A DNA stretch of 64,000 nt from the NCBI GenBank assembly GCA_021162885.1, contig JAGGXV010000022.1:57571-121570 (forward strand). The letters run 5' to 3'. Source of the stretch: a bacterium. Its GTDB lineage: Bacteria; Patescibacteriota; Minisyncoccia; Minisyncoccales; CG1-02-41-26. Positions 1 through 64,000 of this stretch are shown here, one piece after another. The notes under the pieces are model-generated. The model was not told where the DNA came from, did no database searches, and saw only the letters and a list, made by a program, of their open reading frames with translations. The position numbers and the translations under genes are program-made. Numbering within the stretch: the stretch's first letter is position 1; every line of letters begins with the position of its first letter.

Positions 1-382
1 TTTCTTCTTTTATCTTCTGGGCATCTTCTGGAGATACTTCTCTTTTTATTACCTCTCCCTTCTCAAATAAAGAAAGAATTTCTCCTTTTTTTTCAGATAA
101 AATATCCTCAAGAAATTCAGCGGTTTTTTCTTTTTCGGTTATTTTTTTAGGAAAGATGTAAACGATGTTTTTCTTTTTGGTCTGAGCTAAAGGTTCGGTT
201 CTTTGAGCAAAAAAAATTTCCCCTCGCTGACCGGGAATTTCCTTGAAAGACACCTGTTGGCCCAAAGCCAAAGCGCTATAAAAATCTCCTTTTTTTATTT
301 GTAAAGAATAAAGCCGAGAAAAAAGGAGAACAAAAGAACCAATAAAAAGGAAAAAAATAACATAGGTTTTCCAAACTTTCAT
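1..382 (-). pseudogene. ftsI: penicillin-binding protein 2 / FtsI, N-terminal portion running off the window, with an apparent frameshift in a homopolymer
   Basis: ATG at about 382 follows the ftsL stop by 16 nt. Product starts MKVWKTYVIFFLFIGSFVLLFSRLYSLQIKKGDFY (TM helix), then ...GQRGEIFF. Frame 0 hits TAA after 78 codons. The neighbouring frame after the A8/T8 run (about 207-216) reads AQRTEPLAQTKKKNIVYIFPKK... to the window edge and matches the PBP2 'RGxIxDRxGxPLA' region. Position matches the canonical mraZ-rsmH-ftsL-ftsI order. Confidence 0.5.
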
Positions 383-397
383 GCTAAAAATTTCTTC

Positions 398-772
398 TTA
401 ATGATTTTCCCTGGCCAAAAGGTCGTAAGATATGGAGATATATTTGATTTCAGAAATCGGAACAAAATTCAATTTCTGAACCTCTTTCTCAATGTTTTCC
501 AAAGAAAGCGTCTTTATTGCTTCGGTCACCAGCATCTCATTTTCTGAAGTAAGTTTTTCGAGATCGCGACTATAATTTTTAACTAAATAGTTTTCTTTGA
601 TCACCAGCCCCACCTGAAATAAATAGAAAGACAAAAGAGGAAGAATCAAGAACAAAACCATTATCAGAGTTAATTGTCGGAAATTCGCCTTCCAAACCTC
701 AATTAGATTTCCAATCTTGGCTAAAAAACTCAAATTTGGAGTAAGTGTTTGATGATTGGTACAGTTCATCAT
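398..772 (-). CDS. ftsL: FtsL/DivIC-like cell-division protein (single TM helix plus coiled coil)
   Basis: 124 aa; hydrophobic segment LTLIMVLFLILPLLSFYLF then heptad-like region. Lies between rsmH and ftsI in dcw cluster order; overlaps the rsmH stop by 4 nt. Confidence 0.45.
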   Translation of the reverse strand: MMNCTNHQTLTPNLSFLAKIGNLIEVWKANFRQLTLIMVLFLILPLLSFYLFQVGLVIKENYLVKNYSRDLEKLTSENEMLVTEAIKTLSLENIEKEVQKLNFVPISEIKYISISYDLLARENH

Positions 773-1650
773 AATAATATCTTGATGGCCCCCCTTAATT
801 TAGCCGATCTTGATCGAGGATTTTTTTGAACTTCTTTAATTGAGGGCCTAATTGGTTTTTTGGTTAAAATCTTCAGAAGACCTTTTTTACTGTTTTCTTT
901 AAAAAAGTTTTTGACAATTCTATCTTCCAAGGAGTGAAAAGAAATAACCACTATCCTCCCTTTTTTGTCTAAAACTTCCAGAGCTTGAGGCAGCGCTTTT
1001 TTAAAATTTTCCAACTCATCATTAACCACAATCCTCAAGGCCTGGAAGGTTTTTCTGCTAAAACGCTTGCTACCGATAATCTCTACTAACTGTCCCGTGC
1101 TCTCTATTGTTTTTTTCTTTCTGGTTTCAACGATTTTTCTGGTAATCCTTCTGGCAAATCTCTCTTCGCCATACTCTCGTAAAATCCTCTCAATTTCCTT
1201 TTCTGGCCATCTATTTACAATTTCTCCAGCCGTCAAATTTTTAATTTTTAATTTTTCATTTTTATTTTCTTTACGGTATCTCATATCAAGGGGCTCCTCT
1301 CTCTGGAAACTGAATCCTCTACCTGATTTTTCCAAATGCCAACTTGACAATCCTAGGTCAAATAAGATTCCATTAACCGGCCCAAAGTTATGTTCTCGAA
1401 CAATCTTTTTAAGATTCGTATAAGAATCGTTCACTAAAATCAACCTGTTTGAAAATTGAAAATTGAAAATTGAAAATTTTTTATAGAGTTCTGGGTCAAT
1501 CTCAATCCCTAAAACCTTACCTTTAGGAGCATTCTTTTCAAGAATTTCTTTACTATGACCCCCCAACCCAAAGGTAGCATCGATAAAATTCTCATTCGGC
1601 TTAACATCAAGATATTCTATAACTTCTTTTTGTAAAACTGGAATGTGCAT
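769..1650 (-). CDS. rsmH: 16S rRNA (cytosine1402-N4)-methyltransferase RsmH
   Basis: MHIPVLQKEVIEYLDVKPNENFIDATFGLGGHSKEIL... is a typical RsmH N-terminus with the SAM-binding motif. The track ORF extends to 1794 through the GC-rich element; the likely true start is the ATG at 1650. Contains an in-frame (GAAAATT)x4 insert encoding FSIFNFQFS at 1447-1476. Confidence 0.85.
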   Translation of the reverse strand: MHIPVLQKEVIEYLDVKPNENFIDATFGLGGHSKEILEKNAPKGKVLGIEIDPELYKKFSIFNFQFSNRLILVNDSYTNLKKIVREHNFGPVNGILFDLGLSSWHLEKSGRGFSFQREEPLDMRYRKENKNEKLKIKNLTAGEIVNRWPEKEIERILREYGEERFARRITRKIVETRKKKTIESTGQLVEIIGSKRFSRKTFQALRIVVNDELENFKKALPQALEVLDKKGRIVVISFHSLEDRIVKNFFKENSKKGLLKILTKKPIRPSIKEVQKNPRSRSAKLRGAIKILL

Positions 1651-1689
1651 AACTCCACGAATTACGAATTTATATGAATAAATATACGA

Positions 1690-1850
1690 ATGGCTTCTGA
1701 GGGCGAGGCAGGCCTGCTGACCATCGACCTCTCGGAGGCCTGCTGGCTTGGTCCCCGCTGAAAGCGGGGCAGCAGGCCGAGAGTGGAGCGGCAATTTTTC
1801 GCTGGAAAAAATTGACCGCGTCCGATAGGCAGTAGGGCCCTGCCGAGCCC
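1690..1850. repeat. GC-rich MITE-like structured element, copy E1 (homologous to 60684-60812)
   Basis: About 160 nt at roughly 65% GC in a 30% GC genome. Begins gaatggcttctgagggcgaggcagg and ends ctgccgagcccttcttac (terminal inverted repeat). Internal hairpins include ctcggaggcctgctgg...ccccgctgaaagcgggg...cagcaggccgagag. Sits between mraZ and rsmH. Confidence 0.5.
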
Positions 1851-1853
1851 TTC

Positions 1854-2285
1854 TTACACTCCCAGTTCTTTCAACCTTTCAGCGATATCTCCTGCTTCTT
1901 TCTCGGTTTTTTGTTTGTAAAAGTTCCAGTTCTTCTCATCCCAAATCTCAATCCGATTATAAAGACCAGCAATAACTACTTTTTTTGAAAGATGAGCATA
2001 TTTTTTTAAATAATCAGGAATTAAAATCCTTCCTAATCTATCTAAATTAACTTCCATGGCGCCTGCCAGCATTATTCTGACAAATCCCCTGGCATCAGCT
2101 TGAGACAATGGCAATTGGGATAACTTTTTAGCCAACTTCTCCCACTCCCTAACTGGATACAAAAATAAACAGTTGTCCAGCCCTCGAGTAACAATCGCTT
2201 TTTTACCCAAAAGCTGTCTAAATTTAGCTGGAATCGCCAACCGCTTTTTATCATCAATTGTATATGTGTATTCCCCTAAAAACAT
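1854..2285 (-). CDS. mraZ: division/cell-wall cluster transcriptional regulator MraZ
   Basis: 143 aa, MFLGEYTYTIDDKKRLAIPAKFRQLL... with the duplicated MraZ domain pattern. First gene of the dcw cluster. Confidence 0.85.
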   Translation of the reverse strand: MFLGEYTYTIDDKKRLAIPAKFRQLLGKKAIVTRGLDNCLFLYPVREWEKLAKKLSQLPLSQADARGFVRIMLAGAMEVNLDRLGRILIPDYLKKYAHLSKKVVIAGLYNRIEIWDEKNWNFYKQKTEKEAGDIAERLKELGV

Positions 2286-2289
2286 AAAT

Positions 2290-2480
2290 TTTAGTTATCC
2301 ACAATTCTGCCTAGTTATCCCCACATTTATCCACAATTTCCCATCTGTTTCCATTTTCTCTCCATTTTGAACCAAAGTCAATCACTTCTCTACACTTTTT
2401 AAAACCCTTATTTTTATTGAAAAATCAAGAAAAATTCTATTTTATGGATTATTTTTCCACAGATTTTCCACAATTGGCTA
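2290..2480. promoter_or_regulatory. cluster of TTATCCACA / TTATCCCCACA / TTTTCCACA boxes (DnaA-box consensus; alternatively MraZ GTGG direct-repeat operator) upstream of mraZ
   Basis: Perfect TTATCCACA at about 2295 and 2328. TTATCCCCACA at 2315. Two TTTTCCACA 11 bp apart at about 2453-2475. All within the mraZ upstream region. Confidence 0.4.
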
Positions 2481-2506
2481 GAAACAAAAAACCACCTCTT
2501 AAAAGG
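2477..2506 (-). terminator. rho-independent terminator after the surface-protein gene
   Basis: Minus strand reads ccaccttttaagaggtgg (hairpin) followed by TTTTTTG. Confidence 0.4.
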
Positions 2507-2649
2507 TGGCGGATTCTTTCAAAGATAACTAAGAGGCCAAGAGCACTTGCTGAAGGGAATATTTAAGTAAGGACGAGGGTGACTGCAAGGCAGCTTACCC
2601 GAGCCCCCCCTTTTTTTTGCTCCCTGAAGCAAATTGCCCGAGCCTCTAA

Positions 2650-4761
2650 TTACTCTTTGAAATATCCTTGAGTTTTGAGTTGAGAAATTTTTCTTTTCAA
2701 ATTCTTTTTTGCTCGGTATTCAGCTATTTCTCTTTTTCTTTTTTCTGTCCATTTATCTAAGGCAATAAATTTCGATTTGAGAATCCAAACTACAGCAAAT
2801 GCTATTCCCAAAGGAAATAAAACGGAATCTAAAATTCTATTGGTAATACCGGTGGGAACTTCAGTAATAATTCCAGCCACCGCTTTTCTTCGAACCCTAA
2901 CTTTACAGCTATCAGTATCGGAAGTTTCCTCGTTATAAGCTCGGGCAGTGTTGATTAGCTCAGTTTGGCCGTAGCCAAATTTTCTTTCAGAAGCGACTTT
3001 TGCTCGAAAGATAATTGTCTTTGACTTTCCCGGCGACAAATCTCCTATATTAATAGCGGTTTTGGTTATATTTTTGGTTTCAGGAACATTATCTATTTCT
3101 AAATTACCTTGATAGATTATTTTTGATGGCAAATCATCTTTTACCTTTACATTTTGAACCACCGCATCACCAGTTGATTTGACTACTATCTTAAAAAGCA
3201 ATTCATCTCCAGGGTTAGCACTTCTGTAGATGTTATACCATTTGCTATCTCCCCGAGACAGATTCTTGACTGATTTTGCAACACTTAACTCTCCTTCACC
3301 TAAACTTTTTACCCTTAAACTCCATTGACAATTTTTATTAGAAGAATCTCCATCAAGCCCGATGACGATATCTGAAGAAGGGGTTCCTTGCCAAGTTTTT
3401 GTCCAATAGTTATTTTCTCTAGAATATATTTTACTGCAGCCAGAACTGTAAATAACCAAATCATTTACATTACAACCTGCTCCTGACCAACTCAATTCAA
3501 CTTTAATTTTTTTACCAGCAGATTCTCGAACTTTGTAATATTTCCAATCGCCATTGTTCAAACAACCATCTCTTGAGTCGCCAATATACATATAACCATC
3601 AGGATTGGAACAGCTTGAAGTGCTTTTTGAACAAACTTCCTCCTCTTCTTGGTTAAGCACTAAAACTTGCATGCTATCAGAATCACTAAGCCCTTTATCG
3701 TCAGTAACAGTTAAGGTACAAGTGTAGGTTCTGTCATAACTGACTTCTGGTGCCGTGAAACTTGGTTGAGCAATATATCTGTTGGAAATATAACCTCCGG
3801 TACAGGACCATCGATAGCTTATTGGGTCTCCGTCAGGATCAGAGCCAGAGCCTTCTAAAGTTATTGAGTGGCTTTCGTAAACCTCTTTATCGGGCCCTGC
3901 AAAAGCCGTCGGTGAGTGATTGATATTATCCACTTTGGTAGTTACGATATTGCTTTCCAATGGCTCTGTTTCAGAGCTATCAATAACCGCTTTGTTGTAA
4001 ATGTAAGTTGTGCCAACCGGAAGACCATCTTTAATTCTAACTTTAAATATCTTAGTGCTCGAATCGCCTGCCTCTAAAGTCCCAATATTCCAGCTGATTT
4101 TTCCCCCAGAAACACTGCCTCCATCATTATCGTAAATATCAAGATAATTCTCGTCGTAATCATCGGATATTACTACCCCAGTGGCTGCGGCTTTCCCAGA
4201 ATTTTTGTAAGATAAAATATAACTTAATATTTCACCTGGTTGAGCCGTACTTTTATCAACCGATTTGCTTATTGAGAGTTCTGGAGTAAAAATTTCTTTA
4301 AGAGAAAAAGTTGCTGATATGTTGCGCACGCTATTTGCTTGGCCCGGCCAGTCATGGGTGTTCCAGCGATGGTCAACTCTAAGTGTATGCACCCCAGCAC
4401 TAAGGTCTCTTTCTCCTAAATTCTCATTTATATAACAATCTGTTCCGCAATCATGTGTTGTGCCAATATATTCTCCGTCAACAAAAAATTTAACTTGTTC
4501 GTGCTTTTGTATCTCGGGGCCATTGCAGTAAGCGTTAAGATAGAGGTCGTATTTTCCCCCATAAGGTAAATTAATGGTGGTTGTTCGCGAATGGATTGGA
4601 TGGTAATCGTCCCAAGCGCAAACTCCTCCTCCAAAATCTGCTGTGTATTCAGCAATATAGCTCTGAGCAAAAGCAAAATTTAAAGGCAAAACTATCCCTA
4701 TTAGAACTAAAGATAACATTTTGCTAGAGATTATTAGTTTGTTTTTGTTTTCGTCAGTCAT
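2650..4761 (-). CDS. large secreted cell-surface protein with DUF11/CARDB-like repeats and a PKD domain, C-terminal TM anchor and charged tail
   Basis: 703 aa. N-terminal signal/TM (LSLVLIGIVLPLNFAFA). PKD-like PDGDPISYRWSCTGG. C-terminus ...EVPTGITNRILDSVLFPLGIAFAVVWIL then KSKF...KRKREIAEYRAKK (sorting-signal-like). Confidence 0.6.
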   Translation of the reverse strand: MTDENKNKLIISSKMLSLVLIGIVLPLNFAFAQSYIAEYTADFGGGVCAWDDYHPIHSRTTTINLPYGGKYDLYLNAYCNGPEIQKHEQVKFFVDGEYIGTTHDCGTDCYINENLGERDLSAGVHTLRVDHRWNTHDWPGQANSVRNISATFSLKEIFTPELSISKSVDKSTAQPGEILSYILSYKNSGKAAATGVVISDDYDENYLDIYDNDGGSVSGGKISWNIGTLEAGDSSTKIFKVRIKDGLPVGTTYIYNKAVIDSSETEPLESNIVTTKVDNINHSPTAFAGPDKEVYESHSITLEGSGSDPDGDPISYRWSCTGGYISNRYIAQPSFTAPEVSYDRTYTCTLTVTDDKGLSDSDSMQVLVLNQEEEEVCSKSTSSCSNPDGYMYIGDSRDGCLNNGDWKYYKVRESAGKKIKVELSWSGAGCNVNDLVIYSSGCSKIYSRENNYWTKTWQGTPSSDIVIGLDGDSSNKNCQWSLRVKSLGEGELSVAKSVKNLSRGDSKWYNIYRSANPGDELLFKIVVKSTGDAVVQNVKVKDDLPSKIIYQGNLEIDNVPETKNITKTAINIGDLSPGKSKTIIFRAKVASERKFGYGQTELINTARAYNEETSDTDSCKVRVRRKAVAGIITEVPTGITNRILDSVLFPLGIAFAVVWILKSKFIALDKWTEKRKREIAEYRAKKNLKRKISQLKTQGYFKE

Positions 4762-4816
4762 AAATTTTATGATTAAATTTTATCACTTATTATATTCTTT
4801 GTCAAGAGGAGAGTTA

Positions 4817-5428
4817 CTAAATGGGTTTTGCTAAAATAGCCAATCTTTTGAAATCTTTTCCCGGTGGCCAACATGTTATAAGCACTAATTGGGAATTATC
4901 TTTATTGTTTTCTGACAAGAAGTTTTGACCATTTTGGGGATAAAAAATATTTTTATCATAAACTTGATAAACATACTTGCGATTCCTGTAATAAATAATA
5001 ATTTCATCTCCCTTTTGTAATTCATCTAAACGACTGAAAACATCGTCATAATTTATCTTTGGCCAGTTAGGAGGCGCGCTGTGGCCAAAAATTAATGTCC
5101 TGCCATGCTCGTTTGGCAAAGAATAATCTGGATGTAGCAAAACTCCTTTTTTTAAGGCATTTTTAAAATCTTTTTCATTGTTGCTTTCAGTAAAAATAAT
5201 TGGAGCTTCAATTCCAATTTTAGGAATCTCAATAGAGTTTTCTTTATCAAAATAACTCTCTTTTCTTAACTTCTCCTCGGATTTGTCTTTTTGGAAAAAA
5301 TCAGAGACCTGAGCAGAAATAACTCTATAATTAAAAATCCAGGAAATATCGTTCCAGTTTACAATCAAAAAACTTACCAGAAATATAGAAATAAAAAACT
5401 TGTAAAGATGTTTGATATCCTCTTTCAT
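4817..5428 (-). CDS. sortase-family transpeptidase
   Basis: 203 aa with N-terminal TM. His motif TLIFGHSAPP, catalytic Cys motif LVLITCWPPG (TLxTC), downstream Arg (KDFKRLAIL). Adjacent to the candidate substrate. Confidence 0.55.
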   Translation of the reverse strand: MKEDIKHLYKFFISIFLVSFLIVNWNDISWIFNYRVISAQVSDFFQKDKSEEKLRKESYFDKENSIEIPKIGIEAPIIFTESNNEKDFKNALKKGVLLHPDYSLPNEHGRTLIFGHSAPPNWPKINYDDVFSRLDELQKGDEIIIYYRNRKYVYQVYDKNIFYPQNGQNFLSENNKDNSQLVLITCWPPGKDFKRLAILAKPI

Positions 5429-5433
5429 ACCTT

Positions 5434-6402
5434 TTAATAAATACCTAAGTTATGCGGAATGAATTGAATTACAAAATCTTTGCTTATGAAGATGAACAAA
5501 ACCAATATGGCTCCAATGAGAACTGTTTTTAAAATTAAATCTTTATGTTGAATGTCAAACCTGACAAAAACATTTAAAAATAAAGCAGAAACAATAAAAA
5601 TCAATGAATAGGATATAATTTTGTGCAATAAATTATTATATTTTTTTGTCATAAATTTCAAAAAATTAAAGAAAGTGCTGGTTTCTCCTTTAACTTCTTC
5701 TTGAATATCTCCTTGTTTTTGTCTTTGTTCCGATTTTTGCTCTGGTTCTGTTTCTGGAGCTGAGACGGGAGCTGTTTCGACAACTCCTTCAACCCTCTTT
5801 TTTTTCGGTTCAACAAGTGATTGTTGGGGCGAACCAAAAAGCTGAACAACCACTGTCGCTTCGTTTCCTTTAAAATTTCCCTTTAAAATAGCAATTCCAA
5901 TATCTTGGTATTTCGGATTTAAGAGATTTGCTCTATGAGAAGGAGAATTGTCCCAGGCTCGATAGATTTCTTCTGAATCCAGAAATCCTATACCTAAATT
6001 CTCCCCTGCTACTTGATAATTATAATTTGCCTTTCGGAACCAGTACCAGGGAGTTGTTCCATCGGGACTTTGGTGACTAAAATAACCTTTATTGAGCATA
6101 TCTTGAGCTTTAAGCTGAGCTGCTTTATTTAATAGCGGGTTTTCTCTCAGTGGGTTAAGGCCTAAATCCTTCCTTTGTTGATTAGTCAGTTCAATTAAAG
6201 TAATTCTTGAAATCTCAGCGAAAAAGGGTGTGTTTGGAAAATAAAACAGAAAAGAAATAAAAACAAACTTTAAAAGAACTACAACCAAAAGATAATAAAA
6301 TAAAAATTTGCTCTCTAAAAACTTCGGCCGATAACTATTTTCCTCACAGGGAACAAATATTATTTTTAGTTTTACAGCAATCTTTTTGAACTTCGATTTC
6401 AT
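5434..6402 (-). CDS. CAP/SCP/PR-1-like domain protein (YkwD-like), membrane anchored
   Basis: 322 aa. NQQRKDLGLNPLRENPLLNKAAQLKAQDMLNKGYFSHQSPDGTTPWYWF...GENLGIGF...NSPSHRANLLNPKYQDIGIAI matches the CAP domain. N- and C-terminal hydrophobic segments. Confidence 0.6.
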   Translation of the reverse strand: MKSKFKKIAVKLKIIFVPCEENSYRPKFLESKFLFYYLLVVVLLKFVFISFLFYFPNTPFFAEISRITLIELTNQQRKDLGLNPLRENPLLNKAAQLKAQDMLNKGYFSHQSPDGTTPWYWFRKANYNYQVAGENLGIGFLDSEEIYRAWDNSPSHRANLLNPKYQDIGIAILKGNFKGNEATVVVQLFGSPQQSLVEPKKKRVEGVVETAPVSAPETEPEQKSEQRQKQGDIQEEVKGETSTFFNFLKFMTKKYNNLLHKIISYSLIFIVSALFLNVFVRFDIQHKDLILKTVLIGAILVLFIFISKDFVIQFIPHNLGIY

Positions 6403-6509
6403 ATTAATACCTCTATTAATATTATACTAATATTTTTAATAAAAGTCAACCTCCAAAATTTACTGGAGGTTGATAACTTTTTACCGCTAAAAAGAGTTTC
6501 TAAATTAAC

Positions 6510-7673
6510 TTATTCTTCAGGAAAACTCTCTAATAATTTCTTAAGTTCTTCCATTTCTTCTGGAGAAGGAAGTTGTTCGGAAGGATTTTTTTCCGGGGTT
6601 GAGGAAAAAAGTCCAGAACTCTGAAGCGATGATTCTTGAGGAGAAAATCCAAATACTCCCGAGGGTAAAATTTCCTCCAAGGGTTTGAACTCTCCAGGAG
6701 CTTCAATTTTTAACTCTTGATTGAAATCGGAAAATTTAAAATCAATCGCCATTTTTATTTTTGCTTGCTCCGCTTCAGTCTCTTGGAATTGCTCAAACTG
6801 ACTTAAATTTATTTCTTTTTCTCCTTTAATTCTTCTTAACCAACTATTCCTACTTATCCAAACCTCAAAAGTTATCGGTCCAACTTTACTGAAAAACTTC
6901 TCAAAATTTTGAGGCAAACTAACCATTGCTTCTTTCAATTTTTCTTCGTAACTGACTTTCTCTTCCTCGGGCAGATACTTTTTAAGTCTTGGTAAGAACT
7001 CCAAAATCACCTCTTTAACTTCTTCTTTTTTCAAACTAACCAAAAGGTGGTTAACTTTAACTCCATCAATTTCTTCTGTGCCAAAATCTTTTTCAATTTT
7101 GAAAAACTTTCTTCCTTTCAAAGCCTCAACAAACTCTTCAACCATTTCTTTTGTTTTCTCTTTATCGGTAGATTGAGTGGTGGTTGGAATTTTACCTTGT
7201 AATCTTTGGGTTAGCGATTCTTTACTGATTTTGAACCATTGATTTTTAAATTCTTCCAAACCTTGAGCCAGAAAAGGAATAGTTGGTAAGCGGTTAAAAA
7301 CGAAATAGAGGTCTCCCTCAATAGTTCTCAACTCGCCAGCAAAACAAAACTCTATCCCTTCACTTCCCAAAGTTATTTCAAAATCAGAAGAACTTTTCGC
7401 ATTTTTAATATCTAAATTGTTCAAAAAATCAGCAGAAATCTGAAAACTCTCGGTTCTTTCTTCCCCAACTTCCTCAATAGTAAAGTCAATATCTCCCTCA
7501 GTTTTCAAACTCTCCAATTTTATCATTTCAGCCATTGCTCTCTCAACCATTTCTTCTCGAGAAGAAACAAAAGGATTCCAGAGAGGGTTCCAAAGTTGAG
7601 TATAAAGAGCCAGCAATGTTCCCCCAATCGCCACCACGATAACTATTGGTATTAAAATTTTAAGTTTTGGCAT
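6510..7673 (-). CDS. hypothetical secreted/membrane protein, acidic
   Basis: 387 aa, N-terminal TM (ILIPIVIVVAIGGTLLALY). No recognisable domain. Confidence 0.4.
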   Translation of the reverse strand: MPKLKILIPIVIVVAIGGTLLALYTQLWNPLWNPFVSSREEMVERAMAEMIKLESLKTEGDIDFTIEEVGEERTESFQISADFLNNLDIKNAKSSSDFEITLGSEGIEFCFAGELRTIEGDLYFVFNRLPTIPFLAQGLEEFKNQWFKISKESLTQRLQGKIPTTTQSTDKEKTKEMVEEFVEALKGRKFFKIEKDFGTEEIDGVKVNHLLVSLKKEEVKEVILEFLPRLKKYLPEEEKVSYEEKLKEAMVSLPQNFEKFFSKVGPITFEVWISRNSWLRRIKGEKEINLSQFEQFQETEAEQAKIKMAIDFKFSDFNQELKIEAPGEFKPLEEILPSGVFGFSPQESSLQSSGLFSSTPEKNPSEQLPSPEEMEELKKLLESFPEE

Positions 7674-7681
7674 TTCTCTTA

Positions 7682-10237
7682 TTATCTTTTAGTAATGATT
7701 AAACTAAAATTTTTAGGATTAACCTTAACCATATCTCCCCTTTTTAACTTACCACTTAAAATTGCCGTTGCCAAGACATTTTCTACTTTATCTTGAATTA
7801 CTCTCCGCATCTCCCGTGCTCCAAATTCTGGGGAATAGCCAAGCTCTGCAATTTTCTCTTTTAATCCTTGAGTAATCTCAAATTCTATCCCCTTATCTCT
7901 TAAATTTTCCGCCAACTTTTTAAGCATTAACTGGGCAATATCTAAAAGATTTTCTCGAGAGAGAGGTTTAAAAACAACTATTGCATCAAAACGGTTAATA
8001 AATTCTGGTCGAAAAATTCCTTTTTTCAAAAGATAGTCCAAAAGATCTTCCTTGATAATATCCAATTTTTTATCTTCAGCAATGTCTTCTCTAATAACCT
8101 CTGCTCCCGCATTACTGGTAGCAATAATAATAGTATTTCTAAAATCGACTTTTCTCCCATCTCCTCCGGTCACCCATCCTTCATCTAAAACTTGTAAAAA
8201 CAAATTTAAGATATTTGGATGGGCTTTTTCAATTTCATCAAAAAGAATTAAAGAAAATGGATTTTCCCTAACCGGAGTTGTCAAAAGTCCTTCTTGTTCC
8301 CTGCTTCCAATCAATCTTTTGATATCGCGAAGATTCTGAAACTCTGACATATCTAATCTTATCATTTTTTCTTCTCCTTTAAAATAGATAGCGCTTAAGG
8401 CCTTTGAGGTTTCGGTTTTGCCAACTCCAGTGGGTCCAAGAAACAAAAAACTGCCTATCGGTCGGTTTCTCACTTGAATCTCTGCTCTGGCTCTTCTCAA
8501 AGCAGCACTTATTTCTTTAACCGCCTCTTGCTGGTCAATAATTCTTTGATGAATTAATTTTTCTAAATTCAACAAAATCTCTTTCTCTCTAACTTCAAGT
8601 TTTTCTAATGGCATTTCAATTCTTTCTGAAACTACTTTCTTAATATGTTCTGGCAACAGAACCGGACTTTTGGTTTCTCTGCTTAAATAAACCATTGCTT
8701 CATCCAAAACATCAATGGCTTTTTTGGGAAAGGGAATATCAGTAATATATCGAGCCCCCAATCTTAAAATTTCCCGCAAGGCCTTGTAACCAATAAATCT
8801 TTTGAATTTTCTTTCAAAAAAAGGAACGTAATTTTCCAAAAATCGCAAAGTTTCAGCTTGAGAAAGCTCTGATACTTCAACCTTCTCAAAAAGATTTAAG
8901 AGAGAAGGATTCCTTTCAATGATTCGGTGAAGACCATCGTAAGTGGTAATAGCAATAATTTGAAAGGTAGAAAGAGGCAAATAGCGAGCCAAAACCTTAG
9001 AGACATTTATTGTTCCTGGTTTTGGAATTTCAGAAACGAAATTATGAAATTTATCAATAACCAAAATTACATTCCCGGCCCTGACTGCTTCAGCAAAACA
9101 GCTATCTAAAGTGGTTTCGGCTTGCTCAAAAGAACGAATTTGGGCAGCCAAACCGGTGAGGTCAAAATCTAAAACTCTTTTGTAATTTATAGTTGGTGAC
9201 CCTTTTCCTAATAAGGCTTTTTGAGCTAACCCTTCAACAATACTTTTCCTCCCTACTCCTGGTTCCCCAACCAACAAAACATTATTCTGTTCGGTTTTTT
9301 CTAATATCCTCTCAATTTGTTCAAGTTCTTTTTGATGACCAATAATTTCTCTGAAACCTGTTCTTTTTAACTTCTCTCTCAAATCTAAAGAATAAGTATC
9401 CAAGTTCAAAGTAAAACCAGCGGCCCAATCTCGGCCAATCGAACCTTTCTTCAATAAATTCTCATACTCCCAAAACTTCTTAGATTTTGAAACTCTCTTC
9501 TCTACCCTCTCAAACCAATCGGCTAAATTCTTAATATCCTCTTTTTTAAGGTCTTCCTCAATTAAAATTTTTTGAAAAAACGGATCATTTTCAGCAAAAC
9601 TTATCAAAATATCCCCTACTCCAATTCTTCCTTTTCCTCTCTGAAAAGCAATTTTTCCAGCAGTAAACAAAATATCTTCAAAATCGTCTCTGGTATCTTT
9701 TCCTTTTTTAATTTCCCTTAAAATTTTTTTGAGAGATTTTTTTATTGCTTTTAAATTCAATTCCCCTCGACCAAAAATAAAATCAATTTCTTTGTTTTTG
9801 CTTTTCAATAAAGAATATAACAAAGCGGGTCGCAGAATTTTTCTGACCTTCTTTCTTTTGGCAAATTTTAAAGTTGAGAAACAAACTTTCGCTGCTTCAA
9901 AATCCAAAAAGCCAGCAAAATTAAACTCCTCTGGCCTGAGGAGAGCTTCTGAAAGTGGATACTTCAATTTTGGTCTTCTCAATTTTCCTTCAAAAAAGAG
10001 ATCAACTTGCCAAAAAAAGACCAAAAAAGTTAAAGAAAAAAGAAATCCTCCAAAAAATCTGGCCGCAGCATTTTCTGAAAGAACTCCAGTAAAAACTCCA
10101 ACTAAAAATACCGAAAAAAAAGCCAAAGTCAAAACAAAAAACAAAATCTTAAAAAACCTCCGCTTTTTAAATATCAGATGTCTTTCCCATTTCACTGCCT
10201 GATAAATCCCAGTGGCTTTTAAATTAAAGTTAATCAT
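7682..10237 (-). CDS. Clp-family AAA+ ATPase (ClpA/ClpB/ClpC-like, two nucleotide-binding domains) with N-terminal membrane segments
   Basis: 851 aa. D1 Walker A VLLVGEPGVGRKSIVEGLAQK. D2 Walker A FLFLGPTGVGKTETSKALS. Sensor ILFDEIEKAHPNILNLFLQVLDEG. N-terminal 90 aa hydrophobic (FFKILFFVLTLAFFSVFLVGVFTGVL...). Confidence 0.75.
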   Translation of the reverse strand: MINFNLKATGIYQAVKWERHLIFKKRRFFKILFFVLTLAFFSVFLVGVFTGVLSENAAARFFGGFLFSLTFLVFFWQVDLFFEGKLRRPKLKYPLSEALLRPEEFNFAGFLDFEAAKVCFSTLKFAKRKKVRKILRPALLYSLLKSKNKEIDFIFGRGELNLKAIKKSLKKILREIKKGKDTRDDFEDILFTAGKIAFQRGKGRIGVGDILISFAENDPFFQKILIEEDLKKEDIKNLADWFERVEKRVSKSKKFWEYENLLKKGSIGRDWAAGFTLNLDTYSLDLREKLKRTGFREIIGHQKELEQIERILEKTEQNNVLLVGEPGVGRKSIVEGLAQKALLGKGSPTINYKRVLDFDLTGLAAQIRSFEQAETTLDSCFAEAVRAGNVILVIDKFHNFVSEIPKPGTINVSKVLARYLPLSTFQIIAITTYDGLHRIIERNPSLLNLFEKVEVSELSQAETLRFLENYVPFFERKFKRFIGYKALREILRLGARYITDIPFPKKAIDVLDEAMVYLSRETKSPVLLPEHIKKVVSERIEMPLEKLEVREKEILLNLEKLIHQRIIDQQEAVKEISAALRRARAEIQVRNRPIGSFLFLGPTGVGKTETSKALSAIYFKGEEKMIRLDMSEFQNLRDIKRLIGSREQEGLLTTPVRENPFSLILFDEIEKAHPNILNLFLQVLDEGWVTGGDGRKVDFRNTIIIATSNAGAEVIREDIAEDKKLDIIKEDLLDYLLKKGIFRPEFINRFDAIVVFKPLSRENLLDIAQLMLKKLAENLRDKGIEFEITQGLKEKIAELGYSPEFGAREMRRVIQDKVENVLATAILSGKLKRGDMVKVNPKNFSLIITKR

Positions 10238-10295
10238 ATAGCTTCCCTAACGCGCCAGGGTAGTTGCCCAAGCAACTTAGCCGAGCGTTCTTAAC

Positions 10296-10694
10296 TTAAA
10301 TTAAAAATTTTAAACCAAAATAAAAACCCAAAATCAGTAAAATTGGCGAAAATAACCAAACTAAGAAAACAATTAGGCCTGCCAAAAAAATAGCAACTTC
10401 AATCACTAACCCAATAATAATCACCACGGTCCGAACCAAAGCCCCCAAAATGCGAGAAATCATATTGCCAACAAAAACGCTGAAATATCTCTTAATGTCA
10501 AATCCTCGAGGATAAAACTCCCGATACCTTCGCCAATGAGAGAAAAGAGTTTTCGCCAAAAGTCCGATTGAAAAATAATTAAAATTAAAAACTAAAAAAT
10601 TCTTGAATGCTTTCAAAATTCCTTTTGGGGCATCGTAAAAATGCCAAACCAACAATTTCAAAAATATATTCCTTTTAGGTGATGCCTCAATCAT
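10296..10694 (-). CDS. hypothetical small membrane protein
   Basis: 132 aa, two to three hydrophobic helices. Confidence 0.35.
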   Translation of the reverse strand: MIEASPKRNIFLKLLVWHFYDAPKGILKAFKNFLVFNFNYFSIGLLAKTLFSHWRRYREFYPRGFDIKRYFSVFVGNMISRILGALVRTVVIIIGLVIEVAIFLAGLIVFLVWLFSPILLILGFYFGLKFLI

Positions 10695-10768
10695 TTTAAC
10701 TCAACTTTTTATAATTCCTATTATTTTTCACGATCGTAAACAACGGTAGAATTGATATTTTAGTTATT

Positions 10769-11104
10769 TCACAAAAGTTTAATTCCTAAACTTGATAATT
10801 TTCCAGCCCCAAAAACTAAAATCCCCATAAAAATCGACCAGGCAATCAAATTAAAAAGTTTTGGCAGGAAATCCGAAGGTAACATCTTCTCAAACTGTTC
10901 TTTGATAACCTGTTGCATTTGTTCTTGCATTTGTCCTTCAAGACCAGCTTTCTCTTGCTTCAAAGAAACCTCCTCTGCTTCTGGAGTTTTAAAAATCTCA
11001 TATGGGGGCTTTTTAGCCGTAAAAATCTCAAAAGACGACCAAATCCCCCAAATTATCACCAAAACCCCTATCAAAAAGAGAGTCCAGCCAATTACCTTTT
11101 TCAT
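10769..11104 (-). CDS. hypothetical small membrane protein
   Basis: 111 aa, TM helices at both ends, Q/E-rich middle. Confidence 0.35.
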   Translation of the reverse strand: MKKVIGWTLFLIGVLVIIWGIWSSFEIFTAKKPPYEIFKTPEAEEVSLKQEKAGLEGQMQEQMQQVIKEQFEKMLPSDFLPKLFNLIAWSIFMGILVFGAGKLSSLGIKLL

Positions 11105-11237
11105 AGTTTTAGAAAATTACTGACCTTTATTAAATTATATCAAATTAATTGTAAACAAAAAAGGAGAGGAAGAATAGAATCTTTAAAAAGATTTCCCTTC
11201 ACTCTCCTTGATTCAACCTTGCCTTTTCCCTTGGGAC

Positions 11238-11510
11238 TTACTTCTGTTCATCAAGTATCTCTTGATAGATTCCGATAATCAGTCCATGGAGCTTCTCCGG
11301 GTTAACCCCTATCTGCTTTGCCACATTGGGGATTTCCCGTTTTAAGCTCCCAAGTTTTACCTGACGCTCAGCCAGAAAAAACTTGAGTACTTCTCGTTCT
11401 AAATTTTTAGCCACTCTTTTCCACCTCCTTTTTTTATTTTTTGTACCCGAAAAATTATTAAGGTGCTTGGAAGGACTCCTAGGAATGGATTCCTTTCTTC
11501 GTCTTTCCAT
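11238..11510 (-). CDS. hypothetical basic small protein (possible HTH)
   Basis: 90 aa, very basic N-terminus (KKRRWKR); possible helix-turn-helix REVLKFFLAERQVKLGSLKREIPNVAKQIG. Confidence 0.3.
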   Translation of the reverse strand: MERRRKESIPRSPSKHLNNFSGTKNKKRRWKRVAKNLEREVLKFFLAERQVKLGSLKREIPNVAKQIGVNPEKLHGLIIGIYQEILDEQK

Positions 11511-11563
11511 CTAAATTATAGAAAAAAATTGCCCCTGTCAAGGACAATTTTGTTATTTCTTAG

Positions 11564-11665
11564 TTGAAATTTTGCATTTTACAAATTCAATTCCAATTTT
11601 ATTTTTTATTTTCACTTTTATTTTCAGTTTTTATTTTCACTTTTATTTTCACTTTCCCTCCAAAC
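11564..11665. repeat. tandem TTTTATTTTCAC(T) repeat (4-5 units), AT-rich intergenic
   Basis: ttttattttcacttttattttcagtttttattttcacttttattttcac. Confidence 0.6.
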
Positions 11666-11707
11666 ATTCATTCAATAATTCGAGACGATCGCACCGAATT
11701 ACAGAAT

Positions 11708-12280
11708 CTATCTGTTGAAAGTCGATTTAAGGTTAAAATGTTGTTTAAGGTCAGAGTCATTATCTATTTTTTCTATTACCAAAAATCTAATGTCTCCACC
11801 AAAATCTCTCTTCCATAATTTAAGTAAGGTTTTTAACTCTCTTTCGAAATCAAATGGCGCAACCCAAACACTTTTTTGAAGCTCTCGGAAACCCATCTGA
11901 TAAAGCTCTTTTCTTAAAAAGTTTCTATCCCTTCTATCCAATTCAGGTATATCAAAAATAATACCTCGCCATTTTCCATCCCATTTTTTAACTTTTCCCT
12001 TATTTCTTTTTTTAATTATCAATTTGATAATCTTTTCTCTTCCTTTTTGAGTAAGATAAAGTTTGTCATTTTTATATTTAAAATATTTACTTCTTTTCAA
12101 ATAAGAAATATCTTTAGACAACCGTGGTTTAGAATAGCTACCAAATGGCCCTTCTCCCCTCAGAAAACGATGAGGATCAATTGCTATGGTTGCCCCTAAA
12201 CTTAGAAGCCCTACTGAAGTTTCGCCCAAATAAACCAAAATCTTTTTAATTAATGAATCTTCTTTAAATGGTTTAGCCAT
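11708..12280 (-). CDS. PaaX-family-like regulator domain protein (Cas2-like fold)
   Basis: 190 aa. WDGKWRGIIFDIPELDRRDRNFLRKELYQMGFRELQKSVWVAPFD matches the PaaX C-terminal / Cas2-like core motif W.G.W..v.fDipE...R..LR..L...Gf..LQ.SVw. Confidence 0.4.
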   Translation of the reverse strand: MAKPFKEDSLIKKILVYLGETSVGLLSLGATIAIDPHRFLRGEGPFGSYSKPRLSKDISYLKRSKYFKYKNDKLYLTQKGREKIIKLIIKKRNKGKVKKWDGKWRGIIFDIPELDRRDRNFLRKELYQMGFRELQKSVWVAPFDFERELKTLLKLWKRDFGGDIRFLVIEKIDNDSDLKQHFNLKSTFNR

Positions 12281-12440
12281 AAAAACTATCTCTCTTTTTC
12301 TATAATTGCAGACGATCGTCGCAAATAATAGAATAACTTTAGTTTAATTATAACCTATAACTAATTATTAACATACAACTATACAAAAATATAAGATAAA
12401 AATATAAGGTTAGAAATACAAAAATTAAAAAAATAAAAAA

Positions 12441-12514
12441 TGGGCGGTAGTGGATTTGAACCACTGACCTCACGTATGTGAAACGTACGCTCTTACCAAC
12501 TGAGCTAACCGCCC
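12441..12514 (-). tRNA. tRNA-Val (anticodon CAC)
   Basis: Minus strand GGGCGGTTAGCTCAGTTGGTAAGAGCGTACGTTTCACATACGTGAGGTCAGTGGTTCAAATCCACTACCGCCCA: cloverleaf with anticodon loop TTCACAT and T-loop TTCAAAT. Confidence 0.8.
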
Positions 12515-12553
12515 TCCTTATAGTTTAATGCATTTATTTTTTAGTGTAAAGCG

Positions 12554-13489
12554 TTGTATAATGAAATTAAGATGAGGTTTTTTGAATTTCATTTTAATCC
12601 TGTTAAATTCCACGAAACGGGAATTTCGCTGAAGGCGAAATTATTTAACAGGGTGAATCCCCAAATTAAAAAAGAAGATACTATCTTTGATAGTTTTTGT
12701 TTTGTACCAGAAACAAAGGCAGAGGAAGATTTGGGATATTTGTATTTAATTGGAGAACTAAAAAATGCCTTACCCAAAAAAAATGAAGATCTTTTAACTA
12801 ATCTTGCTGAAATTATTAAACAAAAATACTATAAACTCCCTTTGGAATCACCGGGCGATAACTTCAAACAAAGTTTGGAGAAAGCCAATGAATTTTTAGC
12901 TCAAGAGATTAAAAAAGAAAATGTGAGTTGGCTGGGAAACTTAAACTTTGCTGTCGTTTCTTTAACTCCAGATTTCTTAATCAATTTCTCTAAAGTTGGC
13001 AATTTGAAAATTCTTCTTTTGAGAAATAAAGAAATTTTTGATATTGGGGAGCAAATAAACTCTGTTCCCTCCCCCGCTAAAACATTTCCCAATGTTGTTG
13101 AGGGAAAATTAGAAAAAGGTGATAAAATATTGTTGCTAACCCAAGAGCCTTTTGAGGTTTTTAAAAAAGAAGAGATTCTCCAAAACTTAACCGATATCAA
13201 AAAACCAAGAAAAATAAAAAAGATTTTCAAAGAAAAAAAGAAAATCTTAAAAGAAATTTTTGGTGCTTGTCTTTTGATAATTCCTGAAAAAAAGGGAATT
13301 TTAACCAGAAAGATTTATCTCCCCAAAATCCTCCCCAGCGTTAATTTGCGAGGACCGTTCAAGATTTTTAACTTTCCACAAAAAATTTTCTCTCAATCTC
13401 CTGTCTTGCAAGAAAAATTCAAAAAAGCCTCGCTTGCCATTTTAATTTTAATTATTGTTTTAGTTCTTGGCTGGTTAATTTTTAGATGA
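12554..13489 (+). CDS. hypothetical protein with C-terminal TM anchor
   Basis: 311 aa; C-terminal hydrophobic SLAILILIIVLVLGWLIF; no recognisable domain. Confidence 0.35.
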   Translation: MYNEIKMRFFEFHFNPVKFHETGISLKAKLFNRVNPQIKKEDTIFDSFCFVPETKAEEDLGYLYLIGELKNALPKKNEDLLTNLAEIIKQKYYKLPLESPGDNFKQSLEKANEFLAQEIKKENVSWLGNLNFAVVSLTPDFLINFSKVGNLKILLLRNKEIFDIGEQINSVPSPAKTFPNVVEGKLEKGDKILLLTQEPFEVFKKEEILQNLTDIKKPRKIKKIFKEKKKILKEIFGACLLIIPEKKGILTRKIYLPKILPSVNLRGPFKIFNFPQKIFSQSPVLQEKFKKASLAILILIIVLVLGWLIFR

Positions 13490-13521
13490 GAAAAAATCAA
13501 AAATGGCAAGTCATAGTTATG

Positions 13522-13959
13522 TTATGGCCTGCCATTTAAATTTAATCTCTTTCTCATCTTTTTCAACTCTGAAATTAGCTCTTCAATTCCGCTTCGTATT
13601 CTTATCTCCTGTGTGATAATCACAGAAGTATCCTCTTTTTCTAAAGATTGCATTTTTTGTTTAACCTCTTTCAACCTTTTTTCCGTGTGATATAAAAAAT
13701 CTCTCACCTCTTGTATTTTTGTTTTTGAAAGCAATTCTTCTATCCATTCAAGTTTCCTTCTTATCTTTTCTTTCTCTGCTTCTTCAGTTTTCTTTGCTTT
13801 TTCTAATTCCTTGACCTTTCTTTTTAAAGTTTTTATTCGTTTTCTTCTTAATTTCGCTGCGAGACCATCTTTTCTTTTCATCTCTCTCCACGCCTCCTCT
13901 AAAATTCTTTTTTGGTCAGGATTTCTTATTCCTATAAAAATGGGTAATTTAAAGAACAT
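13522..13959 (-). CDS. hypothetical basic coiled-coil protein
   Basis: 145 aa, K/E/R-rich heptads. Confidence 0.35.
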   Translation of the reverse strand: MFFKLPIFIGIRNPDQKRILEEAWREMKRKDGLAAKLRRKRIKTLKRKVKELEKAKKTEEAEKEKIRRKLEWIEELLSKTKIQEVRDFLYHTEKRLKEVKQKMQSLEKEDTSVIITQEIRIRSGIEELISELKKMRKRLNLNGRP

Positions 13960-14049
13960 TTTAATCGCCTCCTCAGATATTTTAAAATTAAAACAGTGGT
14001 ACTTCTCTATTCAAAATACCACTGTTTCTAAAAATGTCAACGACTAATC

Positions 14050-14595
14050 TTATTTTAGTTCAACTTTTGCGCCTGCTTGCTCAAATTTCTTTTTTATCTC
14101 TTCTGCCTCTTCTTTCTTTACATTCTCTTTAATCATCTGCGGCTCTTTTTCTGCAGCGTCAACTAAATCTTTTGATTCCTTCAATCCTTTTTGAGTGATA
14201 TCTCGAACAACTTTTATCACTTCAATTTTTTTAGCACCAACCTCTTGGAGCTCAATGTTAAAAACAGTTTTTTCTTCAGCAACCGCTTCTGTTGAAGCTG
14301 CTCCTCCACCAGCAGGAGATGAACTAACCACTTGAGGAATAGCCGAAACTCCAAATTTCTCTTCTAAAATTTTAACTAATTCTGCCAAATCAACAACTTT
14401 CATCTTCTCGATTTCTTCAACTATTTTTTTGAATTTCTCTGGCACTTTAACTTCTTTCGGTTTTTCTTCTTTTTCTTCTGGTGTTTTCTCTTTTATTTCC
14501 TGTTTTGGAGCTTCTTCTTTTTTAGGCTCTTTTTCTTTTTTAGCTTCTTCTTCTTTTTTCTTTTCTTCAGCCATAATTTTGTTAATACATTTCAA
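14050..14595 (-). CDS. rplL: 50S ribosomal protein L7/L12 with K/E-rich N-terminal extension
   Basis: [73 protein letters not shown]. Track start is TTG; about 60 aa KE-rich leader. Confidence 0.8.
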
Positions 14596-14627
14596 GCGAC
14601 CGCTTAAAATGTTATTACAATTAAATT

Positions 14628-15155
14628 TTACTGAGTGACCTTTATTTGGCTCAAAATATAAATTAGTTTTCTCAAATTTCCTTTTAAAATGTTCGCCAGT
14701 CCTGAAATTGGACTTTGTAAACTCCCAACTAATCTTGCCAAAAATTCTTCTCTTGTAGGAAGCTGAGCTATTTCCATTACTTTTTCTGGAGTCAAAAACT
14801 CATTTCCCAAAATTCCCCCCAGAATTTTCAAATTCTCATTGTCTTTGGCAATCTTGTAGCAAATTCTAAAAGGCGCTATTTCATCTTCAAACCCAAAAGC
14901 CAAAGCCAGCTGCCCTTTAATTTTTTCAATTTCTTCCAAAAAATCTTCTTTTTTTAAATTCTTGAGAATATTTTTTAATAAAGTTTTTTTGACAACCTGA
15001 AAAGAACCTTCCAACTCTTTTAGCTCTTCTCTTAATTGCCAGAGGATTGGAGCTTGTAAGCCGCTAAAATCAACAAAAACAATTGATTTCTGCTTCTGGA
15101 TTTTTTCTTTTAAGTCCTCAATTATTTTTTGTTTTTGTTCTCTACTCTTTGCCAT
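14628..15155 (-). CDS. rplJ: 50S ribosomal protein L10
   Basis: [35 protein letters not shown]... is a typical L10 N-terminus. Track ORF starts at an upstream TTG inside the leader; ATG for MAKSREQ is at about 15155. Confidence 0.85.
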
Positions 15156-15331
15156 ACTAAATAAAGAAAAAATGTCTACACCGTAGACATTAATATTACT
15201 TTTGCCTCGATAGGATTTATTTACCCTGTGAAACAATTTCGCTTCAGTAAAATTCTTTTAAAAACCATCGAGTTTCAATTTAACAGGGTAAACCTATTGT
15301 CTACGGCTATCTTATTTAACTATACACTAAT
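15156..15331 (-). promoter_or_regulatory. candidate ribosomal-protein L10 (rplJL) leader RNA
   Basis: Structured 5' UTR directly upstream of rplJ. Hairpin tgtctacaccgtagaca. Long stem tttaccctgtgaaacaatttcgcttcagtaaaattcttttaaaaaccatcgagtttcaatttaacagggtaaa. Confidence 0.45.
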
Positions 15332-15886
15332 TTAAAAATTTTGCAATACCCTAACAATTGTCTCCCCAAATTTCCTTGCTGCTTCCGGCCCGTTTGCCGT
15401 AATAATTTTTCCATCAATTGCTACTTGCTCAGCTTGATAATTTGCCCCTTCCTCTTTTAAAATTTTAACCGCTGATTTGTCTAATCTGCTTGACCAAACC
15501 GTTGCCTTTTTGTCTTTTAAAACCCCAGCCCTTGCTAATATTGCTGGTGCAATACAAATTGCTCCAAGAAGTTTATTTTGAGAAACCGCTTCCTTGGCAA
15601 TTTTATGACATCTTTCATCGTTTATATATTTTGCTGCCCCCGATCCTCCAACAAAAACAATTACATCAAAATCTCGAACATCCAATTCATCTAAACTTAA
15701 ATCTACATTTACCACTCCCCCATAACTCCCTATCGCTTTCTCTTTTTTACTGCTCACAATTTTAACTTGAGCTCTTGCTGCTAAAAAAATACTCCGAGGA
15801 ATAAAAAGTTCTTCGTCTCGAAAATCCTGCTGAGCAATTATCATCGCAATTTTTTTATTGTTTTTTTTGTTTGAAAATTGAGTCAT
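15332..15886 (-). CDS. DJ-1/PfpI family protein (class I glutamine amidotransferase-like)
   Basis: KKIAMIIAQQDFRDEE...DVIVFVGGSGA...LLGAICIAPAILARAG (nucleophile-elbow Cys). Track N-terminal extension (EFSIFNYQFS) is a translation of the GAAAATT repeat; start at MTQFSNKK (about 15886) or MIIAQ (about 15844). Confidence 0.75.
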   Translation of the reverse strand: MTQFSNKKNNKKIAMIIAQQDFRDEELFIPRSIFLAARAQVKIVSSKKEKAIGSYGGVVNVDLSLDELDVRDFDVIVFVGGSGAAKYINDERCHKIAKEAVSQNKLLGAICIAPAILARAGVLKDKKATVWSSRLDKSAVKILKEEGANYQAEQVAIDGKIITANGPEAARKFGETIVRVLQNF

Positions 15887-15914
15887 TGAAAATTGATAAT
15901 TGAAAATTGAAAAT

Positions 15915-16964
15915 TCACTGTAAATATTTCGCTCTAGCAATGTTATGTTCTCTCAAAGTTTTACTAAAGATGACTTCTCCTTCAGGTGTTGTCAAATAGA
16001 ACCAATAAGGACTGTCTTTATAATAAACTGCGGCTCGGATAGCTTCAAGTCCAGGATTACAAATGGGGCCAAGGGGCAAGCCATAATATTTATAGGTATT
16101 CCAGGGAGAATCAATATTCATATCTTCTTTAGTTAACTCCGAGCTGGCTTTACCAGTCAGATAGGTTAAAGTCGCGTCAACTTGCAAAGGCCAACCACTT
16201 CTTAATCTTTTCCACAAAATTCCAGCTGCTACTTGACGATCCTCATAACTTTTTATTTCGTCTTCCAATAAAGAAGCCATAGTTAAAACTTCATGTAAAG
16301 TTTTACCCTGAGAGGCAATTTCTTCTCGTAAATCAGGGGTAATTTTTTGCTCGAAATTCTGAAGCATTTTTCTGACAATCTCCCCTACTGGTGCTGCCGG
16401 ATCAATCTCATAAGTATCGGGGAAAAGATAACCTTCCAAACTCACCTCATTTGGTTTCTCTTTTAAAAATTCAAACTCCTCAGAAAAATCCATTGGCTGA
16501 GGCAAGTCAGAAACCTTCGTATAATCAACGGCCGGGAACCCAGTCACCTCAAAAAGTTCTTCGGCCTGAAACATACCCTTGTTTTCAAAATACCAACCAA
16601 TATCTCTCAAATCCCAACCTTCAATAATAGTAATTTTTTCTTTAATTGTGTCGCCCTGAGTTAACTTGTTGAGTATCTGAGGAATATTCATTGACGAGGT
16701 CAAATTATATTTGCCTGCTTGAAGTTTTCTGGCTGAGTTCAACGCCAAAGCAGATAACTCAAACAAAAATCTGGATTTAACCAGGCCTTGTTTTTCCAAA
16801 TCAGAAGCAATGTCTCGCAAACTTTGCCCTTTTTCAACTGAAAAGAGAATTTCAGTTTGGGTTCCGGGTTCTTTGGGCAAATAAATTCCTTGCCAAAGCC
16901 AAGCCCCAATCAAAATCAAAACTAAAATAATTAGAATATAATATTTTTTAGAAAATTTTCTCAT
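15915..16964 (-). CDS. mltG: endolytic murein transglycosylase MltG (YceG family)
   Basis: 349 aa. N-terminal TM. YLFPDTYEI and SPWNTYKYYGLPLGPICNPGLEAIRAAVY are YceG-like motifs. Confidence 0.8.
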   Translation of the reverse strand: MRKFSKKYYILIILVLILIGAWLWQGIYLPKEPGTQTEILFSVEKGQSLRDIASDLEKQGLVKSRFLFELSALALNSARKLQAGKYNLTSSMNIPQILNKLTQGDTIKEKITIIEGWDLRDIGWYFENKGMFQAEELFEVTGFPAVDYTKVSDLPQPMDFSEEFEFLKEKPNEVSLEGYLFPDTYEIDPAAPVGEIVRKMLQNFEQKITPDLREEIASQGKTLHEVLTMASLLEDEIKSYEDRQVAAGILWKRLRSGWPLQVDATLTYLTGKASSELTKEDMNIDSPWNTYKYYGLPLGPICNPGLEAIRAAVYYKDSPYWFYLTTPEGEVIFSKTLREHNIARAKYLQ

Positions 16965-16977
16965 AATTTATTATCAA

Positions 16978-17625
16978 TTACCTGTCACCTGTCACCAGAG
17001 GCACAAAAGCAAAGCCAGGATATTCTTTTGATTTAAATTTCATTTCTGAAATTTTCTCAAAAAGCCAGATGGAAGAACCAATCGGACTGACAATCTTGCC
17101 ACCAATTTTCAATTGAGTTTTCCACGCTGGAGGTATCTCTTTTGCCTCAGCCGAACACAAAATTTTATCAAAAGGAGCCTCTTTCCAATAACCCTTGGAG
17201 CCATCAGCACAAATAAATTCAACAATCCCCTTCTCTATATAATTATACTTAGAAACATTTCTTTCTCCAAACTCTTTTAATTCAGGCACTATTTCAATCG
17301 CAATCACCTTTCCGTTTCCGTCAATTTTTGATTTTAGCTCTTTTTCGCTCACTACGTAAGCGAGAAGAGCTGTTGTCCAGCCCGAGCCAGCCCCTACATC
17401 CAAAACTTTATCACCTTTTTCTGGAGCCAAAAGCTCTATCATAAAAGCCACCACCAATGGCTGAGAAATGGTTTGACCGTAACCAATAGACAAAGCCTCA
17501 TTCAATTCAGCCAAATCTTTCATATCCTCTGGCAAAAAATCAACTCTTTTTATTTTGCGGAAAGCTTCAATAATCCTTGGAGTCCGTAACCACCCTCCTT
17601 CAATTAAAGAATCAATTAGTCTCAT
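16978..17625 (-). CDS. pcm: protein-L-isoaspartate O-methyltransferase
   Basis: RVDFLPEDMKDLAELNEALSIGYGQTISQPLVVAFMIELLAPEKGDKVLDVGAGSGWTTALLA is the PIMT signature. Confidence 0.85.
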   Translation of the reverse strand: MRLIDSLIEGGWLRTPRIIEAFRKIKRVDFLPEDMKDLAELNEALSIGYGQTISQPLVVAFMIELLAPEKGDKVLDVGAGSGWTTALLAYVVSEKELKSKIDGNGKVIAIEIVPELKEFGERNVSKYNYIEKGIVEFICADGSKGYWKEAPFDKILCSAEAKEIPPAWKTQLKIGGKIVSPIGSSIWLFEKISEMKFKSKEYPGFAFVPLVTGDR

Positions 17626-17630
17626 TTCTA

Positions 17631-17963
17631 TTATTTGCGACGATCGTCGAGTTTTATAGAATTATCTTTAGGATAAAAAGAGGATTTTTTGATGATGATT
17701 TTGTAAATACTTTCGATAAAGTCGCCCCCGGCATACCCGACGATAAAAGCCAGAGCGGGAGTAAAAAAACTCTGATACGTAAACCCAATTTCCTTAACAG
17801 CAGCCGCTACCGATATTCCGATTATCCCCGATAAAAAACTCATCCCCAAAAAATATTTCAAGTTAAAAGGAACATCTTTATAGCTAAATTGATGCTTAAT
17901 AAACCCAATTAATCCCCTTACCACTCCGCCAAAAAATCCAGCGATTAAAACAGAAAAATACAT
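17631..17963 (-). CDS. hypothetical small membrane protein
   Basis: 110 aa with 3 TM helices (GxxxG-rich). Confidence 0.4.
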   Translation of the reverse strand: MYFSVLIAGFFGGVVRGLIGFIKHQFSYKDVPFNLKYFLGMSFLSGIIGISVAAAVKEIGFTYQSFFTPALAFIVGYAGGDFIESIYKIIIKKSSFYPKDNSIKLDDRRK

Positions 17964-17968
17964 AAATT

Positions 17969-18073
17969 CTACCAGCTAATAAAAGCACCGATGGTCTCGG
18001 GATAACCTTTTACTAAAAAATAAACAGCAATTATAAAAAATATAACTACAACTATAAAATCAATTATTTTCAT
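17969..18073 (-). CDS. putative 34-aa membrane peptide translationally coupled to ychF (ATGA start/stop overlap)
   Basis: MKIIDFIVVVIFFIIAVYFLVKGYPETIGAFISW. Its ATG overlaps the ychF TGA. Confidence 0.25.
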   Translation of the reverse strand: MKIIDFIVVVIFFIIAVYFLVKGYPETIGAFISW

Positions 18074-19137
18074 ATTTTTATTTCAATAACATCGCCATCT
18101 CTTAAAACATAATCTTTACCGACCGTTTTCAAGAGCCCCTGTTCTCCGGCTTTTTTCCAACTGCCAACTTCAACCAATTTTTGCCAAGCTATCACTTCCC
18201 CCCTAACAAATTTTTCCTGAAAATCACTGTGAATTTTGCCAGCGCCTTGTAAAATTGTGCTCCCTTTCTCTATAGGCCAAGCCCTTGTTTCTTCTTTGCC
18301 AACAATGGTGAAAAAACTTATTAGATTTAATACTTCATAGCATTTTTTAATCAAATTATCAAGCTTTGGTTCTGCTAAAGCCAATTCTTTTCTTTCATCT
18401 TGAGAAAGTTCTGTTTTGTCCAATTCATCTCTTAAATTCATTGCCAACCAATCGCTTCCCTCTTTTGTTAATTCTTTTTTTAAATCTTGAGGAACTTCCT
18501 CCTCGTCAGAGTTTAAAAGATAAATTTGAGGTTTGGCGGTTAATAAAAAAAGATCCTCTACAAATTTCTTTTTTTCTGGCTCAAAATCCTTTAAAAAAGC
18601 GATAACTGCTTTCCCTTGGTTTAATTTTTCTTTTAGAAAGTTTAAAATCTCAAATTCAATTTCTGCCCCTGTTTTTTTGGCTTTAACATCTTTTTCAATT
18701 TTTTGCAATCTTCGTTCAATTGTTTCTAAGTCCTTAAAAATCAACTCGCTCTTTATTGTCTCGATATCTCTTTTGGGATTAATTTCACCATCAACATGGG
18801 CTATCTGTTCTGCTTTAAAACATCTAATAATCTGCAACAAAGCATCACACTCTCTGAGATGAGCCAGAAACTGATTACCCAAACCCTCTCCCTTATGAGC
18901 CCCTCGGACCAAACCAGCCACATCAACAAATTTAATCACCGAGGGTAAAACTTTTTTAGGTTGAGTGATTTGGGCTAATTTTTTTAATCTCTTGTCAGGA
19001 ACCTGAACTATCCCAACATTTGGTTCAACCGTACAAAAAGGATAGTTTGAGATATCAACCTTCTTTTTGGTTAAGGCCTGAAACAAGGTTGATTTGCCAA
19101 CATTAGGCAAACCAAAAATTCCAATCGAAAGTGACAT
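18070..19137 (-). CDS. ychF: ribosome-binding ATPase YchF (Obg-family GTPase)
   Basis: MSLSIGIFGLPNVGKSTLFQALTKKKVDISNYPFCTVEPNVGIV...; C-terminal TGS domain VLRDGDVIEIKI. Confidence 0.9.
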   Translation of the reverse strand: MSLSIGIFGLPNVGKSTLFQALTKKKVDISNYPFCTVEPNVGIVQVPDKRLKKLAQITQPKKVLPSVIKFVDVAGLVRGAHKGEGLGNQFLAHLRECDALLQIIRCFKAEQIAHVDGEINPKRDIETIKSELIFKDLETIERRLQKIEKDVKAKKTGAEIEFEILNFLKEKLNQGKAVIAFLKDFEPEKKKFVEDLFLLTAKPQIYLLNSDEEEVPQDLKKELTKEGSDWLAMNLRDELDKTELSQDERKELALAEPKLDNLIKKCYEVLNLISFFTIVGKEETRAWPIEKGSTILQGAGKIHSDFQEKFVRGEVIAWQKLVEVGSWKKAGEQGLLKTVGKDYVLRDGDVIEIKI

Positions 19138-19192
19138 AAAAGTTAATTTTTAATTAGCAATTAGAATCTTCACTAACCTTCACTATTTTAGT

Positions 19193-19705
19193 TTAATTCT
19201 CAAACTCTTCAAAAGAGACTATTTCTTCAAAACTTTTTCTTGATTTCGGCCCCGCTTTGTCAGCGGGAAAACCCAAAGGCAAAAGGGCAACCACTTTACA
19301 TTCTTCTGGTATGTGCAGAATCTTTTTTACTCTATCCTGATTAAAAGCACCAATCCAACAAGTGCCAAGTCCTTCTTCAACTGCTTGCAAAGTCATATGG
19401 TCAACAGCGATTGCCAAATCAACAGCGAAAGCGGGAACTCCACAGCCCATAATATGTTCTGGATTTAAACTAACTGCTGCAATAACCACCGGGGCTTCAG
19501 CAACAAAACTTTGTCCAGCGGCTTCTGATAATTCTTTCCTCTTTTTTTCATCTTGCACAACTACAAATTTCCATTCTTGCTCATTGTGAGCAGAAGGAGC
19601 CAATCTTGCTGCCTCTAAAACCTTTTTTAATTTATCTTCTGGTACTGGGTCGGGTCTGTATTTCCTAACGCTTCTTCTATTTTTTATTGCTTCAAAGACC
19701 TCCAT
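19193..19705 (-). CDS. nitroreductase family protein
   Basis: MEVFEAIKNRRSVRKYRPDPVPEDKLKKVLEAARLAPSAHNEQEWKFVVV is the nitroreductase-fold N-terminus. Confidence 0.8.
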   Translation of the reverse strand: MEVFEAIKNRRSVRKYRPDPVPEDKLKKVLEAARLAPSAHNEQEWKFVVVQDEKKRKELSEAAGQSFVAEAPVVIAAVSLNPEHIMGCGVPAFAVDLAIAVDHMTLQAVEEGLGTCWIGAFNQDRVKKILHIPEECKVVALLPLGFPADKAGPKSRKSFEEIVSFEEFEN

Positions 19706-19716
19706 GTTAGAAGTTA

Positions 19717-20100
19717 TTATATTTTAAATTTTTTAGTTTCAATTTTTCTTACCTGACTCTCTCCTATCCCAAAATGATGAGCAATTTCGTGCCAAACTAC
19801 TCTTTTTACTAATTGACGAATCTTTTCTTTTGAACCTCCGGCTTTCTTTTCTATTGGTTTCTGGAAAATAGTAATTTTATCTGGTAAAACCCCACTATAA
19901 AAAGTGGTTCTCTTTGTCCTTGGCACTCCCTGATAAAGACCTAAAAGAGAAAGATTTTTATGGTCTCCACCAAAATCGCGAAGCGATTTTGGTGGAGATT
20001 CTTCAATCACAATATCAACATTATCAAGCTTGTCTCTAAATTTTTTAGGGATGGCTCTGATTCCCTCTGAAACAAGTACTTCAAATTGGGCTCGGGTCAT
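19717..20100 (-). CDS. zincin-like metallopeptidase (DUF1025/PF06262-like)
   Basis: 127 aa. LLGLYQGVP...RVVWHEIAHHFGIGESQV with HExxH zinc motif. Confidence 0.5.
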   Translation of the reverse strand: MTRAQFEVLVSEGIRAIPKKFRDKLDNVDIVIEESPPKSLRDFGGDHKNLSLLGLYQGVPRTKRTTFYSGVLPDKITIFQKPIEKKAGGSKEKIRQLVKRVVWHEIAHHFGIGESQVRKIETKKFKI

Positions 20101-20103
20101 AAA

Positions 20104-20424
20104 TTAGAGTAACTTCTTTTGAGCAAGATTTCTTGCGATTTCTTGGGCTATTTTTTTTCCTTGAAGGGTCAATGAAAAAGAAATTTTTGGGTCGCCTTTA
20201 ATTAGTTTTCTCTTTCTCAAAGTTCGCAAAGGCCGATCAAGCTTTCTGGCATCAGGCCATTGAGGATAACCTTTTAAAGCAAAAACTTTGGGAAATCGAT
20301 TAAAACTTTCTTTGACCAATTTCTCGAAAGAACATTTCCCCTCAGAAGAAGAATACAAACTGAAGAGAATCAAATCATTTATGGAGTTTAATTTTCTTGT
20401 TGGCATACGGCTCCCGTAGGACAT
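20104..20424 (-). CDS. hypothetical protein
   Basis: 106 aa, basic; no recognisable domain. Confidence 0.3.
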   Translation of the reverse strand: MSYGSRMPTRKLNSINDLILFSLYSSSEGKCSFEKLVKESFNRFPKVFALKGYPQWPDARKLDRPLRTLRKRKLIKGDPKISFSLTLQGKKIAQEIARNLAQKKLL

Positions 20425-20595
20425 TGTTAATAAAAAACATTGTTCTCTTTTTAAAATCTAATGGGTAATAAAATACAAAAACCCAGTATGACAACTTTGA
20501 AAGGAAAATTTCTTTGAAATTTTCTTATTGCCTGGCAGAACATTCAAAGTTGCTCTACCGACCATGCCTAAAATACAATTTGACGTCCTACGGGG

Positions 20596-20667
20596 CGGGG
20601 GTACCAGGATTCGAACCCGGAAGTCGGCTTTTGGAGAGCCGCAGTTTACCATTAAGCTTATACCCCC
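20596..20667 (-). tRNA. tRNA-Trp (anticodon CCA)
   Basis: Minus strand GGGGGTATAAGCTTAATGGTAAACTGCGGCTCTCCAAAAGCCGACTTCCGGGTTCGAATCCTGGTACCCCCG. Anticodon loop CTCCAAA; acceptor GGGGGTA/TACCCCC. Confidence 0.75.
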
Positions 20668-20756
20668 TTGTCGTCTCGCCTCACTCAACTCCGGGATCTC
20701 TTTTTCTTTTGAAAAAAAAGAAAAGGTGTCCAACTTCCAAAAGAAAATAGAATAAA

Positions 20757-20918
20757 CTATTTCTTCATTTCTTTATGTAACGTGTGTTTCCTGCAAAATT
20801 TGCAAAATTTTTTCAACTCTAATTTTCCCTCAACATTTTTTGACTTGCGAGTATAATAATTAATTCTTTTACACTCAGAACACTGAAGTTTTATAAATGG
20901 TTTTTTCTTTTTTGCCAT
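20757..20918 (-). CDS. rpmG: 50S ribosomal protein L33
   Basis: [50 protein letters not shown] with zinc-ribbon Cys pairs. ATG at 20918. Confidence 0.85.
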
Positions 20919-20936
20919 GATTGTCTTATATTGCTG

Positions 20937-21009
20937 AGCCAACGCGCGGATTTGAACCGCGAACCTACCCCTTACCATGGGGTTGCTCTACCGACTGAGC
21001 TACGTTGGC
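20937..21009 (-). tRNA. tRNA-Thr (anticodon GGT)
   Basis: Minus strand GCCAACGTAGCTCAGTCGGTAGAGCAACCCCATGGTAAGGGGTAGGTTCGCGGTTCAAATCCGCGCGTTGGCT; anticodon loop ATGGTAA. Confidence 0.8.
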
Positions 21010-21026
21010 ATTAAAAAATTAAAGCT

Positions 21027-21617
21027 TTATTGAACTTCTCTAATCATCTTAAAAATCTTCTCCTTTAATTTTTTATTGGTTACAGTTATATTCAATACTC
21101 CAAATTTACTCTTTTTTCGGTAAGTCCCTTTTCCTTGAGGAGGTATCCTAATTATTTTACCAAGCTGGTCCTTTTTAATTCCAAGATGTTGCTCCCAAAA
21201 TTTTATGGCCTCTTTTTCATTACAATCATTAAATAAAGTTAGATAATATCCAAATTTTTCTTCTTTAGTACCGCATATCTCTACTAAAAATTCCCGAAAT
21301 TTCTTAATGAGTTGAGGGTCACTATTACTCATTCGAACGGCTGTATTATTACTACTTTTATCCCCTTCGCCCCAGTATAAACCTAACCCGATTCCTTTTA
21401 ATAAAATTTCCTCCTTATTGAGCTTATTTTTGATCTCAAATGGATCACCATTTGGATTTCTTTTGACATAAGTAGCTTCGCTCATCGATCTCCGTGGAAT
21501 GCCAAATTTTCTCATCCAATAAACGATTTTTTCATATTTCCACCCTGTTCTATCAGAAATTTCCATCATTGATAAACCACTCTTATATAGTTTTTTTAAT
21601 TTTTCTTTGGGCAACAT
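21027..21617 (-). CDS. free-standing LAGLIDADG-like homing endonuclease with N-terminal HTH, paralog of 62296-62982
   Basis: LYKSGLSMMEISDRTGWKYEKIVYWMRKFGI (HTH). GIGLGLYWGEGDK (LAGLIDADG-like). NSDPQLIKKFREFLVEICG. Shares motif order with the second copy (YWSEG..., NSDPKMILLMLRWFKEIC). Flanked directly by tRNA-Tyr (1 nt away) and tRNA-Thr (17 nt). Confidence 0.5.
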   Translation of the reverse strand: MLPKEKLKKLYKSGLSMMEISDRTGWKYEKIVYWMRKFGIPRRSMSEATYVKRNPNGDPFEIKNKLNKEEILLKGIGLGLYWGEGDKSSNNTAVRMSNSDPQLIKKFREFLVEICGTKEEKFGYYLTLFNDCNEKEAIKFWEQHLGIKKDQLGKIIRIPPQGKGTYRKKSKFGVLNITVTNKKLKEKIFKMIREVQ

Positions 21618-21701
21618 TGGGTGTGAGTGGAGTCGAACCACCTGGGCTCAGAGAGCTATGGTTTTACAGACCATCCCCGCGCCGTACGGGACTACACACC
21701 C
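21618..21701 (-). tRNA. tRNA-Tyr (anticodon GTA), long variable arm
   Basis: Minus strand GGGTGTGTAGTCCCGTACGGCGCGGGGATGGTCTGTAAAACCATAGCTCTCTGAGCCCAGGTGGTTCGACTCCACTCACACCCA. Anticodon stem ATGGT/ACCAT with loop CTGTAAA. Confidence 0.8.
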
Positions 21702-21735
21702 TTTTATTTTTCTAATTTTAGCAAAAAATTTTGGT

Positions 21736-22413
21736 TTATTCAATGATTTTGCTGTGTTTTTTCCGCCATTCTTCAATTTTTTTGTGATTTCCAGATAAAA
21801 GGACTTTGGGTACTTTCCATTGAACTCCTTTTTTTGGTTCAAAAACTTCGGGCCTGGTATATTGAGGATATTCTCGAAATCCTTTCTCTTTGGTAATTCT
21901 TTCTTCTAATAGTTCGGATTTGCCAATAACTCCCTTAATCAATCTTGCCACTGTTTCAATAAACACTAAAGCGGGCAACTCACCGCCCATTAAAACATAA
22001 TCTCCTATCGAAATCTGTTCATCGCAGAGATACTTTGCCACCCTTTCGTCAATCCCTTCATACCTGCCACAAATTAAAATTAACTGCTCAAGTTTTGCAA
22101 ATTGACTTGCCATTTTTTGATTAAATTTTTTCCCTCGCGGGGTAAACAAAATCACTCTCGATTTGGGATTTGGGATTTGTTTGGGATTTCTCAAGCTGGA
22201 AACCGCTTTAAATATAGGTTCCAGCTTGAGTATCATTCCCCTACCCCCACCAAAAGGTTTGTCATCAACCTTTTTGTGTTTGTCTTCAGTAAAATCTCGG
22301 AGATTATGAACTTTAATTTTTATCACTCCTTTTTCTTGAGCTTTTTTTAAAATGGAATGTTTGAAATAAAAATCAAAAATCTCGGGAAAAATGGTAATGA
22401 TGTCAAATTTCAT
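21736..22413 (-). CDS. trmD: tRNA (guanine37-N1)-methyltransferase TrmD
   Basis: [41 protein letters not shown]...[12 protein letters not shown]...; contains in-frame GGGATTT repeat insert ([13 protein letters not shown]). Confidence 0.9.
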
Positions 22414-22481
22414 AAAAATGAAAAAACGAAAACGGCGCTATCTTTATAATAGCACCGTCTCCGCGAGAATTCAATTGGAAG

Positions 22482-22802
22482 TTATAGCTTTAAATCTTCC
22501 AATCCTTCTTCTTTCTTTTCTGGAGCCTTCTCTTTTGCGGGAGCTTTTCCGCCGGCGGGCTCTTCAATCTTTAAGTTAACTCTGGCATGATTCTTGAGCC
22601 CAACAATCCGGACAAGATTCCTGATTGCTCTAGCGGTTGCTCCAGCCTTGCCAATAACAGCGCCCATATCTTCAGGATGGACTTTTAGGCTGAGCAAGAC
22701 TCCCATCTCATCCACTTTCCGGTCCACTTTAACATCATCAGGATGATCAACCAAAGCCTTAACTACGTACTCCAGAAATTCTTTATCAGTCTCTTTTGCC
22801 AT
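22482..22802 (-). CDS. KH-domain RNA-binding protein (YlqC/UPF0109 family)
   Basis: MAKETDKEFLEYVVKALVDHPDDVKVDRKVDEMGVLLSLKVHPEDMGAVIGKAGATARAIRNLV. Usual neighbour of rpsP/trmD. Confidence 0.75.
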   Translation of the reverse strand: MAKETDKEFLEYVVKALVDHPDDVKVDRKVDEMGVLLSLKVHPEDMGAVIGKAGATARAIRNLVRIVGLKNHARVNLKIEEPAGGKAPAKEKAPEKKEEGLEDLKL

Positions 22803-23206
22803 ATTCTTTATCTTTGAATTCAATTATTCACTTTTAATCAGTAGCTCGACCTTTCTTTCCTCCGATCTCCTCAATAATTCAGAGAGTCGGTCCTTGAAGA
22901 AAAGCTACATTTTTCATTTTACCCATTTAACAAAATATGTCAAGGGAAATCGCAAAAACTGCCACAAGCAGGATATCAAATAAGCTTTTCTCCAGGAAGC
23001 TGCCAGCAGGTCCCAGAATGATACGAGCATTTTCTGAGAAAGCGAGGAGAGAGATTTTTGTCTCAGGCAATTGCCAGAGACAACTTTCTCGTCTAATGCC
23101 TGATCTGGATTCAGTCCCTCGGGGGAGGGGCTAAAACCTGCTGACAGCTCCCTGAAGAAAAACCCATTTTTAATTTTACCATTTTTTTTCTTCTCCGTCA
23201 AACTCT

Positions 23207-23278
23207 CCCAGTCTCCTAAACCCAGAATAATTAACATTTCGGCACAATCGTGCCCATTTGTTAACGATTGATTTTGTT
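23207..23278. promoter_or_regulatory. 58-bp repeat R1 containing palindromic operator TTAACATTTCGGCACAATCGTGCCCATTTGTTAA (second copy at 27785-27852)
   Basis: Near-identical to 27785-27852 (3 mismatches). Imperfect palindrome with a GCAC-AATC-GTGC core. Lies at the left edge of the GC-rich island. Confidence 0.45.
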
Positions 23279-23364
23279 TCAATTTGGAAAGCTTTTTAAA
23301 GCATTTCAAGTCCAGAATAAATATTTGACACTCTCTTTTAGAATTGCTAAACTGAAGTTAGGAT

Positions 23365-23529
23365 ATGCAAAAAGCAACCACTCAACCAAAAACTAAACTA
23401 CCTCGAATTCAAACCCCAAAAGAAATTCTGAAAATCTGGGAAAGAGCTCGAGGAATATGGAAAAGCAAGAAACTCGACCCTATTAGGTATCTCAAGAAAA
23501 CTCGCAAAGAATGGGAGAAAATTTTGTAA
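23365..23529 (+). CDS. putative VapB-like antitoxin (54 aa)
   Basis: MQKATTQPKTKLPRIQTPKEILKIWERARGIWKSKKLDPIRYLKKTRKEWEKIL. Stops 4 nt before the PIN-domain gene. RGIWK...DPI.Y..K.RKEW pattern resembles small antitoxins. Confidence 0.45.
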   Translation: MQKATTQPKTKLPRIQTPKEILKIWERARGIWKSKKLDPIRYLKKTRKEWEKIL

Positions 23530-23532
23530 TCT

Positions 23533-23904
23533 ATGTTTACTCTCGATACCAATATTATCATTTATTATCTTAAAGATGAATCTAAAGTATTAAAATTTTT
23601 GCGTGAGGAGATTTTAGCCGGCTCACGCTTTTTTATTTCAACAATCACCGAGGCAGAGCTTTTTGGTTATCCTCAAATTACTTCTGAAGAGGCAATAAGA
23701 ATCAACGAAGTTTTAGCCACTCTTTCAATTATTCCTATCGATTCTCAAATAGCCAGATTGGCTGGTCTTTTCAAAAGAAAATATCAGATTTCTCTTCCTG
23801 ATGCCATTATTGCTGCCACCACCTATCTCACTAATTCCACTCTTGTTACTCGCAATATTCGAGATTTCCAAAAAATCAAAGAAATTAAAGTAAAATCTAT
23901 TTAA
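23533..23904 (+). CDS. vapC: PIN-domain toxin VapC
   Basis: MFTLDTNIIIYYLKDE...TITEAELFGYP...ISLPDAIIAATTYLTNSTLVTRNIRDF with PIN acidic residues. Confidence 0.8.
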   Translation: MFTLDTNIIIYYLKDESKVLKFLREEILAGSRFFISTITEAELFGYPQITSEEAIRINEVLATLSIIPIDSQIARLAGLFKRKYQISLPDAIIAATTYLTNSTLVTRNIRDFQKIKEIKVKSI

Positions 23905-24039
23905 CCCTCATCCAATATTTATTTTCAAAGAACTCACTTACAGATTTCCCGTAAGTTTTTTTTATTCCCAATCTCCTAAATCCAGAATAGTTTACCCCAT
24001 TAGAAATGGAATTTCTAAGCAGAGTAAATTCCAAACTTG

Positions 24040-24215
24040 GGAGATTAGGGAAGGAGGGAGATAAAGTGCGAAAAAACTCTTCCTCCTTCCTTATTATTTC
24101 AACCCTTATCTTTTTACAGCCGGCCAGGGTAACTCCGGCTAACCTTTTAGTTTTAGTTCCTCTTCAGAACTATGGCAGTCGGCTACTGTCAGGAATCTTT
24201 GCCGCCTTTTCTCAC
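24040..24215. repeat. about 175-bp repeat, copy A (shared with 25205-25365), begins with purine/pyrimidine hairpin GGAAGGAGG...CCTCCTTCC
   Basis: gggaaggagggagataaagtgcgaaaaaactcttcctccttccttattatttcaacccttatctttttacagccggccagggtaactccggctaaccttttagttttagttcctcttcagaactatggcagtcggctactgtcaggaatctttgccgc is nearly identical in both copies. Confidence 0.6.
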
Positions 24216-24231
24216 CGTGTTACCACGGGAA

Positions 24232-24729
24232 TCACGGCTTATCGACCCTTTCCAAGGCCGATTTTTTACTGTCCAATTTCTGTCCAACCACTACCGCCCA
24301 TTTCCCGGTTCGAATCGCCGCCTCAATTTCTGCTTGGGGTAGATCCGGAGTAATCAACTTGAACGAATCTTCCGGAATGAAATCCACAAGAGAAAGAGTT
24401 GGTTTCCACTCTCTCAGCCCCATCCAGATATTGCTCCTTTCCTGCCGGGAAAATCCAGAATAAACCCCAGCCCGATCAAATGACCCAGCAGGAATAAAGA
24501 CCTTCACATCCCATTTCTGTTTCAACCCAGCAAGAATTCCTTGAATTGCTACTGGTGTCCTGTCCTCATTCCATGGTTCTGAATTCCACTCTCCTCGAGC
24601 GGTCCAGAATTTCAGCTCCTTATAGATAGATTCCGGTTTCCGGCCAATCTCCTCCGACAACCGATAAACTCTTAACACAAAATTAAGCCCGATAAAAACA
24701 AGAACTTTCATTTTTTCACCTCCTTTCAT
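24232..24729 (-). CDS. hypothetical protein (GC-rich island)
   Basis: 165 aa; GC-rich codon usage unlike the host genes. Confidence 0.35.
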   Translation of the reverse strand: MKGGEKMKVLVFIGLNFVLRVYRLSEEIGRKPESIYKELKFWTARGEWNSEPWNEDRTPVAIQGILAGLKQKWDVKVFIPAGSFDRAGVYSGFSRQERSNIWMGLREWKPTLSLVDFIPEDSFKLITPDLPQAEIEAAIRTGKWAVVVGQKLDSKKSALERVDKP

Positions 24730-24730
24730 T

Positions 24731-25078
24731 TCATTTCTTTAACCAGCCCGGTATCGGGACCTCTCGGCCATCTCGCCGAGAGAGCCCTAACTCTTCAAGC
24801 GTAAACTCAAAGAGTACGGCTCCCCGGGAGATGTAACGAGAACATCTTCCTCGTTGGCGAAGAATCTCCTTCTTCACCAGCTCCCGGGCTTCATCCTTCC
24901 GGCCATCTCGAATCAGCTGGATAACCGGAAGATGCCTCCCCTCCGCGAACTTAATTTGTGGATCACCCGGGGAGTAGGCAATCCACAAATCCGGACGTTT
25001 GAAGGGGTTAACTACATAAACAACCCCTTCATCCGCCTTTCGGCCCCGGGGAGGGCCGAGGGATTTAAAAAATTCCAT
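24731..25078 (-). CDS. hypothetical protein (GC-rich island)
   Basis: 115 aa; tightly packed after previous gene. Confidence 0.35.
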   Translation of the reverse strand: MEFFKSLGPPRGRKADEGVVYVVNPFKRPDLWIAYSPGDPQIKFAEGRHLPVIQLIRDGRKDEARELVKKEILRQRGRCSRYISRGAVLFEFTLEELGLSRRDGREVPIPGWLKK

Positions 25079-25204
25079 TTTATCCTCCTTTCCCTGCCTG
25101 CCATTACTGTACTGGTCAGGTCTTACGGGAAAACTCCGTTTAAATTTTTAATCTACTAACCGTTTAAATTTAGAATCTTACTATTCTAAACTTAAATTGG
25201 TTAG

Positions 25205-25365
25205 GGAAGGAGGAAGATAAAGTGGGAAAAAACTCTTCCTCCTTCCTTATTATTTCAACCCTTATCTTTTTGCAGCCGGCCAGGGCGCTCCGGCTAACCT
25301 TTTAGTTTTAGTTCCTCTTCAGAACTATGGCAGTCGGCTACTGCCAGGAATCTTTGCCGCTCTCT
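25205..25365. repeat. about 165-bp repeat, copy B; followed by about 140 nt not present in copy A before homology resumes at cacggcttatcgaccctttgcc
   Basis: See copy A. Plus-strand ORFs over the two copies are in different frames, so the repeat is likely non-coding. Confidence 0.6.
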
Positions 25366-25527
25366 ACCGGGTTGCTGCTGCCCTCCGATTGGTTACGGTT
25401 GAGACAACCTTGGCCCGCAGTTCCCCGTTGTTTACGGGACTGCCCTTCGGCTTCTCGGGCTTACCTCGCTATCATCCCGAGTCGCCTAGACACACGGCTT
25501 ATCGACCCTTTGCCAGGGCCGGGGTTA

Positions 25528-25794
25528 CTACCTCAAAACCTCCCAATTTGTGACCTCCCAAATTCCATAATGGGAGGCCACATCCCCCACACAGGCTTTC
25601 ACCCATGTGAGGACAGAAAACAAACTCATCTGAGGTAGCAACCCAGCGATCGAGAGTTCCAACTCCCCCTTTTTTTTCGGGGTGAGCTGGACGCCCTCGA
25701 TCGCCAGCTCACTTAAAATGTACTTCCGCAATGATTCCGGAAAAGAATCCGGAAACTCTTTTCCGTCATTGCGGAAAATTTTTATTTTTAACAT
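25528..25794 (-). CDS. hypothetical small protein (island)
   Basis: 88 aa; good RBS ggaggtgagaggATG; C-terminal half overlaps the hairpin-rich region. Confidence 0.25.
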   Translation of the reverse strand: MLKIKIFRNDGKEFPDSFPESLRKYILSELAIEGVQLTPKKKGELELSIAGLLPQMSLFSVLTWVKACVGDVASHYGIWEVTNWEVLR

Positions 25795-26023
25795 CCTCTC
25801 ACCTCCATTTTCTCCCCGTCGGGCTCCAAGGCCTTAATGGGGATTGATGCGAGGCCGCTATTCGCGAAATTAGTGGTAAATTCGCGCAAATTCGCGAATA
25901 ACCACGAACACCGGCCTCGCTTCAATTATCCTAAATTACATCTCCTTTCTCAATTCACTAAAATTTAATTAATGGACTAAGAAGGAAGGTGGAAGAAAAT
26001 GGAAACTTTCTTCCACTTTATTT

Positions 26024-26395
26024 CTATTTCTTTTTGTAATAAAACTTTATCGCTTCTTCCACTATCTCAGGAAACTCCGCCTGAGGGTCTTTATCCTTTT
26101 CTGATTTCCAAATAGCAGCTCCAATTGGACAATAGCCAATTCCATAAACTGCATTTTTGCAGACCTTTGGATATTCAGGAGTGTCATGGATTTTACACCT
26201 GGCCTGAATCCATTTATTCCCTTTTTTGTGCCGTCGAACAAGATACTTACAATAGCTACAATCCGATTTCCAGGATCCATCGGGTAATTCCAAAGAATAA
26301 CTCCAACAACACCAGCCGCATCGGAGACAAATAAATGTCTCTCTTGCCATTTTCAGAAACTCCTTGAATTTCTCATAATCAAACTTTTCTGCCAT
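26024..26395 (-). CDS. YkgJ-family putative zinc/iron-chelating Cys-rich protein (CxxCGxCC, PF03692-like)
   Basis: FICLRCGWCCWSYSLELPDG...CSYCKYLV...ARCKIHDTPEYPKVCKNAVYGIGYCP. Confidence 0.55.
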   Translation of the reverse strand: MAEKFDYEKFKEFLKMARETFICLRCGWCCWSYSLELPDGSWKSDCSYCKYLVRRHKKGNKWIQARCKIHDTPEYPKVCKNAVYGIGYCPIGAAIWKSEKDKDPQAEFPEIVEEAIKFYYKKK

Positions 26396-26720
26396 TTTTT
26401 ACTCCTTATAATTTTTTTTTCAAAAGAACTATTTTTTACTCACCCTCCTTACTCAACTCCTTATTTCAGTATAAGGAACTAAGTATGAAGGGGGAAGAAA
26501 AGTAATGAGTAACTTTCTTCCCCTTTTTTTCTAATTGTCCGGGATGTCGGCCGACTTCGAAGGCGCCGACTCTGGCCCTCCCTTAAGGCACGGCTCACCA
26601 AAGGGTTCGCCGTGGAGGTTATTCGCGTAGGACCTTATTTCGGGTTACCCCTTATTCGTGTCCTACCTTATTTCCCTCACCCCAGGCACTAACCCGGCCT
26701 GGCGGGTAATTGCAGGGCGG

Positions 26721-27041
26721 TTACACCTTTACCACATCTCCTACCTTAACGGTAGGAGAGTGGCTTTCCACTACCACCCCACCCAATCTTGGGTCAAAAC
26801 ATCCGACCCAAGTAGTGGGGTGGTAGTGGTGAACCAGCGTGGCAAAAAGCCACACTGGTCCCCGCCCCGAGAGGATGACCCCTTTTTGAGGGTTGACCTC
26901 CGGGGCGGATTTCACCACCCCTTCGAGCTCTTGGGGAGTTAAACTCCCCTCGAGCTCAAACCTGACAAGCGTGAATTGCTCACGCTCATCAGGAAAAAAT
27001 TTCATTTTTCTCACCTCCTTTCCCGAATCCGCAATTTTCAT
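26721..27041 (-). CDS. Csx3/Crn3-like protein (CRISPR-associated cyclic-oligoadenylate ring nuclease / deadenylase family), standalone
   Basis: FTLVRFELEGSLTPQELEGVVKSAPEVNPQKGVILSGRGPVWLFATLVHHYHPTTWVGCFDPRLGGVVVESHSPTVKVGDVV matches the recalled Csx3 core (GV.ISGRGP.WL...LVH..H...WV..FDPRLG..VVV.SH). Alternative start M13 at about 27005. Confidence 0.5.
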   Translation of the reverse strand: MKIADSGKEVRKMKFFPDEREQFTLVRFELEGSLTPQELEGVVKSAPEVNPQKGVILSGRGPVWLFATLVHHYHPTTWVGCFDPRLGGVVVESHSPTVKVGDVVKV

Positions 27042-27092
27042 TCCGAACTCGGGAAATTAGGGAAACCCGAGAGTGTAAAGGTTTCCCTTATT

Positions 27093-27713
27093 TTATTTTT
27101 TATTATCACCTCCTTTCCAAACGACAGCATAGGGAGTGAAAAAGTAATCTGCTTCCCATCCGCCGTCGTAATTAATGTCCCCAAACCTTTTCTTCCCCAT
27201 ATAGGCAATATGCCTCAGGGGATTAAATTTTTCCGGTTTGGGTTTTATCAGCTTCCGCCCTATCCAATTCTGTCCACAAATCCACCGGTCAGCTTCTACC
27301 CAACTGTAAGCCACAACTTCAGCCCAGTTCACTTCCACAATCTGCCAGTTCACTTCCGGGTACTCTTCCTTTACCTTAGGAAAATCAGCTGCTTTTATTG
27401 CCCAGCCCCAGACTCCAGTATCTAGTACCCGCTCCGCTTGAGAATTATCGTAATTAGGATTCCGAATGAACAACAAATCCATCAGGGGACAAATCACATC
27501 TTTCCAGCCAGCAGTGGGTAGTTTCTTCCAGTTGCAGATCGGCATTCCTAACTTGCCACTCTTTTCTCCACAAATCACACATTTCCAATACACCGTTCTC
27601 CGATCAGCACAGTCCCGATAGCATCCTGCATTAACCCACGGACATTCCCCATACCTTAATGCCTTTAAGACATGGGTATGGGTTACCCCAACTTTTTTTT
27701 TCATCTTTCTCAC
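27093..27713 (-). CDS. hypothetical Cys-rich protein (island)
   Basis: 206 aa. N-terminus GECPWVNAGCYRDCADRRTVYWKCVICGEKSGKLGMPICNWKK; Trp-rich C-terminal domain. Confidence 0.4.
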   Translation of the reverse strand: MRKMKKKVGVTHTHVLKALRYGECPWVNAGCYRDCADRRTVYWKCVICGEKSGKLGMPICNWKKLPTAGWKDVICPLMDLLFIRNPNYDNSQAERVLDTGVWGWAIKAADFPKVKEEYPEVNWQIVEVNWAEVVAYSWVEADRWICGQNWIGRKLIKPKPEKFNPLRHIAYMGKKRFGDINYDGGWEADYFFTPYAVVWKGGDNKK

Positions 27714-27784
27714 CTCCCTCCAGCCAACTATTTCTAATTAACTAAAGGGAGGCGAGAAATTCCATATTCAATTTTCAAACAACA

Positions 27785-27900
27785 TCCAGTCTCCTAAACC
27801 CAGAATAATTAACATTTCGGCGCGATCGTGCCCATTTGTTAATGATTATTTCTTGTTTTAATTTTGTAACAAATCTCTGCGATCGTAAGATTTTGTTACA
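27785..27900. promoter_or_regulatory. two tandem palindromic operators with GCGATCG cores upstream of the 27713 gene
   Basis: O1 TTAACATTTCGGCGCGATCGTGCCCATTTGTTAA is a copy of R1. O2 is TGTAACAAATCTCTGCGATCGTAAGATTTTGTTACA. Confidence 0.45.
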
Positions 27901-27962
27901 CTTTATTCCGAACTTGGGAGATTGGGGAACTTAATAAGTTGTGCCTCCTTTCAGTTCCCCGG

Positions 27963-28346
27963 TTATCTATTGTTGAGAGTGCGGCGAGTCCAGTGGGGCT
28001 TCCGAAATTTTTTTACCGCTGGAAAATTCTGGAGAATTTTTTCCACTCGAGCGAGAAACTCTTTCACCAGTTCCTGCCCATTTCCATTTCGAAAAGCAAC
28101 TTCAAGCTCTGTTCCGCTCATCCACATCGGGATAATTCCTCTCTGAAGCGAATCCATTCCTTTTCCATTGAGAATCGCTTTTCTATTCACTGAGAATTGA
28201 ATCGGAAGCCAACTTCCATCGTGTCGAACCCAGAAATCTACCTTGAATTTTTCGTCTTCTGCTCGAGTAGCCCGTCGAACCTCAGTCCCGTTGCGATCCA
28301 GAAGCTCAACCATCCATTCCTCGGCCTTCAAACCGAACTTTTTCAT
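27963..28346 (-). CDS. hypothetical protein (island)
   Basis: 127 aa, no recognisable domain. Confidence 0.35.
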   Translation of the reverse strand: MKKFGLKAEEWMVELLDRNGTEVRRATRAEDEKFKVDFWVRHDGSWLPIQFSVNRKAILNGKGMDSLQRGIIPMWMSGTELEVAFRNGNGQELVKEFLARVEKILQNFPAVKKFRKPHWTRRTLNNR

Positions 28347-28468
28347 CCTTTCTCACCTCCCTTTCTTCTTTCTCAATCCCCTACCTTGTAAGGGACTAAG
28401 AAAGAAAAGGGATGGACTTTGAATTGAGTGCTTCTCTCCAGCCATCCCTTCTGGAGAGAGTTATTGAG

Positions 28469-29083
28469 TTACCATTTTCCGTTGAAAGGGTACACTTTCT
28501 CCACCCGGACATGAGAGAATAACTTAGTATTCTCTAGTCGATCCAAGGTATCCATTAGAATTTCAACCGGTTTCTTTAGGGGTTCCTTCCCAATCCAGTC
28601 ATTACCCAATTCTACAATCGCCCGCACGTAATAGGATTCCGGAGACCAAGTTTGCAAGCCCTTGGCTTCTAATCTATCCGCTGCTTCCTGATCTATCCCG
28701 ACAGACAAATTCATAAGCAAATTGCCATCGGAATTACAATATAGAAACCACTTGAAAGGATTCCCTCTATAGAATCCAGTGCCATATCCGAACCTTCTCG
28801 CCCATGCATGTTTTCCGTCCTCTTCATAAGAACTCTCGAACCTTGTCTCGCACAACTGGAAAAAACTCTCCTGTGCCTTCAATGTATACAGTTCTCCCCG
28901 CAACACCCCAGCTTCATTTTTAATCTTTACCACTTCATTTTCCAGTTCTATTCTTGCAGTTTCCAGAATCTCCACCTTTCCCTTCCATCTCTCCACTTCT
29001 TTCTGAAGAGAAGAGATATAGAATGCTCCGACTGCCACAACGACAGCCAATCCAACTGCCAGACCAATCATACCCTTAGTCAT
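28469..29083 (-). CDS. hypothetical membrane-anchored coiled-coil protein (first gene after the structured leader)
   Basis: 204 aa. N-terminal TM MIGLAVGLAVVVAVGAFYI, coiled coil, then a W/Y-rich globular domain. RBS aggaggaaaggtATG. Confidence 0.4.
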   Translation of the reverse strand: MTKGMIGLAVGLAVVVAVGAFYISSLQKEVERWKGKVEILETARIELENEVVKIKNEAGVLRGELYTLKAQESFFQLCETRFESSYEEDGKHAWARRFGYGTGFYRGNPFKWFLYCNSDGNLLMNLSVGIDQEAADRLEAKGLQTWSPESYYVRAIVELGNDWIGKEPLKKPVEILMDTLDRLENTKLFSHVRVEKVYPFNGKW

Positions 29084-29099
29084 ACCTTTCCTCCTAATT

Positions 29100-29955
29100 T
29101 TTATTCTCCTTCTATTTTAGCAAGGAGTGCACCGCGCACTTTCGGCCAACAACTTACTTTTGGACAGCAAGTGTTGGTTGGCGCGTCCGCCGATGAAAGT
29201 GCACGGGCGCACTCATTACTAAGGTTGAGAGGGGCGGAGGCGAGCGAAATTCACTTTTCTTCTCCTCGGAGAGAAAAGTCAACCTCACTCCTTATTTACG
29301 TCCCTTAGCGGGAAACCTCACATTACATTTACCCCTGATTGCCGCAACCTGTCTTTTAAGGTACTGACTCTCTCCTCTGAGAGAAGGATGGAGGAGAATT
29401 GATTAGGAACTGAGGAAGATTGAGGCCAAAATTTTTAATCTCCTAAGGGAGGGGCTTGCCTTCTTCCTCAAAGCCATTTTATTGCCTACCGAGTAAGGGC
29501 ACACAAAGCCACAAACCAAGCCAGGCATTTTAGCTCACATTCCGCTTTCAGCGAAATGACTCTCTCCTCCATCCTTCTCCCCCAGAAGTTTTTCAACCTC
29601 CGGAAGAGTTCCTTATTAAGTTGGAAGGTGCTTTCTCCTCAAAATTCTTTGAATTTTGAGGACCCCACTTTCGCCAGCGACTCCTTCCGCTTTTAGCGGG
29701 AGTCGTGCTCGCTGGCGGCCAAAGGAGACTTATCTCCTTTGGAATTCTTTTTTTTAAACAAACAGGCGGCTCTCGGAGAGAGCCGCCTGTTTGCTAAATT
29801 TTCGTTATAAAGCTCTATAACGAACGGCTTTTTTTCCGCCACGCTTTTACCGCGCGACGACTCTCTCCTCTGCCCCGTTAGATACGAAGTTATCTAACTG
29901 GGGTCTTTTTTTTTATTTTTATTTAATTTGGAAGAGCTTTTTTATTTTCTCCAGA
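29100..29955 (-). ncRNA. about 850-nt hairpin-rich untranslated leader / candidate ncRNA downstream of the triple promoter
   Basis: No ORF of 60 aa or more on the minus strand. Strong hairpins: aaacaggcggctctc..gagccgcctgttt; cgccagcgagcacgactcccgctaaaagcggaaggagtcgctggcg; ccaaaggagataagtctcctttgg; cctcaaaattcaaagaattttgagg. GAGGAGAGAGTC recurs three times; inverted copies lie about 190 bp apart. Confidence 0.3.
29873..29920 (+). terminator. plus-strand intrinsic-terminator-like hairpin plus T9 run; on the minus strand it sits just downstream of the P1 transcription start
   Basis: ccccgttagatacgaagttatctaactggggtcttttttttt. Confidence 0.35.
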
Positions 29956-29962
29956 CACTTAC

Positions 29963-29991
29963 ATTATAGCATATCGTTAAATTCTTGTCAA
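29963..29991 (-). promoter_or_regulatory. perfect consensus sigma70 promoter P1 (TTGACA-17-TATAAT)
   Basis: Minus strand ccTCTTGACAagaatttaacgatatgcTATAATgta. Confidence 0.7.
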
Positions 29992-30030
29992 GAGGTTTGA
30001 AGGAATTTTCATCTTTTTGCAACCGCTTTA

Positions 30031-30059
30031 ATTATAGTATATTTTCATATTCTTGTCAA
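30031..30059 (-). promoter_or_regulatory. perfect consensus sigma70 promoter P2 (TTGACA-17-TATAAT)
   Basis: Minus strand TTGACAagaatatgaaaatatacTATAATtaa. Confidence 0.7.
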
Positions 30060-30111
30060 GGACATTTGCATTCTTTCAACAAATTTCTTCTCACACTCTC
30101 AGACATTTTTA

Positions 30112-30140
30112 ATTATAGCAAATTGAATTAGTTTTGTCAA
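30112..30140 (-). promoter_or_regulatory. perfect consensus sigma70 promoter P3 (TTGACA-17-TATAAT)
   Basis: Minus strand TTGACAaaactaattcaatttgcTATAATtaa. Confidence 0.7.
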
Positions 30141-30159
30141 GAGCTAAACAACTTATTTA

Positions 30160-30759
30160 TTAATTAAAACCAAATCTGCGTATTTTTTCTGAGGTGCAAC
30201 AAATTTTTTGTGCATTCTTAACGCTCTTTAGCCATTGCCAAAGAACGCTCTCTTTCGTTCTTCCTCTTTCTTTAATGTCTCGATTCATTCTTCTTTGAAG
30301 CCGTAATTTTTCGGGAGCTTCCACAAACACTTTAAGATCAAGTTCTCCTCTCAAAGCCCTATTTAAAGCAAATAACCCCTCAACAATTATCACTTTTGAG
30401 GGGAAATAACTCTCATACCTCACTCTTTTGCGAATAACAAAATTATAAACTGGCTTTCTTATTACCTTACCTTTTTTCAAAAGTTTAAGATGTTTTTTTA
30501 ACAAACTCATCTCAAAAGCCGAGGGACAGTCAAAATTTCTATCTTTCATCTTATCAATTCCAATATAATAGTCATCCATTAGAAAAATTTTAGCCCCTGT
30601 AGCTTTTGAAATGGCTACCGCTACATATCCCTTTCCTGAACCAGAACCTCCAGCAATTCCAATAATAACTACTCCTTTTCCTTTTTCTATTAGTTCTTTT
30701 ATGGAATCTATGATTTTATTAATTCCCTGTTTTAGATTAAATATTTTTTTCTTCCTCAT
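30160..30759 (-). CDS. udk: uridine kinase / phosphoribulokinase-family nucleoside kinase
   Basis: P-loop VVIIGIAGGSGSGKGYVAVAISK; PRK/Udk-like fold. Confidence 0.6.
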   Translation of the reverse strand: MRKKKIFNLKQGINKIIDSIKELIEKGKGVVIIGIAGGSGSGKGYVAVAISKATGAKIFLMDDYYIGIDKMKDRNFDCPSAFEMSLLKKHLKLLKKGKVIRKPVYNFVIRKRVRYESYFPSKVIIVEGLFALNRALRGELDLKVFVEAPEKLRLQRRMNRDIKERGRTKESVLWQWLKSVKNAQKICCTSEKIRRFGFN

Positions 30760-30794
30760 GAAACCTCACTCAGTTTTTTCTTTTGTTTCTTCCT

Positions 30795-31370
30795 TCACCT
30801 CTTTTTTTCCTTATCTTCAGAGGGAGCACTCGCTTTCAGGATGGTATCTGGTGTTTCAGCGGAAGCTTCAGCAGCGACGGATTTCTTCTCTTCTTTCGGC
30901 TCTTCCTCTTGTTTCTCTTTCTGGGTTTTTGGTTGTTTTGGTGGAGTTTTTTCTTCTTTCACCTCTTCTTTTGGTTGCTCTTCTTCCTTTTTTTCCTTTT
31001 CTGGTTCTTTCGATGCCTCTCCAGATGGCACCTCTTTCCCTTTTTCTTCAGTTTCTCTGGCTTCAGCTTTTTCCTCTTTTGCTGCCTCTTTTTCTTTCTT
31101 TTTTGACTTTTTATGAACATCTATTTTCTTTCCTTTAATAATCCCCTCCTTTACTAATAAATTATGAACACTTTCAGATGGTTGAGCGCCAACACCTAAC
31201 CAATGTTTAATGCGTTCTGCCTTCAATTTTTTCTCTTTAGTTAGAGGATTAAAAAATCCAAGAATTTCCAAAAACCTGCCACCTCTTGGTGGATTCTTTT
31301 TGTCGGTAACCACTATTCTGAAAAATGGCTGATTCTTTTTTCCAGTGCGTAAGAAACGAATGACTAACAT
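30795..31370 (-). CDS. rpsP: 30S ribosomal protein S16 with about 100-aa K/E-rich C-terminal extension
   Basis: MLVIRFLRTGKKNQPFFRIVVTDKKNPPRGGRFLEILGFFNP... then KEKEAAKEEKAEARETEEKGKE... tail. Confidence 0.85.
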   Translation of the reverse strand: MLVIRFLRTGKKNQPFFRIVVTDKKNPPRGGRFLEILGFFNPLTKEKKLKAERIKHWLGVGAQPSESVHNLLVKEGIIKGKKIDVHKKSKKKEKEAAKEEKAEARETEEKGKEVPSGEASKEPEKEKKEEEQPKEEVKEEKTPPKQPKTQKEKQEEEPKEEKKSVAAEASAETPDTILKASAPSEDKEKKR

Positions 31371-31380
31371 AGCTAATAAT

Positions 31381-31535
31381 TTTCAACTTACAATTTTCAA
31401 CTTACAATTTTCAATTTTCAATCAAGCTCCAATTTTCCAATTTTCAATGAAATTCACTCCGAGATTAGCAAAGAACTGTTTGAAAATTGGGTAATTGAAA
31501 ATTCATTGATAATTGGTCATTGAAAATTGATAATT
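31381..31535. repeat. intergenic inverted-repeat element built from ATTTTCA / TGAAAAT heptamer repeats (family seen at many intergenic sites)
   Basis: Left arm (t)tttcaacttacaattttcaa... Right arm ...tgaaaattgggtaattgaaaattcattgataattggtcattgaaaattga. Can fold into a long imperfect hairpin. Confidence 0.6.
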
Positions 31536-31539
31536 TAAT

Positions 31540-32259
31540 CTACCAATTTTTAACTTTTAAAGCTTCTCGAGCTGCTGCTTCTTCTGCTTCCTGTTTCGAA
31601 CTTCCCTCTCCTTCAGCAACCAATTCCTCTCCCAAAAAAACTCCAACCACAAAATGTTTGGCATGGTCAGGCCCCCATTCTTTCAAAACTTTATAGGTTG
31701 GAGTAATTCTCACTCTCTCTTGAGCCTCTTCTTGAAATCTCGATTTGGCATCTCGCCAACCTCCTTCTTTTAAAATCTTGGATAGCTGGTTAATCAAATG
31801 AGTTTCTATAAATTCCCGAACCTTTCCCAACCCTTGGTCAAGATAAAAAGCCCCTAAAAATGCCTCAAAAGTGTTTGCTAAAATATATTCTCTGGCTTTC
31901 CCGGTATCTTTTGCTTCACCGCGAGAAAGCAAAAGATATTCTTCAAAACCAAGTTTCTTTGCCGTTCCAGCTAAACTTTGAGCGTTAACCAAGGCCGCTC
32001 GCCAATTGGTCAATTCACCCTCAGACCTTTTTGGATATTTCTGATAAAGATATTCTGTAACAATTAGTTCTAAAACCGCATCTCCTAAAAACTCCAATCT
32101 TTCATTGTGGGGTAGCGAAAACTTTGGGTTTTCGTTTAAATAAGACCTATGGACGAATGCTTGTTTTAATAAATCCTTATTTTTAAATTCAATGCTTAAT
32201 TTCTTTTCAAGTCTTTTGAAATCTGACACAAAATTTCTGTAACGTCCAACATATAACAC
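31540..32259 (-). CDS. rnc: ribonuclease III
   Basis: ERLEFLGDAVLELIVTEYLYQKYP signature plus C-terminal dsRBD. Confidence 0.9.
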   Translation of the reverse strand: MLYVGRYRNFVSDFKRLEKKLSIEFKNKDLLKQAFVHRSYLNENPKFSLPHNERLEFLGDAVLELIVTEYLYQKYPKRSEGELTNWRAALVNAQSLAGTAKKLGFEEYLLLSRGEAKDTGKAREYILANTFEAFLGAFYLDQGLGKVREFIETHLINQLSKILKEGGWRDAKSRFQEEAQERVRITPTYKVLKEWGPDHAKHFVVGVFLGEELVAEGEGSSKQEAEEAAAREALKVKNW

Positions 32260-32307
32260 AAGGAAGATTGAATTTTATCTTGGGTTACAAGTTACACGTT
32301 ACAAGTT

Positions 32308-32733
32308 TTACAAATTCTTTTCCATTTCTTTGTAAATAGCGCCCAACACCCCATTAACAAATCTTCCCGAGCTCTCTGAACCAAAACTTTTGGCTAACTC
32401 AATTGCCTCGTTTATAGCAACTTTTGGCGGCACTTCTTTTTTATCGCCAAACAAAAGTTCAAAAAGCCCAATTCTTAAAATATTTCTATCAACAATGCCT
32501 AACTGTTCAACTGGTCGTTCGGGAGCCGCCTTTTCAATAATTTTATTAATCTTGGTAAAATTTTTGACTATTCCTTTAGAAAGCCTGTTGATAAAATTTT
32601 TTTCATCAAAATCGCCACCGAATTTTTCAATATTTCTTTTGACAATCTTACTCAAATCAGAAGTCCGGTGGTAAAAATCCCACTCAAACAATGATTGCAA
32701 AACAATAGAACGTGCTAAATGACGCGATGCCAT
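32308..32733 (-). CDS. nusB: transcription antitermination factor NusB
   Basis: [20 protein letters not shown]... Track N-terminus MIIKF is translated heptamer repeat. Confidence 0.8.
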
Positions 32734-32984
32734 AAATTTAATTATCAATTTTCAAGCACCAATGAAGCTCCAACTTCCAATTTTCAAACCTTGTTTTTGC
32801 TTGATTTCATAATGCTTGAAAACAATCTATTCTCTCATCTTTTTGTTGATGCTGTTATCTGGTATTTTTTTCATAAGTTCGATTACTGCTTCGACAAACC
32901 TTGAGGTTTTTTCCTCTAAATTATAGTTTTTGGAATTTGGTACTTGAGATTTCACTGAAAATTAAAATTTAAAAATTGAAAATT

Positions 32985-33284
32985 TTAAAACTTTTTCTGT
33001 GATAACTCCTCTAAGGTCAATGGTCTCTCTTTTTCTTTGCCTTTTTCCTTTCTTTCTCTTTCTTTTATTTCTTTTTCCCGCTTTTTTCGCTCTTTCTTTT
33101 CAAGCTTTTTCAAAACATCAATAACCTCCACCCTCTTATAATAACCACAGTTTGGACAAACGGTGTGGGGACGAGTTGGCTTGCCACACTTTGGACAGGT
33201 AACAAGAGAGGGAGATTTTAAAAAAATGTGCATCCTTCTTTTATTCCTCTTCGATTTTGTCGTATGTTTTTTGGGTACAGCCAT
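32985..33284 (-). CDS. rpmF: 50S ribosomal protein L32 with K/E-rich C-terminal extension
   Basis: MAVPKKHTTKSKRNKRR...CPKCGKP...CPNCGYY zinc ribbon. Confidence 0.85.
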   Translation of the reverse strand: MAVPKKHTTKSKRNKRRMHIFLKSPSLVTCPKCGKPTRPHTVCPNCGYYKRVEVIDVLKKLEKKERKKREKEIKERERKEKGKEKERPLTLEELSQKKF

Positions 33285-33324
33285 ATAACCACTTTAACAA
33301 ATGTTAAAAATTTTTCAAGGGTTG

Positions 33325-33450
33325 CTAATTTTCAATTTACAATTTACAATTTTCAATCAAATCCCAATTTTCAATTTTCAATTATCGTTTGAAAATTAAA
33401 TCATTAAAAATTCATTGAAAATTGGTCATTGAAAATTGAGAATTTCCTTC
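33325..33450. repeat. intergenic heptamer inverted-repeat element (ATTTTCA...TGAAAAT)
   Basis: ttgctaattttcaatttacaatttacaattttcaatcaaatcccaattttcaattttcaattatcgtttgaaaattaaatcattaaaaattcattgaaaattggtcattgaaaattgagaattt. Confidence 0.6.
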
Positions 33451-34040
33451 ACCGGCCTGAATGTTTTTCGGTGTATCTTGCAAGGGCCATATTTTTTTAA
33501 CATTTTAAAATGCAATTTCGTTCCATAACCCTTGTGTTTATCAAAGCGATATTGAGGATATTTTTTATGATATCTCAACATTGCTCTGTCTCTGGTAACT
33601 TTAGCCACAATAGAGGCAAGTTTTATCAGAAACACTTTTTCATCGCCTTTTATAATTGACTTTTGAGGAAATTGCGAATCTATCCTAAAATTTCCATCAA
33701 TCAACAAAAATTTTTCTCTCGTTAAATCATTGCTATAGCAGTAATTCGACGATAGTTTTTTCTCTAAATTTTTTACTGCTTTTTTCATTGCTAATTTTGT
33801 CGCTTTGAAAATATTTATTTTATCTATCACCTTCTCAGAAACCCGTCCTATCCCCCACTCAATCTCTGGTGATTTTTTTAAAATCTCAAAAATCTCTTGC
33901 CGTTTTTTAGGACTAAGTTTTTTTGAGTCCTTCAACGTATTTGAAAATTGAAAATTGAAAATTGAAAATTTCTGGGCTGTAATTGCACAAGCAATTACCA
34001 GGCCAGCTAATGATCCTCTCCCTGATTCATCGATTCCCAT
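33426..34040 (-). CDS. rnhB: ribonuclease HII
   Basis: MGIDESGRGSLAGLVIACAI...; contains in-frame GAAAATT repeat insert (FSIFNFQFS). Confidence 0.85.
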   Translation of the reverse strand: MGIDESGRGSLAGLVIACAITAQKFSIFNFQFSNTLKDSKKLSPKKRQEIFEILKKSPEIEWGIGRVSEKVIDKINIFKATKLAMKKAVKNLEKKLSSNYCYSNDLTREKFLLIDGNFRIDSQFPQKSIIKGDEKVFLIKLASIVAKVTRDRAMLRYHKKYPQYRFDKHKGYGTKLHFKMLKKYGPCKIHRKTFRPVKEILNFQ

Positions 34041-34114
34041 AATTATTTTCTTTTTGTATTTGCAATACATTTTAGAAAAAAGTATAATATATTAATTTAT
34101 TATACCAGAGTTAA

Positions 34115-34786
34115 ATGGCAGATAAAAACATACTCTCTCAGATCGACATCGAAGAGGAAATAAGAAAAGCAGAATTTGAGGGAAGAGAAACGAATTTCAG
34201 GGGAAAAGTCCTTTCCTCACTTTCTCTTTCAGAAAGAACAATCGACACCGGCTTGGATCTGAGTGGAGCGGTCATTTTGGGCTCAGTTTCTTTTGAAGGA
34301 ACAACCATCAAGGGCAATTTAAATTTTAACCAGGCTATTATCAGAGAATCATTTTATTTTGGCTCAGCAGTCCTTAATGGAGATTTGAATTTAAAAGGAA
34401 CGGTCGTTAAGGGAGTAATCAATCTGGTTGGAGCTAAAATAAAAGGTAATTTGAATTTTGAGGAATTAAAAGTAACTGGCTTTTTAAGTTTGGCTAAAAC
34501 CCAGGTTGGTAGAGACGTTAATCTTCAAGGAATAAAAGTTAACGATTCTTACCACTCGGGATTAATCGTTAAGGGGGATGTTTATTTAAGAGAAGCCGTA
34601 ATTAACGGAAGTTTTCAGTTAAATAATTCTTTTGTTGAAGGATCTTTGGATATGCTCAGAGCTTTTATTGGCAGCGACGTTGATTTGACAGGAGTTAATA
34701 TTCAGGAGTTTTTGGTTTTGAAAGAAACTGACATCAAAGGTGAATTAAACTTAACCAAAGCAAAATATAAAGAATTGGTAAAATAA
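34115..34786 (+). CDS. pentapeptide-repeat protein
   Basis: 223 aa of A(D/N)LxG-type tandem pentapeptides (GAVILGSVSFEGTTIKGNLNFNQAII...). Confidence 0.7.
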   Translation: MADKNILSQIDIEEEIRKAEFEGRETNFRGKVLSSLSLSERTIDTGLDLSGAVILGSVSFEGTTIKGNLNFNQAIIRESFYFGSAVLNGDLNLKGTVVKGVINLVGAKIKGNLNFEELKVTGFLSLAKTQVGRDVNLQGIKVNDSYHSGLIVKGDVYLREAVINGSFQLNNSFVEGSLDMLRAFIGSDVDLTGVNIQEFLVLKETDIKGELNLTKAKYKELVK

Positions 34787-34806
34787 GAGAAAATAATCAT
34801 AAAATT

Positions 34807-37800
34807 ATGATAAAATTCACCCATTTACATGTTCATAGTCACTACTCTTTATTGGATGGCCTGCCCAAGATCGATGAAATTCTGGACTATGTCAAAAAAC
34901 TTGGTATGGATGCGGTAGCCCTGACCGACCATGGAGTTTTATACGGAGCAGTTGAATTTTATAAAAAAGCGAAAAAAGCAGGGATAAAACCAATTATCGG
35001 TTCTGAATTGTATATGTCTTTTGAACGAATGTTTCAAAAACGGCCTAATATTGATGACAAAAGATACCACTTGGTCTTGTTAATAAAAAATGACCAGGGC
35101 TATAAAAACTTAGTCAAACTCATCAGCCGAGCTCATCTGGAGGGTTTTTATTACAAACCAAGAATTGACGAAGAACTTTTAGCAGAGCATGCTCAAGGTT
35201 TGATTGGTTTATCTGGTTGTTTGCAAGGAAAAATCCCCCAATTAATCATAGCGAATAAAATTGATGAAGCCAAAAGAGTGGCACAAAAATACCAAGAGAT
35301 TTTTGGTCAAGACAATTTTTATCTTGAGATTCAAGACCATCCTAACCTCAAAGAACAAAAAAAAGTAAATCAAGTGTTAATCGAATTTTCTAAAACGCTG
35401 GGCATTCCTTTGGTCGCCACTAATGACGCTCATTATTTAAAACCAGAAGATGCCCAAGCCCAAGACATTTTGATGTTAATAAATACCGGAGCCAAAGAAG
35501 ATGACCCCGAAAGATTAACTATGAGAGCCGATGATTTTTCAATAAGGTCTCCAGAGAAAATGGCAAATTCCTTCAAAGAAACACCAGAAGCCCTTGAGAA
35601 CACCCAAAAGATTCAAGAGCTTTGTAATTTTAATTTTAAACTAGGCGAAACAAAACTTCCCTATTTTGAAGTTCCCAATGGCAAAACTGCAGATGAGTAT
35701 CTAAAAGAACTTTGCTATCAGGGTTTAGAAAATCATAAATCTCAGATTAAAGACAAGAAAAAAGCCATTGAAAGATTGGAACACGAACTTTCAGTAATCG
35801 CAAAAACTGGCTTTGCCTCTTACTTTCTTATCGTTCAAGATTTAGTTAATTGGGCAAAACAAAATCACATAGTATGTGGCCCCGGTAGAGGAAGTGTCGG
35901 AGGTTCAATAGTTGCTTATCTTTTGGATATTACTGAAATCAATCCCCTCAAACATGGCCTTTTGTTTGAAAGATTTTTAAGTGGTCAAAGAATCACTCTC
36001 CCTGACATTGACCTTGACTTCACTGACCGAAGAAGAGACGAGGTAATAAATTATGTCAGCCAAAAATATGGTAGAGATAAAGTAGCCCAAATCATCACTT
36101 TTGGAACAATGGCAGCAAGAGCGGTAGTCAGGGATGTAGGAAGGGCAATGAAATTGAGTTACAGTTTTTGCGATAAAATTGCCAAGATGATTCCTTTTGG
36201 TTGGACCCTTGATGAAACTTTGGAAAAAAATTCAGAATTCCGTCAACTTTATCAAACCGACGAAAAAGTCAAAGAATTGGTTGATTTTTCCAAAAAACTT
36301 GAGGGTTGTGCCAGGCATGCTTCAACTCATGCTTGCGGAGTAGTCATTTCCAAAGAAAATCTGCAAGATCTGGTTCCCCTCCAACATCCCACCCAAAATG
36401 ATAAGAATATTGTTACCCAGTACGAAATGCATTCAATCGAAGATTTAGGACTTTTGAAAATGGACTTTTTGGGCTTGAAAAACTTAACCATTATTGAAGA
36501 TACTTTAGCTAGAATTTTTAAGGTCCAAGATAAAAAAATAGATATTGAAAAAATTCCTTTCGACGACAAAAAAACTTACCGACTTCTGCAGCAAGGTCAA
36601 ACAACCGGGGTTTTCCAAATGGAAAGCGAAGGTTTCAAAAGATATTTAAAAGAACTAAAACCAACTCAGTTTGAAGATATAATAGCTATGGTTGCTCTCT
36701 ATCGACCAGGTCCTATTCAATTTATTCCAGAGTATATTGAAAGAAAACGCAAAAGAAAAAAAGTTCAATACTTACATCCAAAACTAAAACCAATTTTAGA
36801 AAAAACCCAAGGAATTTGTATTTTTCAAGAACAATTGATGCAAATTGCCAGAGACTTAGCAGGATTTTCTCTGTCTGAAGCAGATGTTTTAAGAAAAGCC
36901 GTTGGCAAAAAAATAAAAAGTTTACTTATTAGCCAAAAACAGAAATTAATAAATGGGATGATAAAAAATGGTATAAAAAAAGAAATCGCTCAAAAAATCT
37001 GGGATTGGATTTTACCTTTCGCTCATTATGGTTTCAACAAAGCCCATAGCGTGGCTTACGGAATGATTGCCTATCAGACCGCCTATTTAAAAGCTCACTT
37101 CCCAGTTGAATTTATGGCTGCCCTTTTAACTTCAGAAAAAGCAGATATTGAAAGAATTGCTTTTTTGATAGAAGAATGCAAAAATATGGGAATTGAAGTT
37201 TTGCCCCCAGATATAAACGAAAGTTTCCGGAATTTCTCGGTAATTCCCGGAAAAAAACAAATCAGGTTTGGGCTCTTGGCTATTAAAAATGTCGGGCACA
37301 ATGTGGTTGAAGCAATAATAAAAGAAAGAGAAGAAAAAGGAAGTTTCAAATCATTTGCTGATTTTATTTCAAGAATTCATTCAAAGGACTTAAATAAAAA
37401 ATCTTTAGAGAGTTTAATCAAAGCAGGAGTTTTTGATAGATTCGAAGAAAGAAATAAACTTCTAACCAATCTTGAGGAAATTTTAAACTATAACCGCGAT
37501 ATGCAAAGGGCCCAACTCAATGGTCAAAAAAGTTTGTTCGATAGAATTTCAAATATAATCCCCTCTTTCCGGTTAAAACCAGCAAAATCAAGTGATCTGC
37601 AGCAAAATTTGTTGTGGGAAAAAGAACTTTTAGGTCTTTACATTTCCTCCCATCCTTTAGAAAGATTTAAAAATATTTTACAAAACAAAACTCTCCCCCT
37701 CCGGGAATTAAAAAATGGAAACTTCAATCATAATATTAGAGTGGGAGGAATAATTTCTCACATCAAAAAAATCCTAACTAAAAAAGGTCAACCTATGCTT

Positions 37801-37983
37801 TTTATGAAACTGGAAGATTTAACTGACAAAATCGAGGTAATTGTCTTTCCTTCTGCGCTTGAAAGAAATCCCACTTGCTTTCAAGAAAATAAAATTGTTT
37901 TTGTCACCGGCAAGGTCGAGAACTGGCACAACCCTCCAAAATTGATCTGCGAAGATATCGAAGAAATTTTAGAAGAAACATAA
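34807..37983 (+). CDS. dnaE: DNA polymerase III alpha subunit
   Basis: PHP domain FTHLHVHSHYSLLDG; polymerase core; OB-fold at C-terminus. Confidence 0.9.
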   Translation: MIKFTHLHVHSHYSLLDGLPKIDEILDYVKKLGMDAVALTDHGVLYGAVEFYKKAKKAGIKPIIGSELYMSFERMFQKRPNIDDKRYHLVLLIKNDQGYKNLVKLISRAHLEGFYYKPRIDEELLAEHAQGLIGLSGCLQGKIPQLIIANKIDEAKRVAQKYQEIFGQDNFYLEIQDHPNLKEQKKVNQVLIEFSKTLGIPLVATNDAHYLKPEDAQAQDILMLINTGAKEDDPERLTMRADDFSIRSPEKMANSFKETPEALENTQKIQELCNFNFKLGETKLPYFEVPNGKTADEYLKELCYQGLENHKSQIKDKKKAIERLEHELSVIAKTGFASYFLIVQDLVNWAKQNHIVCGPGRGSVGGSIVAYLLDITEINPLKHGLLFERFLSGQRITLPDIDLDFTDRRRDEVINYVSQKYGRDKVAQIITFGTMAARAVVRDVGRAMKLSYSFCDKIAKMIPFGWTLDETLEKNSEFRQLYQTDEKVKELVDFSKKLEGCARHASTHACGVVISKENLQDLVPLQHPTQNDKNIVTQYEMHSIEDLGLLKMDFLGLKNLTIIEDTLARIFKVQDKKIDIEKIPFDDKKTYRLLQQGQTTGVFQMESEGFKRYLKELKPTQFEDIIAMVALYRPGPIQFIPEYIERKRKRKKVQYLHPKLKPILEKTQGICIFQEQLMQIARDLAGFSLSEADVLRKAVGKKIKSLLISQKQKLINGMIKNGIKKEIAQKIWDWILPFAHYGFNKAHSVAYGMIAYQTAYLKAHFPVEFMAALLTSEKADIERIAFLIEECKNMGIEVLPPDINESFRNFSVIPGKKQIRFGLLAIKNVGHNVVEAIIKEREEKGSFKSFADFISRIHSKDLNKKSLESLIKAGVFDRFEERNKLLTNLEEILNYNRDMQRAQLNGQKSLFDRISNIIPSFRLKPAKSSDLQQNLLWEKELLGLYISSHPLERFKNILQNKTLPLRELKNGNFNHNIRVGGIISHIKKILTKKGQPMLFMKLEDLTDKIEVIVFPSALERNPTCFQENKIVFVTGKVENWHNPPKLICEDIEEILEET

Positions 37984-38039
37984 AATTTCTTCTCCCACCC
38001 TACGCTCGCTTTCGCTCGCGTGGATAATTGAAGAAACCG

Positions 38040-38118
38040 AAGAGAAATAATTTTCAATTTTCAATTATCAATTTTCAATTTTCATTGAATTCCCAATTTT
38101 CAATTTTCAAACTTAAAA
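38040..38118. repeat. ATTTTCA heptamer repeat array between dnaE and thrS
   Basis: aattttcaattttcaattatcaattttcaattttcattgaattcccaattttcaattttcaaac. Confidence 0.6.
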
Positions 38119-38119
38119 T

Positions 38120-39868
38120 ATGTCAATAAAAATTGATACCATTAGACACTCCCTTGCCCATATTCTAGCTGCGGCGGTTCAGGAATTATATCCTGGAGCT
38201 AAGTTTGGAATTGGACCGTCGATTGAGAATGGATTCTACTATGACTTTGACCTACCCAAAACTTTGACTCCCAAAGATTTACCGAAAATTGAGAAAAAGA
38301 TGAGAGAACTAATTAAACAGGACATCAGATTTGAAAAGAAAATTATTTCAAAAAATGAAGCGAAAAAGATATTTAAAGCACAACCCTATAAATTGGAATT
38401 AACAGAACAAAAATCAAAAATACCTATTAAAAATCAAATTAAAAATCAAAAATTGTCTATTTATAAACTCGGGAATTTTATTGACCTTTGCAAAGGGCCT
38501 CATGTTAAATCAACAAAAGAAATCAGCCCAGAAATATTTAAATTAACCAAAATCGCCGGCGCTTACTGGAAAGGTTCAGAAAAAAATCCAATGCTAACCC
38601 GTATTTATGGAGTAGCTTTCCGAACCAAAAAAGAATTAGAAAATTATTTAAAAATTCAAAAAGAAGCCGAAAAAAGAGACCATCGAATTTTAGGCCAAAA
38701 ACTAGCACTTTTTGTGTTTGACGAGGAAGTCGGAGCCGGCCTCCCTCTATGGCTTCCAAAAGGTGAAACTCTGCGCCATATTATTGAAGAATATCTTTAC
38801 CGTGAATTAAAATCTCAAGGATACCTTTGGGTAAGAACTTCTCATATTGGTCGACTAAAACTTTGGAAAACTTCGGGACATTGGGAACTTTACAGAGAAA
38901 ACATGTACTCTCCTATTGAAATTGAGGGAGAAAAATACTTATTGAAACCAATGAATTGTCCTTTCCATGTAAAAATTTATAAGTCAAAAATTCGCTCTTA
39001 CAAGGATTTGCCTTTTCGATTGGCTGAATTGGGAACTGTTTACCGCTACGAAAAATCCGGAGTTTTACACGGTTTAACCAGGGTTCGCGGTTTTACTCAA
39101 GATGACGCTCATATTTGGTGCACTCCCGAGCAACTAAATGCAGAACTCGAAAGGATTCTGAAATATGGATTAAAAATTCTAAAAGCATTTGGTTTCAAAG
39201 ATTTTAATATTTATTTGTCAACTAGACCGGAAAAATATGCCGGAACTTCCAAAGGTTGGCAAAAAGCAACAAATTGCTTGAAGTATGTTTTGAAAAAACT
39301 TAAATTGGAATATCAAATTGACAAAGGTGGTGGAGTTTTTTATGGGCCAAAAATAGATATTAAAATAAAAGATAGCTTGGGTAGAGAATGGCAATGCACA
39401 ACAATTCAGGTTGATTTTAATTTACCCGAACGTTTTAAAATAACCTATATTGACAAAAACGGTAAAAAGCGTCAACCAATTATGATTCATCGAGCTCTCC
39501 TGGGTTCTTTGGAAAGATTTATTGGAGTTTTACTTGAACATTATGGAGGAGCCTTACCTTTATGGCTCTCCCCTGAACAGTTTTGGGTAATTCCAGTAGG
39601 CACCGTCCATCGAAAGTACGCTAAAGAAATCACTGAAAAACTGAAATCAGAAGGTTTAAGAGTTAAAACGAAAATCGAAGCTGAAACTGTTTCCAAAAAA
39701 ATAAGAGATGGTGAAATCCAAAAAATCCCCTATCTTTTAGTTGTTGGCGACAAAGAACTGGCTGAGAAAAATGTCAGAGTCCGTAAGCGCGCCAAGGGCG
39801 ACTTAGGACAAATGTCCTTGACAAGGTTCTTAGAAAAAGCGAAAATGGAAATAGAACAAAAAAGCTAA
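38120..39868 (+). CDS. thrS: threonyl-tRNA synthetase
   Basis: Editing-domain HSLAHILAAAV; class II motifs; anticodon-binding domain. Confidence 0.9.
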   Translation: MSIKIDTIRHSLAHILAAAVQELYPGAKFGIGPSIENGFYYDFDLPKTLTPKDLPKIEKKMRELIKQDIRFEKKIISKNEAKKIFKAQPYKLELTEQKSKIPIKNQIKNQKLSIYKLGNFIDLCKGPHVKSTKEISPEIFKLTKIAGAYWKGSEKNPMLTRIYGVAFRTKKELENYLKIQKEAEKRDHRILGQKLALFVFDEEVGAGLPLWLPKGETLRHIIEEYLYRELKSQGYLWVRTSHIGRLKLWKTSGHWELYRENMYSPIEIEGEKYLLKPMNCPFHVKIYKSKIRSYKDLPFRLAELGTVYRYEKSGVLHGLTRVRGFTQDDAHIWCTPEQLNAELERILKYGLKILKAFGFKDFNIYLSTRPEKYAGTSKGWQKATNCLKYVLKKLKLEYQIDKGGGVFYGPKIDIKIKDSLGREWQCTTIQVDFNLPERFKITYIDKNGKKRQPIMIHRALLGSLERFIGVLLEHYGGALPLWLSPEQFWVIPVGTVHRKYAKEITEKLKSEGLRVKTKIEAETVSKKIRDGEIQKIPYLLVVGDKELAEKNVRVRKRAKGDLGQMSLTRFLEKAKMEIEQKS

Positions 39869-39869
39869 T

Positions 39870-39965
39870 TATCAATTATCAATTATCAATTTCCAATTTT
39901 CAATTTTCAATCATTGTTTAAAGTTAATTCGTTGAAAATTGGTCATTGAAAATTGAGAATTTTAA
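39870..39965. repeat. heptamer inverted-repeat element (AATTATC/ATTTTCA...TGAAAAT)
   Basis: taattatcaattatcaattatcaatttccaattttcaattttcaatcattgtttaaagttaattcgttgaaaattggtcattgaaaattgagaatttta. Confidence 0.6.
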
Positions 39966-39970
39966 GGCAT

Positions 39971-41254
39971 ATGTCCAAACTAATAAAACTCTCTATTTTA
40001 ACGGTTGGTTTAATGTTTCTTTTTGGATCCGTGGCTTTAGCTCAAGACGTGCCAAACGAAGTAGAACTTGACGAAACTGTAAAACCAGAAGATTTAGAAG
40101 TTTCAGAACCAACTTTGCTTCCAGACAGTCCATTTTATTTTTTGAAAAATTGGGGAAGAGCTATCCGAACTTTCTTTGCACTTCGACCAATTGATAAAGC
40201 AAATTTGAGGTTAAAATTTGCTTCAGAAAAACTTCTTGAGGCAGAGAAATTAGCCCAAAAAACAAAAAAAGCGGATATTCTTAAAAAAGCAACAGAAAAT
40301 TACAACAACGAAATAGAAAAACTTAAAAATGTCGCTGACAGAATAAAAGAAAAAGCGGAGCAAAATCCCAAAGTTGGCAAATTCTTAGACAAATTTACAA
40401 AACAGACAATTTTACACCAAAAAATCCTTGAGAAATTAGAACAACAAGTTCCCACCACTACTCTCCAAAAAATAAAACAAGCCAGAGAAAAACATTTAAA
40501 AAGATTCGGAGAAGTAATGCAAAAATTGGAAGAGAAAACAAAAATTGGAGAAAGATTATCTAAAATTTTAAGAGAAATGAAAGGAAGCGAGTTTAAAGAA
40601 GTTAAGGCTTTACAAATTTTAAAAGAATTACAAAAAAGAGTGCCAGAGGCTGCAAAAGAAGGAATTAAAAAAGCCCAAGAGAATGTAATGAGAAGATTAA
40701 AAGAAAGGTTAGAAAAATCATCAACCTCAACCCAAGAAAAATTGAAAAAATACATTGAAAAAATTCGCGGCAATCCCGAAGGAAAAATGGAAATTTTACA
40801 AGATATTAAATCGGCTTTAAAAAATCGACCAGAAATCAGAAAAAAATTGGAAAATGTTAAGGAAAAAATTTTAGAGAAAATTCAAGAAAGAGGAAAGAAA
40901 CTCGGTTGTCCGGAGATTCAAAAGCCAGCGCCTAATTTTTGTCCTAAAGGGCGAATCGTCCCCCAAAGAGACAATAAGGGCTGCATCGTGAAATTTCGCT
41001 GTATTGTTCCTGGCGAAGAAGAAATACCTTCGCCAACTTCTACCCAAATACTCCCCAAAAAACTAGTTTGTGTAACTTTATGGGATCCTGTTTGCGGTAA
41101 AGATGGCAAAACTTATTCTAATGCCTGTTTCGCAAAAGTGGCTGGAGTGGAAATCGCCCATAAGGGGGTTTGCGAACAACCTTTGAAAAAAATTGAGCAA
41201 AAATTTGAAGAGAAAATTGAAAATTTTAAGCAGAAAAAAACACCACAAAAATAA
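39971..41254 (+). CDS. secreted coiled-coil protein with two C-terminal Kazal-type protease-inhibitor domains
   Basis: Signal peptide MSKLIKLSILTVGLMFLFGSVALAQD. Kazal-like CPKGRIVPQRDNKGCIVKFRC and CVTLWDPVCGKDGKTYSNACFAKVAGVEIAHKGVC. Confidence 0.55.
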   Translation: MSKLIKLSILTVGLMFLFGSVALAQDVPNEVELDETVKPEDLEVSEPTLLPDSPFYFLKNWGRAIRTFFALRPIDKANLRLKFASEKLLEAEKLAQKTKKADILKKATENYNNEIEKLKNVADRIKEKAEQNPKVGKFLDKFTKQTILHQKILEKLEQQVPTTTLQKIKQAREKHLKRFGEVMQKLEEKTKIGERLSKILREMKGSEFKEVKALQILKELQKRVPEAAKEGIKKAQENVMRRLKERLEKSSTSTQEKLKKYIEKIRGNPEGKMEILQDIKSALKNRPEIRKKLENVKEKILEKIQERGKKLGCPEIQKPAPNFCPKGRIVPQRDNKGCIVKFRCIVPGEEEIPSPTSTQILPKKLVCVTLWDPVCGKDGKTYSNACFAKVAGVEIAHKGVCEQPLKKIEQKFEEKIENFKQKKTPQK

Positions 41255-41300
41255 ATTTGAGCTCTTTGAAAATCCTCCTGCTTAATGAAAGGAGGAGAAA

Positions 41301-41702
41301 ATGAAAGACCTCAGAGATTTTTTTGAAAAAATAGATAAAATTTTGAAAGACAAAAAAATCAATACCGATCTTTTTGTTGAAAAGTTTAACGGACAGTACG
41401 GGAAAATACGAGACGGTCCGGAATTAGAAAAATTTAAAAAAGATAAACAACAATACCTGATTGAGCGAGCACGGCTGCTCGCTTTGGCCTCACACTTAAA
41501 TGAGTTAAGAAACTCAGGATACAGAAAAGACCAATTGACGAAGTTGGCTGTGGAAGTTGAAATGCAAAAAGAGAGATTTATAGAATGGACAGAAGATAAA
41601 TATAGAAAATGGAAACCGCTTTGGGACAAATTAAGAAAGGAGAGAGAAATTGAAGAGAGAGAAATTAAAAGAAAGTTCGGGCTCAAACCCGAACCCGAAT
41701 AA
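41301..41702 (+). CDS. hypothetical coiled-coil protein
   Basis: 133 aa, K/E-rich. Confidence 0.35.
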   Translation: MKDLRDFFEKIDKILKDKKINTDLFVEKFNGQYGKIRDGPELEKFKKDKQQYLIERARLLALASHLNELRNSGYRKDQLTKLAVEVEMQKERFIEWTEDKYRKWKPLWDKLRKEREIEEREIKRKFGLKPEPE

Positions 41703-41805
41703 AAAAGCAGGAGGATATAGATGCCCTGGAAAAATTATTTTAAATTATCTTTAAAAAATTCCAGGGCATCTTTTAATTTCCGAACAAATATTATAAGATG
41801 TTTTT

Positions 41806-43167
41806 ATGAAGTATTTTATCATTACATACGGCTGTCAAATGAACAAATCGGACTCTGAACGAATTGCTGCTGTTTTAGAAAAAATCGGTTACAAAAATGC
41901 CTCAAAGATAGATGAGGCAGATTTAATTGTGGTTAATATGTGCTCTGTCAGGCAATCAGCAGTTGATAGAGTTTACGGACTTCAACCAATGTTTAAAACT
42001 CTAAAAACTAAAAACTACAAACTACAAACTATTTTAACTGGTTGTATTCTAAAAAAAGATAGAAAAAAATTTATTGAATATTTTGATTATATTTTAAATA
42101 TCAAAAATCTAACAAGATGGTCTAAAGTCCTTGCTACCCCAAACTCACTTAACCAATCCACGATCGTTAGTGATTTAAGTCAATCTGGAAATTACCTTAA
42201 AATTAAGCCAGAATATTCATCTTTTCCAATAGGCTATGTGCCTATTTCTACTGGCTGTAATAACTTCTGTTCTTATTGCGTTGTCCCCTATACTCGGGGC
42301 CCCGAGATTTGTCGGCCGGTAAAAGATATTATATCTGAAGTAAGAGATTTAGTGAAAAAAGGATATAAAGAGATTTGGTTGTTGGGACAAAATGTTAATA
42401 GTTACAACTCCCAAATATCCATAAATGTGAATTCGCGAATATCCGCGAATAAAATTCGTGAAGATTCACGAGATATAAATTTTCCAAAACTCTTAAAAAT
42501 AATCAATAATATTCCGGGGGATTTTTGGATTAGGTTCACTTCTTCCCATCCGAAAGATTTTTCTGATGAATTAATTGAAGCAATGTCCCGCTGCAAAAAA
42601 ATAACTCCCTATTTAAATCTGCCAGTCCAGTCAGGAGATAACGAAATCTTGAAAAAGATGAATCGGAATTATACAGTTGAGTATTATAAAAATTTAGTTA
42701 AAAAAATCCGTCAGACATTCGCAAAAATTCGTGGTAAATCCGTGTCTATTAGTATTTCAACCGACATCATTGTTGGGTTTCCGGGCGAAACTAAAAAACA
42801 ATTCAAAAATACTGTTCGCCTTTTCAAAGAAATCAAATTCGATATGGCTTACATCGCCCAATACTCTCCTCGTCCCGGGACTGCTGCCTTTAAGATGAAA
42901 GACGATGTCACAAAAGAAAAAAAGAGAGAAAGAGAGAAAATTTTAACTGAGGTTTTAAAGAAAACCGCTCTGGCAAAAAATAAAAAATTAATCGGCAAAA
43001 CAATCACCATCTTGCCAAGTGAATATAAAAATGGATTTTTAATCGGCAAATCTTTTCATTACAAAACGGTAAAATGGGTGGGCTCAAAAGATCTAATCGG
43101 CAAATTCGTTAGAGTAAAAATCACCGATGCTCAACCATGGGGATTAAAAGGAAAATTACTAAAATAA
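41806..43167 (+). CDS. miaB: radical-SAM methylthiotransferase MiaB (MiaB/RimO family) with TRAM domain
   Basis: MTTase N-domain; CNNFCSYCVVPYTRG (CxxxCxxC). miaA is adjacent. Contains in-frame ATTCGCGAAT-family insert (NSRISANKIREDSRD). Confidence 0.8.
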   Translation: MKYFIITYGCQMNKSDSERIAAVLEKIGYKNASKIDEADLIVVNMCSVRQSAVDRVYGLQPMFKTLKTKNYKLQTILTGCILKKDRKKFIEYFDYILNIKNLTRWSKVLATPNSLNQSTIVSDLSQSGNYLKIKPEYSSFPIGYVPISTGCNNFCSYCVVPYTRGPEICRPVKDIISEVRDLVKKGYKEIWLLGQNVNSYNSQISINVNSRISANKIREDSRDINFPKLLKIINNIPGDFWIRFTSSHPKDFSDELIEAMSRCKKITPYLNLPVQSGDNEILKKMNRNYTVEYYKNLVKKIRQTFAKIRGKSVSISISTDIIVGFPGETKKQFKNTVRLFKEIKFDMAYIAQYSPRPGTAAFKMKDDVTKEKKREREKILTEVLKKTALAKNKKLIGKTITILPSEYKNGFLIGKSFHYKTVKWVGSKDLIGKFVRVKITDAQPWGLKGKLLK

Positions 43168-43194
43168 AAAGTGCCTATATATCAACTTTCTTGA

Positions 43195-43635
43195 TTATAG
43201 GCACTTAGCAAATACGATAACCATAAGGCCTATCTTTCCTGTATTCCCAGCAAGAATAAGAGTTAATCCATAATACCAAGGGACTCTCGCTAGTTTTACA
43301 GCAACAATTGTCGCTGGAGTCACATAAGGTATGTAAGGAATTAAGTTTAGGGTAGCTAAAAATAAATAAAAGAATAGATTTCCCCTTAATTGAGATATCT
43401 TTTCTCCCCATTTCTTAGCTAATTGACTTAATTTTAGCCGCTTTCTTATCATATCTATTCCTTTGAAAATTCCGCTAAAAAGTAAGTAGTTCAGTATCAC
43501 TAATCCGTCTGAAATTATAACCATTACCAAAAATGTATACATACCTTCTTTTCCTGCTTCTATCCAAGAGATAATAGCAAAATCTGTATAAGTAAAAGCT
43601 AACAACCAATTTATAATTTCCCAAAAAGCTTTCAT
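43195..43635 (-). CDS. hypothetical membrane protein
   Basis: 146 aa, 4 TM helices. Confidence 0.35.
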   Translation of the reverse strand: MKAFWEIINWLLAFTYTDFAIISWIEAGKEGMYTFLVMVIISDGLVILNYLLFSGIFKGIDMIRKRLKLSQLAKKWGEKISQLRGNLFFYLFLATLNLIPYIPYVTPATIVAVKLARVPWYYGLTLILAGNTGKIGLMVIVFAKCL

Positions 43636-43705
43636 TTTCTCCTCCTTTTTAAATTTTTAAAGTAATTACTTTGTTAATTTACTACCTTATATTTTAATAA
43701 ATATT

Positions 43706-44611
43706 ATGTCAAGGATAACGAAAAAACTTATTGTTATTTTAGGACCTACTGCTTCAGGTAAAACTGCTTTATCTATAAAACTTGCTAAAAATTTTAATGG
43801 CGAAATTGTTTCAGCCGATTCAAGGCAGGTTTACAAAGGAATGAACATTGGAACTGGAAAAGTAACAAAAAAAGAAATGCAAGGAATCAAACATTATCTT
43901 TTGGATGTTGCTTCGCCAAAAAGACGATTTTCAGTCGCCCAATACCAAAGGTTAGCTCTTGAGGCAATAAATAAAATTTTGAAAAAAAATAAAGTCCCCT
44001 TTTTGGTCGGTGGTTCGCCTTTTTATATTTACTCGGTAGTTGAAAAATGGATTTTTCCTAAACTTAAACCAGACCAGAAATTAAGAAAGGAATTAGAAAA
44101 AAAATCAGCAAAAGAACTTTTTCAAATATTAAAAAAATTAGATTCAAAAAGAGCGAAAACAATTGAGAAAGAAAATAAAAGAAGATTAATTAGAGCGATT
44201 GAAATTGCTAAAAAATTAGGAAGGGTTCCGCTATTAAAAAAAACTCCCCAATTTAATTGTTTACTGATAGGGATTAAAAAATCTAAAGAAGAACTTAAAA
44301 AATTAATTGAAAAGCGTCTCTTGAAAAGATTAAAAAAAGGAATGATAGAAGAAGTTAGAAAATTAAGAAGAGAAGGACTTTCTTGGCAACGTCTTGAAGA
44401 ATTTGGATTAGAATATCGCTGGATTGCAAAATATCTCCAAGGAAAAATAGATTATGAAGAAATGATAAAGAATCTCCAAAAGGATATTGAACATTTTGCC
44501 AAACACCAGATGACTTGGTTCAAAAAAGATAAAAGAATTAAATGGACGCCATCCACCCACCATCCTTATAGGTGGGCAAAAAAATTAATAAAAGAATTTT
44601 TAAAAAAATAA
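43706..44611 (+). CDS. miaA: tRNA dimethylallyltransferase MiaA
   Basis: LIVILGPTASGKTALSIKLAKNFNGEIVSADSRQVYKGMNIGTGK. Confidence 0.85.
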   Translation: MSRITKKLIVILGPTASGKTALSIKLAKNFNGEIVSADSRQVYKGMNIGTGKVTKKEMQGIKHYLLDVASPKRRFSVAQYQRLALEAINKILKKNKVPFLVGGSPFYIYSVVEKWIFPKLKPDQKLRKELEKKSAKELFQILKKLDSKRAKTIEKENKRRLIRAIEIAKKLGRVPLLKKTPQFNCLLIGIKKSKEELKKLIEKRLLKRLKKGMIEEVRKLRREGLSWQRLEEFGLEYRWIAKYLQGKIDYEEMIKNLQKDIEHFAKHQMTWFKKDKRIKWTPSTHHPYRWAKKLIKEFLKK

Positions 44612-44768
44612 AGAGGAGGGTTTCAGAACCTCCTCTTTTCGTTAATTAGCTTTTTCCTTCTTTTTCTTTTTTCCTTTTTCTGTAAAAAAATCACAATAGC
44701 TCCTTTTTTAATCGCTGTGAAAGAAATAGGTGTTTCTCCTTCACCTTCTAGATTTACTAATACCTCAT

Positions 44769-45002
44769 TTACCTCATTTTCCATTTTTTCCCTTCCTCCT
44801 TTCTTTCTAAATTTTGTTTTATCTTTCTCTCTCTTCTTTGCCACCTTCTTAATGATTTCTTTTTCCTGATCCGCCTTTCCTTACTTGGTGAAATTCTCTC
44901 CCGATGTCTTCTCATATCTTTTGACAAACCACTCTCCTCGCAGAGAGATTTAAAGTATTTTAACGCCTGATGCAAAGATCCATCTACTTTTATTTCAATC
45001 AT
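44769..45002 (-). CDS. rpsU: 30S ribosomal protein S21
   Basis: MIEIKVDGSLHQALKYFKSLCEESGLSKDMRRHRERISPSKERRIRKKKS... matches S21 (ALRRFKRSCEKAG...RRREFYEKP). Confidence 0.65.
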   Translation of the reverse strand: MIEIKVDGSLHQALKYFKSLCEESGLSKDMRRHRERISPSKERRIRKKKSLRRWQRRERKIKQNLERKEEGKKWKMR

Positions 45003-45040
45003 ACATCTCACCTCCTTTTTAAAAGATCATTATTTAAATC

Positions 45041-46144
45041 TTATAAATAAATCTTTTCAATAAGATATTTTGTTCCAGAAACGTTTAACTTTTGGAAAAA
45101 GAATCGGAATTTCTCTTCCAATTCCTCGCAAATTTTATCAATGTTTTTTTGAGGAATACTCCAGATATCTTTTTTGAAAGCACCTAAAGCTCTTTTTCTA
45201 AATTTGTAAATAAATTGTTCCTCGGAATCGGACGGTTTTTTCTTTTTCCAGAATTTCTCTTTTAACCAAGAATATATTTTCTCTCTCAAATCTTTTGGAA
45301 AATAATCAGAATCGTAAATTATATTTTGAAATTGAGTGGCCAAGTGAATTTCGCAACAGCCGGTTTTTGGAAACCTCTCAAAATATTTTTCAGGAAGTGT
45401 TGAAGCTCCATGCTGGACAGCCCCGGCCATACCATACTTTTTAGCTTCTCTTGATAATTCTGTCAAGGTGTCAAAATCAGCTTCAATCTGTTTAAGATGA
45501 CCCGAAGGAAGAACAATCCCGCCGTGTGAGGTACCGGTTTGAACCGCAACTTTAATTATTCCTTTAACTCCTTTATATTTCGAGATTTCGCTTTGATAAG
45601 TTTTAGCAAACTCTTTGAATTCTTCTGAAGTGGTATTTTTACCCCCTATCTTACTTATTTCCCCGCCAATTGTAATTTCGATTGACTTTGGTTGTAAATT
45701 TCTTATAAAAAAAGTTAAACTTGCTGTTTTTTTAGCATTTTCTTTTAAATTATCAAAAACTGAGCCATCAATATCGATATTAAAAAAACCTGCCTTAATT
45801 GATTCTTTGATTAGATTTTTTAAATTTTTTGAGTTTGCTTTAAAATGATCTCCCTGAAAAAAAAGAGGCCCCTCAAATTTTTCTTTAAGGGCCGCCTCAG
45901 TCACATTTTTAACATATTCTTTTGGAGATTGATCGGTATAATTTATTTCCGATTGAGCAAGTTCTAAAATAAAAGCTCCCGCCTCTTCTTTTTTTGCTGC
46001 TCTAAAAAGGGCTCGAGCAACATCGAAAGTTAAAGTTCTTATATTAAAAGCAGGAACAGTAAATCCTTTGAATTCTCCTTTGGCTATTTTTTCATAAAGT
46101 TTTTGCGTTGAAGTTAAAACCATAGCTTCCAAACAAACTTCCAC
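45041..46144 (-). CDS. class II aldolase family protein (FBA/tagatose-bisphosphate aldolase-like)
   Basis: FNIRTLTFDVARALFRAAKKEEAGAFILELAQSE and VQTGTSHGG / AVQHGASTLP resemble class II FBA motifs; weak. Confidence 0.45.
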   Translation of the reverse strand: MEVCLEAMVLTSTQKLYEKIAKGEFKGFTVPAFNIRTLTFDVARALFRAAKKEEAGAFILELAQSEINYTDQSPKEYVKNVTEAALKEKFEGPLFFQGDHFKANSKNLKNLIKESIKAGFFNIDIDGSVFDNLKENAKKTASLTFFIRNLQPKSIEITIGGEISKIGGKNTTSEEFKEFAKTYQSEISKYKGVKGIIKVAVQTGTSHGGIVLPSGHLKQIEADFDTLTELSREAKKYGMAGAVQHGASTLPEKYFERFPKTGCCEIHLATQFQNIIYDSDYFPKDLREKIYSWLKEKFWKKKKPSDSEEQFIYKFRKRALGAFKKDIWSIPQKNIDKICEELEEKFRFFFQKLNVSGTKYLIEKIYL

Positions 46145-46149
46145 ACCCC

Positions 46150-46182
46150 CCCCCGCAGCGTGCCCGCTGCGGGGGGTCGTGC
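46150..46182. repeat. isolated GC-rich perfect hairpin
   Basis: ccccccgcagcgtgcccgctgcgggggg between gatB stop and next start. Confidence 0.5.
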
Positions 46183-46184
46183 AT

Positions 46185-47753
46185 TTATTTTTGCTTTACT
46201 AATAATTTTTTAAGAAGTTGAAGAATTATTTGTGGATTTGCCTTGCCTTTGGTTTCTTTCATCACTTGACCAACCAAAAATTGCAAAGCGGCTTCTTTTC
46301 CTTTTTTATAATCCTCCACTGGTTTTTTATTTTTATCAATCACTTCTCCAACTATTTTCTCCAACTCTTCTTCATCACTTATTTGTCTTAACCCCTTATC
46401 TTTCACAATCTGGGAAGGGTCTTTGCCAGTGCCAAACATTTCTTTTAATAAAGTTTTGGCAATTTTACTTGAGATTTCGCCAAGATAAATCATACTGACA
46501 AATTCAGCAAAATTTTCAGCAGTAATTAAAAAGTTCTTGTCACTAACAGAAACTCCCTTCAAAAGTCCCTGGAGATCAGTTGTTATATAATTTGAGGCCA
46601 ACTTAACTAATTTTTTAAGTTCTCTATTCTTAACTTTCTCTTTAAATCTCTTTTCTTTAACCCAATTAGTCAATTCTGAAATCACTTTTTCAAAGTATTC
46701 TCCCAAATCTTTCTGAGAAACATAAAGTTCTATTTCTTTATCAGAAAGCCCGTATTCCTTTTCAAACCTCTCTCTCCTCGATTGAGGTAATTCGGGAATT
46801 TCCATTTTAATCTCTTTTAAAAACTCTTTTTTAAGATTTAGAGGTGGCAAGTCAGGCTCTGGAAAATAGCGATAATCATAGGCCTCTTCCTTTTCCCTTT
46901 GAGCCAATGTTATTTCTTTTTTCTCGTCCCAGCCCCTGGTTTCCTGAACAATTTTTTTGCCTTTTTTTAAAATTTCACTCTGTCTTTTAATCTCATATTC
47001 AATTGCCTTCTCTACTGCCCTTAAAGAATTCAAATTTTTTATTTCCACTTTCGTCCCCAATGTTCGCGAATTTGCACGAATTTTATTCGCGGATATTCGC
47101 GAATTTTCATCCGTGGGCATTAGCGAGATATTTACTTCCGCCCTCATCTCCCCTTTCTCCATATTAGCTCCAGAAACACCTAAATATCTTAAAATCAGTT
47201 GCAACTCATGAACAAATGCGCGAGCTTCTGCAGCTGATTCAATATCCGGCTCGGTTACCAACTCCATTAAAGGAATTCCAGCTCTGTTAAAGTCCACTAA
47301 AGAATAATCTTTTCCTTCAGGATGTATTAGTTTTCCAGTATCTTCTTCCAAATGAATGCGTTGAATTCTTATCTTCTTTAATTTTTTATTTTTAATTTTA
47401 TTTTTTGAGATTTGAGATTTGAGATTTGAGATTTCAAGATAGCCCCCTTTGCCCAACGGAGCATTATACTGTGATATTTGATATCCTTTTGGTAGGTCAG
47501 GATAAAAATAATTTTTCCTTTCAAAATGGGTTGCTTTTTGAATCTGACAATTCAAAGCTATCGCAGTCTTTATCGCTTTTCTTACAGCAGTTTTGTTAAT
47601 AACCGGTAATGTTCCTGGATGTGCCACGCAGATTGGACAGATGTTCACATTCGGTTGAGTTTCATCAGGATCATTTTCACAAGAACAAAACATCTTGGAT
47701 TTTGTCCTAAGTTCCACATGTATTTCCAGACCAATTGTTGGCTTATAGTTCAT
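46185..47753 (-). CDS. gatB: aspartyl/glutamyl-tRNA amidotransferase subunit B
   Basis: MNYKPTIGLEIHVELRTKSKMFCSC...; contains two in-frame repeat inserts (GAGATTT array and ATTCGCGAAT family, ENSRISANKIRANSR). Confidence 0.9.
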   Translation of the reverse strand: MNYKPTIGLEIHVELRTKSKMFCSCENDPDETQPNVNICPICVAHPGTLPVINKTAVRKAIKTAIALNCQIQKATHFERKNYFYPDLPKGYQISQYNAPLGKGGYLEISNLKSQISKNKIKNKKLKKIRIQRIHLEEDTGKLIHPEGKDYSLVDFNRAGIPLMELVTEPDIESAAEARAFVHELQLILRYLGVSGANMEKGEMRAEVNISLMPTDENSRISANKIRANSRTLGTKVEIKNLNSLRAVEKAIEYEIKRQSEILKKGKKIVQETRGWDEKKEITLAQREKEEAYDYRYFPEPDLPPLNLKKEFLKEIKMEIPELPQSRRERFEKEYGLSDKEIELYVSQKDLGEYFEKVISELTNWVKEKRFKEKVKNRELKKLVKLASNYITTDLQGLLKGVSVSDKNFLITAENFAEFVSMIYLGEISSKIAKTLLKEMFGTGKDPSQIVKDKGLRQISDEEELEKIVGEVIDKNKKPVEDYKKGKEAALQFLVGQVMKETKGKANPQIILQLLKKLLVKQK

Positions 47754-47887
47754 ACAAAAATGAATGACTAATTAACCTAATCAATATCAATGGCCAATGT
47801 CTAATGACTAAATGACCAAAATTAAATAAAGATTAGACATTTAGGAATTGGGATTTGATTAGAAATTAGCCATTAGAAATTAGGAAT

Positions 47888-48550
47888 TTACTTTTTCTTC
47901 CTCTTGTATTGTTTCATTATCTCAACTCCCAAGCTTGTCCCAATGATGTCAGCTCCCGCTTCAACCATCATTAACAAATCTTTGTAAGTTCTGATCTTTC
48001 CAGAGGCCTTTATTTTCAACCCCGGCGCCCCCTCTCTCATAATTTTTAAATGCTTGGCTTTTTCTTTTAATTCAATATGCTCTAAGGGGTCTTTCTCAGT
48101 AGCTGTTTTCACACAAAAAGCACCAGCTTTCTTAACTATTTCTGAGGCCTTTTTGATCTCTTCATCAGTTAAATATCCCGAACCAATAATTACTTTAGTG
48201 GGTAAAATTTTGCAGATTTCCTTCAAATCCTTTAAGATATCGTCGTATCTTCCATATTTCATATCAATAATATTCATTACAATATCCAATTCATCTGCTC
48301 CATCTTTTTTGGCTTTTTTGCACATTTCCACTCTTTTTGAATGAGAACTTAACCCCATTGGTGGATCAATTAGAACAACCGTTTTAACACCCGCGCTCTT
48401 CAACTCATTATGAACCAACCTAACCCATTCTGGATTGCAACAAACTCCCCGAAATTTATATTTTTTAGCCTCTTGACAGGTTTTTTTAATATCTTTCTCT
48501 CTCGCTTTTGGGTCTATATTTGTATGGTCAATAATTTTTGCTGGATTCAT
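47888..48550 (-). CDS. deoC: deoxyribose-phosphate aldolase
   Basis: Schiff-base lysine region FCVKTATE and ...KIKASGKIRT...GADIIGTSLG. Confidence 0.7.
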   Translation of the reverse strand: MNPAKIIDHTNIDPKAREKDIKKTCQEAKKYKFRGVCCNPEWVRLVHNELKSAGVKTVVLIDPPMGLSSHSKRVEMCKKAKKDGADELDIVMNIIDMKYGRYDDILKDLKEICKILPTKVIIGSGYLTDEEIKKASEIVKKAGAFCVKTATEKDPLEHIELKEKAKHLKIMREGAPGLKIKASGKIRTYKDLLMMVEAGADIIGTSLGVEIMKQYKRKKK

Positions 48551-48593
48551 AACTTCGCTAATTTGCCAAAATTTGACTCGCGAATATTCGCAA

Positions 48594-49307
48594 CTAACTT
48601 ATTCGTGAAATTCGTGGTAAATTAGTGGATATTCGCGATTTAATGTCTTTAAAAACTTCTTTAATAGACCTTTCTCCATTTATCGTATATACATTTTCAA
48701 ACCGAGAAGGTAAAATTTTGTAAATTTGCCAAACTTTTTTAAGTTTTTCTTTCACCTCAAAAAGGGTTCTATCCGTCCCCCTTTTTTGAATCCTCTTTAA
48801 ACAAACTTCGGGAGAAACCACTAAAATAAAAGTTAAATCAGGCAGTAAAAACTCATCATTTATTTTAATCAACCAATTTAAATCTAATCCTTCTGCTGTT
48901 CCATAAGCAAAGCTTGAAAAGAAATAACGGTCAGAGACAACAATTTTATTTCTTTTTAAAGCTGGAATTATTACATTTTTCTGGTGCCAATCTCTATCTT
49001 TAGCAAATAACTCTTGAAGTTCTTGTGAAGAAATTTTTTCTTTTTTAGTTAAGATTTTCTCGATTTTCTTTCCTGCTTTCGAATCTTTTGTCGGTTCTTT
49101 TGTTTTTAAAACCTGATATCCTTTCTTTTTTAAAAATCCGGTTAAAAGTTCAACCTGAGTTGACTGCCCCGACCCATCCAGTCCCTCAAAAACAACAAAC
49201 CTCGCACTTTTTACCCGACGCAAAATAGGCTTACCATCCAATGAAATAAACCATGTTTTTTGAAAAAGGTACGGGGTAAGTTTTCTCAGGTAAGAGTTTT
49301 TAATCAT
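48594..49307 (-). CDS. tmk: thymidylate kinase
   Basis: FVVFEGLDGSGQSTQ P-loop. C-terminal tail ...NLPRISRIS is encoded by ATTCGCGAAT-family repeats; N-terminal 34 aa may be an extension. Confidence 0.8.
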   Translation of the reverse strand: MIKNSYLRKLTPYLFQKTWFISLDGKPILRRVKSARFVVFEGLDGSGQSTQVELLTGFLKKKGYQVLKTKEPTKDSKAGKKIEKILTKKEKISSQELQELFAKDRDWHQKNVIIPALKRNKIVVSDRYFFSSFAYGTAEGLDLNWLIKINDEFLLPDLTFILVVSPEVCLKRIQKRGTDRTLFEVKEKLKKVWQIYKILPSRFENVYTINGERSIKEVFKDIKSRISTNLPRISRIS

Positions 49308-49316
49308 ATTTTAAAT

Positions 49317-50162
49317 TTATTTCTCTTTTTTTTGAATTTTCTGAGCAAAATAAACATTTCTTAAAAGCAAACTAACTGTTAAGGGACCCAAACCACCGGG
49401 CACCGGAGTCAAAAATGATGCCTTTTCTTTTACGCTTTCTCTGGCAACATCGCCAACTAATTTGCCCTTTTTCGTTAAAGTTATCCCGCCATCAATCAAA
49501 ATAGCTCCTTTCTTTATCATTTTACCTTCTATTAAATTAGGTTGACCACAAGCAACAATAATTACATCAGCTAATTTTAACTTCTTTTCAATTTCAGAAA
49601 GAGAATAATTTTTCTTTATCAAATAGTTTATTTTTATTTTTTTTCTTTCTAAAAAATTCTTTAGCGTCTGGCCAAAAATTCCAGAGTTAACCAAAGCTAA
49701 TATTCTCTTTTTCTGATAGGATTTTTTAGCCCCTCGCAAAGCAAACAAAATAGCCGATGGCAAAACTGGAAAAAAATATGGCTTCCCCTTTTTCAATGAC
49801 TTGACTGAAAGAAAACCATCAACATCTTTTTTGGGATTAATCTTTCCAATAATTTTATCAGTATCAAAACCTTCTGGCAAAGGTAACTGGACGAGAATTC
49901 CATTAACCGAAGGGTCGAGATTCAGTTTTTCTATTTTTTCAATAATTTTTTTCTGAGATACGCTTCTTTTATACTTAAATAACTTCACTTTTATCCCAAC
50001 AATTTTAGCCGCTTCTTTCTTTTTTCTGATAAAAAGTTTTGAGGCCTTGTTTTCTCCAACCAAGATAACCGCTAACCTGGGAACAATTTTTTCTTTTTTG
50101 ATTTTCTTTTTTAAATCAAAAATTATTCTTTCGGCTTCCTTTTTACCATTGAAAGTCCTCAT
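49317..50162 (-). CDS. folD: bifunctional methylenetetrahydrofolate dehydrogenase/cyclohydrolase
   Basis: ...GGITLTKKGKLVGDV...PVPGGLGPLTVSLLLRNV. Confidence 0.85.
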   Translation of the reverse strand: MRTFNGKKEAERIIFDLKKKIKKEKIVPRLAVILVGENKASKLFIRKKKEAAKIVGIKVKLFKYKRSVSQKKIIEKIEKLNLDPSVNGILVQLPLPEGFDTDKIIGKINPKKDVDGFLSVKSLKKGKPYFFPVLPSAILFALRGAKKSYQKKRILALVNSGIFGQTLKNFLERKKIKINYLIKKNYSLSEIEKKLKLADVIIVACGQPNLIEGKMIKKGAILIDGGITLTKKGKLVGDVARESVKEKASFLTPVPGGLGPLTVSLLLRNVYFAQKIQKKEK

Positions 50163-51435
50163 AAATAGGGAATTTTTTTGTTAATTTTTTAACTTCCTCA
50201 GCCACTTCTTTTTTTACTTTCTGATTGTCAATATTTTCTATCACTTCTAAAATCAATCTAACTACCTTTCTCGCTTCTTTCTCCCGAAATCCTCTGGTAG
50301 TGATGGCTGGCGAACCCAATCTGATACCCGAAGGATTGTAAGGAGGCCCTTTGTCAAAAGGGATGGCGTTTCGATTAACAAAAATGCCAACTTTATCTAA
50401 TTCGTCTTGAATTATTTTTGAGCCAATTCCAAAAGGAGAAATATCTATAACCATTAAATGATTGTCAGTTCCTCCGCTGATTACCCGAATTCCTCTTTTT
50501 TTAAATTCTTCAGCCATAACTCGGCTATTGCGGATAATCTGTGCTTGATACTTCTTAAAAGCCGGTTTCATCGCTTCAAGAAAGCAAACTGCTTTACTAG
50601 CAATAACATGGTCTTGAGGTCCACCTTGAATTCCGGGGAATACTGCTCTGTCAATCTTTTCTGCTAAATTTAATTTTCCTTTTTTATCTAATCTATCCTC
50701 AATTTTTGATAAAATCAATCCACCTCGAGGACCTCGTAAAGTTTTATGAGTGGTAGTGGTAACAACATCACACCACGGAAAAGGATGAGGATGCAATCCA
50801 GCGATAACTAAACCAGCGATATGAGCAATATCAGCCATCAAATAAGCTCCGACTTCGTCGGCAATCCGGCGAAATTTTCTAAAATTAAGTTTTCTTGAAT
50901 AACTGGTCGTGCTGGTGATAATTAATTTTGGCTTGAATTTCCGGACTTTTCTTCTGACCTCTTCAAAATCAATTCTTTCCGTTTTAGGGCTTACTCCATA
51001 ATGCCAGAATTTATAGAATTTAGTAGAGAAATTAACTGGCGAGCCGTGAGTTAAATGACCGCCGGCTTTCAAATCAATTCCTAAAACTCTATCGCCTGGC
51101 CTCAAAAGAGCCAAATAGCAGGCAGCATTTGCTTGAGAGCCAGAATGAGGCTGAACATTGGCATGTTCAGCTCGGAAAATTTTTTTTGCTCTTTCAATCG
51201 CTATTTCTTCAATTTGGTCAATAAACTTATTTCCGCTGTAGTATCTTTTTTGAGGATAACCCTCAGAATACTTATTACTTAAAGGAGTTCCCATTGCTTT
51301 CAAAACAGCCGGACTAGCATAATTCTCTGAGGGAATCAAAACTAAACCATTTCGCTGGCGAGCGATTTCTTTTTTAATTAAAGCGTAAATTTTAGGGTCA
51401 GTTCTTGATAATTGCATTATAGTCAATTCTAACAA
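50143..51435 (-). CDS. glyA: serine hydroxymethyltransferase
   Basis: PLP site TTTTHKTLRGPRGGLI. Confidence 0.9.
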   Translation of the reverse strand: MLELTIMQLSRTDPKIYALIKKEIARQRNGLVLIPSENYASPAVLKAMGTPLSNKYSEGYPQKRYYSGNKFIDQIEEIAIERAKKIFRAEHANVQPHSGSQANAACYLALLRPGDRVLGIDLKAGGHLTHGSPVNFSTKFYKFWHYGVSPKTERIDFEEVRRKVRKFKPKLIITSTTSYSRKLNFRKFRRIADEVGAYLMADIAHIAGLVIAGLHPHPFPWCDVVTTTTHKTLRGPRGGLILSKIEDRLDKKGKLNLAEKIDRAVFPGIQGGPQDHVIASKAVCFLEAMKPAFKKYQAQIIRNSRVMAEEFKKRGIRVISGGTDNHLMVIDISPFGIGSKIIQDELDKVGIFVNRNAIPFDKGPPYNPSGIRLGSPAITTRGFREKEARKVVRLILEVIENIDNQKVKKEVAEEVKKLTKKFPIYEDFQW

Positions 51436-51483
51436 ATTTTTAGTGCCGAGGACTTTTGAAAGCTCTTATTTTTTAACTTAAAA

Positions 51484-52821
51484 TTACTGTCTATTTTTCT
51501 TTCGGTAGTAACCACAATCTCTGATTTCTGGACATTTCCCATAAGTTATGCATTGGGGTTCGGCCCAATCTTGGAACGCCGGAATCGCTTTCTTGATGTC
51601 TTTGGCAATTTTTTTAGCAATAAAGCGAATTTCCCATTGGGCCTTCGTGCAGGTTCGCTTGCCAATACTGTGGATGGCGTTCCAACCGTTAATGTGCACC
51701 CAATCGTAAATTTTCAAACAATGAGGTAAAACTCCAACTGCTTCTGATTTCGCAATCCCCTGTTTTGTTAATTCTTTGTAAAGATTCAACAGCGAAAAGT
51801 AAAGTTTTTTATATTCTGAAGCGAAGGCGGAGTTTTTTATAGAAGGAGGGATAATCATCCTTTCTTCAGGGTGAGAGATGGCGTCTTGGGCCGCCTCATA
51901 AATTGATTCTACACTTTGGTTCCAAGTTCTCTGCCTGGTGGCTTGATGAAAACAGACAAGAGACATTGGCACCAAAAACTCAAAATGAAGATGTTTCAGA
52001 TTGGCCAGTTCCGCTTCATCTCTACCTCTCACTGCCTGCTTTAGGGTTTTCGGAGTAATTTTAAAAGGTGACATCCAACCCAAAAGCCGGGGCATTGTTG
52101 GATCTTTCTGAGATGAATTGATTAGATTTTTTAAGGTCGGGTTTTCCAAAGCGAAAAGTTGGGAAGAAGGATACCAAGAAAGAACTTCGTAGTTAAAGCC
52201 GTAATCTTCAAAAAGATAGGGAGCCACATTTGAGGCCTGATTAATCATTTCATCAACGACCTCGGTTGAAACCCTGGGAACGCCCGGACGATGAGCCATA
52301 GAAGAAATGTGACATAACTCCCGAGCATTGCCGGTGGTTGTAATGTTGGTCTTAGCGTAAAGCGGAAGGACGAACCTGGCATCTTCAGCCGGGATGCCAC
52401 CTCCACAGCCCTTTTCGTATAAATCAAAAGTTCGGCTAAGCAATTTCCTTGCTTTATTGGCCAAGGCCGAGTTCTTTACCGCTTCAGGCAAATAAAACCC
52501 TCGGCTTGCTTTGGCTCGTCTAAATGATTGCTGAAGGTGCTCCAGATATTCGGCTGAACAGAGGAAAAGAGTAGTTATTCTGGGAACATTTTCTATATTG
52601 AAAGTAAAGTGAACCTGATCTCCTACAGAACCATGACCCCGGCCGAAACTATTTTTGAGCATGACTCTCTCTTTCTTAAGCCGTTCTTCTTTTGGCAATT
52701 TCAAAAGCTCATCCAATATCTGGGAAGCAGATTTCTCATCAAAACATCCCAGAGCCGCCGCCACCGCCAGAGTTTGGGCCTGAGAGGGATTGCCTATGAG
52801 TTTAACCTTAAATTCTCCCAT
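51484..52821 (-). CDS. thyX: ThyX-like FAD-dependent thymidylate synthase, tandem-duplicated Thy1 domains (445 aa)
   Basis: GRGHGSVGDQVHFTFNIENVPRITTLF... (Thy1 fold). Canonical RHR..S motif replaced by CSAEYLEHLQQSFRR. Sits in the dTMP cluster. Confidence 0.65.
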   Translation of the reverse strand: MGEFKVKLIGNPSQAQTLAVAAALGCFDEKSASQILDELLKLPKEERLKKERVMLKNSFGRGHGSVGDQVHFTFNIENVPRITTLFLCSAEYLEHLQQSFRRAKASRGFYLPEAVKNSALANKARKLLSRTFDLYEKGCGGGIPAEDARFVLPLYAKTNITTTGNARELCHISSMAHRPGVPRVSTEVVDEMINQASNVAPYLFEDYGFNYEVLSWYPSSQLFALENPTLKNLINSSQKDPTMPRLLGWMSPFKITPKTLKQAVRGRDEAELANLKHLHFEFLVPMSLVCFHQATRQRTWNQSVESIYEAAQDAISHPEERMIIPPSIKNSAFASEYKKLYFSLLNLYKELTKQGIAKSEAVGVLPHCLKIYDWVHINGWNAIHSIGKRTCTKAQWEIRFIAKKIAKDIKKAIPAFQDWAEPQCITYGKCPEIRDCGYYRKKNRQ

Positions 52822-52906
52822 AAATTTTCCATCACTTTTTCAATCTCTTTGTAAAAGATAGCAAAAGCCCAATACAATAAGCTCATTGCCATCCTCTTTC
52901 GAAGGA

Positions 52907-53446
52907 TTATAAAAGGCCATCTTTTAAACCTTCTTTTATATTTAAATCCGTTCCATATTGGAATCTGTCGTCTAAAACATCTTTTTCCTGCCAATCTTTG
53001 ACCCAATCTTTGATGTAGAAAATTTTATACTTTCCGTCCCGGGTTGCGGAAATTACCCGATTTAATCCGGCATTAATGATCATTTTTTTGCAAATAAAAC
53101 AGGGGAAAGAGTCAATCACTTTCCCCTCTCTGTCGGTTTCCCAAATATACATATCGCCTCCCAAAACTGAACTTCCGCTTCTGGCTGCGTTAATTATACA
53201 ATTCATTTCAGCATGCACAGACCGGCAAATTTCATAATGCCTGCCGTGAGGAATTTTTAATTTATCTCGCAAACATTCCCTTCTTTCTAAACAATCCTTC
53301 GTCTTTCGTGGAGCACCAATATAGCCAGTAGCAACTATAACATCATCTTTAACGATGAGCGCCCCTCCTTTATTTCTAAAACAAGTTGCCCTCTTACCAA
53401 CTTCTCTGGCGAGATTTAGATAGTATTCTTCTTTTGAAGGTCTCAT
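52907..53446 (-). CDS. dCMP deaminase (ComEB-like cytidine/deoxycytidylate deaminase)
   Basis: HAEMNCIINAARSG...PCFICKKMIINAGL zinc motifs. Confidence 0.75.
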   Translation of the reverse strand: MRPSKEEYYLNLAREVGKRATCFRNKGGALIVKDDVIVATGYIGAPRKTKDCLERRECLRDKLKIPHGRHYEICRSVHAEMNCIINAARSGSSVLGGDMYIWETDREGKVIDSFPCFICKKMIINAGLNRVISATRDGKYKIFYIKDWVKDWQEKDVLDDRFQYGTDLNIKEGLKDGLL

Positions 53447-53470
53447 AAATTTGATACTCTTATATAGGAA

Positions 53471-53893
53471 TTACTCAACCGTAATTCCCATGTTCTTGGC
53501 TGTACCCTCAATAATTTTCATCGCTTTCTCGATGTCATTAGTGTTTAAATCGGGCAATTTCTTTTTAGCGATCTCTCGCAATTGAGCTCTGTTGATTTTG
53601 CCAACTTTCTTCCGATTGGGTTCGCCAGAACCTTTCTCAATTCCGGCTGCTTTTTTTAGAAGTTCGGAAGTTAAGGGGGTTTTTAATTTAAAACTGAAGG
53701 TTCTATCTTCAAAAATGGTCACTTCAACAGGAAGGGTAAAACCTTCCTGGCCTTTGCTTGCCTCGTTAAACTTTTGGCAAAAATCTCCGATATTAATGCC
53801 ATGTTGAGCCAAAGCTGGCCCGATAGGTGGAGCCGGAGTTGCTTTACCAGCTGGAATATGTAGTTTTACAATAGCTTGTATTTTTTTTGTCAT
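53471..53893 (-). CDS. rplK: 50S ribosomal protein L11
   Basis: [35 protein letters not shown]... Confidence 0.9.
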
Positions 53894-53915
53894 AATTTAA
53901 GCACCACTTAACTGC

Positions 53916-54461
53916 TCATAATTTTTTAATCTGTAATGAGTCCACTTCAACCGGAGTGTCCCTGCCAAAAATATTTATCAGAACTTTAATTTTTCCCCTC
54001 TCTTCATCAATCTCTGAAACCTTTCCCTCAAAATCTTTAAAAGACCCATCGGTAATCCTGACTAAACTCCCGGGAGTGACATCAATTTTATATTGAGGAG
54101 CCTCAACTCCCATTCTTTTTTTCAGAATTTCAATCTCTTTTGGCGAAACCGGAATAGGAGTGGTTCCTGCCCCAATAAAGCCGGTTACTCGGGGGGTGTT
54201 ACGAACCACATACCAAGAGTCGTCAGTAACTATCATCTCTACTAAAACATATCCGGGATAAATTCTCTCCTCAATTACTTTCCTTTTACCATCTTTAATT
54301 TTAATCTTTTTTTCTTTTGGAACTAAAACATTAAAAATTTTGTCTTCCATGCCCAAACTCTCAATGCGGTGTTTTAAATTTCGAGCCACCGCATCTTCTT
54401 CTCCCGGATAGGTATGTAAAACATACCAGTTTCTTCCTTGTTTTATTTTTTGCCTTGGCAT
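53916..54461 (-). CDS. nusG: transcription termination/antitermination factor NusG
   Basis: NWYVLHTYPGEEDAVARNL... NGN domain; KOW GSLVRITDGSFKDFEGKV. Start at MPRQK (about 54461); track extension runs into GC-rich sequence. Confidence 0.85.
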   Translation of the reverse strand: MPRQKIKQGRNWYVLHTYPGEEDAVARNLKHRIESLGMEDKIFNVLVPKEKKIKIKDGKRKVIEERIYPGYVLVEMIVTDDSWYVVRNTPRVTGFIGAGTTPIPVSPKEIEILKKRMGVEAPQYKIDVTPGSLVRITDGSFKDFEGKVSEIDEERGKIKVLINIFGRDTPVEVDSLQIKKL

Positions 54462-54567
54462 ATTTCTTCCCCCTCGCTCCCCTTCGCTTTGCTCAGGGTC
54501 GCTCGGCTCAGTCAAAATAAAATATTTCTGCGTTTTTTGTTTGTGTTTTTATTTTTAGTTTTTTATT

Positions 54568-54762
54568 TTAAAAAATGAATTTTCCTAAAATTTTCAAAAA
54601 AATAAAATCTAAAATTCCCAAAAAAGCTGCCACTGCCACTGAAATACCAATAACAATCAAAGTGTAACGAAAGGTCTCCTGTCTTGTGGGCCAGTCAATT
54701 TTTTTGGCTTCTTGCCAAACTTCTTTAAAGAAAGTTTTAATTTTCTCAACAATTTTTTTCAT
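54568..54762 (-). CDS. secE: preprotein translocase subunit SecE
   Basis: 64 aa; WPTRQETFRYTLIVIGISVAVAAFLGILDFIF. Confidence 0.7.
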   Translation of the reverse strand: MKKIVEKIKTFFKEVWQEAKKIDWPTRQETFRYTLIVIGISVAVAAFLGILDFIFLKILGKFIF

Positions 54763-54902
54763 TTGTTTTAAAAAAGCCCTCTGGGGCTCTGATCTAATAA
54801 TAAACCCCTACTTGAACTTTGTCAAGATCGATTTTAGAAAGGTAAAGAAGATTTAGAAATTAAAAATTTAGGATTTCGAAATTCCTTTTACAAAGCGAAA
54901 GG

Positions 54903-57900
54903 CTATATATCCAAGTTCTTTACTTTTTTAGCATGAACCTGAATAAACTTTTTCCTCGGCAAAACTTCTTTCCCCATCAAAATGTCAAAAATATGATCAG
55001 CGGCTTTGGCGTCTTCAATAGTTACTTGAAGTAATATTCGATTCTCTGGATTCATAGTCGTTTCCCAGAGTTCTTCGGGGTTCATCTCTCCCAACCCCTT
55101 GTAGCGCTGAATATTAATACTCTTTTCTTCTTTCTTCGTCTTTTTAATATCAGATAAAATCTCTTGTTTGTCTTGCTCAGTATAAGCATATTCTGTTCTT
55201 TTCCCTACTTGGATTTTATATAAGGGTGGTTGAGCAATATAAAGGTATCCTTTTTCAACCACTTCTCTGAAATAGCGGAAAAACAAAGTTAAAAGAAGCG
55301 TCCTTATATGGGCACCATCGGTATTCTTAAGAAGAACTCCACCAGGACTGGCAATAAAATTCTGATCTCCTAAAACAGAAAGGTCATAGACAAATTTGTC
55401 TTTAATATTTTTTAGCTTTTTAATGCTTTTTACTTTAAGTCCGACGAAATCTTGAGAAATGGGTTGGATATATTTTCCAATAACTTTTTTATAATTTACT
55501 TCTTTGAGAAGATACATTTCTAATCTTTCAGCATCTTTATGATCCTGCCAAACATTTTTAGTTTTCCATAAATAATCCACTGTAGATATTGATAAATCAT
55601 AAGATTTAAAATTAGACCTGATAAGCTTCCCGTCTTTGCTGTAATGGTTTTTGGTTTGATTAACACCATAAGCTGGAAATATTCCCCATTGCCGAAAAAT
55701 AGTAAGTATTCCTTCAATCAATCTCTGCGAAGACAAACGCCAGCCATAAATTGCTTTAGTTTTACTGGTTTTTTTACTTGTCCAAACTATAATAAAGCCA
55801 TCGCTCTGAAGCAATCCTTTAAGGAGTGCCGTTTGAATTTCTCTTTTTGTATTGAAAAATATATCTGGAATAAACTTCTCATTTGCTCTCTTGCCCAGTA
55901 CTCCAAGCTTTGCAAGAAGTAACCGAAACTCAAAAGAATGAAAGTGTAACTGAATATTATTCTCTTTCTTATAATCTAAAATAGGTTTAGCATTAAACTT
56001 TTCTTTTATAATCCGGGAAAGATTTTTAATATATTTACTTTCTTTTTCTTTGTTTAGAGAAAATGCAAACCTATTTGGATTCTTATCTTCGGGTATTGCA
56101 CAGCCATCTCCTAAAAACCAGCCAATTAAATACGCTAAATCTTTATCTAGCTTAAATTCAGTTTTAATTTTGTGAGTATGATTTCCGTAATAAAATTTGG
56201 CGGATTCAGGAAATTTATTTCCTTTCCAATCTTCTAAAGGAATATAAACATTACAATTGATTCGATAAAAATCCTGATTAATTTGGTTTAAATAATTTCG
56301 GAGGAGAGCGAATCTTGGCATTACATTGTCAAATTTCTCCTCCCATTGCTGGATTACTCCTCTTCCTACTTTAACTAAATTCTCCATTTTTAATCTTGAA
56401 ATTTGGTTTTTTACTCTTTCTTGTTTTAACTTCTGAAAATAATATTTTGGAATCTCTATCCAAGCAGAAGAAGGAATTTTTTTTAGTACTTCCTTTTTCA
56501 CCTTTACAGAAACATTTTTTGGTTTTTCCTTTAAAAGAACACTTTTTAAATCAATAATAAAATCTTTATCTTGACGCGGAAATAATCTTGGAAATATTAA
56601 GAGATCTCCCCTCTTAATATCTTTTGTTTTCTTAGTTCTAATCTTTTTGTTTTCATAAACATAAACGCTATGACAATCAGTTACTTTAACAGGGTAACCA
56701 CAATAAGTTTTAATTTCATATAAATCTGTCCTTAAGGGATGACGGATCGTCTGTAAAATTTCTTTAAGTTCTAGTTTTTTTGTCTTCAGATTGCAAGTTA
56801 AAACCTTGTATTTTGTGGTATCGTCGCAATTTTCAATAAACTCGCCGGCTTGGGTGCAAAAGAAACTCTTCTTTTCTTTGTCATAAAGGAAAATTGAAGT
56901 ATCTCCGGTTATTGAGTCCGCGTCAGTCATTATTATAATTCGGTGATACCGCAGTTTGTTTATGTCAAAATCTTGAGCGATGGCCGTACCCAAAGCAATG
57001 ATTAAAGATTTTAATTCTTGGGAAGCTAAAATTTTATCTAACCTCGCTCTTTCAACATTCAAAATCTTTCCTTTTAAAGGCAGAATTGCTTGAAACGTTC
57101 TGTCTCTGGCTTGTTTTCCACTGCCACCAGCCGAATCACCTTCAACAATATAAAGCTCAGAGTCCTCAGGATTTTTAGAAGAGCAATCAGCTAATTTTCC
57201 GGGCAAAGTTAAACCTTCCAAAACTCCTTTTCTTAAAACTGTAGTTCTGGCTGCCTTGGCCGCTCTCCGAGCTCTGGCTGCTAAAAGACAATTCTCAATA
57301 ATCGCTTTGGCATCTTGGGGATTTTTTTCCAGAAAATCAGCTAAACCTTCTGAGAAAACGCTATCAACAACGGTCTTGGCTTCAGGGTTACCAAGTTTTG
57401 CCTTGGTCTGACCTTCAAATTGAGGTTCTTTTAATTTTACCGAAATTGCTGCCACCAATCCCTCTCTAACATCTCCCCCACTAAAATTTTCCTCTTTTTC
57501 GGAAAGGTAGCCATTTTTTCTGGCATAATCATTCAGGACTCGAGTCAAAGCAGTCCGGAAACCAGTCAAATGAGTCCCACCCTCGCCTGTAAAAATATTA
57601 TTGACAAACCCTTCTTCAAGAGCCTCCATCTCTTTAGCATATTGAAAAGCGACCTCAACTAAAATTCCTTCTTTCTCTCCTCGAGTATAACAAATGTTCT
57701 CGTGACGAACTTCCCCGTCCCCAATTAAATATTTAATGTAAGAGCGAAGTCCTCCTTCAAAATAAAAGTTATATAAAGTTGGTGGAGATTCTCGCTCGTC
57801 CCGAACACTTATTTTAACTCCCGGAGTTAGATAGGCCTGTTGACGGAGATGATTTAAAATCCTTTCCGAGTTAAAGTAAATACTCCTGAAAATCTCTGGA

Positions 57901-58457
57901 TCAGGTTCAAAAATGACGGTGGTACCTGACTTTTTACACTTCCCAATTTTCTTTACTTTTGTGATTGCCTTGCCTCGAGAGTATTCTTGAGCATATCTCT
58001 CTCCCTGCCGACAAACCTCCACTCTCATATACTTTGATAAGGCACAAACAACTGAAACCCCCACGCCGTGCAAACCACCAGCTACCTGATAGGCTTTTCC
58101 TCCAAATTTCGCTCCAGCATGCAAAGTGGTCATTACTGTTTCTAAAGCAGATTTACCAGTTTGAGGATGCTTCTCAACCGGAATCCCTCTGCCATTGTCT
58201 TCACATCTAACTCTATTATCTGGAAGAAGAGTAATCTTTATTTCGTTGGCGTAACCAGCCACGCATTCGTCAATTCCGTTATCCAATACTTCCCAGATTA
58301 AGTGGTGTAAACCTTCGGGACCTGTTGAACCGATATACATTCCCGGCCTTTTTCTCACCGGCTCCAAACCCTTTAAGACATATATATCCTCGGCTGTGTA
58401 TGACTCCTTTTTAGTTTTCTTTTTTGCTTTTTTAGAAGGCATGGTTTTAATTTTCAA
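54903..58457 (-). CDS. gyrB: DNA gyrase subunit B precursor containing a 531-aa intein
   Basis: GHKL ATPase N-terminus ...GLHHLIWEVLDNGIDE... Toprim ...RYHRIIIMTDAD | intein | TDGAHIRTLLLTLFFRY... C-terminus. Extein total about 653 aa. Confidence 0.9.
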   Translation of the reverse strand: MKIKTMPSKKAKKKTKKESYTAEDIYVLKGLEPVRKRPGMYIGSTGPEGLHHLIWEVLDNGIDECVAGYANEIKITLLPDNRVRCEDNGRGIPVEKHPQTGKSALETVMTTLHAGAKFGGKAYQVAGGLHGVGVSVVCALSKYMRVEVCRQGERYAQEYSRGKAITKVKKIGKCKKSGTTVIFEPDPEIFRSIYFNSERILNHLRQQAYLTPGVKISVRDERESPPTLYNFYFEGGLRSYIKYLIGDGEVRHENICYTRGEKEGILVEVAFQYAKEMEALEEGFVNNIFTGEGGTHLTGFRTALTRVLNDYARKNGYLSEKEENFSGGDVREGLVAAISVKLKEPQFEGQTKAKLGNPEAKTVVDSVFSEGLADFLEKNPQDAKAIIENCLLAARARRAAKAARTTVLRKGVLEGLTLPGKLADCSSKNPEDSELYIVEGDSAGGSGKQARDRTFQAILPLKGKILNVERARLDKILASQELKSLIIALGTAIAQDFDINKLRYHRIIIMTDADSITGDTSIFLYDKEKKSFFCTQAGEFIENCDDTTKYKVLTCNLKTKKLELKEILQTIRHPLRTDLYEIKTYCGYPVKVTDCHSVYVYENKKIRTKKTKDIKRGDLLIFPRLFPRQDKDFIIDLKSVLLKEKPKNVSVKVKKEVLKKIPSSAWIEIPKYYFQKLKQERVKNQISRLKMENLVKVGRGVIQQWEEKFDNVMPRFALLRNYLNQINQDFYRINCNVYIPLEDWKGNKFPESAKFYYGNHTHKIKTEFKLDKDLAYLIGWFLGDGCAIPEDKNPNRFAFSLNKEKESKYIKNLSRIIKEKFNAKPILDYKKENNIQLHFHSFEFRLLLAKLGVLGKRANEKFIPDIFFNTKREIQTALLKGLLQSDGFIIVWTSKKTSKTKAIYGWRLSSQRLIEGILTIFRQWGIFPAYGVNQTKNHYSKDGKLIRSNFKSYDLSISTVDYLWKTKNVWQDHKDAERLEMYLLKEVNYKKVIGKYIQPISQDFVGLKVKSIKKLKNIKDKFVYDLSVLGDQNFIASPGGVLLKNTDGAHIRTLLLTLFFRYFREVVEKGYLYIAQPPLYKIQVGKRTEYAYTEQDKQEILSDIKKTKKEEKSINIQRYKGLGEMNPEELWETTMNPENRILLQVTIEDAKAADHIFDILMGKEVLPRKKFIQVHAKKVKNLDI
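55323..56915 (-). mobile_element. GyrB intein with LAGLIDADG homing-endonuclease domain (inserted after the Toprim DAD motif)
   Basis: Intein N-terminus SITGDTSIF... LAGLIDADG motifs LAYLIGWFLGDGCAIPED and LLKGLLQSDGFIIVW. C-terminus ...GVLLKN followed by Thr +1. Confidence 0.7.
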
Positions 58458-58595
58458 TTTACAATTTTCAATTTACAATCAATTCCCAATTTTCAATGAT
58501 TTAATTTCCAAACAAGAATAAACAAAGATTGAAAATTTGGTCATTGAAAATTCATTGAAAATTGGTACTTGAAAATTGAAAATTTACTTACGTAC
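58445..58595. repeat. heptamer inverted-repeat element between gyrB and pheT
   Basis: ttttcaatttacaattttcaatttacaatcaattcccaattttcaatgatt...gattgaaaatttggtcattgaaaattcattgaaaattggtacttgaaaattgaaaattt. Confidence 0.6.
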
Positions 58596-60683
58596 TTCCC
58601 AGGCCGGTCTTTCTTCCAGAGCTTTAATTATTTTTTGATGAATTTTATCAATTTCTCGGGAAGATAAAGTTCTATCTTCGGCTTGATAGATTATATGAAA
58701 AGCAAAATTCTCTTTACCTTCAGGAATTCCTTCGCCTGAGTAAACATCAAAAAGATCAACATCCCGCACCAATTTTCCTCCAGCTGCATTTATAATATTT
58801 AAAACTTCCACTGTTTTCGTCCCAAGGGGAACCAAAACCGCCAAATCTCTAACGGCAGCTGGGTGAACTGAAATTGGCTGATATTCATGTTCCTCACAAG
58901 CAAATTTTTTCAATTTTTCGAAATTAAGATCGAACACAAATACTTTCTCGGCAATCTTTAATTGTTCTAAAATGTTTGGATGAATTTCCCCCAAAAATCC
59001 AATTTCTTTACCATCGATTTTAATTTCGGCACTTTTTTTGGGATGCCATATTCCAAAGTGGGATTCTTCTGGAGTTTGTTGATAATCGTCAAACCAAACA
59101 TTACTAATTCCTAATTTATTAAGCAACAATTCCACTACTCCCTTTAACTCATAAAACCCCTCATTACCTATCCCTTTCCTTGTTAGTACTCCTCCTAACA
59201 TCTTTTTTTCTAAGATTTGAGATTTGCGATTTGAGGCTTGAGACTTCTTAAATGTTTTTCCAATTTCAAAAATTTTAATTTCATCAAAAAATTTTAAGTT
59301 TTCTTTAACATTTTTTAGCAAATTTGGAATCAAACTCGGCCTCAAATATCTGTTAAAAGAACTAATTGGATTTTCTAATTCCACTACCGCTGATTTACGC
59401 TGCCAAAACTGATAAATGCTAATATCTTTTTCACCAATAAAAGAATAATTGTAAATTTCAGAAAATCCTGTCTCTTTTAAAATATCTTTTACATTTTTCT
59501 GCCAAAAAAGCTCTTCATTTTTCTCGGGAGGAATTAAAGCGGCTTGAGGAAAAACTAAAGGGATATTTTCGTAACCATAAATTCTCCCGATTTCCTCAAT
59601 TAAATCTTCCTGAATAGAAACATCTAATCTTCTGGTTGGTACTTCTACTGTTAAAATTTTCAATTTACAATTTTCAATTTTCAAACCTAATGATTTCAAA
59701 ATTCTAATTACTTTTGACTCAGAAATATTAACTCCTAATAATCTTTCAACATACTTTAAATCTAGTTTAACTTTCTTAGGACGGGTTTTCTTTGGATAAA
59801 AATCAACCATTCCTCCAACAATCTTGCCATCGGCTATTTTTTGAACCAAAGAACATACTCTCTTTTGAGCAAAATCAATCAAGTTGAGATCAATCCCGTT
59901 CTCAAAACGCCAGGAAGCATCGGTTTTCAGTTTTAATTTTCGAGAGGCCTTCCGAATTACTCTTGGATTAAAACTAGCCGCTTCAATAATTATATTTTTT
60001 GTCTTATTGTCAATGCCAGTACTCTCGCCTCCTTTTATTCCCGCGATAGCAATTGGCTTTTCCGCATCAGCAATCAGCAAAATATCTTTATCTAAAGTAT
60101 AAGTTTTATCATCTAAGGCAGTAATTTTCTCTCCCTTTTTCGCCCTTCTGACAATTATCTTCTTTTTTTGGATTTGGGATTTGGGATTTAAGCTTTTGAT
60201 TTTATCTAAATCAAAAGCGTGTATCGGCTGTCCGGTTTCTAACATCACATAATTTGTTATGTCAACAATATTGTTGATTGGCTCCAATCCACAAACTTTC
60301 AATCTCTCTTGAATCCACTTCGGCGAAGGTTTCACTTTCACCCCCAAAATTACTTTTGCTGTATAACGCGGGCAATCCTCTTTATTTTCAACTTCAACCC
60401 CAATAAAATCTTTAGCTTTTAAATTTTTATTTTCCTTTATTTCAGAATCTGGAATTTGAAATTTAGAATTTGTAAGAACAGCGCACTCCCGAGCTATTCC
60501 AAGATGAGAAAAACAATCAGGAGCCCGATTGGGTAAAACATCAATGTCTAAAATCCAATCCTTTCCTACACGTTTTACTTCCTCTACTTCAAAACTATGT
60601 AAAGTCAAAATCTCTGCCAATTTCTCAGGAGTTGGCATCTTTCCATTTATATAATCTTTTAACCAGTTATAAGAGAATATCAT
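58584..60683 (-). CDS. pheT: phenylalanyl-tRNA synthetase beta subunit
   Basis: MIFSYNWLKDYI...; B3/4 and B5 domains; carries at least four in-frame heptamer-repeat inserts. Confidence 0.9.
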   Translation of the reverse strand: MIFSYNWLKDYINGKMPTPEKLAEILTLHSFEVEEVKRVGKDWILDIDVLPNRAPDCFSHLGIARECAVLTNSKFQIPDSEIKENKNLKAKDFIGVEVENKEDCPRYTAKVILGVKVKPSPKWIQERLKVCGLEPINNIVDITNYVMLETGQPIHAFDLDKIKSLNPKSQIQKKKIIVRRAKKGEKITALDDKTYTLDKDILLIADAEKPIAIAGIKGGESTGIDNKTKNIIIEAASFNPRVIRKASRKLKLKTDASWRFENGIDLNLIDFAQKRVCSLVQKIADGKIVGGMVDFYPKKTRPKKVKLDLKYVERLLGVNISESKVIRILKSLGLKIENCKLKILTVEVPTRRLDVSIQEDLIEEIGRIYGYENIPLVFPQAALIPPEKNEELFWQKNVKDILKETGFSEIYNYSFIGEKDISIYQFWQRKSAVVELENPISSFNRYLRPSLIPNLLKNVKENLKFFDEIKIFEIGKTFKKSQASNRKSQILEKKMLGGVLTRKGIGNEGFYELKGVVELLLNKLGISNVWFDDYQQTPEESHFGIWHPKKSAEIKIDGKEIGFLGEIHPNILEQLKIAEKVFVFDLNFEKLKKFACEEHEYQPISVHPAAVRDLAVLVPLGTKTVEVLNIINAAGGKLVRDVDLFDVYSGEGIPEGKENFAFHIIYQAEDRTLSSREIDKIHQKIIKALEERPAWEVRK

Positions 60684-60812
60684 GGCGAATAGCTTCTAAG
60701 GACAAGGCAGGTTCGCTCTCCATCGGCCTCTCAGAAGCAGCTGAATACGGTCTCCGGCCGAAGGAAGGAGTCAGCCGCCAAGCGCAGAGCTGACTGCCGA
60801 GTCCTTACTTTA
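60684..60812. repeat. GC-rich MITE-like structured element, copy E2 (homolog of 1690-1850)
   Basis: gaatagcttctaaggacaaggcagg...ctgccgagtccttactttatc. Terminal inverted repeat CTAAGGAC(a/t)(a/c)GGCAG. Internal hairpin gtcagccgccaagcgcagagctgac. Confidence 0.5.
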
Positions 60813-61865
60813 TCAGAATTGTTTTAAAAATCTTAAATCGCCGCTGTAAAATAAACGGATGTCGTTAATTTTATATCGGAGCATAGCCAGTCTGTCCAGA
60901 CCCACTCCGAAAGCAAATCCTTGCCAGTTTTTTGGGTTAATGCCAGCCGCTTTAAAAACATTTGGGTGAACCATCCCCGCTCCCAAAAGTTCAGTCCAGT
61001 TTCCTTTTTTTTCTCCACGAATATCAATTTCAAAACTTGGCTCAGTAAAAGGGAAATAACTTGGTCGCAATCTAATTTCAATTTTGGTTTTAAAAAATCT
61101 TTTTAAAAATTCTTCAATTATTGCTTTAAAGTTTGCTACCGAAACATTTTCGTCAACCATTAAACATTCGAGCTGATAGAACTGAATCTCATGGGAAGCA
61201 TCGGTTGCCTCGTGCCGGAAACATTTTCCTGGGACCACAATCCTCAAAGGAGGACTGTGCTTTTCCATATAACGAATCTGTACCGGACTGGTATGCGTCC
61301 GCAAAAGAAGTTTTTGAAATTTCGAATTTTGAATTTTAAATTTGTTTGGGATTTGGGATTTGTGATTTGGGATTTTTTGGTTGCGAAGCAACCAAAAGGT
61401 GTCCCAAAAATCTCTGGCTGGATGATCTTTGGGAATATTTAAAGCGTCGAAATTGTACCATTCTGTTTCAACCTCCGGTCCCAGAACCACTGAAAATCCC
61501 AACGATTGAAAAATCTCCAAAACTTCTCTCTGAACTAAAGTCAAAGGATGCAAATGGCCAACTCCTAACTTCTTTCCAGGGCGTGTCACATCGATTTTCT
61601 CTTTCTCAATTTTTTGCTTTCTAAGTTTTCCTTGGAGTTCTTTTAATTTCTCTTTTATCATTTCTTCAACCTCCCTTTTTACCAGATTGGCTTCCTTGCC
61701 GAGTTTCTTTTTCTCTTTCTCTGAAAGCCCTTTTAACGAACTAAAAATTCGGCTAATCTCCCCTTTCTTACCCAAATATTTCTTAAAAATCTTGTCCAAT
61801 TCTTTCAAATTCTTGGCTTTTCTTATCTCTTTTTGAGCTCTGGTTTTTAGTTCATTTAAGTCCAT
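60813..61865 (-). CDS. pheS: phenylalanyl-tRNA synthetase alpha subunit
   Basis: ...LLLRTHTSPVQIRYME... class II motifs; in-frame heptamer insert NQKIPNHKSQIPNKFKIQNSKFQK. Confidence 0.9.
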   Translation of the reverse strand: MDLNELKTRAQKEIRKAKNLKELDKIFKKYLGKKGEISRIFSSLKGLSEKEKKKLGKEANLVKREVEEMIKEKLKELQGKLRKQKIEKEKIDVTRPGKKLGVGHLHPLTLVQREVLEIFQSLGFSVVLGPEVETEWYNFDALNIPKDHPARDFWDTFWLLRNQKIPNHKSQIPNKFKIQNSKFQKLLLRTHTSPVQIRYMEKHSPPLRIVVPGKCFRHEATDASHEIQFYQLECLMVDENVSVANFKAIIEEFLKRFFKTKIEIRLRPSYFPFTEPSFEIDIRGEKKGNWTELLGAGMVHPNVFKAAGINPKNWQGFAFGVGLDRLAMLRYKINDIRLFYSGDLRFLKQF

Positions 61866-62131
61866 ATTATTCTTTCATTTTACCCTAATTTTCAACAAGA
61901 AACAAGCTATAGTTATCCACAAAAAAACTCTGGAATATCTATTTCCAGAGGAACAAATAAGGACAATTTTCATTGTTATAAACCCTTTAAAAATGTTTAA
62001 TTGGATGGTAGATGGCAAAGTTCAAACAAACTTTGACTAAAATCTAATACGTAAAATAATGGCGATCGTCTCTGTCTTACATATTCACTGAAACAAAAAG
62101 CCAAGCGTTTGAGCTTGCTTTTTTTGTACTG

Positions 62132-62205
62132 CGCGGGCGATCGGATTTGAACCGACGGTCTCCACTGTGACAGAGTGGCGCTTTAAACCACTAAGCTACG
62201 CCCGC
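62132..62205 (-). tRNA. tRNA-Asp (anticodon GTC)
   Basis: Minus strand GCGGGCGTAGCTTAGTGGTTTAAAGCGCCACTCTGTCACAGTGGAGACCGTCGGTTCAAATCCGATCGCCCGC. Confidence 0.8.
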
Positions 62206-62212
62206 ATTTTCA

Positions 62213-62283
62213 TGTCGGGGGTGGGAATCGAACCCACATTAACCGCTTATGAGACGGCTTTAGAAACCACTCTACTCCCCGAC
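62213..62283 (-). tRNA. tRNA-Met (anticodon CAT; elongator-type or Ile2-type, not initiator-like)
   Basis: Minus strand GTCGGGGAGTAGAGTGGTTTCTAAAGCCGTCTCATAAGCGGTTAATGTGGGTTCGATTCCCACCCCCGAC. Anticodon loop CTCATAA; T-loop TTCGATT. Confidence 0.65.
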
Positions 62284-62295
62284 ATCATCAACGCA

Positions 62296-62982
62296 TCATT
62301 TAATCCCCTTCGCTAACCCTTCAATCCAGCCATGAATCCTTCTTCTTAGTTGAGTGCCCTGCCGAACTGTGATTCTCAAAGTACCATAATAGTTATTATA
62401 ATTTGAGTAAATCTTTTTGGTTTTGCTTTTTATTAAAACCGTTTTATTAAATTGTCCAACTGGAATCTTGGTAAGATCTGACCAATAATTCTCTACTTCT
62501 TTAGTTCTATCTTTATGAGTTTCATTTATTTTAACCTGTAGAGAAATATCATCATCTGAAACCTTACAAATTTCTTTAAACCATCGTAACATTAACAGAA
62601 TCATTTTCGGGTCTGAATTTGTAAAACCGACCTGCTCTCCACCAGAATATGTATATCCTTCGCTCCAATACATGGCTACTCCGGCGATGAAAAGATCTCT
62701 TTTGCTTAACTTACCAATTTCCTTTATCCCCTGTTTTCGCAAAAGCGCTACTTCTTTTATTCTTTCTTTTCTTATTCTTTCTAAAAATTTCATTCTTCCT
62801 TTATAACTTCCGGATTCTTGTCTTTTGGCTAACCTCTCAATTTGTTCTGGACCAAGTTGAATATTGCGGCACCACGAACTTACAGTACTTTTGGCTATAT
62901 TTAACTTCGCAGAAATTTCATTTATGCTTCTCCCTTTCTTGCGTAGTTTAAGCGCTTTATTTTTTTCTATAAATCTAACCAT
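62296..62982 (-). CDS. LAGLIDADG-like homing endonuclease with N-terminal HTH (second copy), downstream of a group I intron-like core
   Basis: LRKKGRSINEISAKLNIAKSTVSSWCRNIQL (HTH). IAGVAMYWSEGYTYSGG, FTNSDPKMILLMLRWFKEIC share motif order with 21027-21617. Confidence 0.5.
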   Translation of the reverse strand: MVRFIEKNKALKLRKKGRSINEISAKLNIAKSTVSSWCRNIQLGPEQIERLAKRQESGSYKGRMKFLERIRKERIKEVALLRKQGIKEIGKLSKRDLFIAGVAMYWSEGYTYSGGEQVGFTNSDPKMILLMLRWFKEICKVSDDDISLQVKINETHKDRTKEVENYWSDLTKIPVGQFNKTVLIKSKTKKIYSNYNNYYGTLRITVRQGTQLRRRIHGWIEGLAKGIK

Positions 62983-62989
62983 GAACCCA

Positions 62990-63400
62990 CCGTAATATAT
63001 ATTATTTAATTATACCGTGGGTCCAAAAATATCGCAATGTAGATAAACTTGTTGCGGGGCTGGGAATTGCACCCAGGTCTCGAGGTTCTTTAATGTTAGC
63101 CATTTGTTTCCAAATGGAACGGACTATACCATTCCCCTTCTTTTAATCAAAAGAAGGGGACTCCCATTATAGTCTCTGAACCTTCCAAGCACATATAGCG
63201 TTATATGCTCGGCTTGGCTGCTGATTACCCCACCCACTATGCTAATTGTAGATATTATTCCTTGCTTAGAGGACGGGTTTCTCAGCAATTTAGGGAATTT
63301 TTCACGAAATGTTGCCATTTCGAGCCACAAAGTCTTATGGGCCTCGCAAGATACTACTTCTCCACCCCGCGATTTCATTTTATATTAAATTTAAAAGAAA
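62990..63400 (-). ncRNA. group I intron-like ribozyme core (P, Q, R, S elements, P8 and P9 hairpins)
   Basis: Minus strand: P AAATTGCTGAGAAACCC; Q TAATCAGCAGCC; R GTTCAGAGACTATAATG (Tetrahymena GTTCACAGACTAAATG); P8 CCCCTTCTTTTGATTAAAAGAAGGGG; S GGTATAGTCCG (AAGATATAGTCGG); P9 CCATTTGGAAACAAATGG. Located immediately 5' of the homing-endonuclease ORF. Confidence 0.5.
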
Positions 63401-63407
63401 TTCAACC

Positions 63408-63971
63408 CTAAAATATCTCCAAATCTTTAAAAACTTTTTCAAAGGTATCGATAACTTCTTCTGCTTTTTCTTTTGACAACAGATAATCAGGGTCACGAGC
63501 GATATCCTGACAAACCTGAACAGCTTCTTTGACCGATGAAAGATTTGAAATATCATCTTCAGTTAACTTCTCCAATCTCTCGGTTAAACTTTCTCCAGCA
63601 AAACCAGCTCTTTTTAAAATATTGTCAAACATCTCTAATCCTTCAAGTAAGCTAAGTTTTTGTTGGGCTGGAGTACCTTTTTTAAATCGTTTTTTAATCT
63701 TTTCCCATTTTCTGGCTATTCTCCTTTGGCTAAAGTCTCGGAAAGATGAAAAATCCCCAAAATCTTCTCCCATTACCTCGTTAAGGTAACTGGATCTGGC
63801 AAGAAGATACAAAATAGCCAGAAAAAACAAAACAGAAATAGTAATGCAAATTATTTTTAAAACAAAAAGTTGCTCCTGAAGTTGAGGAGAAACGAGAAAC
63901 TGAAAAATCTCTTTGGCTTTCTGAATGGGTTGGCCAAGATTAGTTGTTTTTGGGACAATTTCTGACCACAT
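63408..63971 (-). CDS. hypothetical membrane protein
   Basis: 187 aa, one TM (LKIICITISVLFFLAILYLLA); acidic C-terminal domain. Confidence 0.35.
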   Translation of the reverse strand: MWSEIVPKTTNLGQPIQKAKEIFQFLVSPQLQEQLFVLKIICITISVLFFLAILYLLARSSYLNEVMGEDFGDFSSFRDFSQRRIARKWEKIKKRFKKGTPAQQKLSLLEGLEMFDNILKRAGFAGESLTERLEKLTEDDISNLSSVKEAVQVCQDIARDPDYLLSKEKAEEVIDTFEKVFKDLEIF

Positions 63972-64000
63972 TTTCTTATTCGCTTAAACTAATTTTTCAG

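Follow-up and report, generated by a model that had tools for sequence, protein, structure and literature searches.

Heptanucleotide arrays in the window

The window analysed here, 64,000 nucleotides from a groundwater-type bacterium with a small genome, a Candidatus Nealsonbacteria-like member of Patescibacteria, shows about 26-28 arrays of tandem 7-nt units, located both in intergenic spacers and within housekeeping genes such as rsmH, trmD, rnhB, gatB, pheS and pheT. The initial annotation had reported arrays at 18 or more places, and all its coordinates and peptides were confirmed on re-inspection; the recount adds a second array in rsmH, one in each of thrS and miaB, spacer arrays between nusB and rnc and between rpmF and nusB, and a hairpin between deoC and gatB. 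Under a strict criterion (18 or more of 21 positions matching at lag 7), the window contains 13 arrays, and lags 4-6 and 8-12 show none or one each under the same criterion. Order-3 Markov simulations (n = 40) gave a mean of 0.025 strict period-7 arrays, so the observed number is about 500-fold over the simulated expectation. Exact runs show the same preference, with ten of period 7 and none for each other period from 4 to 12, and unrelated pheT loci totalling about 1 Mb are also dominated by period 7. The lag-7 counts and the TRF rows show head-to-tail units, within the 5-11 nt of long simple-sequence repeats (SSRs), beyond chance, and heptanucleotide SSRs, a known bacterial class, are the best reading of the arrays. 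Several related A/T-rich unit types coexist and none is dominant. Arrays prefer intergenic sequence, since about 12 of 26 are within the roughly 13% of the window that is non-coding; the coding share, 14 of 26, is unusually high for the heptanucleotide long SSR class. These 14 in-frame arrays belong to nine housekeeping genes and most of them are positioned in loops. The window also contains a foreign GC-rich island (23950-30130) with Csx3 and strong Shine-Dalgarno sites, within which no arrays were found. Its higher GC had raised the idea of an rRNA operon at 24-30 kb, which was ruled out, as neither an Rfam hit nor a 16S motif was obtained for the region.

The unit itself is not restricted to this group. 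The initial annotation had raised a mechanism or element of this lineage as a possibility, but the arrays are not confined to it: (AATTTTC)3 is present in at least 120 stretches of many phyla. In viral contigs, (AATTTTC)n gave a count of 39, versus 37 and 40 for two composition-matched control heptamers; because the controls are as common, the idea of AATTTTC as a special cross-phylum unit, owing to a sequence-specific mechanism or to horizontal spread, was dropped. A phage origin of the arm sequence was likewise rejected, as viral contigs show no match to the pattern TTGAAAATTGGTNNTTGAAAATTGA. Among the papers of the library searched, none links these repeats with Patescibacteria.

Intergenic inverted arrays

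Paired inverted arrays are found in six or seven intergenic spacers, and five of these fold as long hairpins that span the whole gap from the upstream stop codon to the downstream start codon. Element E1 (31378-31535) fills the rnc-rpsP spacer, separated by 4 nt from the preceding stop codon and by 7 nt from the following ATG (MFE -42.3, z -4.5). E2 (33325-33444; MFE -35.5, z -6.3), in the rnhB-rpmF spacer, has the rnhB stop codon included in one arm and the ATG 40 nt past its 3' arm. E4 (39864-39961; MFE -23.8, z -4.2) begins at the thrS stop codon and stops 9 nt short of the next ATG, and E5 (58445-58584; MFE -36.3, z -4.4), in the pheT-gyrB spacer, has an arm overlapping the stop codon and ends 2 nt ahead of the ATG. 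The deoC-gatB spacer shows a hairpin (47754-47893; MFE -31.6) whose arms consist of CTAATnn and nnATTAG units. E3 (38048-38110, plus strand), between dnaE and thrS, is a lone array of the left-arm type, 89% identical to the E2 left arm, ending 9 nt ahead of the thrS ATG, and its RNA is unstructured. The nusB-rnc spacer contains (GTTACAA)3.4 on the minus strand (32284-32307), immediately 3' of the nusB stop codon. In the rpmF-nusB spacer (32733-32989), heptamer arms at 32929-32989 and 32733-32787 enclose a core of about 140 nt. The ability of the inverted arms to form long imperfect hairpins, previously proposed, was borne out by z-scores of -4.2 to -6.3, computed against dinucleotide shuffles; single arms are unstructured.

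The arms are 55-61 nt long and the elements 100-160 nt. E1, E2, E5 and E3 have colinear arms, with 84-89% identity from copy to copy, whereas the two arms within one element are only 74-77% complementary; the loops (7-32 nt) are unrelated both in sequence and in length. Part of the earlier description of these elements as MITE-like stands, as they show small size, terminal inverted repeats and several copies with homologous, colinear arms. Comparison of the E1-E5 boundaries found no target-site duplication and no shared or duplicated flank, the elements have no shared core, and no transposase was found within the 64-kb window. The elements were also rejected as intrinsic terminators, since their stems are A/U-rich, of 40-60 bp and without a U-tail, and a terminator scan calls none. 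Sigma-70 promoters were rejected too, because the match TTGAAA-N17-GAnAAT is automatic from the 7-nt phase and appears outward from both arms, so that many matches are antisense into genes and that of E3 is wrongly directed. Native genes of the window mostly show no Shine-Dalgarno sites.

Arrays within coding regions

Two arrays are located in rsmH, both on the minus strand. Array 1 (1446-1481) is a perfect sense (AATTTTC)4.3 that encodes KFSIFNFQFSN; it produces no length change versus 1m6y, is aligned to a helix segment (...EEKLKEFSD), and its unit is contained in the native E-F-S codons (GAATTTTCA). Array 2 (1233-1268) has sense units of the AAAAATT type, encodes NKNEKLKIKNL and adds 8 aa versus T. 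maritima RsmH, in a low-confidence loop. The rnhB array (33937-33973, minus strand) shares with rsmH array 1 a run of 32 identical nucleotides, TTTGAAAATTGAAAATTGAAAATTGAAAATTT, in the same frame; it also encodes KFSIFNFQFSN and adds 6 aa versus RNase HII 3o3g. The reported presence of FSIFNFQFS in both proteins is therefore correct and corresponds to one run in both genes. The same peptide is found in four scattered RsmH lineages and is missing from the closest one (88% identity).

The trmD array (22160-22189, minus strand) has sense (AAATCCC)n units, encodes a 10-residue peptide and adds 5 aa versus TrmD 8byh, in a helix-to-strand position. In thrS, units of the AAAAATC type (38408-38453, plus strand) encode QKSKIPIKNQIKNQKL, and in miaB, AAAAACT/AAACTAC units (41996-42033, plus strand) encode TLKTKNYKLQT. 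The gatB arrays (47377-47438, minus strand), an (AAATCTC)4.4 plus a run of the AAAAATT type, encode LEISNLKSQISKNKIKNKKLK and add about 13 aa versus the relatives L204 and L205, both without an insert there. In pfpI, an array (15871-15918, minus strand) situated at the 5' end or overlapping it is of a single orientation, reads EFSIFNYQFS, has unstructured RNA and gives a false upstream extension of the ORF. False N-terminal extensions had been attributed to the arrays in rsmH, pfpI and nusB. They do arise from arrays in pfpI and in nusB, where a TTG in the nusB-adjoining arm of the rpmF-nusB spacer adds five codons, but the source of that of rsmH is a GC-rich structured spacer (1651-1853) and not heptamers.

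The genes pheS and pheT contain arrays on the minus strand. The double array of pheS (61312-61376), of the AAATCCC type and then of the AAATTYn type, encodes KIPNHKSQIPNKFKIQNSKFQK and adds 8 aa versus T. thermophilus PheS, in a naturally variable segment. In pheT, site i (60166-60189), with (AAATCCC)n, encodes NPKSQIQK, is a 10-aa loop insert and is missing in L204, L205 and L206. Site ii (59651-59685) reads TTGAAAATTGAAAATTGTAAATTGAAAATT on the sense strand and encodes LKIENCKLKIL with no length change, in a predicted beta-hairpin; it shows TGT at the position expected to be TGA, and its unit is contained in the native L-K-I codons (TTGAAAATT). On the PheT tree the peptide NCKLKIL is found in at least five separate positions; this is a quick neighbour-joining tree without support values. 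Site iii (59213-59243) is a decayed (AAATCTC)n in a beta-hairpin loop and encodes SQASNRKSQIL. The N-terminal site (60455-60485) is a decayed AAATTYY array (NSKFQIP). AlphaFold2 models show loops of reduced pLDDT for residues 121-140 of RsmH and for 161-170 and 481-490 of PheT.

All coding arrays of the window are stop-free on the sense strand, and in other phyla 35 of the 35 (AATTTTC)n arrays spanned by ORFs are in the stop-free orientation. Translation of the arrays in frame within essential proteins, as first described, was confirmed. Their description as insertions applies to TrmD, RNase HII, RsmH site 2 and PheS, which gain length, but not to the rsmH FSIFNFQFS array and, in pheT, site ii (IENCKLKIL) and the N-terminal site, which are length-neutral versus solved structures or orthologs. 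The absence of length change in these three points to overwriting of native sequence: they replace helix, hairpin or loop sequence. Alignment with orthologs and structures places the arrays of TrmD, RNase HII, RsmH site 2 and PheS at loop or variable positions, as had been expected for all inserts; rsmH array 1 aligns with a helix segment.

Comparison with related genomes

In the metagenome scan, the matches listed were all at or below 62% identity, and closer relatives were obtained through exact-protein look-ups. A conspecific JGI contig, L001, is 99.2% identical to the window over 5.7 kb. The single indel in this stretch, and thus one observation, is a 14-nt difference in the E5 array (58466-58479), equal to two units and present in one arm without a matching change in the other. 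As the sole polymorphism is a unit step, slippage is favoured over transposition. Both the window and L001 have intact reading frames in the host genes, and no frameshifted allele was seen in L001.

The pheT-gyrB spacer varies in length: the window has 126 nt, L002 has 62 nt, L204 has 46 nt and L207 has 146 nt, and in L205 and L206 the length is 0; these relatives are too distant to define the events. In L204 it is a short direct array and in L207 a hairpin made of 9-nt units; L207 shows several further stop-to-start hairpins. The L002 element is closer to the paralogous E2 of the window (88.5%) than to the orthologous E5. Array load is very unequal, with 17 period-7 arrays in 22 kb of L207 versus two or three in L205 and L206.

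At the coding sites, pheT site iii shows a perfect (AAATGTC)4 in L002 and three AAATCTC plus one AAATGTC in L207, with equal lengths. The pheT N-terminal site has equal length in 30 orthologs, except in L207, which is one residue off, and each lineage has its own unit: (AAGTTCC)4 in L205, (AAATTCC)3.7 in L002 and the AAATCTC type in L207. Related genomes thus contain, at the same sites, arrays homogenised to different units, which is concerted evolution. The initial annotation had held that orthologs with the same peptide segments and no nucleotide repeat structure would speak for ancient loops. Segments are indeed present at these sites in orthologs, but they retain the repeat structure with other units, which indicates that the arrays are old and their homogenisation continuing.

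Discussion

The kind of repeat described here is known from other bacteria, and it is its in-step evolution inside housekeeping genes that is unusual. Over-representation of heptamer SSRs in bacteria has been described, together with slippage as proposed by Mrazek et al. (2007) (PMC4679880, PMC4692102), and examples of long heptamer SSRs are TAACTGA in Beggiatoaceae (PMC4679880) and GGGAATC or GGGGAYT in Xanthomonas and Nostoc (PMC4692102). The arrays of the window share with them tandem 7-nt units beyond chance, many dispersed arrays of 3-6 units, per-base intergenic enrichment with ends often a few nucleotides ahead of a start codon, scarce Shine-Dalgarno sites nearby, slippage as the proposed mechanism, and a stop codon in one orientation that limits the direction of intragenic arrays. 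They differ in the reduced Patescibacteria genome that hosts them, in the location of about half of them within housekeeping genes that are essential, and not in hypothetical ORFs or at the ends of proteins, in the several A/T-rich units and their inverted pairing into hairpins, and in the concerted evolution at orthologous coding sites. The cyanobacterial STRR repeats are members of the long SSR class. STRR-like heptamers together with a group I intron had raised the idea of a cyanobacterial genome, which was rejected, as the names attached to PheT and RsmH homologs are Candidatus Nealsonbacteria / Patescibacteria. Contingency loci, the phase-variable SSRs in genes of host-adapted pathogens, are similar in being slippage-prone coding SSRs with units of a length not divisible by three. 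Here, however, the hosts (rsmH, trmD, rnhB, thrS, miaB, gatB, pheS and pheT) are essential, so that a frameshift would be lethal and not a switch, and their frames are unbroken in both the window and L001.

Rickettsia palindromic elements are repeats found in frame in unrelated metabolic and housekeeping genes, at positions compatible with fold and function (PMC10969869), and the coding arrays resemble them as in-frame repeated DNA in unrelated housekeeping genes of a reduced genome. Those elements, however, are palindromic, measure about 100-150 bp, have a conserved peptide and are treated as mobile (PMC10969869), whereas the coding pieces here are non-palindromic, single-orientation microsatellite runs of 20-65 nt that vary by units, have an origin in native codons and sometimes replace rather than add sequence. 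The intergenic elements are similar to MITE, REP and Correia-type elements, including the cyanobacterial Nezha MITE, in size (about 100-170 nt), multiple copies, position between co-directional genes, and inverted arms that give transcript hairpins and are homologous among copies. Unlike these, they show no target-site duplication, conserved core or loop, or partner transposase, their arms are tandem arrays varying by unit steps, and the equivalent hairpins of relatives are made of other units, including 9-nt ones.

The arrays are probably long SSRs that were seeded in native units and changed by slippage and homogenisation, a subset of which spread, with the coding ones filtered by tolerance. 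An array would start in place from a 7-nt unit of the native sequence, such as those in the rsmH E-F-S and pheT L-K-I codons, and would then lengthen, shorten and homogenise through replication slippage; length-neutral copying of a neighbouring unit would probably occur by transient misalignment. The array may stay repeat-like for a long while as its unit sequence drifts, which would leave related genomes with same-site arrays of different units. Inverted pairs between genes would form in the transcript an A/U-rich hairpin of about 100-170 nt, from stop codon to start codon. Since they share an arm-specific unit order, at least E1, E2, E5 and the half-element E3 would derive from a common copy, and this sub-family would thus have been spread, for example via recombination or non-autonomous transposition. 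A coding array would survive only if its sense strand is stop-free, if the nucleotides gained or lost amount in sum to a multiple of three, and if it lies where a hydrophilic low-complexity segment is accepted, mostly in surface loops that are clade-wide indel hot spots. The most likely effects would be those of neutral filler, intercistronic RNA structure and unstructured A/U-rich leaders. Some observations weigh against this account. Slippage alone leaves unexplained the asymmetric, arm-specific order of variant units in three elements and the likeness of the L002 element to the paralogous E2, for which some copy-and-paste process is needed. Coding homogenisation free of frameshifts requires 21-nt steps or length-neutral templated substitution, neither observed directly, and the unequal array load among related genomes could mean a lineage-specific factor or a mobile agent.

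Selection on the hairpins as RNA elements (RNase III sites, protectors of transcript ends, or stems that hide the downstream start region for translational coupling), with a secondary role for their repeat make-up, is a rather unlikely reading. It would account for the exact stop-to-start fit, in which the 5' arm either includes the stop codon or follows it at 0-4 nt and the ATG lies 2-9 nt past the 3' arm in E1, E4 and E5 (40 nt in E2); the scarcity of Shine-Dalgarno sites in native genes and the presence of rnc within the window are also consistent with it. The L207 pheT-gyrB spacer retains the hairpin design despite another unit and period (9 nt), implying a joint change of the two arms, and this genome has more stop-to-start hairpins. 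However, the spacer is missing in L205 and L206, where the hairpin is thus dispensable, L204 shows a short direct array only, the 14-nt change in one arm of E5 is uncompensated in the other, and the A/U-rich stems lack the U-tail of intrinsic terminators. Unlikely, too, is one mobile miniature inverted-repeat element, with the hairpins as full copies and the coding arrays as in-frame fragments or half-elements transposed in the style of Rickettsia palindromic elements. The greater identity of colinear arms among copies than complementarity within an element, the identical array in the unrelated rsmH and rnhB, the paralogous affinity of the L002 spacer element, the patchy distribution among orthologs and the unequal load of related genomes fit such an element. 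Against it, the boundaries show no target-site duplication and the loops are unrelated, the window has no transposase, viral contigs do not match TTGAAAATTGGTNNTTGAAAATTGA, the coding arrays are non-palindromic, single-orientation runs of 20-40 nt, orthologous sites of equal length contain different units, array starts coincide with native codons that contain the unit, and the only polymorphism observed is a two-unit step.

It is very improbable that the coding segments are old lineage-specific protein loops with an incidental 7-nt periodicity. Segments at the same site are present in many orthologs and the PheT N-terminal length is conserved as described, but the periodicity, often perfect in independent lineages with different units, (AAGTTCC)4, (AAATGTC)4 and (AAATTCC)3.7, is not incidental, since incidental periodicity would not be repeatedly regenerated; the excess of strict arrays over simulation also argues against this reading. 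That the arrays arose as artefacts when the genome was assembled from a metagenome is scarcely credible: nothing specific speaks for it beyond the general ability of repeats to mislead assemblers, whereas the same arrays are found in independent assemblies (the JGI contig, and a 142.7-kb contig encoding an RsmH-identical NCBI protein) and the frames are intact across nine essential genes.

The long SSR reading extends a poorly understood bacterial repeat class to Patescibacteria and provides a natural example of microsatellite-type concerted evolution in essential genes, in which loops of PheT, PheS, RsmH and GatB show lineage-specific units and repeat-encoded peptides have a recurrent origin from native codons. 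It is relevant to annotation, because arrays yield false ORF extensions and odd low-complexity inserts, and to alignments and phylogenies of these proteins, because the inserts are convergent (homoplastic). The stop-to-start hairpins are candidate intercistronic RNA signals in a group mostly without Shine-Dalgarno sites, and the contrast in array load between sister genomes offers a way to approach the fidelity of replication and repair in organisms that are not yet growable alone. A bolder and rather improbable proposal is that a replication or repair peculiarity of the lineage (for example, a lost or altered mismatch repair system or polymerase) makes the heptamer arrays and some of 8-9 nt, rewrites loops of essential proteins and builds the stop-to-start hairpins as the intercistronic signals of the clade. 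If so, array load would toggle on and off among sister lineages, and repeat turnover would be a major and continuing driver of the evolution of protein loops and spacers in ultra-small genomes.

Distribution of heptamer arrays

The window contains about 26-28 arrays of 7-nt units (AATTTTC, AAATCCC and AAATCTC types, among others) once imperfect ones are included: 14 lie within nine genes and about 12 in spacers or at gene ends, in a native sequence of which about 87% is coding. Exact period-7 runs number 10, and each other period from 4 to 12 shows none. At a threshold of at least 18 matches in 21 positions, 13 arrays are found at lag 7 versus 0-1 at other lags, and 40 order-3 Markov simulations show a mean of 0.025 lag-7 arrays. 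All the arrays and peptides named in the initial annotation were found; further arrays are present in rsmH (1233-1268), thrS and miaB, and in the nusB-rnc, rpmF-nusB and deoC-gatB spacers.

The window, with a G+C content of about 35%, encodes housekeeping genes that are small and closely packed: mraZ-rsmH, rplJ/L, trmD, rpsP, rnc, nusB, rpmF, rnhB, dnaE, thrS, miaB/A, gatB, tmk, folD, glyA, rplK, nusG, gyrB with an intein, and pheS/T. Homologs of PheT and RsmH carry the source names Candidatus Nealsonbacteria, Patescibacteria or Gribaldobacteria, and a 142.7-kb NCBI contig encodes an RsmH identical to that of the window. Across the whole window, most native genes lack a Shine-Dalgarno site: of 46, about 6 have a motif of this kind at all, and their upstream regions are A/T-rich (...aaaattATG). 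Strong GGAGG sites belong to genes of a GC-rich island (around 23950-30130). No heptamer arrays were found in this island.

The island (23950-30130) looks foreign, with a G+C content of 0.44-0.47 versus about 0.35 elsewhere in the window, and its ORFs are small, on the minus strand and preceded by strong GGAGG ribosome sites. It shows perfect TTGACA-N17-TATAAT sites at about 30140-29950 (two by scan, a third by eye), an ORF (26721-27005) matching the CRISPR-associated Csx3 (PF09620, E 5e-30) and a duplication of about 160 nt (24045-24205 and 25201-25360, 96-99% identity). A search of the island against Rfam gave no match.

Intergenic hairpins

Four intergenic elements with inverted heptamer arms form long interrupted hairpins on the transcribed strand, with z-scores computed against dinucleotide shuffles: E1 (31378-31535; MFE -42.3 kcal/mol, z -4.5), E2 (33325-33444; -35.5 kcal/mol, z -6.3), E4 (39864-39961; -23.8 kcal/mol, z -4.2) and E5 (58445-58584; -36.3 kcal/mol, z -4.4). 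A fifth hairpin, made of CTAATnn units, occupies the deoC-gatB spacer. Single arms, namely the lone left-arm-type array E3 (38048-38110) and the pfpI leader, show weaker structure than their shuffles. The elements fill their spacers: the stop codon of the preceding gene falls inside the 5' arm or 0-4 nt before it, and the distance from the 3' arm to the next ATG is 2-9 nt in E1, E4 and E5 and 40 nt in E2. Functions are at the level of candidates: structured intercistronic RNA, processing by RNase III, coupling of translation, or unstructured leaders rich in A/U.

The units of the arms are not mixed at random. The left arms of four elements (E1, E2, E3 and E5) align colinearly at 84-89% identity, as do the right arms of three (E1, E2 and E5), so these copies share descent; complementarity of the two arms within one element is only 74-77%. 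The proposal of a MITE-like element is thus supported for this sub-family as regards its arms. The loops are unrelated between copies, no transposase was found in the window, and the element boundaries show no target-site duplication, in which the arrays differ from MITEs.

Arrays inside genes

Every coding array is free of stop codons on the sense strand; pheT site ii (59651..59685, minus strand) has the GAAAATT orientation and shows TGT exactly where TGA is expected. Compared with solved structures, TrmD is longer by 5 aa, RNase HII by 6 aa, and RsmH (site 2) and PheS by 8 aa each, the extra residues falling in variable segments or linking one secondary-structure element to the next. In a PheT model (mean pLDDT 83), the loops of site i (60166..60189) and site iii (59213..59243) have pLDDT of about 69 and 57, the N-terminal site (60455..60485; all on the minus strand) is a confident loop, and site ii is a beta-hairpin of unchanged length. 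The RsmH peptide FSIFNFQFS aligns without gaps with ...EEKLKEFSD, part of a helix in the T. maritima protein, and forms a predicted helix end of lowered confidence in an AlphaFold2 model (mean pLDDT 84). The view of the arrays as in-frame insertions into loops thus applies to most sites, but at three (FSIFNFQFS in RsmH, and site ii and the N-terminal site in PheT) the length matches that of structures or orthologs and the array has overwritten native sequence. The false N-terminal extension of RsmH, previously ascribed to heptamers, comes instead from the GC-rich mraZ-rsmH spacer (1651-1853).

That spacer (MFE -90) and the pheS-pheT spacer (60684-60812, MFE -48) are both GC-rich and strongly folding, have motifs in common, such as GAGAGGyCGATGG...CCTGCCTyGyCCTyAGAAGC, and gave no match in Rfam. 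The pheS-pheT gap in relatives is only 4-8 nt, so the spacer there is an inserted element or a novel RNA.

Comparison with relatives

A conspecific contig (L001) is 99.2% identical to the window over 5.7 kb and differs by point changes and a single indel of 14 nt (two units), located within an arm of E5. Five contigs of relatives carry pheT loci, with PheT identities to the window of 80% (L002), 71-76% (L204-L206) and 65-69% (L207), and show arrays at matching protein sites with different units. At pheT site iii, of equal length throughout, the window has decayed AAATCTC units, L002 a perfect (AAATGTC)4 and L207 a mixture; at the N-terminal site, L205 has (AAGTTCC)4, L002 (AAATTCC)3.7, and L204, L207 and the window distinct variants. 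As the change of one lineage is carried by every unit, the units are being homogenised, that is, they undergo concerted evolution.

Inserts at PheT site i and at the GatB site are present in some lineages and absent from others, and PheS of L002 has an additional array at a position that is array-free in the window. A quick tree built on PheT columns free of gaps places site i inserts on several separated branches, and likewise site ii in its NCKLKIL form; FSIFNFQFS is found in four scattered RsmH lineages and is absent from the closest one (88% identity). FSIFNFQFS starts with native E-F-S codons (GAATTTTCA) and NCKLKIL with native L-K-I codons (TTGAAAATT), both already holding the unit, so both peptides could recur without transfer.

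The pheT-gyrB spacer is zero in L205 and L206 and contains a 146-nt hairpin with arms of 9-nt units in L207, which has additional stop-to-start hairpins. Array load is 17 period-7 arrays in 22 kb in L207 versus 2-3 in L205 and L206. In PheT and GatB of L207 (10001-12256 and 18146-19939), GC-rich pieces at least 129 nt long lie in frame inside two heptamer arrays, and the RsmH ortholog of another relative (P0147) likewise shows a GC-rich piece nested inside its array. This nesting resembles that in cyanobacteria, where small dispersed repeats land in heptamer arrays.

Other repeats and insertions

A second repeat family, based on the palindromic decamer ATTCGCGAAT, is located at 42428-42475 (miaB), 47055-47105 (gatB), 48600-48645 (tmk 3' end) and 25860-25900 (island). 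The miaB and gatB copies share 31 identical nt in the same frame (NSRISANKIR), and the gatB site is also an insert hot spot in relatives. The 38-nt palindrome TTTCTATAATTGCAGACGATCGTCGCAAATAATAGAAT has four copies (10715-10752, 11670-11707, 12297-12334 and 17625-17662); the last adjoins the pcm start codon and two more precede a start by 15-20 nt, which would fit an operator or a processing site.

A group I intron (RF00028, 63100-63347, minus strand) splits a tRNA gene within 63030-63400, detected by ARAGORN only with about 63092-63341 removed and with an uncertain anticodon. Two paralogous ORFs (21027-21641 and 62296-62982; 26% identity, E 6e-10), each adjoining tRNA genes, may encode homing-endonuclease-like proteins; the latter has an N-terminal helix-turn-helix Pfam match and the former no Pfam match. 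GyrB (54903-58442) has about 1180 aa with its intein versus about 650 aa in relatives, and L001 (7571-9313; 99% identical) has about 1.7 kb extra at window position 58195-58278, approximately, apparently an intein whose presence is polymorphic. Upstream of secE (54789-54902), a promoter-like TTGACAAA-N17-TAATAT followed by a GGGCT/AGCCC hairpin is kept in all five relatives; in L207 a heptamer array separates the promoter-like site from the stop codon of gyrB.

Origin of the arrays

(AATTTTC)3 was found in at least 120 stretches; among the matches listed are Bacteroidota, Thermoanaerobaculia, many Patescibacteria lineages, cyanobacteria, Planctomycetes and Clostridia, mainly intergenic and frequently adjoining start codons or in inverted pairs. 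In viral contigs it occurs 39 times, and two control heptamers of matched composition occur 37 and 40 times; over roughly 1 Mb of unrelated pheT loci, period 7 predominates among periods 5-10. The broad occurrence of AATTTTC thus reflects a general heptamer tendency of bacterial DNA, described by Mrazek et al. (2007; as cited in PMC4679880 and PMC4692102), and does not point to a mechanism dedicated to that unit.

The arrays have the features that define heptanucleotide long SSRs, differ from RPE in size and palindrome, and lack the class features of contingency loci and intrinsic terminators. Observed directly are period-7 enrichment, unit-step polymorphism, same-site arrays with different homogenised units, a unit in the native sequence where two arrays start, an orientation rule set by stop codons, placement in loops, folding into hairpins and homology of the arms. 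On the proposed reading, slippage and transient misalignment would create, lengthen and homogenise the arrays, selection on frame, stop codons and structural tolerance would filter the coding ones, and one hairpin sub-family would have spread by some copy-and-paste process. Compared with described heptamer repeats, those of the window belong to Patescibacteria, a group for which a literature search found no report of such repeats, have a high share inside essential genes, are paired as spacer-filling hairpins and show concerted evolution at orthologous coding sites.

Follow-up and report, generated by a model that had tools for sequence, protein, structure and literature searches.

Two GC-rich spacers in a Patescibacteria MAG, designated E1 (between mraZ and rsmH) and E2 (between pheS and pheT), probably represent a low-copy family of small (about 40-155 nt), non-coding, GC-rich hairpin insertion elements that are co-transcribed with their host operons. 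Co-transcription is suggested by their location inside operons, their sense orientation and the lack of terminator features. Judged against known classes, the family is best read as non-autonomous and most like MITEs, REP elements and mitochondrial GC clusters. It is previously undescribed, but of a known element kind, and is confined to one Patescibacteria sub-lineage near Nealsonbacteria and Gribaldobacteria, the groups whose MAGs carry the MraZ proteins closest to that of the host. No account of such elements in Patescibacteria was found in the searchable literature, and the phylum is absent from a 2024 MITE review. The DNA analysed, here called the window, is a 64-kb stretch of the host genome.

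Two structured spacers within operons

The sequence-only reading had placed both elements between these genes, on the transcribed strand and within operons, and the Pfam gene assignments and spacers agree with it. E1 spans about 1687-1852 on the minus (transcribed) strand, with mraZ (1854..2285) upstream and rsmH (769..1650) downstream, both on the minus strand like almost all genes near E1 and E2. Its core (1699..1852, minus strand) is a 154-nt, 64% GC branched hairpin which begins 2 nt past the mraZ stop codon (1854-1856). On the transcribed strand the spacer reads UAA-G, the closing helix AAGGGC-UC-GGCAGG ... CCUGCC-UC-GCCCUC, the 3' tail AGAAGCCAUUCG (1687..1698, minus strand; also kept in E2 and in L099e, an element of the related genome L099), a 36-nt linker and the rsmH AUG. 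The AT-rich linker (1651..1686, minus strand), as read from the sequence, carries three AUUCGU repeats and GGAG right before the ATG, and is lacking at empty sites. In the ORF listing, rsmH is extended into E1. E2 (60684-60807) lies on the same, transcribed strand between pheS (60813..61865, minus strand) upstream and pheT (58584..60683, minus strand) downstream, and its 110-nt, 60% GC hairpin core (60698..60807, minus strand) starts 6 nt past the pheS stop codon (60813-60815). Here the order is UGA-UAAAG, the closing helix (U)AAGGAC-UC-GGCAG ... CUGCC-UU-GUCCUU and the tail AGAAGCUAUUCGCC (60684..60697, minus strand), which adjoins the pheT ATG (60681-60683). From stop to start, the filled spacers measure 203 nt at mraZ/rsmH and 129 nt at pheS/pheT.

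The ends of the two elements are shared, as had been noticed from the letters: the blocks AAGGRCTCGGCAG, GAGAGGYCGATGG and CCTGCCTYGYCCTYAGAAGCYATTCG each occur exactly at E1 and E2 in a search of the window, a 26-nt 3' block common to both gave 0 matches in 100 shuffles, and the bounds of this element type can be written as AAGGRCTCGGCAG...CTGCCTYGYCCTT. The terminal inverted repeat of about 15 bp proposed earlier is present, but it is shorter and imperfect. A repeat finder returned arms of 13 nt and 85% complementarity for E1 (1700-1712 / 1839-1851) and of 14 nt and 86% for E2 (60697-60710 / 60794-60807), and the repeat is never perfect in any copy, being interrupted in each by a 2x2 pyrimidine mismatch (TC vs TC or TT). 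Likewise, the high GC content of the cores stands (0.64 in E1, 0.60 in E2), whereas the background in the window is 36% (35.9%) rather than the 30% first assumed. Folding into GC hairpins holds firmly for E1, with a predicted -86 kcal/mol and z = -4.8 against shuffles, while the E2 fold (-48 kcal/mol, z = -1.3) is alone not significant.

Empty junctions and related units

The mraZ/rsmH spacer was measured in about 85 related loci, and species-representative genomes supplied 80 of these. It is mostly 0-30 nt and AT-rich, nearly all of the longer spacers being AT-rich too, and it is short or AT-rich even where MraZ is 90-94% identical (L002, L005-8, L013, L014 and L115). GC-rich fills were found in the window (203 nt), in the L009 species (L009-11 and L111-114; 164 nt, element L009e) and in L042 (92 nt), the last with an unrelated sequence. 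At pheS/pheT the four next-closest genomes (L105, L106/107, L108 and L110; PheS 76-80% identical) have a spacer of 4-6 nt, while in L099 (PheS 82% identical) the element L099e occupies exactly the same position, and E2 and L099e are probably orthologous. As the same junctions are empty in almost all relatives sampled, E1 and E2 are insertions and not a conserved leader. Empty sites in related genomes had been named earlier as a check on a mobile origin; the opposite outcome, two copies only, conserved with their flanking genes across the lineage, was not found, though E2 is common to L099. The mraZ/rsmH junction holds different subfamilies of the element in two lineages, which requires either that the site is preferred or that an old insertion was precisely lost several times; MraZ and RsmH identities order the relatives in conflicting ways, which bears on the question of orthology between E1 and L009e.

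The two copies first noticed are not the only ones in the window. Further units (E3, E4 and E5) were found by listing every spacer with a GC-rich patch and then reading those spacers. The outer unit of E3 (2531..2646, minus strand) is a hairpin with z = -4.75 and the helix GAGGC-UC-GGGCA ... UGCUC-UUG-GCCUC; it starts 4 nt past the stop codon of a DUF11 gene (2650-2652), with TTAG at either flank and an intrinsic terminator downstream (2491-2510). Nested in its apex is the inner unit (2569..2608, minus strand; GGGGC-UC-GGGU ... ACCC-UC-GUCCUU), which corresponds to the patch at 2590-2640 suspected earlier to be a degenerate relative. The site after the DUF11 gene is empty in L002. E4 (10238..10295, minus strand), a mini-element that we assign to the family with moderate confidence, fills the spacer between a gene for a 132-aa hypothetical protein and a ClpC-like gene, a junction of 1-15 nt in L014, L017, L034 and L037 and of 3 nt in L111. 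Its ends, CGCUCGG.UA.GUU ... AACUACCCU.GCG, match those of the L009 element, and its tail AGGGAAGCUAU stands directly before the ATG of the ClpC-like gene. E5 (46124..46184, minus strand; z = -6.0), in the gatB/aldolase spacer, is a candidate and a possible relative: it consists of a perfect 12-bp GC hairpin 8 nt past the gatB stop, followed by GGAAGCU and then the aldolase ATG, and lacks the GCUCGG end. A weaker candidate occupies the dnaE/thrS spacer on the plus strand (37984-38060). The window thus holds two family-A copies and two to three related units.

Two subfamilies can be told apart, A (E1, E2 and L099e) and B (E3, E4 and L009e), both with a GCUCGG 5' end, a split terminal helix and an internal segment made of a hairpin and ACCAWGC. 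Of the 20 GCTCGG sites in the window, four fall within the roughly 450 nt that the elements occupy. Identity to L099e is 78% for E1 and 75% for E2. The ends of the element evolve far more slowly than silent sites: the 5' 26 nt and 3' 68 nt are identical between the window and L099 at 78 of 94 positions (83%), against 42 of 82 (51%) at four-fold sites of pheS (p about 1e-10). These ends may have been maintained either by selection or by recent copying or gene conversion. The interior varies strongly between copies through deletions, insertions and nesting, and an 18-nt hairpin is identical in E1 and L009e but inverted in orientation. Over all units, lengths range from 41 to 154 nt and GC content from 53 to 64%, in a window of 36% GC. 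No reading frame is kept between copies; conserved peptides in the translated elements reach only about 8 aa, and a protein-database search with the translations was therefore dropped.

The distribution of the family is narrow. A covariance model of subfamily A (R1; 120.6 bits for E1 and 121.8 bits for E2) matched only these two when the window was searched unfiltered, and L099e alone across 1.2 Mb of relatives. A blastn search with all elements against 1.14 Mb of relatives returned nothing but the 18-nt hairpin. A structural scan of 1.15 Mb for stem-UC/UY-stem arrangements found, as GC-rich matches, the known copies only, its background being 22 matches against 2-11 in shuffles. When the 3' block was scanned against a metagenome collection that lacks the source sample, 13 matches were obtained, 12 of them by chance in unrelated, mostly GC-richer DNA, and the sole true match was L099; the same block had no match in the viral contigs scanned. 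Family-A copies amount to two in 64 kb, with none in the mraZ regions of 80 other genomes.

Terminal helix, placement and alternative readings

The terminal helices of six units were aligned in register as synthetic two-arm concatenations, after removal of one extra loop base from the outer unit of E3. The helix is 90% paired across the six units and 8 of its 12 pairs show compensatory changes, a result equalled in none of 500 shuffles, while slid registers gave only 39-56% pairing. The two closing pairs and the loop, 5' UC opposite 3' UC or UU, are invariant in all six. Covariation between copies, proposed earlier as a check, is thus present; yet a DNA inverted repeat would covary likewise, and sense and antisense strands fold about equally well, so covariation cannot separate an RNA structure from a DNA inverted repeat. 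What the alignment establishes is a conserved hairpin, asymmetric in a strand-specific way, which need not be an RNA structure. RNAalifold, applied to the three family-A sequences, supports the terminal helix only.

Every copy, including the weaker plus-strand dnaE/thrS candidate, is sense to its host genes, and every copy starts 0-8 nt past a stop codon. The dinucleotide AG stands just outside both ends of the terminal helix in E1, E2, L099e, E3 and E4. Several empty sites contain UAAG or AAG; comparison of empty with filled sites gives no clean target duplication, the AG bases being conserved with the element, and they may be part of the element rather than a duplication. Most copies end in a purine-rich tail, RGAAGCYAU, which has seven matches in the window against 2.5 expected, four of the seven at element junctions. 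In E2, L099e, E4 and E5 an unpaired AGAAGC or GGAAGC of this tail lies 3-9 nt upstream of the next AUG. Most genes of this genome, and likewise the empty junctions, lack a Shine-Dalgarno sequence, which suggests that the abutting genes at empty junctions are probably translationally coupled, and which weakens a putative ribosome-binding role of the tail. The AAGGA in the 5' arm was considered as a Shine-Dalgarno sequence and rejected, as this arm is base-paired and the AUG is more than 100 nt away. With so few copies, the regularities of junction-only and sense-only placement, loop and tail are as yet inseparable from selection after random insertion.

An attenuator had been suggested for both elements, and this part of the sequence-only reading falls. 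No promoter-like or terminator-like site was found in or directly after E1 or E2, and neither is followed by a U-tract. A terminator or attenuator role is rejected on this ground, the nearest terminator (2491-2510) being the one downstream of E3. Among the ORFs of the 64-kb window there is no transposase, recombinase or reverse transcriptase, nor does the window hold a Y1 or RAYT-type gene or an autonomous IS with matching inverted repeats; its only nuclease-type genes are LAGLIDADG-like ORFs and a GyrB intein.

On the preferred reading, that of insertion elements, mobilisation would occur or would recently have occurred in trans, by an enzyme encoded elsewhere. This is suggested by the strand-specific mismatch and the AG flanks, which resemble features that serve for recognition in mobile DNA of the hairpin-recognising kind and in mitochondrial GC clusters. 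Once inserted and co-transcribed, an element would form a very stable stem-loop in the polycistronic mRNA and would separate two cistrons that earlier abutted and were probably translationally coupled. The unpaired purine-rich tail might then serve as a landing site for re-initiation, in which case selection would let only sense copies survive ahead of essential genes. RNases may in addition cleave the hairpin, or it may be protected from them; the window itself encodes one candidate, an RNase III (31540..32259, minus strand). The prerequisites for such processing, long predicted helices and an rnc gene, are present, and the presence of this gene makes RNase III processing of element transcripts plausible.

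The same features could belong to a domesticated, lineage-specific cis-acting RNA module acting as an intercistronic stabiliser, an RNase III site or a translation-decoupling hairpin with a re-initiation tail, its duplication between loci being incidental. The sense placement of all copies within 0-8 nt past a stop would fit such a module, as would the RNase III gene, the position of the tail at a fixed distance from the AUG in E2, L099e and E4, and the GC content maintained against an AT-biased background (both the window and L099 copies exceed 60% GC). So would the constraint on the ends, at 83% identity against 51% at neutral sites. Against it, nearly all relatives, close ones included, lack the element at these junctions, the host operons have unrelated functions, deletions, insertions and nesting make the interior very variable, and E3 follows the final gene ahead of a terminator, a place where decoupling would not matter. 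A domesticated module is on these grounds unlikely.

A more specific version of the insertion reading is that of a junction-seeking mobile cassette, whose constant UC/UY loop would be recognised and which would insert past stop codons at AG, along the direction of transcription, carrying its own re-initiation tail. Such a cassette would match in a bacterium what GC clusters are in mitochondria, with RNA or homing-type endonucleases as a possible means of mobilisation, and could colonise the coupled stop/start junctions of essential operons without killing its host. We regard it as quite unlikely.

Alternatively, the elements could be single-strand DNA hairpins that either an HUH/Y1 enzyme (REP/RAYT or IS200/IS605-like) or a tyrosine recombinase (attC-like) recognises in a strand-specific way, the TC/TY mismatch being the handle for the protein and the orientation reflecting the replication strand. 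In favour, the mismatch does not vary although the stems beside it covary, a classic target duplication is lacking, a nested insertion occurs, and the copies lie on one strand, though nearly all genes share that strand. Against this, the 64-kb window encodes no such enzyme, each element is one large hairpin and not two subterminal ones, and neither a GTAG-type tetranucleotide nor attC R/L boxes are seen. The dnaE/thrS candidate lies on the plus strand and is again sense to its genes, which speaks for an orientation set by transcription and not by replication. This mode of movement is accordingly improbable.

An independent small RNA gene, riboswitch or ribozyme between these genes is very improbable. 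Structured RNAs in AT-rich genomes usually stand out by high GC content and strong predicted folds, but a search of Rfam gave no hit at E1 or E2 at gathering score and nothing relevant at E <= 10 (the only matches in the window being tRNAs and a group I intron), there is no promoter or terminator of their own, the interior is not kept between copies, close relatives lack the element and the genes downstream of E1 and E2 have no common feature. Chance similarity or an assembly artefact, for which only the small copy number speaks, can practically be dismissed given the absence of chance matches to the 26-nt shared block, the identical E1 in a separate JGI contig and the recovery of L099e and L009e from other samples and assemblies.

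Comparison with known element classes

Patescibacteria have small, compact genomes in which mobile DNA is thought to be scarce. If the elements are insertions of the kind proposed, such genomes still acquire and tolerate selfish or semi-domesticated DNA, and the junctions with and without an element form natural pairs for testing the effect of a hairpin on coupling, mRNA processing and stoichiometry. The elements break up operon spacers and can mislead gene callers as well as screens for structured RNAs.

The label first given to E1 and E2, that of MITE-like elements, fits in part. MITEs are defined, among other features, by a length below 500 bp, the lack of an ORF, terminal repeats of about 4-30 bp, flanking direct repeats, several copies dispersed through one genome and a cognate autonomous IS that shares their inverted repeats and moves them in trans, and are typically AT-rich (PMC10969869). 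The elements described here are inserted, form hairpins, measure 41-154 nt, hold no conserved ORF, lie in AT-rich intergenic targets and vary in presence among relatives. They have 13-14 nt terminal repeats, but always with the TC/TY mismatch, and this mismatch is strand-specific. They differ from MITEs in being GC-rich (53-64%), and they have no clear target duplication, no transposase in the window and a single orientation.

REP, BIME and REPIN elements are similar in being extragenic imperfect palindromes often located just past stop codons in operons, with strand-specific hairpins thought to be handled as single strands. REP and BIME elements are known as stabilisers of mRNA. REP units are, unlike the present elements, 20-40 nt long, very abundant, accompanied by a RAYT gene and marked by a conserved 5' GTAG-type tetranucleotide; here the arms are not palindromic, there is no GTAG motif and the window contains no Y1 gene. 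Rickettsia palindromic elements (RPEs) offer another parallel, as hairpin insertions in a reduced, AT-rich bacterial genome that are tolerated in essential genes or operons. RPEs lie in frame inside coding sequence and are translated, whereas the present elements lie strictly between a stop and the next start.

For consequences at the RNA level, the closest systems appear to be the Correia and ERIC elements (PMC2649163, PMC10969869). Correia elements (CREE) of Neisseria and ERIC of enterobacteria (PMC2649163, PMC10969869, PMC2229807) are likewise about 100-150 bp long, with terminal repeats and no ORF, and occur intergenically inside transcription units. Their transcripts form a long hairpin, and those of the Correia MITE are cut by RNase III (PMC2649163, PMC10969869); the Correia hairpin also alters the expression of neighbouring genes. 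The repeats of Correia elements are 26 bp long and their ends create promoters; a TA duplication and an IHF site are present, and copies number in the hundreds, in either orientation. The elements of the window are, by contrast, GC-rich, with interrupted repeats of 13-14 nt, no TA duplication, few copies and one orientation.

In behaviour, the closest systems appear to be the mobile GC clusters of yeast mitochondrial DNA (e.g. GC42) and the hairpin repeats of sponge and fungal mitochondrial DNA (PMC4478555, PMC2800124). The yeast clusters form GC-rich hairpins within AT-rich DNA; AG stands at their flanks, their stems are under constraint, and they tend to merge and shuffle (PMC4478555). The host in the present case is a bacterium and not an organelle, and at 110-155 nt the branched elements exceed the roughly 40 nt of the clusters; they also have a 3' tail and an internal loop of constant pyrimidines. 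All copies found are sense and located right after stop codons, their number appears low, and the AG flanks may belong to the element and not to a duplication. The likenesses are nevertheless extensive: both are short GC-rich palindromic hairpins in the spacers of a compact AT-rich genome, lack an enzyme of their own and have AG at both flanks; their presence differs between close relatives, while the stems are conserved well above the neutral rate; and their units merge, shuffle and nest, here including the inverted 18-nt hairpin. The present genome also carries group I introns and LAGLIDADG-type genes. If the family is mobile as proposed, the mobile GC clusters that have long been a puzzle in mitochondria would have a parallel in bacteria.

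GC-rich insertions at operon junctions of related genomes

A second type of GC-rich element, distinct in kind from the family of E1 (the hairpin insertion element between mraZ and rsmH), follows the pattern GAGAGGGGUCGGGAG...CUCCCGUGUAGGA...GAGCGAC. In one related genome (locus L108), copies at 6628-6773 and 7312-7490 fill the secE/nusG and nusG/rplK spacers, and in another (L014) such an element lies upstream of mraZ (9862-9994). A GAGCGA-rich patch resembling this type is found in the window at the end of the secE/nusG spacer (54462-54530, minus strand). Taken together, these fills and the similar patch suggest that structured insertions at operon junctions are common in the clade of the window and its relatives. 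In other species, the junction between the gene for a 132-aa hypothetical protein and the ClpC-like gene holds unrelated GC hairpins, as at loci L030 (around 4420-4472, for example CUCCGGGAUGGCUUCCCGGAG) and L068 (around 7050-7170). Among the contigs used for comparison, L111 (ENA ERZ27247988 k141_208091) is a fold-back assembly, in which the mraZ-murE region recurs as an inverted copy, with the turning point near position 10,600.

Short repeats, promoter-like repeats and hairpin modules

AT-rich short repeats (TTGAAAATTGAAAAT / AATTTTCAATTTTCA) are scattered through the window (1441-1470, 15887-15914, 31400-31530, 33330-33425 and 38040-38119), in many spacers 5' of genes and in one instance within rsmH. 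In the linker between E1 and rsmH (1651-1686, minus strand), AUUCGU occurs three times and resembles the end of the E1 tail (CCAUUCGUA, AAAUUCGUA, AUUCGUG); the pattern might have been left behind by repeated events or by slippage. Repeats of another kind occupy a gene-free stretch of 1.07 kb on the minus strand (29084-30159), to which no Rfam family was matched. Three promoter-like repeats in tandem (TTGACAAG...TATAAT, 29959-30141) are followed there by three modules, each opening with GAGGAGAGAGUC and carrying a GC hairpin (29354-29377, 29546-29569 and 29847-29870).

A higher-GC island, an intein and a group I intron

A higher-GC island at 23900-29100 contains small ORFs on both strands, none of which matched Pfam. 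Many of these ORFs nevertheless have strong GGAGG ribosome-binding sites, which sets them apart from genes elsewhere in the genome and makes a foreign or prophage-like origin of the island probable. An ORF with a PIN domain is located at 23533-23904. Rfam identifies a group I intron (69 bits) on the minus strand at 63100-63347, within a 425-nt spacer. It is adjoined by an HTH-domain ORF (62296-62982, minus strand) which by eye is similar to a homing endonuclease. A similar-looking ORF (21027-21617, minus strand) is positioned directly 3' of tRNA-Tyr (21618-21701). The GyrB protein of the window (54903-58442, minus strand) reaches 1179 aa, compared to 650-655 aa in relatives, owing to an intein that carries a LAGLIDADG endonuclease domain.

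Follow-up and report, generated by a model that had tools for sequence, protein, structure and literature searches.

In the 64,000-nt stretch of contig JAGGXV010000022.1 analysed here (the window), positions 22,984-30,160, or to 30,759 with udk, probably represent one instance of a recurrent, variable gene-cassette array located between rpsP and the khpA-trmD promoter in many Parcubacteria (CPR; Nealsonbacteria, Gribaldobacteria and related lineages). The arrays share a fixed frame that opens with one to three consensus sigma-70 promoters and a 5' leader with GAGGAGAGAG (LEAD) and a GC-rich hairpin (HP). At the 3' end, immediately before the khpA promoter, which is left intact, an element called END displays CUCUCUCCUC, the complement of LEAD. 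The interior is made up of small genes, most of them orphans and nearly all in one direction. The cassettes are preceded by portable RNA modules, each a B or CAT hairpin plus a single-stranded GUUCUUUGAAAA 'TAIL', and several additionally by a hairpin covering the Shine-Dalgarno (SD) sequence. The window array (Table 1) is the largest complete copy found, and no description of such an array was found in the sources searched.

The initial annotation had described a GC-rich island of atypical composition at 23300-30160, splitting the operon, and this held in its main features. rpsP (30795-31370) and udk lie apart from KH (khpA, 22482-22823) and trmD (21736-22413). In 1-kb bins, GC was 0.43-0.47 across 24-30 kb vs 0.30-0.40 elsewhere in the window; the segment 24,040-29,900 ranged from 0.43 to 0.56, with the host at about 0.35, and GC3 was 0.38-0.58 in g1-g8 compared with 0.26-0.32 in host genes. 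The extent had to be corrected: the 200-nt profile rose at about 24,040, not 23,300, and fell at about 29,900, and vapBC and udk are host-like (GC3 0.26-0.33; udk 0.255). Eight ORFs (g1-g8), all on the minus strand and with strong SD sequences, were recovered as described, and the Csx3/Crn3-like and vapBC assignments agreed with Pfam, NCBIfam and PIN matches. The paired repeats were also confirmed (24045-24205 = 25201-25360; 23208-23285 = 27786-27863). Non-coding structured RNA makes up about 43% of the island; the elevated GC could stem in part from RNA structure and high expression, beside a foreign gene pool. On the right, the array is bounded by the retained promoter and leader of khpA.

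Table 1 Features of the array in the window (window coordinates)
Feature	Position	Strand	Evidence or detail
udk-like P-loop nucleoside kinase	30160..30759	-	translationally close-coupled behind rpsP
Three tandem perfect sigma-70 promoters, TTGACA-17-TATAAT	29963..30140	-	12/12 matches in all three
Platform leader	29754..29905	-	hairpin 29905-29872, LEAD1, HP hairpin
Large structured leader RNA	29095..29745	-	LEAD2 29569-29558, LEAD3 29377-29366
g1, 204-aa orphan	28469..29083	-	N-terminal TM helix, coiled coil, C-terminal domain
g2, 127 aa	27963..28346	-	restriction-endonuclease-like (PD-(D/E)xK) fold
Junction module	27705..27929	-	B hairpin, TAIL, hairpin sequestering g3 SD
g3, 203-aa Cys/Trp-rich orphan	27093..27704	-	
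g4, Crn3/Csx3 ring nuclease, putatively cA4-degrading	26721..27005	-	profile matches
Structured spacer 3' of csx3, GC-rich (0.468)	26396..26720	-	repeat families D5, D8, D16
g5, 123 aa, CxxCGxCC Cys-rich, distant YkgJ relative	26024..26395	-	homologue alignment
g6, 88-aa orphan	25528..25794	-	no family match
X RNA copy 1, ~320 nt, strong terminal hairpin	25195..25527	-	z = -4.9
g7, 115-aa orphan	24731..25078	-	no family match
g8, 159-aa orphan	24232..24711	-	final codons extend into X copy 2
X RNA copy 2, without central domain	24045..24265	-	repeat comparison
B hairpin (24052-23966), vapBC terminator (opposite strand), TAIL (23933-23922)	23922..24052	-	
vapB-vapC toxin-antitoxin cassette, reversed vs other array genes	23365..23904	+	VapC PIN 1.8e-16
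Second copy of palindrome and B 3' arm	23208..23285	-	repeat comparison
END element, ~180-nt structure	22984..23202	-	30-bp outer helix; compensatory pairs
Native khpA promoter (TTGACA-16-TAAAAT) and conserved khpA leader (GUAGC...AAAGGUCGAGCUAC)	22840..22943	-	

Independent assemblies show that the island is no artefact of assembly. A contig from JGI matches window positions 24178-21250 at 100% identity, and one from ENA matches over rpsP-udk-P1 and continues into P2. An integrative element such as a degraded prophage or an ICE, or else a chimeric assembly, would suit the small genes of unknown function and the contigs of other assemblies that break at the promoter repeats and the X repeat; we nevertheless regard this as extremely improbable, as independent assemblies reproduce both junctions with full identity, both flanks are syntenic with relatives, no island protein matched a PHROG below E = 0.05, and HP had no match in 2.9 million viral contigs. 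Neither integrase nor transposase was detected in the 20 scanned of the 21 ORFs of at least 250 aa in the 64-kb window, and the window array yielded no attC consensus, phage gene or CRISPR array.

The very strong promoters claimed initially were verified: each of the three (at 30140, 30059 and 29991) lies within its own copy of a 34-nt repeat (family D4), and related loci totalling 1.14 Mb contain only 65 such perfect promoters, many of which fall at the rpsP-KH locus. Downstream follow LEAD1 (GAGGAGAGAGTC, 29870-29859) and, at 29798-29754, the conserved HP hairpin, built as CAGGCGGCTCTCTC-loop-GAGAGCCGCCTG and accompanied by a weak U-tract. A promoter followed by the same leader was found at 24 distinct loci, and in L072 the lower HP stem carries a compensatory replacement (read by eye from the sequence); since the metagenomes were queried with the HP pattern, the conservation of HP is subject to ascertainment bias. 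In one sub-family of arrays, to which the window belongs, the leader is extended into a large structured RNA of about 650 nt, closed by a long-range GA-rich/CU-rich helix. Its MFE is -281.9 kcal/mol, compared with -198.2 for shuffles (z = -18.65), and Rfam contained no match. L098 keeps this RNA with near-identical stretches (one block with 98/100 aligned columns); between the two, all 135 predicted pairs are preserved, five of them by compensatory changes. The helix architecture is common to L104, L093, L108 and L115.

Structure is also conserved at the junctions. In the module before g3, the B hairpin (arms at 27929-27905 on the 5' side and 27808-27786 on the 3' side, its loop bearing a palindrome) precedes TAIL, GTTGTTTGAAAA, at 27783-27772. 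Over its 21 bp, 85.5% of the pairs are formed across copies and 14 of the 21 show compensatory changes, and none of 500 shuffles was equally good. Strand-specific G.U pairs are conserved, and 17 of 23 copies leave one position unpaired (mostly C.A as judged by eye). What had been taken for palindromic operators are mostly conserved RNA hairpins with G.U pairs. The SD-sequestering hairpins are kept between the window and L077. Behind the csx3 spacer come a terminator-like hairpin and then one of type A, 30-95 nt upstream of the g5 start. X is a new RNA of about 300 nt with two copies in the window; copy 2 matches copy 1 at 96-99% identity over its 3' 160 nt, compensatory changes affect 13 of 83 predicted pairs (two window copies and L098), and an Rfam search gave no match. 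Besides X, the B 3' arm is duplicated as well, to three copies, of which the one at 23208..23285 shows 95% identity to 27786-27847 (62 nt), or 91% when all 79 nt are counted.

END exposes an unpaired AAAAUCUCUCUCCUC (core 23055-23044), the complement of LEAD. The element is kept in L004, L014, L015 and L145, with 11 of 51 pairs compensatory. LEAD:END complementarity spans 8-13 nt in 19 arrays, and where the pairing varies it is preserved through compensatory or G.U changes, the former in L115 and L135.

Among 67 loci with both rpsP and KH, all 39 spacers below 900 nt lacked the motifs, and 22 of the 28 spacers above 1 kb carried HP, LEAD, END, TAIL or CAT; the junction motifs had partly served to locate arrays. 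The large spacers of L025, L030, L036, L044, L076 and L078 had none of the array motifs at the thresholds used. The order rnc-rpsP-P-LEAD-HP-...-END-KH-trmD was seen in 36 of 50 metagenome matches to HP (own count), and a few copies of the platform (L108, L115, L122) do not adjoin rpsP. Most arrays lie on short contigs, and some of the ORFs counted in the census are probably spurious. Arrays were scattered over the TrmD tree, with the clade L018/L033/L041 array-bearing throughout.

The initial annotation had explained the segment by horizontal acquisition of a single foreign island of about 7 kb, inserted into the canonical rpsP-KH-trmD operon. The host-atypical GC and GC3 are in line with this, as are the empty site in the closest sequenced species (L010, TrmD 79% identity) and the closest non-array relatives of Csx3 (61-63% identity), which reside on putative conjugative elements, its named relatives being mostly archaeal. 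A single recent insertion is nonetheless improbable and already largely refuted by the loci of relatives: dozens of species and metagenome contigs share the promoter-leader-cassette-END platform and cassettes at the same locus, with GC above that of the flanks in nearly all cases. Moreover, the L098 leader is at or above the identity of its flanks (74-76% vs 73-78%), vapBC and udk are host-like, and the array is internally mosaic with duplications. Part of the gene set also occurs at the locus in relatives, a g3 homologue in L004/L005 and a g2 homologue in L072; the initial annotation had regarded the same genes at this locus, with host-like composition, as speaking against acquisition. The absence of rimM, also noted initially, is a trait of the whole lineage and no consequence of the insertion: the gene is absent from the locus in 80 of 80 relatives examined. 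Of the original proposal, gene flow stands, given the Csx3 relatives and shared cassettes, and the one-step island does not.

Gene flow is real, and cassettes are common to several species: those of g2, g3, g5, g7, csx3 and udk recur in other arrays with different neighbours. In near-identical strains the differences go cassette by cassette. L033 and L092 have flanks of 97-99% identity, whereas their arrays consist of mosaic blocks at 71%, 94% and 78%, broken by two segments without counterpart; L118 and L128 share 99.9% identity in the right-hand 1.25 kb, against 72% at rpsP. These observations count against a fast-evolving operon extension that is specific to the lineage, passed on vertically and made of immobile cassettes, in which RNA structure and expression would account for GC and divergence or deletion for the differences. 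Such an extension would agree with the consistently array-bearing clade, the conserved frame elements and the structured, GC-rich non-coding parts, but one gene family occupies differing array positions and GC3 is elevated in coding cassettes too, so that we consider it very unlikely. The comparisons also suggest that cassette histories may conflict with TrmD or ribosomal protein trees.

The ends of homology blocks lay closer to junction motifs than random positions did (median 89 vs 167 nt; 64% vs 39% within 120 nt); as the junctions are themselves conserved, this statistic is in part circular. Rearrangement end points near junctions would also be expected if B, CAT and TAIL hairpin modules were attC-analogous sites used by a site-specific recombinase, encoded elsewhere, to take up and release circular cassettes behind a strong promoter resembling Pc; this would be a CALIN-type array whose sites are of a new kind. 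The unidirectional, small, mostly orphan ORFs behind a very strong promoter, with a TA cassette among them, fit this integron-like reading, as do the variable cassette order, the imperfect inverted repeat carried by each junction with one unpaired position conserved, the conservation mainly at the ends, and the direct B 3' arm copies bracketing vapBC on both sides (23988-23972 and 23228-23212). We still judge it rather unlikely. No tyrosine or serine recombinase was seen in the scanned window ORFs or in a partial look at related loci, and by eye the array sites depart from the attC R''/R' consensus (TAIL begins GTTCTTT, whereas attC needs GTTRRRY). Conserved G.U pairs, SD-sequestering hairpins and the fixed 5' UTR position better suit an RNA function, and the mosaic identity blocks resemble homologous exchange.

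For the recurrent cassette array, the conserved elements point to the following scheme. The strong promoters would drive a long polycistronic RNA that may be attenuated by HP. The intercistronic hairpins of about 21 bp could be processing or stability sites, with RNase III, encoded just upstream of rpsP, as the obvious candidate enzyme, and cleavage would also unmask ribosome-binding sites. LEAD:END pairing may close the transcript or insulate it from khpA-trmD. Cassette gain, loss and exchange would rely on recombination inside the conserved junction modules and through the highly conserved genes on either side, presumably after DNA uptake and without a dedicated integrase.

Among the cargo, g4 gave matches to Pfam PF09620 (5e-30), PADLOC Csx3 (5.6e-32) and the NCBIfam equivalog TIGR02579 (111 bits, cut-off 55), and an end-to-end alignment with AfCsx3 (1.7e-23). 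S44-G45-R46, H57, H60, D69, R71 and H80 are retained; the catalytic residues are intact, and g4 is, as judged from its sequence, apparently an active ring nuclease that would quench cA4 signalling. A copy with 80% identity is the final cassette before END in L145. The small g2 protein has a nuclease-like, PD-(D/E)xK-like fold and constitutes cassette family F1, present in at least six arrays. The initially proposed YkgJ-like character of g5 received weak support: the protein itself had no Pfam match, and 4 of 26 homologues weakly matched PF03692. Its family (30 representative homologues among 1.84 billion) has invariant G27, C29, C30 and three more Cys, with C23 and another Cys near-invariant. 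g5 is a putative CxxCxxCC metal-binding protein, and array L118 holds a homologue with 57% identity.

The window array contains five orphan genes, in agreement with the unassigned proteins noted initially: searches of Pfam, PADLOC, PHROGs and NCBIfam left island proteins, including g6, without match, and family and PDB searches with g1 gave nothing significant. For g3 (AF2 model of low confidence, pLDDT 35), only three homologues were found in 5.8 billion proteins, all within arrays; those of L004/L005 lie directly upstream of KH-trmD, and that of L006 adjoins vapBC and is followed by a g7-like gene. vapBC has its own promoter (23325-23353), and arrays L006, L104 and L113 hold homologous pairs. 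udk scored 142.7 bits against the NCBIfam uridine kinase model, under the cut-off of 180, and its family is an internal cassette elsewhere (56% identity in L118 and L128). The cargo can in part be described as accessory and conflict-related. In other arrays, 15 of 20 large cassette proteins had no Pfam match, and the remaining five carried MoxR, VWA, M12 peptidase, lectin-like and DUF1284 domains.

The window was placed in Patescibacteria/Parcubacteria by a TrmD scan over GTDB species representatives, with the best matches found in Gribaldobacteria- and Nealsonbacteria-type MAGs at no more than 79% identity. The gene order in the relatives is rnc-rpsP-KH(khpA)-trmD-rpmG, and rimM was absent at the locus in every relative examined. 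Its lack in the window, which the initial annotation of this DNA had already remarked on, is therefore a lineage trait. In 'empty' genomes the rpsP-KH spacer measures 0.03-0.9 kb and contains a consensus promoter and a short conserved leader (AGUAGC...AAAGGUCGGGCUACU) ahead of khpA. Both the khpA promoter and the leader are intact in the window (22,943-22,840), so that the insert lies upstream of this promoter and outside the transcription unit proper; the operon is not disrupted, contrary to what had been proposed. The idea that the perfect promoters of the island are the native khpA promoter, displaced, was rejected, since neither the window nor any other array has lost the promoter and leader that belong to khpA.

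The khpA leader itself takes the form AGUAGC, variable hairpins (often GAUUCUC-loop-GAGAAUC) and AAAGGUCGGGCUACU, with minimal forms of 33-35 nt. It was found in array-bearing and array-free genomes, had no Rfam match and may be a cis-regulator of the khpA-trmD operon. On the other side of the spacer, rpsP encodes a Lys/Glu/Pro-rich C-terminal extension of ~110 aa (30795-31130, minus strand); such extensions differ in length among the relatives, which explains a large part of the size differences between 'empty' spacers. Between trmD and rpmG lies an ORF of 204 aa (21027-21641, minus strand), which overlaps tRNA-Tyr (21618-21701) and has homologues in some relatives only, many of them array-bearing. 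Its product had no Pfam match at 1e-4. The N-terminus is HTH-like, and inspection by eye alone suggested a LAGLIDADG-like motif (LGLYWGEGDK); the protein is possibly a free-standing homing endonuclease, which could promote recombination nearby.

In 1-kb bins the GC content was 0.43-0.47 at 24-30 kb vs 0.30-0.40 across the remaining window, and in a 200-nt profile the values climbed at ~24,040, dropped again at ~29,900 and peaked locally at 0.53-0.57. The GC3 values of the eight island genes (g1-g8) were 0.38-0.58, compared to 0.26-0.32 in most of 14 sampled host genes (exceptions: KH, 0.40, and a thyX-like ORF, 0.42). Host-like values were obtained for the vapBC pair (0.33 and 0.26) and for udk, the kinase gene behind rpsP (0.26). 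Thus, the foreign island initially assigned to 23300-30160 does contain a GC anomaly, which is however narrower (~24,040-29,900); the atypical composition, the locus and the unusual gene set were all borne out. No rRNA operon or known non-coding RNA that could be the source of the GC rise was found in the island with Rfam at gathering and E-value thresholds. The 806-nt stretch from the promoters to g1 is without an ORF. For the positions of all features, see the table.

Positions of the main features in the window
Feature	Position	Strand	Remarks
g1-g8, eight ORFs	24,232-29,083	minus	strong GGAGGTGA ribosome-binding sites; coding share of the segment 69%
vapBC pair	23,365-23,904	plus	
Three perfect TTGACA-N17-TATAAT promoters	30,140, 30,059, 29,991		
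B hairpin	27,929-27,786 and 24,052-23,966; short form ~27,064		
X element	full copy 25,527-25,195; truncated copy 24,265-24,045		
Conserved structured khpA leader	22841-22908	minus	also in ~38 related loci
(TTGAAAA)n-type repeats	1449-1478, 15871-15915, 31378-31529, 33327-33438, 33941-33970, 38049-38110, 58445-58578, 59651-59684		

The segment is not an assembly artefact, since identical stretches occur in independent contigs: a JGI contig from a separate project is 100% identical to 24,178-21,250, and an ENA contig matches rpsP-udk-P1 and the start of P2 (P1-P3 being the tandem promoters). Break points of contigs coincide exactly with the tandem promoter repeat and the duplicated X element, and the structure of the array accounts for the breaking of assemblies of these genomes at the locus. 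An ENA contig (L001, positions 1-45 vs 30042-30085 of the window) comes from the same population and departs from the window inside P2, with TATACTCTAAGT as its -10 region; strains may thus vary in how many tandem promoters they have or in the promoter sequences, unless the contig end contains errors. In another contig (L007) the first 77 nt were discarded as a fold-back assembly artefact.

Several relatives carry spacers of 1-5.6 kb with likewise raised GC, and these share non-coding landmarks with the window. Directly 3' of a perfect promoter stands LEAD, a leader motif of the sequence GAGGAGAGAG(TC), followed by HP, a GC-rich hairpin (CAGGCGGCUCUCUC-loop-GAGAGCCGCCUG). At the other side, 160-250 nt upstream of khpA, the element END displays AAAAUCUCUCUCCUC. 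The HP pattern had zero matches in viral contigs (IMG/VR) and 50 in JGI metagenomes. By our own count, the order (rnc-)rpsP-P-LEAD-HP-...-END-KH-trmD was present in 36 of these, while 3 had another context, 10 were on contigs too short to tell and 1 was a chance match (L138, on a contig of 64% GC). Among 67 loci having rpsP and KH, all 39 spacers shorter than 900 nt were without platform motifs, and 22 of the 28 longer than 1 kb had them; the 8.3-kb spacer of the window was the largest complete one. In a TrmD tree the array-bearing species were scattered, with one small clade (L018, L033, L041) in which all members were positive. The single insertion that had been assumed from the window is therefore not what the relatives show, as the same platform and cassettes recur at this locus in many of them. 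In the arrays, promoter(s), LEAD/HP and END make up a constant frame whose chromosomal site is likewise constant, and this frame holds interchangeable cassettes with accessory cargo.

Direct CTCTCTCC repeats around the whole array were considered as att sites and rejected, as they were found only in L109/L110, L114 and L135. An array in L104 exceeds 12 kb on a 12.4-kb contig (oriented 213 to at least 12377) and does not reach khpA there; it holds a vapC homologue and a MoxR AAA+ / VWA gene pair (bpMoxR, 4.7e-46). In one Nealsonbacteria genome (L015, 10648-13563) a second khpA copy lies downstream of trmD. Ahead of this copy stand a g2 homologue, a pair of B hairpins and an element resembling END, so that part of the platform occupies a second site.

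Conserved sense-strand RNA structures are present at every junction between cassettes. The B hairpin forms a 21-bp helix in which 85.5% of cells are paired and 14 of the 21 pairs show a compensatory change; none of 500 shuffles reached any of its measures. G.U is conserved at three positions, which makes the fold sense-strand-specific. At one further position pairing is lacking in 17 of 23 copies, mostly through C.A as judged by eye. The hairpin is followed on its 3' side by the single-stranded TAIL (GUUCUUUGAAAA), and after TAIL in several cases by a hairpin that pairs a CU-rich stretch with the Shine-Dalgarno sequence, for instance before g3 and g2 of the window; L077 shares the loop of the hairpin before g3. 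Other arrays have at the same position CAT, a related element of 60-130 nt (UUCAUAGCGGCG...CGCCGCUAUGAA) that is absent from the window. Two alternative functions of the junction were rejected: TAIL as a sigma-70 promoter, because no -10 element stands at suitable spacing, and the palindrome in the B loop as a dif/XerCD-like site, because the arm spacing is unfit. The TAIL motif (GTTCTTTGAAAATTGAATA) resembles two kinds of repeat that occur elsewhere in the window, (TTGAAAA)n heptamers in tandem and 14-mers (for example TTGAAAATTGRTNA), which lie mostly in host intergenic DNA on either strand, with a few copies inside called ORFs. These repeats are possibly clusters of -35-like/UP-like elements, or an RNA signal.

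The frame elements are likewise structured. The leader RNA of 651 nt had a folding energy of -282 kcal/mol vs -198 for shuffles (z = -18.65). Compared with that of L098, where identity in the flanking genes is 73-78%, one block of the leader core was alike in 98 of 100 aligned columns, none of 135 predicted pairs was broken, and hairpins were inserted in a modular way. The GA-rich/CU-rich closing helix and LEAD2 and LEAD3, further LEAD copies in the leader RNA, were also found in L104, L093, L108 and L115. A conserved leader peptide starting from ATGAC before HP was rejected, as the reading frame varies across loci. For X, an RNA of ~300 nt, 13 of 83 pairs were compensatory, based on three sequences only, and for END 11 of 51; the outer helix of END spans 30 bp, and its unpaired CU tract is invariant. 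LEAD and END can form 8-13 bp with each other in all 19 arrays where both were found. True compensatory changes occurred in L115 (GAGGGGAGAG/CUCUCCCCUC) and L135, and all other internal deviations were compatible with G.U; this tolerance of G.U by the 10-nt inverted complementarity points to RNA. Leader, X, END, B and CAT had no match to Rfam 15 covariance models at the gathering threshold, and we regard leader, X and END as at least three candidate new structured RNA families, with CAT in addition.

The cassettes are small ORFs between LEAD/HP and END, nearly all in one direction. In a census of 69 motif-bearing loci, 334 ORFs fell into 173 singletons and 58 families, counts that include flanking DNA on contigs without both anchor genes. 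Of the window genes, g2 recurs in L098, L093/L126, L072 and L015, and g5 together with udk within L118/L128. The g3 gene was found in L004/L005, directly upstream of the END preceding khpA, and in L006, flanked by vapBC and a g7-like gene, and csx3 (g4 in the window) forms the last cassette of L145, with 80% identity. Large cassette proteins of other arrays were mostly without a Pfam match (15 of 20), the matching minority including the MoxR-VWA pair, an M12 peptidase and a lectin-like protein.

Exchange was directly evident from three comparisons, the first being between the strains L033 and L092. Their flanks are 97-99% identical, while within the arrays blocks of 71%, 94% and 78% identity alternate with segments that have no counterpart; these unmatched segments correspond to whole-cassette replacements with junction modules at their bounds. 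Between L118 (3904-5150) and L128 (1004-2250) identity amounted to 99.9% over 1.25 kb, covering the udk cassette, the junction, END and the start of khpA, vs 72% at rpsP; either the lineages recombined recently or one contig is chimeric. The ends of homology blocks lay at a median of 89 nt from junction motifs vs 167 nt for random positions, although conservation of the junctions as such lends this comparison some circularity.

The g4 protein matches the Crn3/Csx3 models over their full length, at 103.5 bits for Pfam PF09620 (cut-off 21) and 111 bits for NCBIfam TIGR02579 (cut-off 55.4), and aligns end to end with Archaeoglobus fulgidus Csx3 at 1.7e-23 (phmmer, 3WZI/6VJG). It retains the AfCsx3 residues S44-G45-R46, H57, H60, D69, R71 and H80, which bind and cleave cA4 (PMC7371418); I49 is Val in g4. 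No type III CRISPR system, cas10 or CRISPR array was found within the 64-kb window, where 20 of the 21 ORFs of at least 250 aa were scanned. Csx3 would lower cA4, by which it could either moderate a type III response of the cell itself or shield DNA that enters the cell. Most named relatives of g4 are archaeal, and the nearest ones outside arrays (61-63% identity) were found on 38-85-kb contigs. On the 85-kb contig (L141) a stand-alone csx3 stands among a topoisomerase gene, HU and many small ORFs, on the 38-kb contig (L143) among TraG/TrbC T4SS genes, and the surroundings have a GC of 0.43-0.48 in both; these contigs may be conjugative elements carrying ring nucleases as anti-CRISPR cargo. 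Like the mobile stand-alone ring nucleases (AcrIII-1/Crn2; ring nucleases of viruses and plasmids; Crn3/Csx3), g4 is stand-alone with complete AfCsx3 catalytic residues and has its nearest non-array relatives on putative conjugative elements, a setting that fits an anti-type-III or damping role. Unlike them, it resides within a chromosomal array.

The predicted structure of g2 (pLDDT 86) had its best neighbours, with modest scores, among PD-(D/E)xK proteins (Hjc, Vsr, RAP, I-Bth0305I, VRR-NUC). In the family E9, D31, D37 and K35 are invariant and the third strand reads IQFS where (D/E)xK is expected, so the motif is atypical. The g5 family is rare, with 30 representatives among 1.84 billion proteins, and conserves C-x2-C-G-x-C-C (G27, C29 and C30 invariant, C23 nearly) and further cysteines. 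The g5 protein did not match Pfam YkgJ/CxxCxxCC (PF03692) at E up to 1, 4 of 26 homologues matched it weakly (best 2.5e-4), and a profile search with the family gave nothing meaningful. VapC has a PIN domain (1.8e-16) and is preceded by an antitoxin ORF of 54 aa that stops 4 nt before vapC and has no family match, and udk encodes a uridine-kinase-like P-loop kinase below the NCBIfam equivalog cut-off. The remaining proteins g1, g3, g6, g7 and g8 had no match in Pfam, PADLOC, PHROGs or NCBIfam; PDB sequence searches with g1 and g8 gave nothing meaningful, and g3 had three homologues among 5.8 billion proteins and a poor AF2 model (pLDDT 35).

A known defence system was rejected, as PADLOC matched Csx3 only, and so was a phage origin, with HP absent from IMG/VR and no PHROG match at E <0.05 for any island protein. 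Prophage, ICE and transposon were set aside because no integrase was present among the scanned ORFs: the 20 ORFs belonged to housekeeping families (Pfam), without a recombinase or cas gene, and the remaining one (349 aa, 15915-16964) has a counterpart in L007 with a precomputed YceG match.

In architecture the arrays work like integrons, sedentary chromosomal ones included, and like CALINs, clusters of attC sites without an integrase. These share with the arrays a strong promoter at one end, compact unidirectional cassettes that are mostly promoterless and mostly of unassigned function, an imperfect inverted repeat conserved at every junction, toxin-antitoxin cassettes, a content that varies between close strains and a composition unlike that of the host. 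The window fits this pattern, as its promoterless cassettes follow one shared promoter in a single direction and cassette content varies from strain to strain. However, neither IntI nor another recombinase was found for it (20 of 21 window ORFs of at least 250 aa), and its junction repeats, judged by eye, are off the attC consensus: the ends ...CCCAAGTTCAGAAT / ATTCTGGGTTTAGGAGA and then GTTCTTTGAAAA fit neither the RYYYAAC (R'') nor the GTTRRRY (R') core. With no integrase found among these ORFs and no attC consensus, the array does not pass as an integron or CALIN. It further differs in the RNA-module look of its junctions, with conserved G.U, AU-rich linker and SD-sequestering hairpins, in the conserved structured leader and complementary END that frame it, in its fixed site in a ribosomal-protein gene neighbourhood and in its CPR host.

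The early region of phage T7 has promoters A1-A3 and RNase III sites between genes; its long polycistronic transcript carries small genes, some of them anti-defence, and hairpin processing controls stability and translation. By analogy, the three tandem consensus host-type promoters and the ~20-bp imperfect intergenic hairpins of the array may be compared with it, although the array is chromosomal and non-viral, has unrelated hairpin sequences and variable gene content, and would be cleaved by RNase III only by inference. With chromosomal HGT hotspots and defence or anti-defence islands the array shares a fixed site between core genes (rpsP and khpA/trmD), a content varying by species and conflict cargo (Csx3, VapBC, a nuclease-like protein, MoxR-VWA in L104); ordinary hotspots, in contrast, have no internal promoter-leader-junction-END frame and are not unidirectional small-ORF arrays. 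Like the large bacterial RNAs OLE, GOLLD, HEARO, ROOL and raiA, the 650-nt leader and 300-nt X are long, GC-rich relative to the host, strongly structured and covarying, but they are known from two to five sequences only, have no Rfam family and belong to an mRNA array, in which they serve as leader or lie in 3'-UTRs. In kind, we file the array as a cassette array or hotspot, with several structured RNA candidates that are new.

For expression, processing and exchange we infer the following from sequence. The consensus promoters would drive a polycistronic RNA, and HP, a strong hairpin with a weak U-tract, may attenuate transcription or mark the end of an abundant short leader. The ~21-bp hairpins with the AU-rich TAIL would act as processing or stability sites, for which RNase III, whose gene directly precedes rpsP in all relatives, is the natural candidate processor. 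Masked ribosome-binding sites would become accessible once the RNA is processed, and LEAD:END pairing might close the transcript or insulate the essential khpA-trmD unit from read-through. Exchange of cassettes would most simply occur by homologous recombination within the common junction modules and the very conserved flanks, as fits the mosaic identity patterns. A site-specific recombinase acting in trans may be the agent instead; none was noticed around related arrays. As a tentative reading that we consider possible rather than probable, the rpsP-khpA arrays could represent an undescribed integrase-independent cassette platform of CPR bacteria, in which portable RNA modules serve both as expression logic (processing, SD unmasking and 5'-3' closure by LEAD:END pairing) and as the recombination substrate that shuffles small accessory and conflict genes between species.

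The genomes of CPR/Patescibacteria are tiny, and the ways in which accessory genes are taken up and expressed in these bacteria are poorly understood. We found no description in the literature of rpsP-khpA-type arrays, integrons or hypervariable islands in CPR bacteria. The window led to a conserved, widespread and apparently undescribed type of locus in Parcubacteria, which looks like a dedicated accessory-gene slot beside essential translation genes, with consensus promoters, interchangeable cassettes and common RNA control modules. If confirmed, it would be a functional analogue of integrons in a phylum-level radiation for which none were found reported, and a concentrated source of small orphan proteins, probably of phage/host/plasmid conflict and including a stand-alone ring nuclease. 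It would also yield several new structured RNAs, and P-LEAD-HP ... END would provide a practical marker for metagenomes.

Elsewhere in the window, gyrB (54903-58457, minus strand) encodes a product of 1184 aa with an intein (Pfam Intein_splicing) after the Toprim domain. An ORF of 445 aa (51484-52821, minus strand) contains two ThyX (Thy1) domains and has a GC of 0.435 and a GC3 of 0.42, above its neighbours. Rfam matches were limited to tRNAs and a single group I intron, none of them within the island or an array. This intron (RF00028, 69 bits; 63100-63347, minus strand) lies between ORFs 62296-62982 and 63408-63971 and adjoins tRNA-Met and tRNA-Asp.
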